DNA of 64,000 nt from Vermamoeba vermiformis (taxonomy: Eukaryota). The DNA lies in assembly GCA_045837725.1 (NCBI GenBank), contig JBEWZL010000038.1, positions 1 to 64,000 on the forward strand, written 5' to 3'. How positions within the stretch are numbered: position 1 is the first letter of the stretch; every line of letters begins with the position of its first letter. Below the pieces are notes generated by a model. That model saw only the letters and a list, made by a program, of their open reading frames with translations, did not search any database and was not told where the DNA came from. Made by a program: the position numbers and the translations under genes. Below are positions 1 to 64,000 of the stretch, in pieces.

Positions 1-104
1 ATAAAATATTTATTAATTAAAAGTCAATAGGACCTGGACGGTACAGTCACCGGTCTGAGTATATACAGCGTGGTAGTGCGTCATAAAAGCGAAAGTAGCC
101 AGGC

Positions 105-1524
105 TTAACCTTGGTTGATCAGCGGTTGCACCTTTTCGCCTTCAATTTTGCTCGTAGTGGTAGTGGTAGTTTCCACCGTAGAAATAGGCGCAGTACTCGG
201 CATTTCATTGTTGATTTGCACATTGTTGGCACTCATAGATTGCTCTACGGGCTGACCTCTTGCGAGATCTTCAGTAGGCACCACATTCTCCGTTAGAGGT
301 ATTTGCGGAAGTGCCGATCTTTGAACATCATACGCACGTGCCACGGAGCTGTACGGATCGTAAGAAGTAGGACGAGCAGGAAAGATCACGTTCAAAGGTA
401 CGGGCATAGGCAGTACTCCATGGTATTCCTTTGCCATACGCCCTGTGTAGCGCATTAATTAATCATATTTAACAAGACTTTCAGACCCGGCAGAAATAAC
501 TTACATGCGTGGTCAAGTACGTTGTACACACCCCGACAGTCATGACTGAAGTGATAGAAACGATGCATCTAAAACAAACAGTATAAGGTAAGATAATTAC
601 AAGCACTATTGTGAGTTAAGTACCAAATGATCCGTGGTGTACACGATCAGTCCGCGGGTAGTTTCCGTCGGTCTCTCAGCTGCGACAATTTGCTTCACGT
701 GCCTTTTGCCTACAAAACAGGTATTACCACTATATTTTCGAACTTTAGAACGCATACCTGACTCGATCGCAGCTCGGAACGAAACGATTTCTCTTAACGG
801 GATCATGAACTAAACGAGGAGTTTAAAGAAGGTACTTTAGGTTTGTAAAGCAATAGCTTACCGAAATGCGTTCGTGCTTGTGGCTCGACATAAAAGAAAG
901 ATAGTTGTTGCTGATGTAGCATATTCCGGCACGGTTGAATCCGGGCGAAACAATAACTTTGCAATGAAAACTGTCCAATATTTGCTCTTCCCAGGGAAAG
1001 CGAAAATGAGATCTGAAAGCTTCATCTTTGGCAATATGAGATCCCTCAGAGTGACCTAAATTAAGCATTTGGTTACGAATGAATAACCCGATCAGATTCC
1101 GACTTACTTTCGGTCAATGTTACGTCGGAGAATTCATCCCCAATACTCTTGCCAGCATCCTTTAGTGACTTCTTCAAAGACGCCGTCCAGCCTAGCCAAA
1201 ATGATTTATTAACACAGGAAGGTGCGATCTATCAATGAAAGTAAAGCTTGCTTGGTTTGGGTCCAGACTCGAGTCGTGCCTCAGATTGCACGTTTTCAGA
1301 ATGTCTAAGCTGCCTGTAATATTCTCTGGTGTAACGAAGCTCATTCGGAAGAAGTTCGGCGACAGGAGGGGGCGCGGGAGGTGCTTCGGAGTAGCTACAT
1401 ACGTGTCAGATTTTAACTTTTTCTTCGTGTGTAAATGAATGGACTCTTACATTACTGGAGCGTACTGTACATAATTGTACTTCTCAGGAAGTGGCGCGGA
1501 TAAAATATGTTGGTACGGATTCAT
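105..1524 (-). CDS. GRAM (PH-like) domain protein, multi-exon
   Basis: Spliced reading MNPYQHILSAPLPEKYNY...; FRSHFRFPWEEQILDSFHCKV...GICYISNNYLSFMS...FMIPLREI is a typical GRAM signature. One intron uses a GC donor (1251). Confidence 0.75.
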
Positions 1525-2166
1525 AGAGAGAAATTAAAACGAATGCCAATTGTGGCGTATATATCGAGATTTTCTGTCTACTGCAGGATTTCGATTGCGC
1601 TGACTTCTTGAGATTTTGCTTCTGTCGCATGACCATACCATTCGAATTGCCTAAAAAAGGAAAACGTTTTCGGAATACTTGTTGTTTTCTTCGTATTGCC
1701 TGAATCCCTCACATGATGGGTTGAATTTCCTACCGCATCTTGATGAAACGTCATAAGCGATGAATTTTGATACTATACTTGTATAATTGTACCGAAACTA
1801 GTTCTTCATTGATCTGTGTCGGCGACCTCAATACTCGGAACCTTGTGGGTTCATTATGATATCCATTAATTGAGGTATCGTCGCGTCAGTAGTCTCCTTG
1901 ACAATTTAGCATTGTAACTTGTTTGACGCGAGAACAGAGATTCATGAATGAATCGGCGTACGTCCATCGCACCTCTATGTTCATGATGCACTTGGTAGTT
2001 TAGCAATCTACTTTCAAAACGCATTGACTTGACAAATGAGCTGGACTTGTACCTTGAAACAGGCTTCGCAAATTAAATCCGGATAAAAAAATTTATAAAA
2101 TCAAAAATTAACAGCTAGTTGTTTGCGCTTAACATCAATAAATGCTAGCGACGTCTTTTTTCTTAT

Positions 2167-4030
2167 TTAGAAATTCTTTTTTCTTCTCTTGAATCCGCCC
2201 TTGAATCCTCCCTTCTTGGGTGGTTTGTTCAAAATATTCTTTTGCCAGTACTCGTTCTCGGCTTCACCTTCGAGCATAGTAGCAGTGACTTTGCCACCAG
2301 CAATCTCTTTATCACCTTCTTTGTATTCTTTCAGCGCGTTTTGAGCGGAGTCAGTGTCTGCAAAGCGAACGAAGGCCTTGTGTTCGGCGGGAATGTATTC
2401 GACGTACTTGACTGAACCGAAGCCAGTGAACAAGTCCTACGATTAGAGGCACATTAGTACTACGTAAATATATATAATGCAAGCAAATAACAATTTATAA
2501 AATAAGTGCGGATCTGTCAAAGATCTAAAATTGAAAAATCCAAATCCGCTTAGAAAAATCGTAACAGGCTTGAATACACCCTGAATATACTTAAATATAG
2601 TCTTGATATTATATTATGCCTATTTAAAGCCTGTGCAAATCTTTCTAACATACCTTCAATTCATCGCGATCGGTCTTCTCGCCCAAGCCAGTGACGACCA
2701 TGACGAGACCTTTGCGCACTTCATTGGTGTATTTTTCACGGCCAACAGGAGCATCGGCCTTGCGCTTCTTGCTCTCCTTGGCTTGTTTGCTCTCTTCCTT
2801 CTTTTGCTTGTAGTATTCAGAGCTGTAAAACAACGCGCACGATCAGATCCAAAAGCTCTCCAACAAAGCATAGTTTAAATCGATAATAAGCTCAAAAATA
2901 TATCATATGCATATTTTCGTTATTTTAATGATTAAAGATGCCGTAGAAGGCATTAACGTAGATAAAAAAATCCGTTGCGGATCCAAAATAATTTACGTAA
3001 AATTTGTGAGAGCGTGATCACGCTACTTTAAGCCTCTATATGTTCGTATAATATTTTGATAATATTGGCACGTACCGTTGCAGCAAAGTAAGAGTTTGTT
3101 CGCCCCATTTGAGTTCCTTCAAGTCAGCGACCTTCTTGGCAGTCTCTTCGGTATCGAACTCGATGAAAATAGAGCCCTATAATGACAAATGTTTATTTAG
3201 TCCGAAAATAATATTAATCAGATCAAAACTAGAGCATTTTCAGATCTCCTGATCGAAAAAAAATTTACTAAAAAATTCCCCTTCGTGCGTTCCGATGATT
3301 AATCGTGTCAATAGCGTATATTATGATAGTATATATTACCTTGAATTTCTTTTCCTTAGTTCGGCGAGGACGAACGGACAAAACTTTGCCGTGAGTCTCG
3401 AAGAATTTTGTAACACTGTCGATCGTGACACCAGTCTCGTCTTCAGGGAATCCTTTCTATTACAATAATGTATTAGCCATTATTGTCCACATCAGTAGGG
3501 TATTTTGCTTTGATTCGAAAGTAACATGGATTTGATCGTTGCAAAAAGATCACAAAAATATCGGTGATGCTTATGCTTGAGTTAAATAATTTTACTTACA
3601 ACGTAGATGCTGCGCTCGTTCATAGTGTCATTTTCAGGCAAAGGAGCGGATCTCTTGACGAATTTACCGTCCTCAGAAAGGATTAATTGATCGCTGGTCT
3701 TGATTACGTTTGCAACAGCCGCGACATCAGTAGTAATCTCCTTGACCTTGTTGAATTTAAGCAAGACTTCAACGGGGATTTCTGCGTGCATTAGTTAAGG
3801 AATCCAAGATGCGATTTGCGATCACCGAAAAAAAAAATCTAAAACAACCGGCAAATAAACGATCTTCGTATGGATCGTCAATTACGAATATTAGTGAGAA
3901 GGATACGACCATTGTTTTCAGCGGCAGTGGTGCGCATGAACTTGTCGCGGGGATAGTTCGAGTCGCTGAAGTAGAACTCGATCTGCTTCTTCAAAGCTTG
4001 AGTCTGTTCGTCGGTGAGAGTAGCAGCCAT
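2167..4030 (-). CDS. SSB: La protein (La motif + RRM1 + RRM2)
   Basis: MAATLTDEQTQALKKQIEFYFSDSNYPRDKFM (La motif), RSIYVKGF...FKGSIFIEF (RRM1), VKYVEY...KAFVRF (RRM2), basic C-terminal NLS-like KRRKKNF. Confidence 0.93.
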
Positions 4031-5166
4031 TATTGTGGACAGTTGTGTACTTCTAGCTGAAAAAATAAAAGACGAATGAAAAACACAGACGGAGCCAAAA
4101 AAAGAACGTTGCGAGAAATTTATCAGATCGAATTATTAGCCCACACACGACACGATTAATATATATGCTACTGACTTTGTTTATTGGCGAGGAGGTTATT
4201 ATGTTCCTAAAGCGGCCAACGATCTGAAGAGCGCGTTTTACGCAGATTAGATTTGTTTTGAGCCCGCGAGGTAATTATTGGGTATAATTTCCCAGACTAC
4301 ATTAATCCATATTTTTTTAAGCCGTGATTATATTTTGGGGAGGACGACAAATTGTTTTTTAGATCGAAGATATTTTCTTTTTACCTGGATGCAATTTTTC
4401 TTTACCCTCACTAAATCATGTTATCGTCATAATTAATTCAATGAATTTTATGCACAGAGCGCTTGATTTTGCATGTTGTCGATTAATTCTGTATCCGCAA
4501 GCAACTCAACATTTGCCATGAAAGCCTTGATCTTGCAACGGTTTGACCAGCAGTCATTGTGCAAGTTAACCGCTCAATAGCGATATTAGTGGCATTCGAA
4601 TATACCGCTAATTGCTACTGGCAAAAAGATCCGCTCGCAAGGTGAGTGTTTGTTAGCTTGTTTAGTTCTAAAATTTAGCACATACATACGTTTCTGTTCT
4701 GGCTAGCTAAATCGTGCTTAGATTATTAAATTGCCGAAAATTTTGTTTCTAGTCTTTTCGGCACGTGGCCAGTACGCGAGTACGGTTTCAACAAGCTACA
4801 AGCGCTTAAATTAACCACTCGCATCAAATTAGCTAATTAGTAGTATTAAATAATTACATTGGCAAATGTATTTCCTTTTGGCCTTACCCGCAAAATTTTC
4901 TCTCTCGGTGGTTTCATCGATGAAAATCTTGATTTTATCATTGTACTCACTCATGTTTGGCTATATTGCTGAAATTCGAGTTAAAAGGTTCATTTAAATA
5001 GATTCGTTCGTATTGCGGTTCAAGAATCTCCAAAAACAAATTGTGTACGATGCCAATGCCGCATTTTCCACCCAATTTCGATTATTTACATAAAAGCAAC
5101 GGCACGGCGAATTTAATTTCATTTTAATTTCTGGATTGTAATTCAATACCACAACTGCCGCCAGAA

Positions 5167-7985
5167 ATGATGACGGCAAACGTGATGTTGGTTATAATAG
5201 CTTTATTGATTGCTTCGTGCGGATTGGTGACGTCTACTCCGACATTTGCATCTACTGATGGAACTTTCAGAGCTAATTGGACTATTAGCGGCTCATCCAT
5301 AACCTTTATGATGAGCGGATTAGGCACTGGCGGATGGGTTGGCATTGGCTGGAACATGAATGGAGGCATGCCTAATTCTGACGTCGTGGTTGGTAAGTTT
5401 AATTTCAGTAATACATGTTCTCTATTACTAGGTCTGCTTATTGATGGGACTGTTACCAGGTTGGATCGATAATAGCAACAGAGTTACTGTTTTGGATCGC
5501 TGGGCGTCAACTAGAACTGTTCCATCAACGGATACTTCACTAGGAGGTATGCGTAATTAATTTAATATTTTATTAATAATATTACCCGTTCGATTTCTTC
5601 TCCAACATCGGGTAATTTTGACGCGGAGAAATTTCCACCGCGAATCAAAATTAAATCCATAAATAATAAATAACGTCATAAATTGCAGGTACCAACGACG
5701 TATCTAGCGTTAAAGGCTATGTTGAGACGTACAACGGAGCACAATGGACAACTTTTATCTTCACTCGCCCTCTTAACTCCGGTGACTCACACGACGTCCC
5801 TATAATTAACAGCTCGATGCATATGATCTATGCAGTTGGTTCATCAGGTTCTGTCAATTACAACACGGGAAATTTCAAACAACACTCGAGCAGAGGTGAT
5901 GTCATCGTCAACTTTTTCGAACCAACAGTTGCCGTTGTGGATGTCCGTAAGTACCAACAAGGCACTAGGTATAGAGTAGGTACTTACTATTATACAGCTA
6001 TTGCTCTCACGCCAATCACAGTTGTCAACGCTACCGGAGCTGGCACGTCCTTTTCCTCTTCAGACGGAAGTTTCCGTGCGAATTGGACTATTAGCAGCTC
6101 GTCCATTACGTTCATGATGAGTGGCCTGGGCACTGGCGGATGGGTCGGCATGGGCTGGAACATGAATGGAGGCATGCCTAACTCGGATGTAGTAGTTGGT
6201 ACGATAACTTTCATCTTCACGATTGGTGTTGACGTTAAGGAGACATACCGTTGTTATAGAGACTAACATAAACTCAATTCTTAGGTTGGATCGACAACAC
6301 CAATGCCGTAGTCCTCACCGATCAGTGGGCTGCAGATCGAACCATGCCTTCAACGGATACGTCCTTGGGAGGTAATTAGAGCCTTGTAAGATACCTTAGT
6401 GATCAATACTGATGCATTCATACAGGTTCTAATGACGTTACAAATGTTCAAGGCTACGTTGAGACCTACAACGGAGCTCAATGGACGACTTTCATCTTCA
6501 CTCGTCCTCTTAACTCCGGTGATGTTAATGACGTGCCAATCACCAATACTCCCATGCACATGATCTACGCGGTTGGTTCATCTGGTTCCGTGGATTACAC
6601 GACGAATACGTTCCAACAACACTTGACGCAAGGTGACGTCATCGTCAACTTTTTTGACACGAACGCTGTAGTTATCACGTCACGTAAGTCATTAGCTAAT
6701 GATAATCTAGCTTAGTATGATATTCACCATTATCTTTTTTTGCAGCTGTGTCTAGTTCTTCTGGCAGCACACCAGTCGTGACTGTTGCAAGCGGGAACTC
6801 AACGAATGACAACTTGTACGCGTCTCCTGATGGCACGTTCAAAGTCAAATGGACGATCAACCAAAACAACATTACATTCACTATGAGCGGTGTCACATCG
6901 ACTGGTTATGTTGGCATTGGTTGGAACACCTACGGTGGTATGCCCAAATCGGATATGGTAGTCGGTAAGCCCAAAGCTTTATTCAACAAGGGATTATAAC
7001 CTAATTGTTGCACTTGCAGGTTGGATCGATAATAATGGTGCTGCTGTGGTCTTGGACACATGGGCCTCTAGCCATGACATGCCCAGTTTGGACACGAGCC
7101 TTGGTGGAGACTCGTACGTGTCTAATGTCTCGGCTTCAGTAGACAAGATCAACAATGTGAAGTGGATGACGATCACCTTCACTAGACCGCTGAGCGTGAC
7201 AGACAAGTACGACGTGTCTATCACTAACCAACAATTGCATATGTTGTGGGCAGTTGGATCTGACGGATCAGTCAATTACGCCACCAAGTATTACTCTCAA
7301 GTAAGGATATTACGATCTTCTATGCGATTGAAGACTAATAGTATTCTTCTAGCATTCAACGCAGGGCGATGTTTTGATCAATTTCTTCAGCGGCAATACT
7401 CTTTGCGGAGCCTCAGCAAAGGCCAACAATGTATTTTTCAAGGTCCACGGCGTGTTGATGGTGGTGGGCTGGACGATGATGCTCTTTGTCGGCACTTTCA
7501 TCGCTCGTTACTTAAAGCCACTCACGAAGAATTGGTTCAAAGCTCACGTCGCACTTCAGACCATTGGCTGCGTCATGGTGCTGGTAGCTTTTGCACTCAT
7601 TTTAATCTACTACAATGGAGGCTTTACCGTTGGCTGGCACCAAATTGTTGGCATTGTGGTCATCGCGGGAATGGTCGTGCAGCCTATTATCGGCGGCATT
7701 GCTGATAAAATGTACGATCCGTCGAGATCCAAGGCACCGATCTGGCCTGATCAGATCCACTGGTGGATCGGTCGTGGTACTTCTGTGATCGCCATAGCCG
7801 CTATCTTCTTGGGCATTCGAGAGTACATGCCTGATTCACTCGTCGCGTACATTCTCTTCGGCGCCTATTGCCTGTTGACCTTCATCATTATTTTGGTGGC
7901 CGAGCTCAAAGTTGGCTCCAAGCACGAGAACGAAATCTACGCAGAAGATATGACAGTAATAGATGGTAAGCAGCTTCGAGTTTGA
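5167..7985 (+). CDS. Signal peptide + three DOMON domains + cytochrome b561 (SDR2/FRRS1-like ferric-chelate reductase)
   Basis: Three repeats of G(W/Y)VG(I/M)GWN..GGMP.SD.VVG...(F/I)TRPL...QH. C-terminal HGVLMVVGW, WFKAHVALQ, WHQIVG and IHWWIGR supply the four b561 heme His residues in TM helices. Confidence 0.92.
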
Positions 7986-8445
7986 CTTTGTATAGACGCT
8001 TCTCCTAACAAATTTTTTGTACAGGTGCTAAGGTAGAAAAACGAAAGGTACAACGAGCACGAGGTCTCTTTGCGGCTTGGATGGTGATAGGCTTTTTGAT
8101 ATTGATTGCGTTCATAATCTTTATTATTCTCAATGGAATCTCGAACATTTCTGGATGTTAGGCCGAACATAACGGTACTTGTAAAAAGTTTTGTAATTTA
8201 GAACATCAAAAAAATTTCGTAGCTCTATACAGATTGGTTATTCTTGCTTCTAATTGGCGGATCCGTAATTCAACAAGTGCGGAAGAATAGGTACCTACAA
8301 AGATTTTTTCTGAAAAATTCTAATTCAGACGATACGACCATTATAGTCGTGTTGATCGTTGTTACAGCTTTCATCTTCAGTCTGGTTCGTGGTTCGTCCG
8401 AAAAGTTGACTTACTCGCACACCACGTTTGAGATTCTGCAAGAAT

Positions 8446-11400
8446 ATGGAAGACGAGGCTGCACCAATTGATCTAATCGATGATATTTGGTTGAGCATAT
8501 TCAATTGGGTTCCCTTTACCGCCCGAGTTCACTTAACCGAGGTAATCAAAGCTTGCTCGCAAATTCGGAGCTTATTAAATTAAAGTAATTTCTAAGAGTG
8601 CGGGAACAGAATAGAAATTTTTTGGAGGGTCGCCGGATCAAATTACAAAAAATCAATTTAAAAAATATATTTCGTAGCAACTAAATCGTTAACCCTAATA
8701 ATTACATTAAAATATTTATTAATATCTAATTTATAAACGCTCCATATTTAATCAAGCGCGCAGGTGTCCAAAAGATGGCAACAACTTGCGCTACGTCCAC
8801 TAGCATGGCGTACAGTGGAGTATAAGAGAGAAAATAATTACGAGGAAGATTTTATTACAAAACTTACACGATTCTTATCGGCTCGTTGCTCTATGGTTGT
8901 GGATCTGAACTTGAATTTCTTGGAATATCTATATGGGGAGGAAGAATGTCACATTCCTGCGCTGATAGATACTGTTTTTGCTATGAAGTCTTTGCACAGA
9001 GCGGTGCTTGCAGGGGTTTGTGTGGAATATATTCCGAAACAAGTACCCGCCTGCCGTGACTTGAAGTTTCTCAACATCGATGCATCGTTCAAGGATAAAT
9101 CTCTCTTCCATCTTTTGTCGGCAAGTATCTTACTAATAATTCGCCCTGCTGCAGGGAAGTAATTTCTTATAAAATTAAATTTTAGGCCCTGCCGAATCTC
9201 GAAGAGTTGTACCTCCCTAGGAAACAGGACGATCCATTAAATCTGGAATTGGCTATTCCAAAGAACACTCTAACAAAACTACAAAGGCTGAGCATTCGCG
9301 GGCGTGTCGACGTACAAACAATTACCGCTGCACTTCCTAGTCTGGAGTATCTTATCGTGAAAGGCGTGAGAGTACCTGCTGTCTCACAAATCAATAATAC
9401 GATGGTTATTAATACACGAAAAGCCTTCAAGAGGCCAATACTGCTCGAGACCTTCAAAAAGGTGTCGCCAATTCTGGTTCCATACGCATCCCGGAAATAC
9501 ATCGCACCAGTAATGTCAGCCCTTTTGCAAGAATACGAAACAACTAAGGGCTATATCGAGTTCATGGTTAAAGAATTAGGATACGATCTCAACGTTAGGT
9601 AATTTGGTGGAAAGACAAGTTCGACAAAGTCGTTCAATTCTAATTTTTTTATTAACAGTTACAAGAACGATATTGCCTATCGTCCGTCATTTTTTCCTAC
9701 CAGCACATGTGAAGATCATCAGTATCCGATGCAAGTGGCACTCGAATGTTTCCATGATCCGAAAGCGAATGCTCTTGTGACTGAATTACTTGAGCTTGGA
9801 GCGACAGCAGAGTGTCCAGATCCAAATATTTCTTACCTCACACTAGCAGAAAGCACCGAAGTAGTATTAAACCTACTGCGAAACGGTGCAGATCCAAACA
9901 AACTCGTGCAGATCGGAGAAACGATAGGTCCTGCTTATTTTTGTTGGCTAAAACAAGGAAAAGGTAAGGATTTGGTCTCATGACCATTCATTATAACATA
10001 AGTTTTCCAGAATCAATCGAAGTCAGCGAGTTTCTCAAGGACCGAATTGACTTGGAGTACAAATGGCAAGATCTTTCAGTATTACGTGTAAGAATTTCAC
10101 TGTTTCACTTTCTTTATTAACAAAAAGCACAAGTGGACTGTTACATACCGAGATTGGACGAGTTTTCGAGTGTTCGTCAATGCTGGTGCCAAGATAGAAA
10201 TTTCATCGCTGCCACAGCTGCTAAGACACAGTGAAATCTCGTTAGATCTAGTAAGAGCTACAGTAGTACTAACTACAAAACTAACAAAGATAAAGTTTCA
10301 TTTAGTTATGTGTAAAAAGAGTTACTACGATGACGGCAACGCCGTACAAGACGTCGGAAAAGACTTGCTTCAGTCGATTTGTCAATGCCCAGGATTCGTT
10401 CCGTTACCTAATCCTATGAAGAAAGAAGATACAGGGATACGATGGAATATGTCTAAGAAAGACACATATGTACAAATTATCCCCGATGACATGGTACCAG
10501 CACCTACAATCAACGTGGAGACCTCATTCGAGAACATCACAATTTCACCAAAAATTGACGTCAATCCAACTCGATCTTCATTTTTGACGCCGTTCTCTTC
10601 TCCAAGTCCCAAACCAACGAATGAAGGTTCCACCCCAATCTTCGAGCAATTCGCACTAGCATTCAACGCAGATAATTCATTTACAACTACCACTGCAAGT
10701 TCCACGATAACTAGTCCGAGCAATTTCAATCCATTCTCGTTTGTTACACCGATGCAAACTAGTCCGTTTGGAACGCTCAGTAACAACGCGTCGCCTAGCA
10801 GCAACATATTTTCAACGCCTTCATCCACCAGTACTGCAAATAACAGCTCTCCAATGACGCCAAATCCATTTATGGTAACACCTTCAACCACGCCAACTCG
10901 AACACGAGAAGAGAAAAAGTTGAAGCGGCTCCAGGCAAAGGCGAAGTTCGACGTGGATACTTGCATTTACTACGACCCGACAGAGGAAGTTAATTACTTC
11001 AAGACAGCGTTTCCACCAGTAGACGCTCCAACAAACGCGAAGGAGTTGCCACCGCCATTTCGGTTGCACAATTTTGAAACAAGTTTTGAGCGGACCTTAG
11101 AACTGACGAAAGATTTTATCAACGACCAATCACAATCAGGCGAAACAGCTCTGTTGCTTGCATGCATGGCAAATTTATTTCTCGCTGAAAAAAGTTACCG
11201 GGTGAAGACGTTGGTTGCCAATGGCGCCGATGTTAATATTGGAGTAAGTATTATGCTAGTAATATTGGTCTGCTTAAACTTATATTTTTCTTAGAATGAC
11301 CGAGGTTGGACTCCACTGCATGCAGTGTGCTACAGTTGCGAGTGGCCGTTGGTCGATTTTCTTGTTGACAACGGTGCCAAACTCGATGCGCAGGATGATT

Positions 11401-13277
11401 ACGGAGTGACTCCGTTGGTAGCAGCGGTGTATGGCATGCATATTGCGAAGACAAGCGAACCCAACCCTTGTCAGCATTTGCATGCCACTCTGTCAAAGTG
11501 CACCAATGCCATCTTTACTCTCGTTGAAGAGGTACGTGGTGGCACATACTTAAGTAATGCTAATGTTTCAATCAGAATTCTCATCGAACATTAGCTCATA
11601 TGCTGGCTACTGTTGCATCTCCTAAAGAGTTTGAAGTGATTCGTGACAAATGCGATGTCAATGTTAGGTACGTCGAGCAGTTTAATCTATCAACTGAATT
11701 CTTACGGCTAGTATATTTAGAGACGCGACTGGGTACACGCCATTGCATTACGCTATCTATTTTGGCAACCTTGAGCTTGTCAACTATTTGATCGATAACG
11801 GAGCGGATCCGAATGCCCAAACTTTCGCATTGAAAGTCACACGTACGGTCTTTGATACTACTATATAAATTTACTAACGAATTTAAGTACAGCTACAATG
11901 CTATTATTGCATCTGCTTACATTCGCCACCGTCGGCGAAACAGAATACACGACGTACTTTCTGAGTCAAATGTCTCTTTTTGGCACGAAGCCTTTTGTTA
12001 AGTATGCATTACACGTAAATGATTTGGGAATGAATATTACTGACTTATGCTTAAGTGACGATGGTTTTCGCATGCGGATTAACCCTCAGTGGCTTGAATA
12101 TGACGAAGGCTCTCCTTTAACTCAAGTTGATATGTAGGTGTTAATATCGTGGTTATTTTACATTGAGCTAATTTACGAAACAGGAAAATTTTCTTCGAAA
12201 ATCCAACGAAGATATTGGCGAAACTGATTGAAAAGTCAAACCTTTTGCTGGCTGACGGGGAAGGAAATACAATTTTGCATTTGGTAGGATAAGACCACTA
12301 GTGGTTTATGCAATGACTAATCGTAGAGTAACAGTACGTCAAATATTATTGCCGAGAAGCCATAAAATTGTTCGAATCTCAAACTGAACTATGGTCCATC
12401 AAGAACAACACTCGGGATTCTCCTTTTGCGCTGTACGTACTGATTTCTTACCACAAATTGTTTTTCTTAATTTTTTCTTATCCACAATTACAGCGCTTGC
12501 CGTTACGAGTTGCTTGGAACTTGCATGTAAGTTGAACGTTGCACAAATTAGCAACGTTGAAGTAGTTTTTGAAGTAGTTTTTTACTCACTTTTTTTGCCC
12601 AGATCCGGATTAAAGAACATCGCAGAGGCAGCGAAGATTAATTTAACCGAGCGGGACAGTCAGGGCCGCGCTCTAGTTGATTATATTCTAGACAGCTCGC
12701 TGCCTGCTAGCGTTAAACAAGAATGGGCAAAGTTCAAGCCTGTTAGCAAAAAGCCCTTGATAAGCAAGAGTTTGGAACCGGATTCGGCGAATATCTTGAA
12801 AAGGACACCATTGATGCTAGCGTTAATTAAAGTAAGTTTACTTGGTTAGTTTTAACCCAAGACTGACAAACGACCGATTTAATCACAGATGCAAAGAACA
12901 ACCCAGCAACGAAAGGCATGTTACGAATCTCATCTTTTTGGGAAATTTCTATTCTAAACTTTTTAATCGCGTAGGAAGCTCGTGCTGAGTTTAAAGCAGA
13001 ATTGAAGAAGCAAACGCCTAATATTATAAACGAACAGGACGATAACGGCGATACTGCATTACATTTAGCATGCCGATACTTTTTATTTAGTTTCCTAGAG
13101 GCAAAAAGAGGCCACACCGTGATGCTTGGCGAGAGGATATTTTACAAGCCAGTGTTCGAGTTATTGCAATGCGGTGCAGATCCGAAAATTAAGAACAACA
13201 AACGAGAGACTCCGTTCGATTATACCCCGCATTTAGATCCATCATCACCTTTTTTCCTGCGCACAATTCCCAAGTAA
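8446..13277 (+). CDS. F-box + LRR-like + ankyrin-repeat protein (paralog A)
   Basis: N-terminal LIDDIWLSIFNWVP...VSKRWQQL (F-box), LPNLEELYL (LRR), several GxTALxxAC / GADPN ankyrin motifs, S/T/P/F-rich central insert. Confidence 0.85.
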
Positions 13278-13337
13278 AGCCAAAAACGATGAGAAGGTAC
13301 CAAATTCACTTACAATTACCCTTATCGTTTTTGGCTT
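13277..13337. repeat. Inverted repeat/hairpin with a 14-bp perfect stem between convergent paralogs
   Basis: AAGCCAAAAACGAT (13277-13290) is the exact reverse complement of ATCGTTTTTGGCTT (13324-13337). Confidence 0.85.
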
Positions 13338-13542
13338 AGTTATTAAGGTGCTAAACAATAAATGCCGTGCAAACCCTTGATTTTCAAGACGTGACATTTT
13401 GTACTTGAGTACTAGCTGTGTTCGATCTCTTGATCAAAGAACGTTGTGCAGCACAAAAATTGGCGGTATTAAAAAAGTCTGATTCTGGCCAAGAGCACAA
13501 TTCTTCTGATTTTATGTACAAGCAGATGGATCAAACAATCAA

Positions 13543-16500
13543 TCATATCAAATATTTTAGATGGTGTGGAATGCAGTCCAACGGCGTCTCTCCACGGTTG
13601 TTTTTGATATTAGCACTTGCTCCACATCTCGCCAAGTCCATTGGCAACTTTGAAAAGAACTTTGCAACTTTAAAATTTTTGCAGTCAGCTTCCATATAAC
13701 CTACATGGAAGTATCGACATGCAATATGCAGCGCAGTGTCACCATTGTTGTCTTGTGCGTCGAGATCTGCTTTTGGAATCACATATTCCAGCACCATCCT
13801 CAGCTACAAAAAACCCATTAGTATAATCATTATTATTTTATAATGATAATAAAATTAGCTCGTTATCAAATACATATTTCATAACGTACCGATTGCTGGA
13901 TCTGTGAATTTTCCCGCATCTGTAACATTATTACGTGTAAGCAAATGAATATGCATGCAAACTTACGCGAATGATGATTCTCATGAGCAATGTACGGCCT
14001 AAATGATCTCGAGAGTTGATAAATTCAGGCTGTTTCTTCAACAAAGACAAAAAAAGTTCGTAATTCAAGTTTGATTGAGACAAGCAGTAGTCGAGTGTCG
14101 TCATTTGCAATCCTTGCTTGGTACTGCTAATTGTGTCTATTGAAGCAATCCACTCTTCTTTGATAGACTGTAATAATGACGCACTGTTGAGAATGTAATG
14201 GATCGGGGAATAACCGTGACTGTCTTGCTCGTTCAAATCAATCTTAGCTTGCTTGACAATCGATATCATATTCGGCCTATTATGATTGGTCAATTATTGA
14301 CGATATTGGTTAATCTTACTTTTGCGTTGGATCCGATCCAGATGTGTCCATTAAGGTACCGAATGATTCACTACGACAAGCCCTATTCGAATAAATTTAG
14401 CTTATATAACTAGTGTTAAAGACTTACATAACAAAAGGTGAATCGCCCACGTTATTTTTGCAAGCCCAGAGCTCAGGCTGTGTTCTGAAGTGATTGTACG
14501 CTGCCTGTAAATTGTATCGTACAAACTGCCACGTATTAATATTACTATAAAAGGAAAAAATAATCATTATTAGCCCTTCTTACCAAATGCAATAATGTAT
14601 TGCCTTCTCCGTCAGCGAGGGACGGATCCGATTTGTCGATCAGTTTGGACAACGTTTCAAGTGCTCCAGTAAGTTTGATCGACCTTTGTTATATCACATT
14701 AGATCATTATTAGCATAATAAATTATCGTCGCTATTGTTGGGGCATTCAAATTCCATACAGATCCGTTTTTTATCGCACAATACCACGAATCTCCCACGC
14801 TCTGCCTCCCTACCTAACTATGGAATATATATGTAACCTATTAGGTAATTATGCCCTCGAGAGGTGGCATACTATATTCCATATATAGAAGGTCCCACGT
14901 GACTTTGGTGCAGAGCAGTGAGGGCGTAGATCCGTTGTGTTTCTTTCATAAAAATTCGATTTCTCGGCATTTGAATGCCCGAACAATATTTGCTCAAAGT
15001 ACCTGTGAATTTGCGTGGTCTTATAATGTCGAGAAGAATTGCGCCAAGGCGGACGCAGAGTGGATGCGAATTCAAAAGGCGTTCTTGAAAACAAAAAAAT
15101 TAACTAAATTAGGAAAGCACTAATATAACGACGTTCATTAAATACGTACCGCGAAACTTTCGTTCTCGGCCTAAAATTAAACACCGTCATTTGGCTCCTG
15201 AAGTACGTATAATACTCTGTTTCGCTAGACAGTCGCAAACGTGAGCAAATGGACCAATAGCATTGCAGCTATAAGATAGTATACAGGTGTTAAAAAAAGA
15301 AGGGTCTATAATGAACAATACTTGCGCGTGACTTTCAACGCTGTAGTTTGAATGTTCGGATCCGCTCCGTTTTCCAACAAAAAGTTGGCGAGCTTCATAT
15401 TGCCAAAATAAATTGCGTAGTGTAATGGCGTATAGCCCATTGCATCCCTATAAAGCTCAAATCAGTATAAGACATTATTAAAAAACTATTCGAGACGTAC
15501 TTAACGTTCACATCGCATTTGTGGAGGATTATCTTGAAATCATTCGGTGATGCTACTGTCGCTAACAAATGCACCAATGTTCGATGTGATATCTGTCAAA
15601 AAATCCTTAGCTTAAATTCCTGTAATAAAAATTCAAATTAATGTTAAATACCGATTCGGTCAGTTTGAACACGTCCGCAGAACAGTTTGAAAGAGCTGCC
15701 TGGAGGTACCAAGGAATAGGCTTGGAGTTACAATGCAATCCATACACTGCCGCTGCCAAGGGTGTTATGCCGTTTGTATCTTGAACTTCCAATTTAGCAC
15801 CCTTGTTGATTAATAGCTCGACCAATGACCAGTCGCCGGAGTAGCAAACAGCATGCAGCGGCGTCCAACCATGCCCGTCCTAGAAAAAAATTCGTATTAA
15901 TACGGAGCTTTTTTTTTTACTCGTTTTTGTGTGCTACATACTGCTCGATTGACATCAGCGCCGTAAGCGATCAATGCCTTGATTCTGTATTCTTTGTCTT
16001 TGTGATAGAGCGTTGATCTGCAGGCACAAAGCAACGCCGTCGATCCTTTCTTAGTCGTGTCGTTGATCTTGTTTTTCATGAGCTCTAATGTATTCTCGTA
16101 ACTCATATTGAATGTACGCTCGAACTGATTTGTATCCAATTCCGTGGCCTTAGGCTCCTCAGTAACACTTTGTGGCATAGAAAATGTGAAGGACATCGTT
16201 TGTTTGGCAACGGGTTGTTCTCCAAAGTTAAAGCCAACAGTGTTTTTCGGTAAATTAAACGTGGTAGAATTATTACTATTATCGTTCATCGGTGCGCTGC
16301 TTGAAAGTTGTGGCATGTCAAATGAAAATTTTGATAGCGTTGAGGAGCTGTCAGCGGTGATTTTGGGCAAACTATCTTCCAATGTTTCGTCTATTTTGAA
16401 ATCGAATGGTTTGACTTCCAATTTTGGAGGCTGTTTCTTTGGCTGAGATTCGCTAGCAGGCTCCGCATTGTTATTTTGTGTTTCGGATAATGCAGGTTTT

Positions 16501-18700
16501 TTGTCATCATTTTCAACCGGTTGACTCGCCAGTAGTATTTTGTTGAGCTCGTCTATTGACGGCAACTCTTCTAACAGATCATCGTCTCGTTTTTTCTTCG
16601 GAGTTGCAAGAGACGGCGGAGCCTTGTTCCGTTGGCGGTTTGTGAAACCATAGGGCCGGAATATTTTGCCTCTCAAAAGTTGGCGTCTTGTCTTGAAAGA
16701 CCCAGTACTTCGAATTCTGCTCTGGCTCCACACTTTCAGTTGAGCCTGTCGGTTGTGGAAAATTGACGTTACGTAATGTCAAAATGTACAGCAGGTTCTT
16801 GCCGACAGCTGGCGCCGTATCGTTGTCTTCAATATAGAGTTTGTTATTCATGACCTTATAGAACTAATAATTGCATTGGTAAGTACTGCCGGTGATATAA
16901 TAACGGTTTAAGATATGTATCTAACGTACTCTATTATGATCTTTAAACAGCAATGTTCGCAACGACGAAGCCTCTAGTTTTACACCAGCTTCCAAAAAAA
17001 CGTCAAAACTTGCCCAAAAACCGACTTGCAACACCCACTGAAAAAAATTTTGGTTACTTCATCGATTCGTTCGAAGTACGTAACTTACGTGCAATAGAGA
17101 CTTGTTCTGCCATTTGGTATTCAAATCAACGTGGTCTCGTAGGAAAGTAGCTACTTCTTGTGAATCTGAACGGTCGTTAATTTTTTTTCCGGTAAAAGTC
17201 GATCGTTTTATGCATACCTTCGCCGTCTATTAAACAATGCAAGAAAGCAGGACCCCAATGATAGCTCTTCACTCTCACTCTTTTGTTCGGATCGGCACCG
17301 TTCTGCAGCAAAAAGAGCTTCATTTGTGCACTTTTAGCTTCTTTGAAGTACGACATATCGGGGTCTGGACATTCAATTGTAGCGCCAAGTGCCATCAATT
17401 CTTTGACTAAACTAATGTCGTTCTGTTCTATTGCCACTTGCATCGGGAACGGCTTATTCATGTAGTGGTTGTCGAGAAAAGACGGGCGATAGACAAACTC
17501 CGGATATCTGATAGAATAATAACTATTAGTGAGTTATAATTACGAAGAATAATAATAATATTGTCGTACATTGCATTTAAGTCGTAACCGAGCTCTTTGA
17601 CCATGTACTCGACAAATTCTTTGGCACCATAGTCTCGGACAAATGACGACAAAGTGGGTTCGGTAGAGTAAATGCTCGGATACGGAACTAAAATTGGTGT
17701 AATTTGCTTGAACGTTTCAAAGCTCGCTGGATATTTAAAAGCTTCATATGCGACGATGACCATTGTGTTTTTGATATGCATGACTGGTGGCATTGGTTCG
17801 TTAGCCTGTTTGAAAATCAAGTACTTCAAACTTGGCAGGGCCTCTACGATTGATTCTGCATATTTTCTAAGATTGCTGCCACGTGGATATGAAAAGCCTA
17901 ATCGTTGAATTTTGGTTAAAGTGTTCTTTGGAATTGCGACTTCGAAATTTTCGAAAGTGTTCGCTAAATATAGCTCTTCCAGATTTGGTAAGCCCTATTA
18001 ATAAATTAGAACTAATATATTATATAAAAATAATAAAATTTTACCGATAGTAAGTTGAAAATTGCTTCGTCAGGCACATCCGCGCTCAAATCAAGAAGTT
18101 TGAGCTCTTTGCATGAAGAATCTGGCAGGTGCGTCAAACGGGGAAGATTTGTTAATACTATTCTCTGTAATGATTTGCTGGTGAAAATAAGTTCGAGCGG
18201 CACTATAAAATTGTGGATGTCGGCGCAATTGTCGAACTCCAAATTGAGATTGACCATGGCACCACTATATTGCACTATAAAACACCCAAGTTTTTCCATG
18301 CAGCTTTTCTCTAAGGTTGCAAACATTTCTACCGTGTGCCAGGCCAAAGGGCTGCGCACTAATCTTTGCCATCTTTTTGAAACCTGAATTAATTGATAGA
18401 TTGTTTCAGTGAAAATTCTAATATCATTTAAAAATAAAATAATTAATTTTAATTGGTTTTGTTGAATGGAGTTAGAGATCTTTCGACGTAAAAACCGGAA
18501 AAGTATGAAGATAAAATTTTATCTTCGCCGGGTATAAATATTTGATATAAAATAGTTAATGCGAATAATATTAACGGCTGCAAAATAAATAAAAAATTGA
18601 TTACCTGCTCCAAGTGGATTCGTTGTGCAAACGGAACGTAATTATATACGCAAATCCAAAGGTCGTCCAGTAAATCTGGTGCTTTGATGTCTTCTTCCAT
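13543..18700 (-). CDS. F-box + LRR-like + ankyrin-repeat protein (paralog B), two +1 frame breaks
   Basis: MEEDIKAPDLLDDLWICVYNYVPF...VSKRWQRL; colinear with paralog A and shares intron positions. Extra base at 15227 and another in about 16580-16700. Confidence 0.8.
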
Positions 18701-18853
18701 TGTAGAGAAAGATACGAAATCAGAGGAATCGGTAAAAAAATAATCCGGCATCTGAAATTTCATAATCAAGGCGGTCAAATGCCGTTATTGGATTAAAAAT
18801 TATACAATTGTATAATTTTAGACATCTCACTAGTTCGTATTGTAAAATTAGTT

Positions 18854-20308
18854 TTATGAAGAATGCGGCACGTGCGGATCCGATCGCACGGAAGTTACGT
18901 TAGTCGATCCAAAAGGCAACCAACAAATTCTATCGCCGTTTGCATCGACTTTCTGCAACGTGCTACCGCATAATGGTACTATAACAACAAAGTATACTAA
19001 TATTACAATGCATAAAAAGATGCACACGCCCAACATTGCGTACGGATGTCGCGTCAGACAATTGCACCTTCTGTTCTTATTAGATTTGACTTTAAGACCT
19101 ATAAATACAATAGAAGATTACTATATATACGCGCCTATAATTTATTAGGGCTCAGTAGTCCTTTAAAAGAATTTGAACGGATTTGAATTCTTGATCCGAA
19201 AATGGATTTGCTTTAAGACTTACTATTCTTGCCAGCTTTCATAGCCAATGACTGTATTAATAGAGGCACTTTAATATGTCGCCTTAGAATTGCTGGATTG
19301 AGTTCTTGAAAGAACATTGTCGTGTTCGCAATGTCTTCTGGCGGATCCACCTTAAATTAAATTCAAGGTTACTATATTGCGTTATATATGAATATTTATA
19401 CGTATTATACGAATAAAAATATTATTTAAGTGGGATCTGGAGCAATAGGATCTAAATAAATTGTTCGATCTCGTTACCTTTACGTGTGTCATCGAAGGAT
19501 CACTATATTTTTGTGATAATTGTGCTATTTTAGGCGCAAATATCTTATTGAGCTCGACTAATAAGAAAAATATTAATATACAAGCGTTGAAGCAAAAAAA
19601 CTTGATCAGATCGCAGACTCGAAATTGAAAAACATATTCAAATGCTAATAAATTAATAAAGTATACATACATTTGAATGGCACGAATATACCAGATTGAT
19701 AGTTATTATAATCACTGGCTAATTCGAATTTGTATTGCGTGAACAGATCCGTCAAATATTGAAACGCGAGTGCAGCTTGATATTTCTCGGGAGTAATGCA
19801 CAATAATATATATGTTGGCTCTGGTACTAAGCAGTGTATAGAATATTTGTTGTATCTATTGAAATCATAATTAGTAACCGTTACACATCTGATCCTTCAA
19901 AAATAAAGCGCTACATCCGCTCAATCTTGGTATAAAATATTCAGAAAAATTAAGTAATTAAGTAGGGATATTAAATATCGTTGAAGCAGATGTAAATAAG
20001 GTTCGTAAGAATTTTCAGATCGAATCTATTGAAATTGACTTACTTGTACGTTGTAAGCTTGTTACGCGTATCAACCATCGATAAAAATTCTTGGCAAAAT
20101 TTTTTAAATGTGCCTGCATATTTGGAGTAGTGCGCTAGCACTTTATTCTGACTATTCGAAATAACGAAAAATTAGATCTTGCTACGATGTATTCATTTAT
20201 TAATATCAGAGGCATAATATGTAATATTAATAGCGTTATTAAAATATTATTGACTTTTTTAACCAGATCTTACCATGCAATCAGTGAGTAGATTATGCTA
20301 TCGTCCAT
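18854..20308 (-). CDS. VAMP7-like longin-domain membrane protein with degenerate SNARE motif (252 aa)
   Basis: Six exons (20308-20274, 20151-20044, 19855-19692, 19557-19478, 19350-19224, 19098-18854) join in frame via GT-AG introns: MDDSIIYSLIACQNKVLAHYSKYAGTF...KLTTYKYNKYSIHCL...LLCIT...ALAFQYLTDL...ELNKIFAPKI...YSDP, then C-terminal TM LGVCIFLCIVILVYFVVIVPLCG. Confidence 0.85.
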
Positions 20309-20761
20309 TTACTCTTCTATTTACAATAAAAATATGTAATTATACAATAATAATAGCACTAGTAATAATAAATAACGTGCTTGATATTAACCCGTGCGTT
20401 GTGTTGTTATCGCATCGTGCGAGAGAATCAATCCAACAGTCAAATTCAACATTTTTTACACAAAGGCCCTCAAGAACTCTAAATATATGTCATATTAATA
20501 AGATCATATTCTCCTGGGTAAAAATTGTAGCCAAAGCCCTAAAGCCTTTGAATAAAATCCGGGATAAAATAACAGGTCTAGCACTCAGGCCAAGTCGTTC
20601 AAGAATGTGAATGGCTAATGCAAGCAGATCCAATTTAGTAACGGAGGATCTCCGGTCTATTTTTGGCTCTATTCTTCTTTGTGATACGCGCGTCAAAGTG
20701 TCGGAGTGAAATAAACTACATTCAAAGAGTTGTTCCGTTATAATATGACCAACACATTGGT

Positions 20762-23107
20762 ATGTCATATATTTATTATTTGTCGGTCGAAGTTATCAAA
20801 GCGGAGTTAATTAGATCTGCGGAAAACAATGGTGAGAATTGGTTTTTTGGAAGTTGAAAGAATTTTTAATTAAGAGTATCATTTAAAATAAATTATTATG
20901 CACGTTAATATTTTAAATATGATCAACTTTAAATATTAATGAAATGTTTCAATTTTATGCAGGCAAATCTGCTGTGTACGTTGCCGTGCACTTTCCTGAC
21001 TCGCCTAAGGCATCATATCAAAAGACTAGGCCACAAAAAAAGAGTAGAGTAAGAATTGAATTCAAATTATTCTCTTGATTTAAATTTTTTCTGATCTTGT
21101 TTTATTTTTAGGATCTCACGTGGAACCAAAGCTTCGCATTGTGCGTCACTCTTATATGATTATATACGTTATATTGACCACGTTTATTACTGTAGAGAGT
21201 ATAACACGAGCAGAGATCAACCGTTCATTGAATTAGATCTTTGGGATCACGACACTTTTGGCAAAGATGACTTTCGTAAGCCTTATTTTATATATAATAC
21301 GATTTACTTGATAGCCAGAATACCATTTTGCATTTTAGAATTATGCTATTAATTTTTATAAGTGCACCAGAATTAATTTTAATTCTTTTTAGTGGCCTAC
21401 GCATCTGTAAATATTGGCAAATTAATTGAAGAGCAAGAAGAAGACGTTGAATTTTCACTAGAATTGAAACAAAAGCAGCAAATCGATGATATTAAGAAAA
21501 AGAAAATTGTTGAACCGATCAGTGGCTCTTTGACAGTCAAGATCTCAGTTCGTCTGAAAGTAAGAATAAAACCCTTACTATAATTTTATTATAGTATATG
21601 CTAATAATACTATTCACAGGTTCCCACTGATCAGACTCCAGTTGTAAATACCAGTAAGATTTTTGATTCAGATCGGATCGCAACGACTGAAGAACGGATA
21701 GATCAACTAAGCCACGCTAAGAAACGGTTTATTATACGAGATATTGATAGTATATCGACATATAGAGCAAAATTCAACAAATATTGGGCCGAAGCGGTGG
21801 CTGAAAGTCATTCGATTAAACAATTCAAATTGTACGAACTGAAAAACGAGACAATTAACAAAAAATCATGGCGATATATTAGTGGCGCTATTATTAATAA
21901 CAAATCGATCACGAAGCTATGTATAGAACGCGGCTTTTATTGCAAAATGGAAAATATTTACTACATCCGGATCATGCTCAACGAAAATCCTCGAATTACT
22001 TATTTATCGATAGACGACTTAGCTATTGATGACAAATCATTAAGAGTGCTCTCAAATACATTAGCGAGGAATGATAGTATTAAAACTTTAGTATTAAAAT
22101 GGTGCGAGCCTCATCGTGCTTCACTTATCGTCAAAAAATTGAAAAGAAATGAAAGTTTGACGGAATTATATACAGATTATACTGGAAAGCACCTATTCAA
22201 CTTGTTATTATCAAACAATAGCATTAAGACGTTGAAGTTTGGTCCATACGCCAAAATAGGAAGTTTAGTCACGGAGCCGTTAAAAGCCACGAAAACTTTG
22301 CAAACATTGGATATTTTTAGCTTTTTTGACACGTTTGAACGATTCGAAGATTTAATTAAAGCTCTGAAAGTCAACAAATCACTCAAAAATATTCATTTGC
22401 ATCTCCAATTCAACAAAAGCTGCAAAAATCAATGTATCCAGATCCTCGCAGATTTTATCAAGACCAGCAAAGCTATTCGAACAGTGCATATAATGCATTA
22501 TTTAGTCGACGTGCCGTGGTTCAGTGAAGCGCTGCGAGCGAACCGGTCGTTGACAGCGTTGAATATTTCCGTCATAGAATACTCCGATTCGGAATTATTA
22601 TGCGATGTCTTGCAACACCATCAATCGATCAAATCGCTGTCGTATTATGTACATTATCCTAAAGAACACGACCATATTCTCAAAGTCCTCGCTGAAAACA
22701 ACACAATCACCGAACTCAACTACCAAGTCAAAGAACGCGAAATTTCGCACGAAAATCGAGATCAACTGCCGTTCGAGTATTCTGGGAAAAGATCCGCTGG
22801 AACGTTTTGGAGGCAATTAGAAGATATTTTGCAACGAAGTAACAGATCCCTGTCAAAAATCAGAGCTGAATTCGAGGACAGTTATTTCTTGCCTAAAGGA
22901 ATAGAACTATATTTGCAGCTTAACGAGGTCAATTTGAAACTGGCCAATCGCAACGCGGTCAGTTTTGTCCGTATGATGGTGCTGCGCCAAGAAGCCTTTT
23001 TTTCAATTCTGCCCATTGAAATCTGGCTCAAGATATTGCAATACATTCCTGGCGCTGGCGTTGATCTGCGAGAAATGTTGTTGCAAGACCTCGCTGAAAA
23101 CCAATAA
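20762..23107 (+). CDS. C2 domain + RNI-like LRR protein with C-terminal F-box-like motif
   Basis: Spliced N-terminus MSYIYYLSVEVIKAEL...NNGKSAVYV...QKTRPQKKS.DLTWNQSF...LWDHDTFGKDDFLA (C2); repeats of LxxNxSLxxLxL; C-terminal LPIEIWLKILQYI. Confidence 0.85.
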
Positions 23108-23340
23108 ATCACTCTCTTGTACATTAATACATTTTAATACCCTCGCAATCATTCCTTTTCACGAGACTTGATTCTGTTTTAAAGAAGCAGAAAAAATCTT
23201 GAATTAGTCTTAGAGTTAATAAAAATCCATAATTTCGGTATAATACAGCTGCTTTATTATTATTTCGGATCTGATGACAGATCCAGATCATTGACATTTG
23301 AGGGCTCGGTACTTGAAATATACTTAACAACGTAACTATA

Positions 23341-24557
23341 TTAATGTTGTCTGTCACCTCCACCGTTATTATTGCCGTCGTTCATTTCCTGGTCGTTGTT
23401 GTTATACCGATCTCTATTGTCATGTCTTTCTCGGCCAAATTCATCGCGATTGTTATCTCTGTCGTATCGAGATCTATTGTAATTGTTATTGTAATCGTTC
23501 GGTCGGTGTCGCTTGAAATCGCGGGGGTCTCGATCTCGATTGAACTCTTCGCTCTTTCGCTTGTAACCTCCGCCACCGCCTCCTTTGCGATAGTCTCCTA
23601 AAGAACATCACATTATTTTTTGTAAAATAACAAGTATAAGATAGTTTTTATCGAAAAGCTGTTTCTTAATCCAAAAGAATTGGAGCAGTTCGCTTCAACA
23701 AAAATGACGCTAGATCTCCCTTGAGATAATTATAATTGCGAATATCACACAATAAAATCATATTATAATATTGCAATAATGAGCTTTAAATAGGATTCAT
23801 ACCTTGCTGACCGTATTTCTGATTCTGCGGGCTGTAATATTGTTGACCGCCTTTACCATAGCCTCCACGACCTTCGTCGTAATTATTTCTGAACTCATCA
23901 CGCACCTAAGGATGTATATTAAATAAATACGCTTGATTCGAGAATGAAAGATAAAGCCGGATCTGGATTTCGTACCTGACCACCAGATTTGCCTCTGCCG
24001 TATTGTCGACCTTCGCTAAATCCGACATCTAAGTCTGTCCTAATAACACGATCGTCGAGTTTAATTCCATTCATATATTTAGCGCATTCAGCGGCGTCTC
24101 TGTGCGAGTAATATCTGGATGAAAAATCAGATTAGCTACTTTGACTGGAATTGAGCAAAAAATAATTTATAAAATTGAATAATAATGAAGTATATATTTA
24201 AGTATTTTTTGGATCAATTTTGAAGCTGTTCTAGCAAATCCATAAATTTGAAAAATTCAAAATAATTTGTCTGAGCTCTAAACGCGTATTAAAATTAATA
24301 ATTATTACTGATGCGTACTCTACAAAGCAAAATCCACAAGGAGTCTTTTTTACTGAGTCTAGACCCATAATAATTCGTTTTATCTCGCCGATCTTCGAAA
24401 ACAGCTCCCAAATCTGCTCCTCGGTAGTGAAAAACGCTAAATTGCCAATATATACTGTTGCAGATTGCTCTAATGCCTTTCTATATTCATCAGGACGCGT
24501 GATCCATTCTTTGTCAATGTAGGCTGGTCCTTTATCGTCTTTGTACAAATGCGCCAT
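23341..24557 (-). CDS. NCBP2: Nuclear cap-binding protein subunit 2 (CBP20) with R/D/N-rich tail
   Basis: [46 protein letters not shown] and [34 protein letters not shown]. Confidence 0.95.
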
Positions 24558-24729
24558 ATTATGCAAATTAAAATAATATGTAATTTGTGTAATATATTAT
24601 CAGCGCAAATAAAAATAGCACCAAAAGGGTAAGGTTCGGAAAAATGTAAGAGAAATTCGATCAGGGATCGGTGAACAAACTCTAAAAACGGGAATTTACA
24701 TTGGGGAAACTAATATACAAATATCATGA

Positions 24730-25345
24730 CTATTGAGTCGCACATTTATCTTTAATATTGACCGTCTTTGGCTGCGATTTCTTCTTTTTCTTGTCTTCAA
24801 ACGTCGGTGTCTTCTTCGCGTCTCGATCTGTCGTAAGAATCTTCTGCAATAAATCCAATACTACCGCTTCTACGCATTCACCTGTCTTTGAGCTTGCTTC
24901 GTAGAACGTAATGCCATATAATTGGGCAAGACTCTGAACTTCGTTAATAGAAACTTCTCGACGTTGTGATAGATCGGCTTTGTGTCCCAATAATATTATT
25001 GGAAAATAATCTCCTTTTGTTGAACGTATGGTTCTGTATAATTCTTTGGCCTTGTCAAGAGTCGGCCGGTGGTCTATCGAATACATTAAGACGCATCCTT
25101 GACACGAAAGGACTTGTTGGTCCACAATAGTGTTGGATTGGTCTCCACTTCGGTATGTATATCAGATCTATGTAGTGCTTCACATTGTCAATTGTTGCTT
25201 CGCGGGAATACGTTTCATAGCCTGCTGGATTCGGAACGTATTCCTTCTGCTCAAACTTGTTCTCTGAAAATCGAACGCAAAAGCTTCTTTTGCCAACTCT
25301 CTGAGCTCCTAATACTAAAATTCTAAACTTTCCAGCTTCGGTCAT
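24730..25345 (-). CDS. Atypical Ras-family small GTPase, split by one +1 frame break (or pseudogene)
   Basis: G1 GAQRVGKR, G4 HKAD, G5 EASSK, polybasic tail and CAAX (CATQ). The two overlapping ORFs join by dropping one base at about 25149-25150. Confidence 0.8.
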
Positions 25346-25566
25346 AATTAAAACGGTCTTGTGTTCTTAACAGCGGTCGCTTACAAAAATAACTGCGATG
25401 GAAACAAGAACAGAATTAATTTCCGCGTCACGTTAATCTCATACGGTCAATTTAATGTTGATTAATGTGCACTTGTATATCATGTTACGCGTGTGTAGTA
25501 CCTCATACAGATCATAAATTCGCCGGTCTTCCGTGATCCAATTAATTTATGCTTTCAATTTGATTT

Positions 25567-28500
25567 TTATTGCGGGTTTTGTGCAGGCTGTAACACTTTT
25601 AACACGTGTGTATCCATTTTTGAATACAACACATTAAACGCCTGCGCATCCATTTGTTGCAAGCGTTGCAATTGTTGGATCAAGTACTGCCTGACTGTAA
25701 TGTGCGTGATAGGATCGTTCTTATATAACAAGCTGCCAGCTTCGTGCGTGCATCGACATTTCAGCGGCATCACTGACGTGCGACAACAAGTCTGGATCGT
25801 CATCTTCGACCTCTTCGGCTCCCTTTCGTCGAATAGTACCGCCCGGTATAATAGGCTCACCTGCATCTTCTTCGTCGGCTATGATTCCTGTAGCTGCTTG
25901 CACGACCAAGGCCATCATATCGGTCAATGAGGCCACGAGACCAGGTACTGTTAGCAGACTGCTCAGTGCAATTGCTGAGCACTTTCGTCGTCTGAAATCA
26001 GCCATTTGATCGATCTGACCAACAATATCAATACATTTCATCATGTTTCAGACCAATCAGGACTTACCTTATCGACCCAAATGTCCAACAAAGGAACCAA
26101 CAAGTTTTGTTTGCTATGGTTGTTTGGACTGTTTGACATGCGGCTGAAGAACGACAAGAAAAAGTTTTGATTGTGCAGCAATAATCGTGCAAATACGGTC
26201 AAGTAATTGGTCACCAAAATTTCGTTCTCCTGTTTGAAGCAAAAATTGAGCGGATCAAAGTTTTCAAATGGCCTTATCCAACGTACCTTTGCATCGAATA
26301 TCATCGATAATAGTCGTTGGAATATCATTTCGAAGTGTTGTGGCACGTCATTAGGGAACAACAAGATCAGTTCCTCGATTGGCTTTAGTAAAGCTATCAC
26401 ACCCTCTTGGACCAGATCTGTTGAAGCAAGACACTTCTCGAACATTGTAATAATATCTTTGAGATACACCTAAGAAAATAGTTACGTTAGAAATAAATTC
26501 TAAAAATAGTTGTAACTTCTTACTTGGACAAATTCGGTTTGGCCGAGCAAAATGTAGGCCTCCAGAATCTTCATGCAATGCTTCAAGTGGTAGTTGTTTC
26601 TGTTCATAATAGCTGTGTTGTTAGGGTACAACATTAGCAGCTCAGGTGTCATTTGTGTGGCCTCAGTAAGGACCGCGTGCCAAAGCAAAAGTCCGTCCTC
26701 GAGCAAATAAACTTCTTCGCTGCTGTTGATCGAAGTGCTGTAATGAATGACTGGCAATAACAAGCCCAAAAAGTCACGCACATCACCGACAGACTAACAA
26801 AAATTAGTACGGAAAACTTTGCAAGATTTTTCAGATCGGATCTTACCTTGACTAAGTACGTCAGTGACCGCAGAATTTCAATCTTAATCAAACTCCAATT
26901 GCTATTGTTGTGGTTATATGTAACAGGCGATGATTGTGCCTGTTTCCAAATCTGTGAAATATGCTCCAAAATTGTCTGCGTGTACGGTCGGATCTAGCAA
27001 CCAAGAATAAGCTTCATATTAAAGCCATTATTATGTAATAGCAAGGACTTACTCTAGCCTCCATCTGCTCTATTAAAGACTTGATAACGTTCAATACTTT
27101 CAATTTGCTATCGACCAAAGTTGAATCGCGTAGCAGCTGGAACAACGATGCAAAAATCGCATCTGAAACTGCAGCAAAAGTTTCGGCATTGAAACCAAAA
27201 TCATTTACAACTATATAGATACGTTAGAGTATGTCAAGAGTCGCAATAGCTTTCAAGAGTCTTACCGTGTTGAAGAGCTTCAGCGGCAGTAATTCTAACG
27301 ACAAGATCGGCGTTCTTGAGCAATTGATCCAAACAATTGTAAATCTGCCGAGAAGTTATTAGCATTGCATTTAAAATTACCTCGAGCATTTCATTAAATT
27401 ATATACTATATTTAATATTAATATTAAATTAAAATACTTACAGGAAGGCGAATTCCGTCATTGATTTTAGGAACCCATTGACCGAATAGCCATGCAATTC
27501 GTCGCTTAATAATTTGATGCCAATGGCTATATTATGCATAATATTAGTATATTAACAATCAAGAACAAAAAAAGATTTGCGATCTCGAGGATCGGGATCA
27601 ATGATTAAGTCGTTACAAGGACTTACATAGGATCGTCTACTTTCAGCTCTACTGCAAGTACACCAATGAACCACTGAGGGAAGTCAATATGATCCATCAA
27701 CTCCCATACTCCAAGACCAATCGCCGAGTAACACGCGTCTTTGTACAATAACTGATCCGCATTGGCCGTTGGCTTAATACCCTCTGTATGCCGTATTAAT
27801 ATTTATAACACCATAGAACATTGCTAACGTACCTTGTACAAATGCTAGCAAAGCAGGAACGCTTTGAGGGAACCGCCGGATCAGGACCATATACAAGTTT
27901 TGGGCGCAGGGCTGAAGATGAATTTAATACAGAAATATTCAATGTTATGTCTCTGCATAGAACTTACACGTCGCTTTTCAGTCCAGGCGTCCATTTTCTC
28001 TTCAATAAGGAATTCTTCAGGATTATTTTGCCATTCTTGGATATCAGCGGCAGATAATTTGAAATAATGTGAAACGAGCAATTGGAACAGCTCTTGAACT
28101 GTATTCGGATTGAAGAACGAAGCTACGATTTGTTCAGCCTATCGAAGATTAAAAAAATTAGGTAAGCTTTGTTTTCAAGGGTTTAATAACAAAGGCTCGT
28201 ATTAAAAAAAGGTATGTACGCGTTTTGGGCACCGAAGAGATCTTTTTAACGTGTAATCACGTTCGGTGTATTTTAAAACGCTGCGTTAATCTAGCACACC
28301 TCTTGAAACTGACGCAAATCACTCAACCCCGCTACCGAGGTAACGAAGAGAGCCTGTCATCAATTTTGATTGCGTGGGCATTATGATATTAAGGAAACAG
28401 TGGATCTAACTTGTTTCAAATTTTCAGATCCAAAACCGATCAGATCATATTATGGGATTGAAGTCTAAGTTATGATTTTCGTACCTGAAGGCCACCTTTG

Positions 28501-30069
28501 TATTCTCGACAATCAGCAACGTTCTTAATGAAAATAAGGCTCTTAACGATGAATTTTTCGGTGCCAGAGTTGTTCGGATCTTGATTTTCAGGAGCTTTGA
28601 CTTGGCTATAGAAATATTCTAAGCAAGCAGGAAGCATAGGTGTGAATATGACCGGGTTCGTCTTTTGACTGTCACCGAACATCTTGCAAATCGTGAACGT
28701 GTAACGTGCCAAATATGGTGTCAACACGTTCTGTGCCACGAAATTTCCTGCATTTAAAGAGAAGATTAGTATCAAGAAATAAGAATATAGCGATTGCTAA
28801 TATTATATAATGGTATTAATATGGCACTTACGTGCAGAAACGCAAATTTTTAGCCGCTCCAAAGCTGTTTGCAAAAACGCGATGATCGATTTGTTATTGC
28901 TCCAATCACCAAATCCATAAACAACCAATTGTTGCAAAATTTTTGTCGCTACTTTGGCTATTTCAGCTGTCGGCATTGCTTGCGAGAGTTGTGCAAATGC
29001 AATTGCATTCTTCGAGAATTCGGAGAGCATGTAAAGAACGTGATCTATTGACTGAACCCAGAGCTCAGAGATGATAGGGAATATAGCACTAGCTAGTTGT
29101 TGGAATTGTCTAGGCTCCTCGACTAAGCCACGAATTATCATCATTCGGCTGATCTCGTGGATCGAGAGCAAACTTCGATGTTTTGCGACATTAGATCCGT
29201 TTGCAATCAAGTTCATTAATGAGTTAATTAATTCTGGCCAATTATGTGGGAAGTCCTGTCGTGCAATCTTGCCGATAATAAGGGCCAATTGAAGCGCTAC
29301 TGCATCCGCTTCCTCTTCGAGTGACAATAAAAGTCGTCCTTTAATAGCCAATTTTTCTTCAGGCGTAATTGAGCTGCAAATATTATCAACTAATATTAAT
29401 TTGAAAATAAAAGAAGATTTTAGTACGGCAGGTAGGTACCACACGTCATAAATTAAAAGCAAAAATAGACGTGATCTGGCTTTGAAAAATTATAATTTGC
29501 TTCAATATTAATACTTTTGAATTCCTTATAAAGATAAGAGTGCTTACATTCCGCTACGGCCGTGCCAGTAATTGAATACAGCATTTTTAACACAAACTGC
29601 AGCCAAAGTACGCATATCTACTGGTGCTTGCTTATTTGCAATCATTTCCTAATATGAAATATTAATTGTGAGGAAAGGTCCTTTCGCAGAGCTTTAATAG
29701 ATGCCCGCGTAAAAAGTAGGATCTGACAATTCATAATTTTAAAAAATCTTCTAAAAATTCATCAACACGTTTGTATTTATTTTTATCCCGAAATTATAAT
29801 TATTTTGTCACGGGCAAAGAATAAGATCCAATTTTTAGATCAAACGTGAAAATAATCAAAAAAATTTCGGCTAAGTTAAACATGCTTACCAGTAATAGAG
29901 AACAAAATCCGGGTCTTTTTTCTAACTCTGTGAGTTGGTCTGTAGCTTGTTTTCGTATCAGCTGATCTGCTGCCAGAGTTTGAGGCAAGATCCCATACAA
30001 GAGTTCCAGATGACTCCCGCTTAGGGGCTCTAATACTATAGGTGCTTGTGGTTGATTTCGAAGTGACAT
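25567..30069 (-). CDS. IPO11: Importin-11 (Kap120) homolog; +1 frame break in last exon
   Basis: IBN_N-like start, ARQDFPHNWPEL, LLYKDACYSAIG, IIKRRIAWLFGQW, YLLEDGLLLW and C-terminal KNDPITH, all characteristic of importin-11. Confidence 0.9.
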
Positions 30070-30404
30070 TATTTAATAAATATAGGGTAAGTCATTGGTT
30101 TGTTGCACCTGATCGAAAGAAATAGAATGAAATATTTTCGAACTTCATGAAGTTCGAACAGGAGACCACGAACAGCACGTGCGAACTTCAAATTTGACAA
30201 AACATCGTGTATTAATTATTAACATTACTACATGTAGAGATTATTTGGGTGACACGACTGTGCGAGTTCTTTGTCGAATCTAGCCGTTTGTTTGATCAAT
30301 ACTCGCTGGCAACTTTATTTTGTTTTAACACGACATACTGCTAACACAATAGTGGTATATTCTTAAATCGTACTACAACCAATATAATCGCAAATAGACG
30401 TAAA

Positions 30405-30872
30405 ATGGCCACGGAAATAATCGATCTGACCAAAAAAATGCTGGAAGTCATCTCAGCGGGTGATTGGCAAGCGTATGCCGATATGTGCGATCCAGAATTA
30501 ACTGCCATCGAGCCAGAGTCCGTAGGTAAGGCAAAAGCAGCTGGAGTGAATTTTAATCCGATTTTTCTGGTTTGTCGATCTCAAATATCTTACAACCTTA
30601 TTTTAGGTCAAGTCGTTAAAGGTCTCGAGTTTCATAGATTTTTCTTCGATTTTCCCAAGCCTAGCACACCAGTTCGCTTTGAAGTTACGATGTCGGATGT
30701 AAATGTGAAGGTAACAGGCCATGTTGCCGTGATTAGCTACATTCGTCTCGTGCAAAAGCACGACGGACAGGCCTATAAATTAACTAAAGCCTCGGAAACT
30801 CGAGTTTGGGAGAAGATGAACGGCAATTGGAAGATGATTCATTTCCACCGATCAGATGTGCAGCGTGTGTGA
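30405..30872 (+). CDS. Stand-alone CaMKII association (hub) domain protein, one intron (about 30526-30606)
   Basis: EIIDLTKKMLEVISAGDWQAYADMCDPELTAIEPESVG|QVVKGLEFHRFFFD...AVISYIRLVQ...SETRVWEKMNGNWKMIHFHRS; no kinase domain. Confidence 0.9.
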   Translation: MATEIIDLTKKMLEVISAGDWQAYADMCDPELTAIEPESVGKAKAAGVNFNPIFLVCRSQISYNLILGQVVKGLEFHRFFFDFPKPSTPVRFEVTMSDVNVKVTGHVAVISYIRLVQKHDGQAYKLTKASETRVWEKMNGNWKMIHFHRSDVQRV

Positions 30873-31766
30873 GCTTGCTTAATCAACAGAACACCGCTAT
30901 CATCGTGCATTGTATAGACCCCATGGGTGTCGCTATCAAGAAGCCAAAGCCGTGTACATAGGAAATAGTAAGTGTCTGTTTTTGTTTGGATTTTACTACG
31001 CGGCAACCAACGTGCATCTGACTCGGGCTTACAGAACGAGATTGAACGAAGCTCTGATATCCTTGGGTGAAACTACTCTTTTTTTGCAACGAGTCGTGAA
31101 TTGGCGGGGTCACGCAACCTATTACGTGGCGTATTGCGATCGCGTTCGTTGGTCGAGAGCTGAGTGCCTGAACAGATCCCTCGGATCGAAGTCCAATGTG
31201 GTTGGACTAGCGAGTACTCGCGATAGTTGCAAGTTATATTCAGAATGGTCCCATCAGACTGCCTGTCCAGTGCCAGGGGTGCAACGCGCGCATTTTCGTG
31301 GTGATTGCCTGGCGCATCATTTGAAGTTCTGTTGGGCGAGTATAATAACACGTAAGTAGTCAAATTTGATGGACTTCTATTTGAATTATTATTTCCCACG
31401 GCACTGCTCTTGCTTTTTAAAGCACAAGATCAACGATTTCCTTTTTAGCATCCGGTTATTTTGATTCAACTAATTCAGCTAATTCTTTTGACATCGCAAA
31501 ATCTATTTTCAAAATTGATACTTATAATCAATAATGCTGGTGCAAGCTGATAGCTCAAATTTTGCTTGCCCAAACGTTGCAATCTGGATTGGTTATTCGA
31601 TATCTTTTAGCCATCAGGCTGGCAAGTAATTGCTTCGAAAATAATAAAATTAGTGCCTTTCTTTTGAATTTTTATACACGATCCTATTCAGTAGTATTGA
31701 TTATTTTTTTATTCAGCTGTCACACAGATGTCGGTTCTTCGATCGACGTTAGTGCCACGAGACTCC

Positions 31767-34700
31767 ATGCGCGTCCTCTTCGTCATCATATTATTGATTG
31801 GACTTGCTGCGTGTGAGCTGGGTCACAAGACAATTGAATTGCCCCGCTGGAGATCTTCATTTTCAATGGTCCAATACGACAACAAGATCTACATGCCTGG
31901 AGGCTTCCTTTCGCCTAGTGCCCCGACCAACACTATAGAAATACTGAATATAGACTACTTTGGAGTGGGAGGAGCCCTTGTTAATGCCAGAAGAACGCGC
32001 AGTGGTCACTCCGATCTTGGTTGGATCTCGCTTGGTTCTAGCTGGCGGGTTGAAAGACGGAACCCGATTTCAACACTGGAATCCTTACAACAAGACGATG
32101 GTAGAGTTTGGCCGCTTGCCTTCTGTTCGGAGTTATGGAGAAGGCAGCTTTCATTTTAAAACCAAGTCCATCTTCATTGACAACGCTGGCTTTATTGACA
32201 TATTTGACCACTCAACGCTGAGCTGGGACAATACTCAAGAATTATTGGAATTAACCCAAACAGTCGGTGTTCAAGTTGTTAAAGTTGTGGTTGACGAGAT
32301 TTGGATCGTTCGTGCAAGAAGTGCTTGGTTGGATCCATTACAATATGTCTGGAGCTATAATATAACATCAAAGAGCCTTTTCAACTACTCAGCACCGGTT
32401 TTCCCACTAAACGACGAGATAAGAATAACCCGATGCGGAAACGGATTCGTCCTCTTTTGGACAAGCCGCGACGTACTGGGCACCCTCAATCCAGCAACAG
32501 CAGATTGGAATAACATAACTCTAGAAATTGGCTCGATTTCAGCAGTCAATTCCATTGGAAGCCTCGTACTGATCGACAACGGATTGGAACTGCAGATTCA
32601 CTCCTTCGAAAATCCGAGTCTTAATGGAGTCCAGACCCTATTCGACGATCAGACAGCCTACAGAGCTTCTTTCACTATCCAAGACAAGGTTGTTTACGTC
32701 ATGCCATCTGGCGAGTGGATCATCTTCAATTCTACATTGACGAAGACTGTTCAATCACCTGGACCACTAGGAACGGTTATATCTAGTTTTAAGTGGAAAG
32801 AAGACTTGCAGCTGCTAGCAGATCTTTCTAACTTGATCACTTACTCTTCGACTACCGACTCGATCAACATTGTTTCGACATCTGGCCTTGGATCTGGTAA
32901 CATCCGCGGAGTATTCAAGCACAATGACGATATCGCAGTTGTCAAGAGCGACGCTATTTTATTCTACAATCAACAACTGGATCTCATTGACAACGTTCGA
33001 CGAGCACCAACATCCGCTGTTCCTATTGGTATCGTTGGGGACGACTTGTTTTACATCAGCGGTTGTTCCGTGCTACTGAACTTTACTCAAGAGATCACGT
33101 GCGATTTTTCAGGTGGAGCTTATTCCGTGGCAGAAAATGGCGTCGCGTTTGGTTTCAAAGGAAATCCTATTCCAAAAACGGATCTCAACATTTACGACTT
33201 TGACACGAAGAATTGGAGCTTAGTTATTCCACAATCTCCTTTCGAGGCAATTTACATCATTTTTCTATGCATATGGAGTTCCGAACAATCATACAATCTG
33301 GTTCCACTCAAGAACTTTCGCCAATCAACTGCGCTCGTACAATCTCCTAAATGAGAGTTGGTCTACTATTGAATTGATCGAAAACGTTGTTCTAGGCGAT
33401 GCAAGAGGTGCAGAGTTTCCAGTGATAGACGGACTCATGTACTTGCCTGTTCTCAACATTTCATTTTTGACGAGTCAACGTCAGTTCAATGGAGCAGCAA
33501 ATAACTCCCTCCAAAGACCAGGCGTTAAGAGGAACGAGAATTCGACAAATAATATCAAATCATCGAGATATTATAGCGCTGACAGTAAACACGGCGTTGT
33601 CGGTCGAATGCTATAACGTTACTTCTCAAACATGGTTCAGCTACGAGGTCTCAGAACACAGTCAACACGCACTGGCATTCCGCGATAACACATTATTACT
33701 ACGCGGCAATAGTGTCTATGGCGAAGATAACACAATGGTGACCATGGACTTGCTTGACACGCAGCAAAGAATAACGTCGTTGAGCGGCTTCATTAAGGCC
33801 TTTGATATGGCTTCTATTTCAACAACAAATTTCACACTTTTCGCGGGTGGAATTACGCCGTCTTCACGAAGCATAAGAACCGTAGACATATTTTATATCG
33901 TCCCACCAGAGACCCCGCAAGTGACGCCCGAGCCAGTGCCAGATCCACCTTCAAGCGGTGTACCGGTTGCAGCAATTGTAGCGCCTATTGTTTGCGGCGT
34001 AGCATTAATCGCTGGAGGTCTACTTGCGTTCTTTTTGATACGAAGAAAGAAGAAGCAAAGAAGGGAAGAAGAAGAATTGACTCCCGTAACAACGATCGGT
34101 CTCGCGAGCTTGAACGGAAGTAGTTTTTTCACGCCGTACACAGAAATCAAGTTTGGCGAGATTATTGGCAGTGGCGCGAGTGGGCAAGTGTTCGTAGGAA
34201 AATGGAAAAACACTAAAGTGGCGCTGAAGATGAGTATGACTCAAGCTACGGAGACGTTAATAGGAGAAATCAGATTGATGATAGAACTAAGACCACATCC
34301 TAATATCGTGCAAATTCTTGGCTACACAGTACATCCTGAGACTAGCAACATCATTCTGATCCTCGAGTACTGCGACGGTGGATCTCTCGACGCGTTGCTT
34401 TTCGATAAGCATACATCGCCTCCTATGTCTCAAAAGATCGAGTGGATCAAGGCTGTTTGCAACGGCGTCCTTCATTTGCACTCTAATAACATCGTGCACC
34501 GAGATCTTGCTGCCAGAAATATTTTACTGAGCCACAATGAGGCGAAGATTACGGACTTTGGAATGTCACGATTAGTTGGATCAGAAAATAGCAAAGGAAC
34601 GACGACTTCAGAGCTAGGACCTATTCGTTGGATGGCACCGGAGGCAATCCGATCTAAAGAATACTCAACCAAGTCAGGTACGGATTCGTTCTGAAAAATC

Positions 34701-34980
34701 TTATGAATGTTCGTAGATGAGTATTAATAGTCATTTAATAGATGTTTGGAGCCTTGGTATACTAATCTACGAAATTTTAACGGAGATTGAGCCGCATACG
34801 TCTCTTGATCCGATCGAAGCTGGACGCCAAATTAGAGATGTCGGATTAGCTCCTAGCTTGCCTAATGGACTAAACGTACCACAGACTTTAGTTGACATCA
34901 TGAAGAGCAGTTGGGCGTTTGATCCAGACAAAAGATCTAGCGTTGAAGAGATCTGCGAGAAGTTAAACAATGTACAATAA
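31767..34980 (+). CDS. Receptor tyrosine kinase-like protein with Kelch/beta-propeller-like ectodomain; three +1 frame breaks
   Basis: Signal peptide MRVLFVIILLIGLAA; Kelch-like KIYMPGG, LVLAGG, TLFAGG; TM VPVAAIVAPIVCGVALIAGGLLAFFLIRRKKK; kinase GSGASG, HRDLAARN, DFG, GPIRWMAPE; one intron at about 34678-34740. Confidence 0.85.
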
Positions 34981-35216
34981 TCTAAATATTTATTCTAATG
35001 ATATCATTATATTATACCCATATTATATGCTGTATATCCTGTTACTTTACGAAACTTGCCTGGCAATTTGGGAATGACAATGAATCCTCTTAATCCTGAT
35101 GGCACGTGCCTTGTTTGTGCTCTTAGAATATGAACGTAAATTCGAAATCATTTTTATTATTGAGATTTACAGCCACAACCAACCACATAGAGTGTGACTC
35201 TTCCTTTTCTTTGAAG

Positions 35217-38200
35217 ATGCGCACAGTGGTATTGTTTGTATTGAGCATAGTATTGGTATTTAATGCTCTGATAACAAGCGCCGAAAAAACAAACAAAATT
35301 GTGGTCAAACTAAAGCCAGAAGTATCAGTGGAAGAAGTGTCAGAAACACATCCATTCGTAAAATTTGAAAGAGCATCAACACTTCCCAGAGTGTTTGTAT
35401 TTTCTGTTCAAAATATCGATGATGTTGATGAGGTAATTTATTTTTAATTTAAATGATGATTTAACTACGAGAACAGATTCGCATCTCTCCATTATTAGAA
35501 TTAATCCGTTTGATCTGATAATATTTTAGGAAGCAGAGCAATTTGCATCTGATGAGCGGGTAATTTGGGCTCATATTGATGAGATACACGAAGAGGAAGC
35601 GGATGTGATGCCCACTGATTCCTCGTTGATAAGCGGCGAACAATGGTGAGTATTCCAAGTTAATAGCTTATAAATTGCATGTAACAGTAGTTTAGAATGT
35701 CATTTGGAATGATCCAGTTCACATCTGTTTTCAACGGATGTGGGACAGTGTTGTCGATCCAATAACCTTTTGCAGTTCAAAATTAATCTAATTTTGCTTC
35801 AAAATAGGTTTCACGGTCATATCAATAGTTCTTACGCTTGGTCAAAAGGATTGTCAGGTCAAGGCCAAATCGTCCAAGTAATTTTCTGCGATTCACAATT
35901 GTCTCAGTGGATATTAACGTGTGTGTAGGTTATAGATTCACCAGTATTTCCTAATGATCTTGATTTACGCAATCAACTCGACCACGCAAGATCTTTCGAA
36001 GGAAATGTCACCGATCCACCTGCACGATCCATCCCGCATGGAACAATTTGCTCGAATATCATTGTTGCAGAGGTATGTAGAAGCAATATAATGGGATAAC
36101 TATGTCTTATTGTGATTTTTTTTTGTGCAGGCTAATGATTTTTGTGGTGTTGGCGTCGCGTTCTCAGCTCGTGTGGCTGCATTTCCGTTCATTTCCCACC
36201 GCACAAGAAGGTTTTCCGATTTAGACTTTGCTGAGGCTTATGCTTTAGGATTTCCGGTAAGAATTTGTCGTGTTTGTTAGGTGCACGCAAATTTTTGACA
36301 CTTTGACAGGTGTCATCGAATTCGTATGGTCGGGCGCAATGTAACATGTGGGGTTGTAATATCGACGCAGCGGGAGTTCTTCCTGTTATTCGTGACGCAC
36401 TTGAACTTGCTCAAAATCGAAACAACACCGTTTTCGTGTTTACTGCTGGCAACGAAGGACTTAACCAAGGAAGTCCAAACTTTCGAACTTTTGGCAGCAC
36501 ACCGCGTGCGATTATAGTTGGTGCAACACGATACAACGGAACACGAGCTGGTTACTCTAACGTTGGTGCTGCAGTTTGGATCGTTGGACCTGCTGGTGAC
36601 CACGGTGAGGCTCAAACGTGGACCTCTTCTGTCACGAACGACGAACAACAATGCGGTGAAGTTGGTGTTGGCACTTCATACGCAGCACCAATGGTCTCAG
36701 GCACTGCTGCTATCTTACGATCTGTACGTCAAATATCAGCATTTGACTAATTGCTGTAGTTTTAATCATTTGAACTTGATAGGCGTACCCATCGCTGACA
36801 TGGAGAGATGTCAAACTGATTCTCGCGTATTCTACTGACAGAACTGACATCGAACATGAGAGTTGGATCAAGAACGGAGCAGGAAGATGGTTCAGCAATC
36901 ATTATGGCTTTGGTCAACTGAATGTCGGCAAAGCAGTCGAGCTTGGAGCAACATGGAAGTCACTTGGACCTCTTCAGATCCGCACTTTCCATTCGAACAT
37001 CGACACACCTATTCCTATTACCACAAATGACACTGTCATCACATCTTCAATCTCAGTACCTCATGGTATCGTCGCAAGAGTCGAAAGCGTGCAGTTGACT
37101 TTGCACATGGATGTCATGCGACGAGGAGAGGTTCAAATTGAATTGATTTCGCCAGCAGGCACACCTTGTGTGATTTTCCCATTCAGAAATGACCGAAACA
37201 GACACTACCGAGACTACGTTACCTCCGCAAATTGCTTTCTCGACGAAGTCCCTGCGTAGGTTTTCATTTAATTCTATTTATTCTTTTCTAATTATTCTTG
37301 CATCAGCGGTCAGTGGACTTTAAGAGCAGAAAGACAAAACAATTCGGTAATGCTCGACCCATTCTTGACTAGCTTCTCAGTGACACTGTGGGGAGAGACA
37401 GCACCGTCGGAAGTACGATTGGTTGACTCGTCAACAGCGCAGAGACTGTCCAGCTTCACGATCACAGAGGGCGATAACTTCGATCAATTAGTGCTATTCC
37501 ACAACTTCCCAGCAACGATTGGTCTCTTCTGGAAAGGTACGAATTGACACCAACAAAATGATAGTCCGAAACTAAAGCCTTGAAAACAAACAGATACATT
37601 CGGTCTGTATGGCGAGCTGTTCACCACAGAGGGCAAGCAAACAACAGGCACTCAGAGACTCAATCCATCGAACTCTGATCATCCAACAGTCTCTGTGTTC
37701 TATGGAGGTGATCACGTGTTCACCTATTTGACGACCATCAACGGATCACTAGTGTACGTACATGTCATTACAATGATTGACACGTACTAATATGATTATG
37801 TAGGATGCAGGCAGAAGTGCGAAACATCGACTTCATTCCGTTGACACCTCTGACGGTTCTTCCATTAGACGATATTAATCCTGAATATTTGAGCGTTGTA
37901 GCAATTGAAAACAGCTTCGTTGTGAGCTACAGATCATCAGCGAATTCATTTACAAAACTTGCTCTCCTGAACGTTGACTTTGGATCACGTGACACAACTC
38001 CTCTTTGCATTCCCGCTGGCAACCTGACGACTGACGCGGATGGTGACTTCCTCGACGTGGATAATAACTGCACGGAGATAATTTACCGAAGAGATGGTGA
38101 GATATCATTCTCAAAACAGGTGGAAATCAGAACGCAATCACAAGTTAGACTTCAATCGATTGGCATGAACTTGGTTGTCGGCTCGTGGACTGATGGTCAG

Positions 38201-38962
38201 AATCTGTATGGTGCTCTTGTTAAAGCTGATCTTGACATCGTTGCTACACGCCTTCAGGGGCCATTGACGAGTGTAGTGCGAGCAGCGGCAACGCCAGAAG
38301 ATATCTTCGTTGCGTTTGGGCACTCGCAAGGTGTTCTGATTGAACGATACGACATGAACACAATATTGCACGAGTCATTTGTTGTACCAACAAGCGATCC
38401 CATTGTGTCAATCGATCTTGCATACACTCATGTTGAAGGACTATCGTTGGTCATTGCGACAACGAAGAACATCTCAGTCACCACATTCTTGCGCAATCAC
38501 GACAGAACATTTGTGCAAACGAATCAACCCACCATCGCAACAATGCTCTCATTAAACGTTCCAGTGCTTGATATTGACCAATCAGTGATGCCGAATGGAG
38601 ACCTTGTCGTGACATTCTCAACGATCCAAGAGATTCATGTTCAAGTGTTCGATTCGTTGATCTTTGGTATCGCTCCTTTGCCACCAGTAGAACCTATAGT
38701 AGTGCCTGTAGAAGTGATCTTACCTCCACAGATCACTCAAGCACCCAACAGTGACCTCACTGCACCGGAAGTGGCGTCCGAAACACCACTCGAAGACCAG
38801 CTTCCTTCATGGGCGATTGCGTTGATCGTCATCGGTAGTCTCCTTGCATTGTTCTTTGCTGTTATGTTCATTGTTGCTTACCAAAAGAAGCGAAAGAACC
38901 AACGACGAACGATCGTTCAACACGATCCAGATCTCATCGCCTACACCAAAATGAGTGTCTAA
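35217..38962 (+). CDS. Kexin/furin-like S8 serine protease with P-domain, long ectodomain and TM (copy 1)
   Basis: Signal peptide, propeptide, triad VIDSP / HGTICS / GTSYAAP, oxyanion AGNE, LTWRDVK, FSNHYGFG, P-domain VESVQL...ELISPAGT, TM LPSWAIALIVIGSLLALFFAVMFIVAY. Confidence 0.92.
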
Positions 38963-39197
38963 TTATTTCCTAATGTAAGACACTACCTTCATAAAAGTCA
39001 TTGTAAATACAAAAATGGACAACAAATTCTGTTTCCTGCGCAAAATAAATAGTTTATTTTTAAAAGGGACCAAACGAATCACAACAATTGTTTACGCTTC
39101 ACATTAAAACGATAAGACAGCGTCTGAAAATGCATCCTTGGTAAGTTAATTATTATTCAGCCCGCAACAGACCAGAAGAGCTCGGCGCGTGGTCAAG

Positions 39198-42100
39198 ATG
39201 CGTTTCTCGATTTTGATTATAAGCTCACTATTATTACTAGGAGTAATTATTTCGAGCGCACAAAAAACAAACAAAATTATTGTCAAGTTGAAGCCTCGAG
39301 TTTCAATTGAGCAAGTTTCGGAAACACATCCGCTCGTAAAATTCGAACGGGCTTCAACTCTTCCAAGAGTGTTTGTATTCTCCGTGCAAAACATTAATGA
39401 TGTTGATCAGGTAAGATTTAATAATTAATTTTGGCTAAAGTTAAACCTGGATTTGTTTTTTCGTTCATTTCAGACCACTTACCACTTGCTTAGGAAACAA
39501 ATAAATTTGTTTCGGATCCACGTGTTGTTTGGGCAATAAATGATGAGGTTCGAGATTACGAGCCGGATGTGATACCAACGGATCCTTCGTTGCGAACCGG
39601 CCAACAATGGTAAGCAACAAATCTGTTTTAGTTTAAATTTTACTTAAAAATCCCATTAATGGATAGGCCTAACTAACTGAATTTACAGGTTTCATTGGTT
39701 TATCAACAGTACTCGGGCTTGGACGAGAGGGTTCTCAGGGCAAGGTCAAATCGTTCAGGTACAAAGAAAATTAACGTGGGTTCATATAATTGCGTACCAA
39801 CGCTAGTATTTCGAAGGTCATTGACACGCCAGTCTTTCCAAGTGACATCGATTTGAGAAATCAATTAGACCACGAACTGTCATTTGGAGGAGCTGTAACC
39901 GAACAGCCTGGTGCAGTCACGCACGGCACAATTTGCACAAACATCATTGTAGCAGAGGTATGTTGACGATGATGGTTAATAGCGACAGTTATAACTGATT
40001 AGTGTTTTCAAAGGCGAATGACTTTTGCGGTGCCGGCGTGGCTTATTCTTCTCGTGCAGCAATATTTCCTTTCATTGCAAACAGTGACGAGGACTTTTCT
40101 GATTTGGCTTTTGCTGAAGCCTACGCACTAGCATTTTCGGTACGTTTAACTGTCACTGACCTATAATTTCAGTCATATTGACCTTGGCAGGTGTCATCGA
40201 ACTCGTACGGCAGAGCGATGTGCAACGCTGCGAGGGGATGCAATATTGACCATAGAGGGATGATACCAGCTGTGCACGAAGCACTAGAACTGGCTCAAGA
40301 ACGCAACAATACTGTCTTCGTGTTCACTGCTGGCAATGACGGAGTTCATGGAGGCAGTCCAAACTTTCGAGATTTCGGTGCATCGCCTCGTGGCATTGTT
40401 GTTGGCGCCACAAGATTCGATGGCGCTCGTGCGAGCTACTCAAATGTAGGACCAGCAAACTGGATCGTTGCTCCTGCTGGTGATCATGACGAAGCTCAAA
40501 CGTGGACTTCAACAGTTGTTGGTGGTCAGCAACAATGTGGCTGGGTTGGTGTTGGCACGTCTTTCTCAGCGCCAATGGTCTCAGGCGCTGCTGCTATTCT
40601 ACGATCGGTAAGCTGTCGTTCATTCAATGCCAGTTCTAACACGAACAAACAGGCATATCCATCGCTGACATGGAGAGATGTCAAGCTGATTCTTGCTTAC
40701 TCCGCGAACAGGACTGACCCTGGACACGAGAGTTGGTTCAGAAATGGAGCAGGAAGATGGTTCAGCAATCATTACGGCTTTGGTCAACTGAATGTCGGCA
40801 AAGCAGTCGAGCTTGGAGCAACATGGAAGTCACTTGGGCCTCTTCAAATCCGCACTTTTCAGTCAAACCGCATCGTAGCTATGCCACGGACTCAATCTGT
40901 AATTACTTCCACCGTCTCAGTTCCACGCGGAATCTTCTCCAAAGTTGAAAGTGTTCAGCTGACTTTGAGTCTGAATGTAGCACAACGCGGCGACTTTCAA
41001 ATTGAATTGATATCACCTGCTGGCACGCACTGCGTGGTCTTCCCTTTCAGGCGCGACACAAACAGAGGTTATTTAAACTATTTAACGACGGCAAACTGTT
41101 TCCTTGATGAAGTCCCAGCGTAAGTATTAATTGACATACAAATGAGGCGCCGTTTTAATTTAAGGGTTAGAGGTTCATGGACACTAAGAGTTGAGCGAAG
41201 CAATCAGTCACTCGTCGTTGACCAAAGTTTTATCGATGCACTCTACAGCTTCTCGGTCATCGTTTGGGGTGAAGCTTTGTCTTCGCAAGTGCAATTGTTG
41301 CCACTAACGACAGCAACAAGACTTTCAAGCTTCACAATTACGGAGGGCGACACCTTCGAGCAGTTAGTACTTTTCCATAACTATCCAGCAACGATTGGTC
41401 TATTCTGGAAAGGTACAATCATTCCTCATCGGAAAGGAGCAAACAACTTGCTAATTCCTCCCAGATGTGTCCGGTCTGTATGGAGAACTGTTCACCACAG
41501 AGGGCAAGCAAACAACAGGCACTCAGAGACTCAATCCATCGAACTCTGATCATCCAACAGTCTCCGTGTTCTATGGAGGTGATCACGTGTTCACCTATTT
41601 GACGACCATCAATGAATCAGTAGTGTAAGTACAAGTCATTATAATGGCTGACACATACTAATGTGCTACATAATATAGATAGAATGAAAGCAGAAGTGCG
41701 AAACATCGACTTCATTCCGTTGACACCTTTAACTGACTTACCGGTCAATGACCTTAGATCTAACTTTATTAGTGCAGCAGCTGTTGAAGATAGTTTTGTT
41801 GTGAGCTACACATCTACAAATTCGTTAAGCCAAATTGCGCTTCTGAGTGTCAACTTTGGATCGCGTGACACAACTCCACTTTGCGTTCCTTTCTCGAACT
41901 ACACGACTGACGCTACCGAGGGCGCCTTTGCTGACGCAAGCAATTGCACAGAAATCGTGTATCGAAGAGACGGTGGGATCTCATTAGCTAAGCAAACGGA
42001 AATCAGAACAACATCACAAGTAGTGCTTCAATCGATTGGCATGAACTTGGTTCTTGGCACGTGGACCGATGGTCAATCAATCAACGCTGCACTCATCAGA

Positions 42101-42835
42101 GCTGATCTCGAAATACAAGTGGTTCGTTTACAAGCACCGCTAACAAGCATTGTACGAGCAGCAGCAACGCCAGAAGATGTTTTTATTGCATTTGGGCACT
42201 CACAAGGTGTTCTGATTGAACGATACGACATGAACATGATATTGCACGAGTCGTTTGTTGTACCAACAAGCGATCCCATTGTGTCAATCGATCTTGCGTA
42301 CACTCATGTTGAAGGACTATCGTTGGTCATTGCGACAACGAAGAACATCTCAGTCACCACATTCTTGCGCAATCACGACAGAACATTTGTGCAAACAAAT
42401 CAAGCCACCATTGCAACAATGCTCTCGCTAAACGTCCCAGTGCTTGATATTGACCAATCAGTGATGCCGAATGGAGATCTTGTTGTGACATTCTCAACGA
42501 TCCAAGAAATTCATGTTCAAGTATTCGATTCATTGATCTTTGGTATCGCTCCGTTGCCACCAGTAGAACCCATAGCAGTACCTGTAGAAGTGGTCTTATC
42601 TCCAGAGATCACTCAAGCACCCAACAGCGACTTCAATGTGCCGGAAACACCTCAAGACTCCCTCGAAGATCAGCTTCCTTCATGGGCCATTGCGCTGATC
42701 GTCATCGGTAGTCTCCTTGCCTTGTTCTTTGCTGTTATGTTCATTGTTGCTTACCAAAAGAAGCGAAAGAACCAAGGACGAACAATCGTTCAACAAGATC
42801 CAGATCTCATCGCCTACACCAAAATGAGTGTTTAA
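39198..42835 (+). CDS. Kexin/furin-like S8 serine protease (copy 2)
   Basis: Same architecture and introns as copy 1; VIDTP, HGTICT, AGND, GTSFSAP. Confidence 0.92.
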
Positions 42836-43166
42836 TCATCCCGAAGACAATCATAAAAGCTCTGAATGAAGATTTTAATCATTTATGCGCCAATCTTCGG
42901 ACTCAACGGTTTTACGCAAGAATTACGTAAGTCTAGTTTACCCACGTGGTTTAGAACATTTTAGCTCGGTTAATTTGAAATATTTGGAATTATCAACATT
43001 AAACTTGTAAATTTATTTTAGTGCGCACGGATCTCTTAATTTATTTGAAATCAAACGCGCAATTTGAATCCGCCAACAATTGTTGTAATTGTAATTATTC
43101 GAAATTCACAAAAGAAGGTAATTTGAAGCGCTCCACTACTTAAAAACTTTTAATTACCTACAATTT

Positions 43167-43658
43167 TCAATAAATAAGGGCAATTGCAGAAGCAAACAAT
43201 ACGGTTGAAGGAACAATGACCGAGCCAAAGTTAGCTTTAACGGGAGTAGAGGCCTGCGGGGCAGAAGATCCGGTGGGAGTAGCAGCGGTCGGCGCGGCGG
43301 TCGGCAGTGCATTTGGAGCGGCAACTGCAGGAGTAGCAGGAGGCGCGTTGCACAGGTTAGTATTACAGCATACTACGTTGCGGTAAGATTGAGGACTGGC
43401 CATCAGAGCGTCGCAAGTAGCGTTAGATGTGAATGAGTAGATTGTTTTGTTAGTGCCAGCAGCTTGCTCGTCAGTAGTGCAAGCAGGTTCTCCTTTATAG
43501 CAAGTAATGTCGTAACTGGTGCAGACGTAGGAGGGGTCTGCCACGGTGTAAGTCATAATTGTATCGTTGTAACGGTCGATATAGTAGCAAGTCAGATCCG
43601 CCGAGGCATTGACCGCTAAAGCAAGAAGAACTCCAAGGATAGCAAGGTTTTTGTACAT
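43167..43658 (-). CDS. Secreted, probably GPI-anchored Cys-rich protein with Ly6/uPAR-like CCxxxxCN motif
   Basis: Intronless 163 aa ORF: signal peptide, 8 Cys from LTCY to VVCCNTNLCN, Ala/Pro/Thr stalk, hydrophobic C-terminus. Confidence 0.8.
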   Translation of the reverse strand: MYKNLAILGVLLALAVNASADLTCYYIDRYNDTIMTYTVADPSYVCTSYDITCYKGEPACTTDEQAAGTNKTIYSFTSNATCDALMASPQSYRNVVCCNTNLCNAPPATPAVAAPNALPTAAPTAATPTGSSAPQASTPVKANFGSVIVPSTVLFASAIALIY

Positions 43659-43962
43659 TCTGGCAGGGCGTGTTGTAACCGTTAAATGAAAGCTAAGATA
43701 ATGAATGAATTTTTTGTGTTCGATGATTTTTTTAATTGCTATCTTTGGTCCGCACCATTCATACTTTACTGATCAGGTATAGAGAAGAAAAGATTGCCCC
43801 GAGATCGTTAGTAACCTCCATTTTGTGCACCGATGGAAAAGGTTGAAGTTAATTCCAACCAAATGGGACGAGACTAAGGGTCACTCACAAAAAATCGGCT
43901 AGTTCGTATCAAAAAAAGTCGGAGTTCACCTCTACCACAAGAGCGACGTTATTATTTCCGAG

Positions 43963-46900
43963 ATGCGCTCAGTGGTTTTGGTTTTATGGAGTGCATTGAG
44001 CATAGTTTTGATATTTAATGCTCTGATAACAAGCGCCGAAAAAACAAACAAAATTGTGGTCAAACTAAAGCCAGAAGTATCAGTGGAAGAAGTGTCAGAA
44101 ACACATCCATTCGTAAAATTTGAAAGAGCATCAACACTTCCCAGAGTGTTTGTATTTTCTGTTCAAAATATCGATGATGCCGATCACGTAAGATTTATTT
44201 TTATTCTAAATAAATTACTGTTAATTTCCGAAAACTTGAAAAATAATTGTAATAAATCCGATCTGATCCGTTGACAAGCATTGCTGACTGTTCTCTTTAG
44301 GAGACGCAAGACTTTGTTTTAGATTCTCGGGTGGCTTGGGCTCATATTGATGAGACGAATGAATATCAAGCAATGGGACTTCCGCCGGATCCCTCTTTTC
44401 AAAACGGCGCACAGTGGTAAGAAATAAATGATCAAAAAATATGATTCTTTTTTAGAGTGCTTATTTAATATTATCCGCCGTATGAATATCACGAACGCAG
44501 AGTATAAGTATTTTCACCTCCCTGACCTAACTTTTTATTAAGGTTTCATGGCCTTATCAACAGCTCCTATGCTTGGGCAAAAGGATTGTCTGGTCAAGGC
44601 CAAATCGTTCAGGTATTAATTCAATTTTTTCTTATCTTACCAAATAAGAAGTCTAATTCCATTTTTTAGGTGATCGATACACCAGTATTTCCCGAAGAAA
44701 TCGATATACGCAATCAACTTGACCACGCAAGATCTTTCGAAGGAAATGTCACCGATCCGCCTGCGCGATCCGTTCCGCACGGAACAGTTTGCACGAACAT
44801 TATTACTGCTGAGGTAAAACAATCATATATTTGATTCTTAATTATATTATTTATGTATTGTTCAGGCTAACGACTTTTGTGGTGCCGGAGTTGCGTTCTC
44901 AGCTCGGGCAGCTGTCTTTCCATTCATTGCAAACAATGCACGAAGATTTTCTTTCGTAGACTTTGCTGAGGCGATGTCGCAAGGCTTTTTGGTACGAGAC
45001 TTTGTTTTGTTTCTGAAACAAGCGACAACTTTTGACACTTTGACAGGTGTCATCAAATTCGTACGGTGGAACTATGTGCCGTCCGTGGTTTGGCTGTAAT
45101 ATTATGCAAAATGGACTGGCGCCTGTTCTTCAAGACGCTCTTGAGTTGGCTCAAAATCGCAACAACTCCGTCTTTGTATTCGCATCGGGCAACGAAGGAC
45201 AATGGGAAGGAAGTCCGAACTTCGGCGATTGGGGCAGCTCGCCTCGCGTCATAATGGTCGGTGCCACACGAATCAATGGAACGAGAGCAGGTTACTCTAA
45301 CGTCGGACCAGCGAACTGGATCGTTGCTCCTGCTGGTGATCACAATGAAAACACTACTTGGACGTCGTCCATTGTGAATAACGAACAACAATGTGGTGAA
45401 GTTGGTGTTGGCACTTCATACGCAGCACCAATGGTCTCAGGGGCTGCTGCTATTTTACGATCTGTAAGTCGTATATCGCTTTTGACTAACTGCTGTAGTT
45501 TTAATTTTGAACTTGACAGGCATACCCATCGCTGACATGGAGAGATGTCAAACTGATTCTCGCGTATTCTACTGACAGAACTGACATCGAACATGAGAGT
45601 TGGTTCAGAAATGGAGCAGGAAGATGGTTCAGCAATCATTACGGCTTTGGTCAACTGAATGTCGGCAAAGCAGTCGAGCTTGGAGCAACATGGAAGTCAC
45701 TTGGACCTCTTCAGATCCGCACTTTTCATTCGAACATCCGCACACCAATTGAAATCACTGCAGACAATCCCGTCATCACATCTTCAATCTCAGTACCTCA
45801 TGGTATCGTTGCAAGCGTCGAAAGTGTGCAGTTGACTTTGCACATGGATGTCACGCGACGAGGAGAGGTTCAAATTGAATTGATTTCGCCAGCAGGCACA
45901 CCTTGTGTGATTTTCCCGTTCAGAAATGACCGAAACAGACATTACGTCAACTTCGTAACATCAGCGAACTGTTTCCTTGGTGAAGATCCGACGTACGTGA
46001 CACTTGTTATGTTACTATTTCTTTAATACTTTATTAATTATTCTTGCATCAGTGGTCAATGGACGTTAAGACTCACGAGGAACAGTCAAGCAATATCTAC
46101 TCCTTGGCTTGCACCCGACGCGTTGAACAGTTTTGCGGTGACTGTGTGGGGTGAAGCAGCACCTTCGCAAGTGCAACTCGTTTCACCACTGACAGCGACA
46201 AGACTGTCAAGCTTCGCTATCAAAGAAGGCGATACCTTCGAGCAGTTGGAACTGTTCAACAACTATCCAGCAACGATTGGTCTCTTCTGGAAAGGTACGA
46301 ATTGACACCAAAAAAACGATCGTCCGAAACTAACACGTTGAAAACAGATACATTCGGCCTCTATGGCGAGCTGTTCACCACAGAAGGCAAACAAACAACA
46401 GGCACTCAGAGACTCAATCCATCGAACTCTGATCATCCAACAGTCTCCGTGTTCTATGGTGGCGATCACGCGCTCACGTTCTTAACGAACGTGAACGGCT
46501 CAGTAGTGTAAGTACATAGCAATATTATGGCTGACACGTACTAATGCGATTATCGTAGGATGCAAGCAGAAGTGCGAAACATCGACTTCATTCCATTGAC
46601 ACCATTGACTGTTCTACCGTTCAGTGATGTTGACCCTGAATATATGTCAGTTGCAGCGATCGGAGGCAGGCTAATTGCGAGCTACAAGTCATCGGAAAGC
46701 AAAAGTTCGAAACTAGTACTTCTGAATGTCAACTTTGGATCACGTGACGCAACACCTCTTTGCGTTCCATCGTCAAACTTCACAACTGAAGCTGATGGAG
46801 ATGTCTCTGGCATCGATAACAACTGCACAGAGATCGTGTACCGAAGAGACGGCGAGATCTCGTTGGTTAAACAAACCGAGATGGGAACACAAGCATCCAA

Positions 46901-47895
46901 TCAGACTTCAATCGATTGGCATGAACTTGGTTCTTGGCACGTGGAATGATGGTCAATCAATCAACGCTGCACTCATCAGAGCTGATCTTACCTTGATCGC
47001 TGTCACTTTGCAAGCACCAGTGACGGAAATCATTAGCGCAACAGCAACGCCGGAGGACGTCTTTATTGCATTTAAGCACTCACAAGGCGTTCTAGTCCAA
47101 CGATACGACATGGGCATGATCTTGCACGAGTCATTTGTGGTTCAAATGAGCTATCCCGTTATCGATATTAGCCTCACGTACGCTCATTTTGAAGGACTAT
47201 CACTGGTCATTGCAACAACCCGCAGTGTCTCAGTGGTCACATTTTTGCGAGACTACAAGAGCACCGACAGAACATATAAGCAAACGAATCAAGCGCCCAT
47301 TGCAACAATGCTCTCACAGAACGTTCCAGTGCTTGATATTGACCAATCAGTGATGCCGAATGGAGATCTTGTTGTGACATTCTCAACGATCCAAGAGATC
47401 CACGTTCAAGTGTTCGCAGCGTCGATATTTGGCACAAATAACGGCGGACCAAATGCTATCAGCTCTCCTCAAACTGTTGAGCCTTATAGCGCACCAATGA
47501 GCGACTCGATTGTGGAAGATCCGGAGGAAGAGTTGCCTTCGTGGGCGATTGCATTGATCGTAATTGCTACTCTTCTGGCTCTGTTCTTTGTTGTGCTATT
47601 TATAGTGGCCTATCAAAAGAAGCGAAAGAGTCAAGTACAAATGCGTGTTCAACAAGATCCAGATTTGATCGCCTACACAAAAATGACGTTTTCAGCGTAT
47701 GGTTTCATTTCATACAACTTTGGAAACCACGACTGGAACAGCACGCATCTCAGAGGATATAGCACAATCCTGACCGATAATAGTCGAGGTAAGACATTAA
47801 TTTTTTGGGTATTACTAATAATGTTAGGCAAGCGTTTTGGGCTGTTGGAGTTGTATAGTGCCGCCTTCTGTCCCTTGTTCATCCAACGGATATAA
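43963..47895 (+). CDS. Kexin/furin-like S8 serine protease (copy 3); one +1 frame break and extended C-terminus
   Basis: VIDTP, HGTVCT, SGNE, GTSYAAP. Extra base at about 46891-46899 relative to paralogs. Lacks the MSV* end of copies 1 and 2. Confidence 0.85.
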
Positions 47896-48184
47896 TGTTG
47901 AACCAGGGAAACACGAGGAATTTTCGCCAGAGTTATTATTATAAGCGTCCACGTTGTAATGTCAGTAGTCGAGGTCTTCCGTCAGAACTGATATTTCAGT
48001 GGATCGTCGACCAGAATTCTGATTGGGTTCTCGGTTTAAGAGATTTCTACTGAGGTTTGAGCGTTTCCGAAGAGCAAACGAACAATCTTGCGGTAGGATT
48101 GGTCGTCTAATCCCGCTTTATTTGGCTAAAATTATTTATTGATTTTTAAGCATTGTTAAACAACCAATTTAGGCCTCAAACACA

Positions 48185-51100
48185 ATGCAGTTGTGGATGC
48201 TGTATTTTGCCTTAGTAGGCACTATAGTGGCTGCACCAACGACTATAACACTCACACCAACCGTTGATACGAGTCTTGATTGCTGCTTTAGCGGGGCTTA
48301 CTCGATCTCGCAGACCATTCGATTGTACAGATGGGATTCAGTCTTTCCAATCTTGAAGTTTGATATCTCTTCTATTCCTTCCGATGCTTCTATAATTTCC
48401 TCTTCGTTCACCTTCACCTGGCAGACCGTTGCATCCGATTTGTAAGCAATTTTTATTAATAATTCCAATATTAGAGAAAATTAATTAATTATATGTCAGC
48501 AACTCTCCATTCGCGTACGTTGATTTGTACGACGTTCAAACCGATTTTACCGAAGACGCAACTTTCGCATCCACTGGCTTGGGAACTTCGTGGGGTAATT
48601 TTCAATCTTTACATCTATTTGCGGCTAATTACTTTGCTAGGCAAGAACGTTTACTCGGGCGCAGACGGCTTGCGCAGAGGTGTTGATTATGAGGTGTACT
48701 TCAGAACCAAGATCCCACAGTTTTATCCGTACAACACCACTTTAACGTTTGATACAACCACTCTCCTACAAAGTAAGAATATTTATATAATTTATTTTAT
48801 TTAAATGGTTATCTAACGGTCTATGGTAGCCAGCAAATCTCAAGGAAAGAGTTGGACCGGTTTAAGAATCGGTTCGTTCGATCTGTGGGGCTACATCTAC
48901 TCAAGAGAAGCTAGCGACGTTAGTCTACGACCAACATTGGAGATAACCTACTCACAATCTGCTCCCAGAGCTGAGTTGCGTAAGAAAAAATATAGAAAGA
49001 ATTTCCTGCTTTATTGGAACTTTCGTCTAACTTTTCGAATTCCGATAAAGCAAAACACATCGTGAAGACCAGCGACGAATGGACTCTTGGTACTCCTGTT
49101 ACTGTCTCATCGAGTTCTAGTTACATTCCCAACGGAGTTTCGGCTTCTTACTCCTGGGTTCTGAAGGACGTACCTCCTGGCACATCTTTCAAAAGTAAGT
49201 AGCTGTGTAATTCGGTTTATATTGCATTATAGAGCACGTTTAATGATTATTTTGACCGACTAGAGGGCGACAACATCGGCACTTCTGCAGATCTCAGTTT
49301 CAATCCCGATGCTCCTGGATTCTACCAAATTGAATTGACTGTCGCTAACAGCGCTAATGCTGGCGTTGAGTTCTCTAAAGCTACGACAGAACTCTGGGTT
49401 GGCCTTCGAACGCAGCATCCAAGGTGAGATCCGATCGGACCTAGATCATCTGATAAGATTGCTAATTATGCTAATAGAGTTCATCTATCGCCTTCTACAT
49501 TAGATCGCATTCAAAACGGCGACCACACTACCCTTACGTAAGTTTTGAAAGGCCTTTAACAAGTTCGATCTGACTTTTTTCCAGCTGGACCCAAACGATT
49601 GCCCAAGCTGACGATCCTCAGAGTTACTGGTTATATTCATACGCCGAGGTATACACTAAGATGGTGGCGTACTTGGCAACAAAAGACACGAAATATTGCG
49701 CGTCTACGTGGACCCACATGGCCAGCATTATGTTCCAAGACGGCGTTAACCCCTCTAGCGGCTATAAGACCTTGGCGGAGCGTTATGCTACTGGAGCTCC
49801 TTATTACACGGATTTGCATCAGGTTGCGTTTATTGGAGGCTTTTACATTGGAAACTTCGCCGTAGCTTTCGATTGGGGCTTTGATTGCTTTGACTCCGAT
49901 CAAAAACAACACATTCTCACGTGGACTACGAATGAGATGATCTATAACTACCTCTACAACGACTACTTCAAAGACTACTTCCGAAACGATGGTAATTTAT
50001 CTTCGGTACGAAGTGTGTCTGGTATTCTAATTTGTTATTATTCAGCTGTCGTTCTTTTTGACGCTGTGTCGCGTTTGCTGATGGCAACTTACGCTGAAAA
50101 CCCACGAACAGAACAACTAATTGATATCTACTTAGTGAGCTGGAGAAACAGTACGTAAACTGGTGATCTATCTATATCGCTAATTTGTCGAACAGTTCGC
50201 GATGCTTGGGGCTTCACTGGCAAGGGTGGTGCTTCAGCTGAAGGCAACGGCTACGGTGCTTCTACCGCTGGCTACCTTATTCATGGTGCTCACGCTGTGT
50301 ACGTACCATGCAGCATATTGTCATGACATTTAATCTAACCATCTTGTTGCATACAGATGGACTGCTAGTGGTGAAGATTTGTTTGAATCCATCGACTTCT
50401 TCAAGAGCAGAATGATGTACGATGCATTCTCTGCGTGGCCTAATCCATTCGGTGGCCCTGGTGCCGTAAGAAACTTGTATTTGTAGCGATTATCAATACG
50501 CGTACTGAATTCAATATTTGCAGCCTATCGAATACCCTGGGTTCCCTGTGCCCGAAGTTTCTATGCTCGGTGGCGATGGTCGTCGATCTATGAGCTTCAC
50601 CATGTGGTCGATGCGACCGATCGGACATATCTTGATGGAAAGATACCCTGATTCTCCCGCAGCCGCTGCCTTTGCCTATGTGTTCAAAGAGGTAAGTTAT
50701 ATACGTTCGCTTTGGAATCAAGAGCGAAATATTAATGAGTTTATACTTGCAGCCGCAAGGTTGGTTGAACTTTATCGACGCACTTTGGCCTTATCCTAAC
50801 CCCAATCCGACGCCTCCTGCCACACTGTCCCATTTTGCCGAGACTCTTGGTTGGGTCTACGCCAGATCTGATTGGACAAAAGATGCTACTTGGTTTGCTT
50901 TCAACGCTGGACCGCATCTTGATATCCACACGCACTACGACCAAGGAGCCTTTTCAATTTACAAACGAAGAGATCTTGCTATCAAAGCCGGAAATTATGA
51001 CGTAGGAACTCCTATGATGCGACACAATCTTGCTTTTTACTCTAGAACTGTCGGAGCGAACACCATCTTGATTGGAGCTCCTGGAGAGGCGTTCAGGTAC

Positions 51101-52289
51101 GTAATTCCGTTGTTAACGTAGAAGAATTCCTTGACTAATGCAATTGTACAGAGGATTCGTTCAAGGTATTGGCTGTGGTGCTGATGGCAGTACCCTCGGT
51201 GGAGCTACAATGGGCTACCCTGCAAATCAACCTGACATTAACAACGACTACAAATGTCCACCAAATGACGGAGGCCAACGAACAATGTACCCGTACCCTG
51301 CGCTCGTCACCACATTTGAAGATTACAACTACAACATTGATGTCTTCGAATCGGCCAAAGTGGTCCATTTCTCCGATCAAGACGGAATTATGGCTCTTTC
51401 AGCCGACATTACCAACTCGTACAATAATCCTCGTTACACCACCAACCCTGGCTTCATCAAAGTTACTGCAGTGTACCGCAAGGTGATTTACATTCGTGAC
51501 CTTGATTTGTTCTTGATTGGTGACATCGTTGCCGCAACAAACGGCCAGTGGGAGAAGAAAATTCTCGTGCACGCGTTGCAAAGCATCAACATCGATAAGA
51601 CTGCCACTACTGAAGTAACCGAAGAACTAGCAGGCGTCACGCACTACACCAACGTAAAGTCTGCTACTGTCATTGTTGACGACAGCGAGCCGAGCAATCC
51701 CGACCAAATTACCTACGATCTGCGCTCTGGCAATGCCTCGTTGATGATCGAAACTGTGTTCCCGAAGCAGTTCAAGTACACTTTGATTGGTGGTCGTACG
51801 CCCGAACAAGGTCACATTGCAGACTTTTGGGTCAAAGACTACAACGAAGGATTGAGCCCTAAATTTGCTTCATTGAACCACCCTCCATTAGAACCACAAG
51901 AAATTTACACGACGGTCTACGGTCCTACTTATAACGGTGGTTATGGTCGGTTCAGATTGGAGGTCACTTCTACCACTGGCGAACCAACGGACTACTTCTT
52001 GAACATGTACAGACCTACTATTGATGGCGTCAACAACAAGATGCCTGCCTACACTTCCTTCGAGGATGAAAATGTCTTTGGTGTCAAAATTTTGGATGAC
52101 CAGGGCAACACGGCGTACAAAGTGTCTTTCCCTAAAAAGGATACTTCCGCTCCGTACATTGGGGATCCCGTTCCACCTAGCCAATCAACTCCCGGAACTA
52201 CTCCGGGCAAACCAGTTATTAGCGGTGCTGCGTCGAATAGCTCAGTCTTCAGCGTGCTCATTGTCCTCATTAGTTTCTTGTTCTTTTAA
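48185..52289 (+). CDS. Secreted, probably GPI-anchored heparinase II/III-like polysaccharide lyase with DNRLRE-like and PKD-like N-terminal modules
   Basis: Signal peptide; ITLTPTVDTSL...ILKFDISSIPSDASIISS...YSREASDVSLRPTLEITY (DNRLRE-like); SYSWVL...FNPDAPGFYQIELTV (PKD-like); QHPRV, GGASAEGNGY, GWVYARSDW, HTHYDQGAFSIYK (heparinase II/III-like); hydrophobic C-terminus; exons splice in frame. Confidence 0.85.
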
Positions 52290-52402
52290 TTCACAAATAT
52301 AAACCATTCGTAATTTCTTACAACTCGAATTCAATGCAATATTTGGCTTGCTCCGTACAAAAGATGTTAATTGAATTTTACGTATTTACATTTTTTTTCG
52401 CA

Positions 52403-54859
52403 CTAATTTAATAGCAAGTCTTCTTTGGTTATTATAAAAGTCATTGACTCTTTGCCTTGAGGAGTGATGCTCGTAGTAATAATATTATCGGAGTTCGGAT
52501 CGACTTGCATAATGCCGTAGAAATTGCTGCCGCCTTGACCCCATAACAATTCTTCCGAACTGCCGGCGTACGGACGAGGACCAAAATTCGATGGGCCGTA
52601 AAATCCGTTCAGAGGCGACACTGAATACTCGTAGATGCCTATAATAACAAAATAAAAAGCATTAGATCTTTCCAAATTTTATCAGTAGATCCGCTCCGAA
52701 CAATTTCTATCGACATTTTTTGTTGCAATAGGCATATTATATTAGTTAAAATACGCATATTATTATTATTTAAATCAAGTTAATTACCTTTTCGCAATTT
52801 AAAAGCTCCAGCCCAATGCCTGTCACCACTCAAAAACACGACGCCGTTGATATTATTTTGCACGATAAAATCTAAAATTTTTTGGCGCTCGACAGTACGA
52901 CCGGCCCAAACATCTGGCCCACGTGACACTTCCGTGAACGGGACCGAAGTTCCGATGAACTAATAAGGAAAGATTAGAAGTTGGATAGATAAAACCTTAT
53001 ATGGCAAGATAATATTATAGTACCTTAATTTGCGATGAATTATGACTCAGCAGCCAAGCGAACAGATCTTGCAATTGTTCCGCACCCAACATGGTCTTAG
53101 TTGGACTATCATTAGGCTATAATTAATAGTTTATGTTAATATAAGACATATATAGTATTATATAACTGCTTTTACGCTAATTATAAATGATTTTAAGCCA
53201 ATTTTACCTCGCTATTTGGGGATCTGAACGTTCTCGTGTCTACGATAAAAAATGACGTGCTGCCAATATCAAAACTGAAATAATGAGCCACGTCTAAATA
53301 TAGTCATTAGATCGATACATTTACTATAATAAGGAAATTTTTGTTCGTTGAACTTACTCTCGGGAGCGGTAGCGTTAAATTTGGGATTTTTCACGCCACA
53401 ATAATCTTTCCACGCTGTAATCGCGTCAAAATATCTGCCCTGCAAATGAAATTTATTAATTTTATTATCGAACCTAAAATAAATTTGATAAAATCTTACC
53501 GCTGTGCCTTGATCCCAGTCATTGTCAAGTTCGTGGTCGTCAACTGCAAGAAAAATCGATTAGAATTATGATTATTGCCAAATAAGGAAATATTCAATAT
53601 GACTTACGCATAAAGTAGCTCGGATAAGCGAATAATTGGCGAATATATTCGTCGTTGTAAACGGATCTGTACCGATAATGATAAAACGAAGTTTTTGTGC
53701 TGAGCGGGAACGGATGGTCCCAATAAATGAAATCTCCGAGAAATACATTGAAATCGGGTTGTTCTTCTGCCATAGCCTTAATACTACGAACAAATAAAAG
53801 TTAACCTAGATCCGACATCCAAATTTAAAATATCTTCTATTGAATAATTTTAGGCTGCGTATTGCCTATTATCACATAAAATATTATGATAAATTCGAAT
53901 ATAACGCTTACTTATATAAAGGCTCGTTTTGCTTGTAGATGCAGGATCCAAATCCGAACTTGAACGCATAATTGCTGGTAGGACTCGGAATAGGTCTCGT
54001 TTTAAATGTCTCTATTTCACTAGTCTCATCGCCATTATCAAATATGGCTTGGAATTCATAATCTGTTTCAGGCGTCAAATTCTCCAGCGTAATTCCAGCC
54101 AAAAAGTCTCCTTGTTCGGTTAAATCAAATTCATCTGTTTCTGTCCATTGTTGCGAGCCAACAGTACGATAGTACATGACCTATGTATATTTACGTATTA
54201 ATGAATATTCTGCTACAATTTTTGATGCAAAATGGATCTTGATCCGAAAATTATCTAAATTTGTAATTAGTTCAAAATGGACTTACAACTGAAGTGCGCT
54301 CAGAATTTCTTATTAAAAATGTCGCGGAGTTGTGGCTTAATTGCCCGCGGTTCAAGAGCTTCAAATTAAGCAAGGGCTGGTGTTCAGATTGCGTGATCCA
54401 AACAATGGAAGCGATGAAAATGAGCATAACGGTGCCAGCTAATACTAGATAAATATATTGCACGACTGGTGGCTCGGTAATTGATCCTATAAATTTTAGA
54501 AAATTAATTTATTTTTATGTTCCGGAACAGATCCGCAATTAATTTTTACGCCGTTTATTCATTAATTGCATTTAATATAGTGAATATTTACGTCAAATAA
54601 TACGCGAATAATAGTAATGCTTACTCCATCCTTTTGACCGTTTCGAGTTGTCGCGCCATCTCAGTCTCCGTCGTGACATTAAATATCCTGAGACGGACAA
54701 GGCGAGTGATATTGCCATAAATACCCAAAATGCTACTATCACTTGATAAAACGCATAAGCTGAAATTCCTGCCGCAAAAGCGACTATTGCCGCCATCCAC
54801 CAAAAAACGGCCACTACCAATGTTGCATCATAGCAACAAAGTAAGCAGCCTTTGGCCAT
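52403..54859 (-). CDS. phoD: PhoD-family alkaline phosphatase with three N-terminal TM helices (copy A)
   Basis: FGFGSC, FLGDFIYWD, DDHELDNDWD, FFIVDTRTFRS, TMLGAEQ, FLSGDRH, YEYSVSP. Confidence 0.9.
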
Positions 54860-55030
54860 GGTTGTATTAATAATAATAAATGAAATGACAGCGAAAAAAA
54901 TCGGTTTTTGAAGGGCCAAACACGAAAAATGGAAATAATCGGAGAAAAGGCAGGTTACGGAACGGAAATTAAGGGATAATTTTGCGTGCTCATGGTTTAT
55001 TTACATATATGAAGGAGCTTCATAATATTT

Positions 55031-57296
55031 TTATCGCGTCAAGTCTTCTTTAGTGAGCGTAAAGACGACTGGATCTTGATCGAGCGGTTTTATCGATACT
55101 TGGAGGATATTATCGCTATTAGGATTAACATTGACTAGACCAAAAAATCTATTTTTTTCTCCGGCCCATAAGCGCTGTTCTGGCGAGTTACCGACATCCA
55201 CTTTACCGATCGGAGATGTAAACGCATCCCACGGCGAAACAGTGAACTCGTAAATACCTAAATAAATACAGTTAATATTTATAAAGCGATGATATAAATA
55301 TGACGCCGTTACTAACGAATTTGAATTCTTCGCGTAAGGTCAAATCCAGACTTTCTTACCTTTCCTAATTTGAAACGCGCCAGCCCAATGTCTATCGCCA
55401 GTTAATATCACCACACCGTTAATTCTATTATCGATAATAAAATTGATAATTTTGTTCTTCTCGTACTGTCTTGCTTGCCACGTATCGACCCCCGGCGCCC
55501 AGTCACTGAACGGCACTCCAAAAGTAACGAACTGAAATAATAAATATTAATATGCGTTCATATGAATATTAGTAAGTATGTAGTAGTACCTTAATTGACG
55601 AGCCATTCTTCGCTATTAACCAAGAAAATAGATCTTGCAACTGCGCATCTCCGAGCATAATTTTTTCAGGCCCATCTTTCTACAATAATATACCATTACT
55701 ATAATACTATTACTATATCGATTTAGTATATTATAATATTGCGTACCATACTATTAGGTGCTCTAAACGTTCTCGTGTCAGCCACAAAAAAGGATGTACT
55801 GCCCACGTCAAAAGTAAAATAATGCGTGGTGTCTGTCGTATTGTTAATATCCATATGAATAGTATTAGTATACTTAACGTACGAATTTGACCACTGCCAT
55901 TGAAGTTTGGAGGGTTCAACGAGCCTGCATAGTCGTACCACGCTTGGATCGCATCCGGGTACGGATTCTGTTCAAGAAGTTAGATCTGCCGTAGTTATAT
56001 CACTATAATACGTACTGCTATGCCTTGGTCCCAGTTATTTCTAAGCTCGTGGTCGTCAACTAAAAAGGAAGTTAAATCCGGTAAAATTGAAAAAAATTGT
56101 ACGTACACATAAAGTAGCTAGGATTGGATCCGAACAATTGAGCAATCTCTTTGCGATTATATACAGTTCTATATTGATATCTGTAGAAATCTACGTCGTT
56201 GTGCAGCGGGAACGGGTGTTCGTGGTAAATGAAATCTCCCAAAAACAGATTGAAATCGATCGGGCCTTGCGAAATGATTTGTTTGATGCTGCAAATGCAT
56301 TAATATTACGTACTATAATACTGCAAATGGAATATAATATTAATGATAAATAAGTACCCGTCTAGTGGTTGGTTCGTTTGTGGATTTGAATAGATGCACG
56401 ATCCAAATGCGAAATTGAATGCGTAAGTGCTATTAGGACTAGGAATAGGTCTAGTAGTAAATGTACCAGCCACAATTGTTTCAGCACCACCGTCGTATAT
56501 GAATTGATATTGGTACGTTGTGTCCGGTTGCAAATCCATCGTGGTCACGGATGCCACATAATCGTTGATATCTTTCAAACTATACGACGTCGATGAGGTC
56601 CATTTAGAAGCTTGTTGCGTCTTATATTGTAACACCTAAATAACAGTATTAGTCCTATTTCGCCTCGAGTACATCCGGACCGATCAGATTCGATTCAAAT
56701 TTTAAATTCATCAAGCGCTTAAATAATACTAAAGTGTACTTACTACTGCTGATCTATAAGGGTTTCTGACTAAAAATGAAGCAGAATTGTGGCTCAGTTG
56801 ACCTTTGACTTGGAATTTAAGGTCCTCCAAATTTTTGTACTTTGACTGCGTGATCCAAACAATCGAACCGGCAAAGAGAAGCATAAAGAGTATTAAATAG
56901 CCTAAGTATATCCATTGGATCACTGGAGCGGTCGTAAGCTTGCCTAGAAAAATAAAGTACGTTAATTTAGTGTCGGATCCAGAAAAGCTTCAACGGAGAA
57001 AATCTTTAAGCCGCTAATATTTTCTAATTATTATATTCAATTTTTCTATGAAAGTACTTACGCCAATTCTTGTCTTTTTTGCTTTTTTGTCTCCATCCGC
57101 GTCGTCTTCTTGACATTACAAATCCGATCGTGATGAGAACGAGGCCAATAAATAAAATGACCCAAAAAGCAATGACCGCTTCTAAATAACTATATATAGA
57201 AACAAAGCCTGCTAAGATTATAATGCATGCAATCAAGCACAAGAAACTGAACACGAAGATGGCTTCGTAACAACGAATCAAATTGCCTTGCGCCAT
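55031..57296 (-). CDS. phoD: PhoD-family alkaline phosphatase with three N-terminal TM helices (copy B)
   Basis: FAFGSC, FLGDFIYHE, DDHELRNNWD, FFVADTRTFRA, ILTGDRH; intron positions match copy A. Confidence 0.9.
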
Positions 57297-57795
57297 TTGC
57301 AAACGAGGTATTACGAGTAAAAAAAATAGTAAAATGGATATTTTGCAATCAACTCGTAATTAAAGAGCGAGACGGCCGGAGTAAGTTTGTAAATTGCGTT
57401 AATTTTCGATCAAATCTAGATAATTATTTAAATTTAACAAAGAGGCGCTAAAGTGGCCTCGCTATTCGATGCGCGTTTTGGCTTATTATTTTGGTATCCA
57501 GCAAATATTAAATCGATTGTCTAAAGATCAAAATAGGCGCAATTTTCAAATCTAGGCTTGGTTGTTGTACGTACCGAATTTCAATACGTCATATTAATAA
57601 TTGTTCAACTAGTGTGGTAAATATGAAATAGAACGTTGTTTTTGAGCCTTTGAATTGCTCTACTGTGGTTTTGCGTTGGTTCGTATTTTTTCACTAATTA
57701 TCCCACTAACGCCGATAAACACCACAAAACAATGGCACCTACGCGTGTTTGAATTAATAACACCCTATATATATATACGAACTCCACATCAAGCA

Positions 57796-59818
57796 ATGTC
57801 GAACAAATCTTTGGAAACTTTACAAACTCTATTCCCAACCTTAAGTCCGGAAGTAATTGCAATGTAAGGCCAATTTAATAACAATACGAAGTGAATAATA
57901 TTAAAATAATTTTAGAGCACGCAATTAATGACGTTTGTGTAGAGTTCAGCAACAATGCGGAGGAGATCTTGATAAAACAATTATTAGCTTGTCAAATTTG
58001 GCACCGGTATGTATTTTGAGATCTTGCATATGACGATAATAATAAAATAGATGACGTACGGCATCAATTAATAGTGTATTGATTTTTTGTTGAAGCCTCA
58101 AAAGCCATCTGCAGCCCCGCCAAAGCAACAAATAAATTCAGCGCCACCTAAATTACCGCCAAAAACTGCTGTAAAAGCCCAACAATTCCCTGGTCCCCAA
58201 AAACTATCGAATGTAAATAATACGCAGCCGAAACAACAATTTAATGCCCCGCCAAAACAACGATTATCCACGCCAGTGCCAATGCAACAAAATTACGCTA
58301 ATAATACGCAATATAATAATCAGCCTCAAAATATTCAGCCAGTTGCACCAAAACAACCGGTCATGCAAAATCAAATTGGTCAACAACAACAAAATTTCAA
58401 TCAGCAACAAAATCAAATTCAAAATCAGCAAAATAATGCGGTGCATATTCCTCCGAGCAATCACCGTCAAGATTTTTGGCGCCAAATGGTATCTAATTTT
58501 CTGCCGCAAAATCAGCATCAAAATCAAACTCAACAAAATCAATCGGCTCACGCAATTCAACAAGCCTAATATTGACGATGAATATCAATTAGCTCCCGTT
58601 GGATTTGTGCCGCAAGGAGTGCCTAATAAGCCGTTAACGAGCAACAAATTAACGCGCGAACAAAAATTGACGTTCATTGAACAAGGCTACATTGTGGTGC
58701 CTAATATCGTGCCAAAAAAATTCACTGACGCAGCATTAAGGTACCTTAATATATCGATATATTAATAATAGTCGTATTTAATTATAATATTATGCTAGAG
58801 TTATTAATGCGCGAATGGGCAAAGGCACGGGAGGACCAGGTGAAGCGTTGCTTGCAAAATTTAAAACGTGGTTCCCTGAGCTCTGCATCAGCTCGCAAAT
58901 ATTGAATTTGTTCTATCAGACACCAGTGTATAGTTTGATATACGACTTGCTCGGAGAATTCGAACGACCAAATGCTGGGCAGATTACGATGAGGTAACTT
59001 CAAACAACTTTTTTCAAAATTTTAGTAACTGAACTAAATATGGTAAGAAATAATAGATTCCCTGGTGATCTTTGCATTGAGACTGATAACGGTTTTGGAA
59101 AAGTGGTCGATCTGTTGACAAATTTGATGAGCCCGCAGAATGCTCGAAACACATCCGAAGAAGGAATGAGTCCACTTCCTTTTTGGGACCGCGTAAGTGA
59201 TATATAATACGCCTATCTTACAAAATCTAACATTTTATGCTAGACGTGGCATGTAGACGGCATTCCTATCGAAGACTCGCAAAAAGAGGTACGTGCGCCA
59301 TTGGATCTCGAGTTACTTAACTAACTCTCTCGTAGGTCACAACATTTTCGCTGTTAGCAGGCGTATTTTTGCACGATATCGACGAGGAGCTCTTCGGCAA
59401 TCTCACTGTGTATCCTGGCTCGCACACTGCTTTGGCAGCCTATATCAACTCACTTGGAGGTCCTAGTATGCTTCAGAGCAGTGTCATAAAGCGTGCTCAG
59501 GTAATACTCAAGACCTTCATAATATATATGGCAATGATATACTGAACAAATGTTAGGCACCTGTTGAAGGACCAGTCCAAGTCAAAGGTCGGCGTGGATC
59601 CGTTGTCATATTCCATGGACTAATGGCGCATGCGATCGCCCCAAATATTACTCCAAATATCAGATATGTAATATATTATCGAATTCATGCGTAAGTAGAT
59701 ATTTGGTTGCCTGCATCCGATTTTAACTTTTGTCTTCAGTAAAAAGCCAACCTACAGACCGGAGACGATTGAAAATATTTGGATAGAATACGTTGGTTTG
59801 CAAGATTTATTACATTAG
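57796..59818 (+). CDS. CUE-like domain + Q/N/P-rich linker + PhyH-family 2OG-Fe(II) dioxygenase; probable +1 frame break
   Basis: LETLQTLFPTLSPEVI...CGGDLDKTI (CUE-like); LTREQKLTFIEQGYIVVPNIV, WHVDG, GNLTVYPGSH, HAIAPN..PNIRY (PhyH). Confidence 0.8.
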
Positions 59819-59872
59819 TTTGAATTTTATATAATATCTGTTAGTAAAGCTGTACATAGGATTGATTTTTTT

Positions 59873-60468
59873 TTACTTCAAGTTTTTCTTTCCCCAGAAG
59901 GTCAGTGCGCCAAGCAATGCGAACAAAGGAATTTGAAAGTAGAAGGTACGTTTAGTTCTATTTAAATACGGAATTTAGCCATCGTGCAAGAATTTTGAAC
60001 GAGATCTTATCTTACCTTCCCAAAACGTAGCTAGGAAAGAAAGCAAGTGTGCCTCCAAAAAATACTACAGTAAAGTAGTCGAGAATAAGCTTTACTGGCG
60101 ACTGGACAGGGCTATTTGCGAAAATTAGGAATTAAATCAAAAATTGATTATCTTGATCTCACCTTCGTAAAGCAATCTTGAGCATGACAATACCGGAGGC
60201 AATCCAACTCATCGTGCTCCAATTCCAAACAGCTCGGACACTGTCAAATAGCGGTTTTAGCGAGCAGATCAAACTCAAAAAATCACTTATAATTAACACG
60301 ATCGATCAAATAGACTTACACGTCCTTAGTTCGATCTCGGATGTCTTTGGAATGGTCTACAAAATTTAAAACCTTCGTTTCACCGAGGTATTGGTGGATG
60401 GCTGAGATTGCGAGGAGAGATGCGCCGGCAATGGCCAATGGATAGTTCGGTTCCTGACCGGATGACAT
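59873..60468 (-). CDS. Small 4-TM membrane protein (135 aa), not in ORF track
   Basis: Exons 60468-60320, 60240-60163, 60111-60016 and 59957-59873 splice in frame (408 nt): MSSGQEPNYPLAIAGASLLAISAIHQYLGETKV...VRAVWNWSTMSWIASGIVML...FFGGTLAFF...IPLFALLGALTFWGKKNLK. Confidence 0.8.
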
Positions 60469-60800
60469 TGTATGGTGTGGTATGCTAGATGGTTAGCTGA
60501 TTATGACGTTGAAGGAACTGAATTAACTATTTAAGGCCTGCGGACGGTGCTTCCGTTTGCTCCGTGTTACGAAATTTCATTCCGGGCTGAACTCATAACG
60601 TGATTGTAGTGGCAAAAGTAATTAAGTAGATTATTATTTGCAAAAAACTTGCATTCCTAATACAGCAGTAGGTCGCGTGACTGGTTCCCGTCATTTTCCG
60701 GATTTCCAATTTTCTGAACTCGGTGAACAAAAGAAACATTAAAGAGTTCGGCGTTGATTATTTTGAGAACATAACAGAGGCAACACGCACTCTCTGTCGA

Positions 60801-62903
60801 ATGGAGCAAGGTCATCCGTCAGCAACCGATCGAGTCAATTTCACTCTCATCCATAAAGGTACGTCTTTTAAACGGAAAAATTAATTACGATAAAATTGTA
60901 TCCCATTAAGTTTTGTATTCAAATTATCTAATATTAATTTAAGCAACCGTACATCCGCCAAAATTGAAAAATAATTATTAAATATTTTTATTGCCTAGGA
61001 GAGTCATATTTGATGAATAGAAGTAATGAAGAAACCGTAGAAGAATTCGCAAAATTTTTAGAAGCTCAACTGGGCGTCAGTTTAGCCACGCAAAAATTAG
61101 TTCGCAAAGGAAAGAATATTCTAAGCGAAAATAAGGACCAAAAATTAGGGAAATTGGTAAGTAATAAAATTATTATATAATTAGGATAAATTGGAAGCGC
61201 TAGTCAATTTCTTAAAACTTTCAAAAATGACACGATCCCGGATCTCGATCTAACGCGTTTATAGGAGTTGAAATCAGGTTCTAAAATTATGCTTATTGGA
61301 TCCAGTGCAGATGACGTATTGAAAATTCAATCCATGAAAGAAGACAAGTTGATGCGCGGATTTGACGAAGAGAAAAAACTTCACAAAGGTAACTACCATT
61401 ATGATTGCATAATTTAATAGACATGCATATTAATATATATTATGTATAGCGAAGAAAGAGGTCAAATCAAGCCCTTACATTGGTCGTTACGAAGTTTTGC
61501 CTCAATTTACGAATCCATCTCCAGCCAAAGCGATGAAACTTTTACGAAGAATATCAACAGACCCTGGTATACTCGCCATAATGAAAAAGTATAATTGGCA
61601 CGTGGGCACGTTAAAAGAAATGCCACCAGAAGGCATGGTCGGAGTGAGCGAAGTCTGTATTCTCGGCTACAATCAAAATATGGGCGAAGCAATTGCATTG
61701 AGATTGCGCACTGATAATTTAAAGGGATTTAGATACTATAATGTTATTATGGAGACTAGTAAGTATAAACAATTTCAGTTTTTTCAGGTTCAGTGAACTA
61801 ACGGTTCTGTGAATTGACAGTGCTTCATGAATTATGTCACATGGTACACAGCGAACACGATTCGAAATTTTGGACTTTATTCCGTCAATTAAAGCGAGAA
61901 TATGAAAGTCTTGATTGGACCAAGTCAACGTAAGTTGAATAAGAATAATTAAATATGAAAATATATTCTAATGATTATTATAGAGCGCATACTATTAGAG
62001 GAGGCACGTTTCAGCCAAGTATCAATAAAAATATGGAAAATAATTGGCAGGACGACAGTTCGGACGAAGAAATGGAAGAAGAATCAGCGCACATGTTGAA
62101 TCCGAATGCGGATGCGGACATTATTCATCAATTGAACCCGAGAGAATTAGCAGCTGAAGCGGCAACATTACGATGGATGTCACAGCATAACAAAGACGTT
62201 ATTAGAGAAGATCCAAAAACAGCAGATCCGCATGAAAAAATGGACGTTGAACCGACTCACGATCACTGCACATCATTTGCATAGTCACGGACATGCAATT
62301 AATAATCAAAATTCTGCAAATAAGCCAGTAGTTAGTGACCAGCCAAAAGTCCCGGTTCAACCTAAACAACAAGAAGTTTCAGTGAAAAAAGAGCCGTGGG
62401 AATGTCCCTCGTGTCATTACCACAACGAAGTGACAGAAAATATCTGTGAAATTTGTCAAAATCATCGATCAAATGTCCCCGCGCCAGCACCAGAGAACGT
62501 AATCGGAAAGAACGCCGAAGAAATTAAAACGGAAATTAACTCCGAAGCGGATCTGGTCAACATTCACGATTCAACTGCAAATTTGGGAGAAAAATTAGAA
62601 CAAGCGATGAATAATTTTATAGTCTCTGTTACTGGTCCTGAAGCTAAGGCCGGTTTATCGACAATTTTCACCATTTGCAAGAATATTTTGGAGAATCCGA
62701 ACGAACAAAAATTCAAAAGCGTGCCATTGGCCAATAAGAATTTCAACGCTAAAGTCGGAAGATTTCCGAAAGCCATTGAAGTAATGAAAGTTATTGGGTT
62801 CAAAGAAGATCCGACAAAAGGCACAATTTCATTCGCTAGAAACGATCCTGTATTATTATGGCTTGCTAAATCGACTATTGAAAGCAAAATATCTGTTTTA
62901 TAA
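60801..62903 (+). CDS. UBL-WLM-ZnF(RanBP2)-PUB metalloprotease (Wss1-like); one +1 frame break
   Basis: UBL (TQKLVRKG...KIMLIG); WLM VGTLKEMPP...ILGYNQNMGEAIALRLRTD...LHELCHMVHSEH; WECPSCHYHN...CEIC; PUB NILENPNEQKFK...IGF. Confidence 0.9.
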
Positions 62904-62993
62904 ATTGTAAATAACTAACAATCAAAATGTAAATAAAAAAGTGTTTTTTCAACGTTTAGTCAAACGAATGTTGGATCTGCATCAAAATATTTA

Positions 62994-64000
62994 CTATTTA
63001 AGGCAAATATCGCAAACATTATCTTCGATCCATAACGCTTGTAATCGCTTCCTAGCATCTGCTTCTTTTCCAATTTTGGATCTGTCGCTCGCAATCTGAA
63101 TTAACTTTTTCATTTGGTTTGCATCAAAGGTGACTTGTTTAGAATAAGGATTGCTATCTCTTTGAAATACGTATTGCAAAATCTGGAATAAAATCTCGCT
63201 TGGAATTGTTGCAAATACTCCTCTGTCTTTTGTCAAATAAATTGTCCGCAAGATGCTTAAGCAGTGGACGACCGCTTTAAAATTCGTTAATAATTTTGCT
63301 CTATCCATATTAAAAATTCTTAGTTTGTCCAAATTGGCTTGTCCTCGTGGATAACAACGAACTTGTAGGAACGGATTTCGACTGGATGCGTACACAAAAT
63401 CGTTCCAATAATAAAATTCTTTGATCTTAATCTGTTGAATCGAAGTATGATGTATCAATGTATCTATTAAGTTCTCTTGTTGGTGCAAATCTAAGTCCAT
63501 TTTCGAATACTAAAGTTTGGATCGGCGATGACGGCTCGACCAATTTTCCAAGATCTAACGGATCAAAATTTCCTCGATGTTCTGTATCTTCTCTAGCTCT
63601 AAATATCAATTTACGAAGCGATCTATATAACACAGTAATTAATTACTATTAGAACCGGTAGAGAGATCTTACTTCATTGAAAGTAATGACTTATTCATCT
63701 CATCATCCACCATTAGTTGTTTCAAGGGTACTTCCAATACCTCTATTACAGTATTGGTCGATATTGTCTTAATTAACGGGCATATCAGCATTCCAGGCAA
63801 GATCAATTTTCGCAAAGTCGGATGTGATGCTATTGTTGTCGCTAATAACTCTGTTTCTTCGCTTGCGTTCGATCAAATCGGCGCTGTTGTCATAAAAATC
63901 GATTTTTTCTAAGAATTTGTTGCCGGAAATAGCTTCGCTGAGGGATCTGTAGTGCTTTAGTCGTACGTGTCCAATTCGAAATTTGAGGAGTTCCAAAGAG
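62994..64000 (-). CDS. RNI-like LRR protein with C-terminal F-box-like motif (5' end outside window); two +1 frame breaks
   Basis: NKFLEKIDF, HPTLRKLIL, KSLRKLIF and HTSIQQIKI repeats; C-terminal TIPSEILFQILQYVF; intron at about 63672-63623. Confidence 0.7.

Follow-up and report, generated by a model that had tools for sequence, protein, structure and literature searches.

Twelve frame breaks, every one a single extra base (+1), were confirmed in a stretch of 64,000 nucleotides of Vermamoeba vermiformis DNA (the window; assembly GCA_045837725.1, called G000 below). The extra bases are almost certainly an artefact of some kind, present only in this assembly, and the genes that carry them are ordinary and intact. 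The likeliest mechanism is that, at a heterozygous SNP, the two alleles were both written into the consensus, in tandem; this probably accounts for the breaks. An earlier note on this DNA had described about 12 breaks, all +1, and had preferred assembly error as their cause. The breaks are present as described, judging from run contigs, relatives, paralogs and a blind gene hidden Markov model (HMM), and the preferred cause holds, since the bases are missing from the genomic contigs of a near-identical sample at five of five sites. Most of the proposed positions also hold (Table 1). The importin-11 base, however, is at 25732, 9 nt before the stop; the WLM break is real but lies at 62267, 15 nt before the stop; and of the two LRR breaks, the one placed at 63502 belongs at 63477.

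Table 1. Extra bases and +1 breaks in the window, with the nature of the pair and the material that locates each site.
Feature	Position	Strand	Pair or codons; located by
F-box/ankyrin gene B, extra base	15227..15228	-	C/T pair, GTC or GTT (Val); paralog A
F-box/ankyrin gene B, +1 break	16580..16700, estimate 16611	-	base not pinned; HMM
Ras-family GTPase, extra base	25149..25151	-	G/A pair, CCG or CCA (Pro); run contigs
Importin-11, extra base	25730..25732	-	C/T pair, CTG or TTG (Leu); run contigs
Kelch-like receptor kinase (RTK), extra base 1	31956..31957	+	T/A pair, Ser or Thr, non-synonymous; run contigs
Kelch-like receptor kinase (RTK), extra base 2	33246..33248	+	one G of GG or G/C pair, non-synonymous; run contigs
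Kelch-like receptor kinase (RTK), extra base 3	33472..33473	+	G/A pair, ACG or ACA (Thr); run contigs
S8-type protease copy 3, extra base	46892..46898, alignment gap 46896	+	exact base ambiguous; tandem paralogs
PhyH-like gene (name from the earlier note), +1 break	58546..58566, best 58557-58558, approximate	+	ATT or ATC (Ile); relative L002
WLM-ZnF-PUB gene, extra base	62266..62267	+	C/T pair, CAC or CAT (His); relative L002
LRR gene, last exon, extra base	63476..63477	-	A/G pair, Lys or Glu, non-synonymous; paralogs and P0024
LRR gene, first exon, +1 break	63864..63875, not pinned within range	-	paralogs L080, L081
Extra bases outside coding sequence	24627, 27923, 29533	.	absent at full depth from X1 and X2 alike

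Comparison with other DNA was made at five coding sites (Ras, importin-11 and the three in RTK) using X1 and X2, public contigs of a heterozygous, closely matching sample. Because 30 of 30 bins are covered and no importin intron is skipped, X1 and X2 behave as genomic DNA. Relative to the assembly, X2 carries a 1-nt deletion at all five breaks (at about half depth in Ras) and X1 at three. The base is left out at full depth in both at 25732 (X1 56.9/56.9, X2 229/229) and 33246 (X1 60/60, X2 257.2/257.2), and in X2 at 31957 (215.8/215.8) and 33472 (315.2/315.2); at the latter place it is left out in none of X1 (0/62.9) or of a further run, X5 (0/8.27). At the Ras site, 25151, roughly half of the depth lacks the G in each (X1 42.2/78.4, X2 203.4/362.7). 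Independent DNA thus lacks the extra base at all five coding sites compared and at three non-coding places as well, one of which, 27923, sits in an intron (27908-27968) that X5 skips.

Where one run leaves out the listed base at full depth, another may show its gap elsewhere. At 25732, 31957 and 33472, a covering contig from another run has one gap away from the listed base: the X5 contig over importin-11, the X1 contig over 31663-32063 and the X5 contig spanning 33417-33707, respectively. Judging from these contig gap counts, the displaced gaps would be what the second allele gives, and different runs appear to drop different neighbours of the pair. Among the 12 indels listed, with 51 more beyond this listing, eight are single bases left out and one is a single base put in, and both alleles are never listed at one site. 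Heterozygosity of the sample is evident from 28 letter differences between paired contigs over 32452-32814 and from 245 places in 10 kb at which X1 carries a substitution. A DNA search of G000 with 31700-32300 for a contig of the second haplotype matched the window only.

X1 and X2 contain only 0.59-0.61 of the sampled words and so possibly represent another strain. This leaves some room for the view that genuine frameshift mutations have arisen in the assembled strain or in one haplotype, as null alleles in a heterozygous amoeba. The half-depth deletion in Ras is also what a true heterozygous insertion would give, and allele-specific 1-bp insertions are described as genuine in Trypanosoma brucei in the available part of one report (PMC8445201). 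Such mutations are nevertheless a very improbable source of the breaks. None of the 12 breaks, all +1, is matched by a -1 partner in the window, the conserved importin-11 is affected, and RTK is broken three times, yet its kinase domain scores well against Pfam. Moreover, the deletions seen at full depth in both runs (25732 and 33246) do not fit null alleles, and mutation offers no reason for the synonymous-pair pattern described below.

Relatives and paralogs read through the breaks. A colinear relative was found at eight of the 12 sites, having been sought outside the three RTK sites, and in-frame read-through in related DNA, proteins or paralogs was seen at six sites beyond the five compared with contigs. 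Alignment of F-box/ankyrin gene B to paralog A leaves one extra base, as a single gap, at 15227. The 203-aa relatives P0001 and P0002 are colinear with Ras, and the Pfam Ras domain falls on both pieces of that gene. The importin-11 junction is covered by 10 of 13 cluster members, all 10 of which read through it. The closest labelled relative, V. vermiformis importin-11 (EukProt EP00029 P008369, 1007 aa), which names a relative rather than the strain of the window, shares a 90% cluster with the best relative of the window gene; it is colinear over the break but, unlike the window gene, unbroken. Both tandem paralogs of protease 3 are one base shorter at the break, relative L002 stays in one frame across 58546-58566 in the PhyH-like gene, and for WLM, whose domains are identified by Pfam, the L002 alignment has one gap at 62267. 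In the LRR gene, paralogous exons on C44 (212-220 aa) are unbroken over the last exon, P0024 is colinear with Lys at 63477, and open frames of 344 aa (L080) and 341 aa (L081) span the break in the first exon. The break near 16611 is predicted by the gene model of the blind HMM, its one source; among 1518 candidates there was no longer homolog of this piece. Another candidate relative, L003 (34% identity), was set aside as too distant. Tiny introns at the breaks are excluded, since the difference from paralogs, relatives and runs is always a single base.

The extra bases have a characteristic relation to their neighbours. Of the 11 +1 sites that are pinned, eight have two adjacent bases that form a transition pair, and the protein is the same whichever of the two is dropped. 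These comprise five of the eight pinned sites in the window and all three in actin-like genes on another contig, C61; the count of 11 omits the unpinned 16611, 46896, 58558 and 63875-63864. In simulation a synonymous transition pair arises by chance at 0.23 of sites, which gives P ~7e-4 for 8/11, with the transition criterion added post hoc, after the data had been seen. Synonymy alone is a weak test (chance 0.42, P ~0.04), while the sites pinned after the idea had been noted fit the pair pattern in five of six cases (P ~0.003). The spectrum of the neighbouring pairs, rich in synonymous changes and transitions, thus resembles that of coding SNPs, by a criterion that is partly post hoc.

This pattern bears on the mechanism that the earlier note had favoured, insertion-biased long-read error, taken here as left unpolished and independent of heterozygosity. 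Random insertion would explain why the bases are absent from other DNA and why +1 outnumbers -1, and indels are described as the main long-read error in the available text of PMC8445201. The pair is non-synonymous at three of the eight pinned window sites (31957, 33246 and 63477), and 33246 and 63477 also fit a doubled neighbouring base. Random or duplicating insertions, however, would yield synonymous transition pairs at a frequency of 0.23, compared with the 8/11 seen, and they predict neither the half-depth Ras deletion nor the displaced gaps in other runs. Random insertion is therefore an unlikely origin, and less likely than the writing of both heterozygous SNP alleles into the consensus.

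The tandem-allele mechanism would operate as follows. The organism is heterozygous at some 2% of its positions, and its two haplotypes are collapsed in the assembly to a single sequence. At a minority of the heterozygous SNPs, a few in 100 over the stretch compared with the runs, both alleles would be kept consecutively, adding exactly one base; less often, neither allele would be written, giving a -1 break. A two-allele origin would therefore yield clustered +1 breaks, mostly outside homopolymers, at synonymous positions and with intact flanking motifs. As in the earlier note, no credible -1 break was found in the window, though such breaks exist elsewhere in G000, at C61:97387 and near C44:173316. 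Both of these pinned -1 breaks are at third codon positions (Ile and Arg).

The extent of the problem was gauged with the blind HMM, which penalised +1 and -1 shifts equally and in which GC-AG introns were not modelled. It recovered eight of the 12 window sites, including 16611 at all four penalties, protease 3 (called at 46884) and the PhyH-like gene (58546), and missed 15227, 25151, 63477 and 63875-63864. Three extra calls in the window (9109, 39731 and 1214) were read as false on inspection, because two are GC-AG introns and one is an exon unbroken in paralogs. Outside the window, over 252 kb of DNA predicted to be coding, its calls were 21 +1 and four -1, on eight of 11 contigs, a density of about one +1 per 12 kb of coding sequence; these counts contain false calls, as did three of 11 in the window. 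Frameshift-allowing alignment of actin-like genes on C61 gave three +1 breaks and one -1 break; 11 stretches were aligned and the three C61 genes counted, the other eight being dropped for introns or divergence. Two simple reference-free scans for frame switches were left unused, one having found none of the window sites and the other being swamped by intron noise.

Were the bases real, they would have to be removed by pervasive +1 ribosomal frameshifting, Euplotes-like or through four-base decoding, or by deletional mRNA editing. In Euplotes, +1 and +2 shifts occur at stop codons inside the mRNA, for which AAA_[T]AR is a frequent context, and transcriptomes show them, according to the available portion of PMC10235951. 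The likeness is that many genes of one protist nuclear genome seem to need a +1 step; here, all breaks are +1 with intact flanks, and the extra base at 15227 is the first base of a stop. The resemblance ends there. The earlier note had proposed stop-skipping at five sites, but only 15227, one of nine located sites, lies on the stop. The other located sites are 9-200 nt upstream, with importin, WLM and PhyH at 9, 15 and ~10 nt; the 16580 site is not pinned, and 63477 likewise lies on sense codons. Restoration of the frame by skipping the first base of the stop is uninformative, because any +1 break followed by a frame that stays open past that stop would show it. The five proposed stops follow GTC, CGA, ATA, GCC and GCA rather than AAA, and no rare shift word is shared among the sites: the 17 four-letter candidates are all found in frame, with 38-813 occurrences each, in the 77,878 predicted codons that are unbroken.

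Frameshifting would also require the base in both genomic DNA and mRNA. It is absent from X2 at five of five sites (at about half depth in Ras) and, at 25732, from eight of 15 RNA reads in X17, as editing would also give. No RNA run was listed as holding the queried stretch, and X17 was included by its species label; it informs on importin only, because its 216 placed reads are mostly <95% alike and RTK depth is near nil. Editing, for which the base should be in DNA and not in RNA, is unneeded, as the DNA already lacks the bases, a comparison between RNA and DNA runs not established as one strain. In addition, extra bases occur in non-coding DNA, the DNA of relatives is in frame, and the sites are not common to paralogs and orthologs, those of protease, F-box/ankyrin gene B, importin-11 and LRR having no breaks there. 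Recoding of any of these kinds is thus extremely unlikely. It is just as hard to credit that some bases are real in the assembled strain, chiefly at the seven sites beyond the run comparison, with full-length proteins produced through a recoding system absent from near relatives, either +1 frameshifting without a motif or the deletion of single mRNA bases. No title on recoding in Vermamoeba was among the matches listed in the literature search.

Closer parallels to a two-allele consensus error come from assembly. In a collapsed assembly of T. brucei Lister 427, indel errors arose from nearby allelic variants (PMC8445201), and the Hapo-G paper describes polishing failures in heterozygous regions (PMC8092372). 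In the available parts of these sources, the cases share with the present one false frameshifts in intact genes at heterozygous sites of a collapsed diploid consensus. They differ in that they involve misalignment in the neighbourhood of clustered variants, differences in repeat length and a homopolymer deletion that was not restored; no description of the two alleles of a single SNP in tandem was found in the portions available of the literature on collapsed-assembly indel artefacts, and the available text of PMC5632298 has no bearing on the mechanism.

The extra bases come from mistakes in the assembly rather than from any novel mode of decoding. Had motif-free recoding proved pervasive in the nucleus of an amoebozoan, the finding would have been a major one, but the evidence speaks against this. 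Scaled up roughly from 370 kb to the full 43.3 Mb, the HMM rate, if it held genome-wide, would leave a few thousand genes falsely broken. Frameshifts, split genes and pseudogenes reported from this assembly therefore need checking against reads first, and whether the same protein results whichever of two neighbouring bases is dropped offers a cheap test for this class of error. For the biology of the organism the breaks have no significance; their practical use is as a quality flag for the assembly.

Overlapping reading frames appear in a six-frame reading of the window (C38:1-64000 of G000, a 43.3-Mb assembly in 309 contigs) at all 12 places where an earlier note had reported +1 breaks. The second break in the LRR gene stands, but not at 63502, since the C44 paralogs and a protein relative (P0024) put it at 63477. 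In Ras and importin-11, the Pfam matches of the two halves flank each break in order. The window is eukaryotic and gene-dense, with about 40% G+C and short introns (median 58 nt in the HMM gene model); its importin-11 is 94% identical to its best relative, P0011, which shares a cluster with a EukProt Vermamoeba vermiformis protein; on this one gene the organism is probably a Vermamoeba-like amoeba. The metagenome relative L002 is 70-75% identical to the window in DNA.

Frame breaks and other features of the window and related contigs
Feature	Position (strand)	Codon pair	Observation
F-box/Ank B	15227	GTC/GTT	One base longer than paralog A
F-box/Ank B	near 16611		Gene model as sole basis
Ras	25151	CCG/CCA	Relatives (203 aa) colinear at break
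Importin-11	25732	CTG/TTG
Kelch-like receptor kinase	31957	non-synonymous
Kelch-like receptor kinase	33246	non-synonymous
Kelch-like receptor kinase	33472	ACG/ACA
S8-type protease copy 3	46896		One base longer than both tandem paralogs
PhyH-like	about 58558		L002 in single frame across region
WLM	62267	CAC/CAT	One gap in alignment to L002
LRR	63477	non-synonymous	C44 paralogs intact
LRR	63875-63864		C44 paralogs intact
Three further +1 sites	C61	ATT/ATC, GTT/GTC, GGG/GGA
Actin-like gene (L033), -1	C61:97387		Third base of Ile codon missing
LRR paralog (L082), -1	near C44:173316		Third base of Arg codon missing
Probable GC-AG intron	9121-9185 (+)		GCAAG donor; apparent exon boundary here in paralog B
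Probable GC-AG intron	1251-1192 (-)		GCAAG donor
DOMON-like repeats, then cytochrome b561 domain	5128-7985 (+)
Three tandem S8-type proteases	35150-47900 (+)		Intron positions matching
Multi-exon gene	about 48500-52289 (+)		C-terminal Heparinase II/III-like match (E 2.4e-05); hydrophobic C-terminus
Two similar adjoining stretches	53497-56464		68-84% alike in pieces

Four public sequencing runs were aligned to 24600-34750, a stretch holding five of the 12 break sites, and the indel evidence comes from 12 of the 63 indels found. X1 and X2 are from one sample, whose DNA label is a guess; they cover 30 of 30 bins and retain every importin intron, and thus behave as genomic DNA. The earlier note had proposed looking for the extra bases in genomic reads, and X2 lacks one base at all five sites, at 203.4 of 362.7 depth at 25151 and at full depth at 25732, 31957, 33246 and 33472. 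Among the indels listed, X1 lacks one at 25151 (42.2 of 78.4), 25732 and 33246, and its contig spanning 31957 has one gap, placed outside that list. Single-nucleotide deletions occur likewise at three non-coding places (24627, 27923 and 29533). The importin base is missing from 8 of 15 RNA reads of X17, a divergent strain, and the X5 contigs spanning 25732 and 33472 have one gap each. X1 and X2 may come from the sample behind the assembly, in which case the extra bases are plain errors, or else from another strain, in which case these genes are intact in a strain almost identical to the assembled one. That the bases represent real null alleles is very improbable.

Small shares of 24700-34690 also occur in X5, X8-X12 and X14-X16, which carry the labels of six other organisms. 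X5, the one examined, yields spliced contigs with few differing letters, so it contains the window's amoeba or a near relative.

Recoding of real extra bases by the cell has a practically negligible probability. The Euplotes shift is specified by internal stop codons, frequently within the context AAA_[T]AR (PMC10235951), whereas here one of nine measured sites lies on a stop and the others lie 9-200 nt upstream. The stop-skipping pattern pointed out in the earlier note carries no information, since it arises at every +1 break with a second frame that stays open past the stop. No four-letter shift word common to the sites was found among 17 candidates, each occurring 38-813 times in frame in 77,878 unbroken predicted codons; recoding therefore fails on both stop position and shared word. 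At importin-11, 10 of 13 cluster members span the junction, and each of these is continuous there, at the place defined by the reads and not at the stop. Editing of the mRNA is unneeded, as the DNA already lacks the base.

A collapsed consensus that sometimes put both alleles in tandem is the probable source of the breaks. X1 shows substitutions at 245 places over 10 kb, and a pair of contigs differs by 28 letters across 32452-32814, so the compared sample is heterozygous. For the majority of pinned sites, the extra base and the one beside it are two ways to spell a single codon. The leading rival, random insertion error, is unlikely: synonymous transition pairs occur at 8 of 11 pinned sites against 0.23 in simulated random or duplicating insertions (P ~7e-4), a criterion that is partly post hoc and fits five of the six sites pinned once the idea had been put forward, while any synonymous pair is expected at 0.42 (P ~0.04). 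Under the two-allele reading, writing both alleles would give a +1 break and writing neither a -1 break; third-base loss at both -1 breaks, which lie outside the window, is as expected for the latter. A second allele would give both the half-depth deletion in Ras and the gaps that are displaced in other runs.

A self-trained HMM with equal +1 and -1 penalties blindly recovered 8 of the 12 window sites, with three false calls, two of them explained by the probable GC-AG introns, whose flanking exons appear from the sequence to join in frame. Run on 37 other 10-kb stretches from 11 contigs, with 252 kb of predicted coding DNA, it made 21 +1 calls against 4 -1 at a penalty of -8, and 31:13, 10:3 and 5:2 at -6, -10 and -12, false calls included. 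The calls are clustered, with zero on three of the 11 contigs.

Among other features, each S8-type protease has a hydrophobic segment near its end; copy 2 matches Peptidase_S8 and the P-domain, and copy 3 is without the stop common to copies 1 and 2 and extends about 70 codons further. The Heparinase II/III family is mostly bacterial, so the gene with that match is possibly a transferred one. One of the two adjoining stretches weakly matches the purple acid phosphatase N-terminus, with a score short of the Pfam cut-off. Six actin genes (L009-L014) on five contigs encode an identical 375-aa protein, among 123 actin family matches in G000.

False frameshifts in collapsed heterozygous assemblies (PMC8445201) and polisher failure in heterozygous coding regions (PMC8092372) are both described. 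The tandem two-allele form was not found in the literature searched, which is weak evidence on the literature. The breaks are almost certainly an artefact rather than a real biological feature, and their value is as a quality warning for assembly G000.
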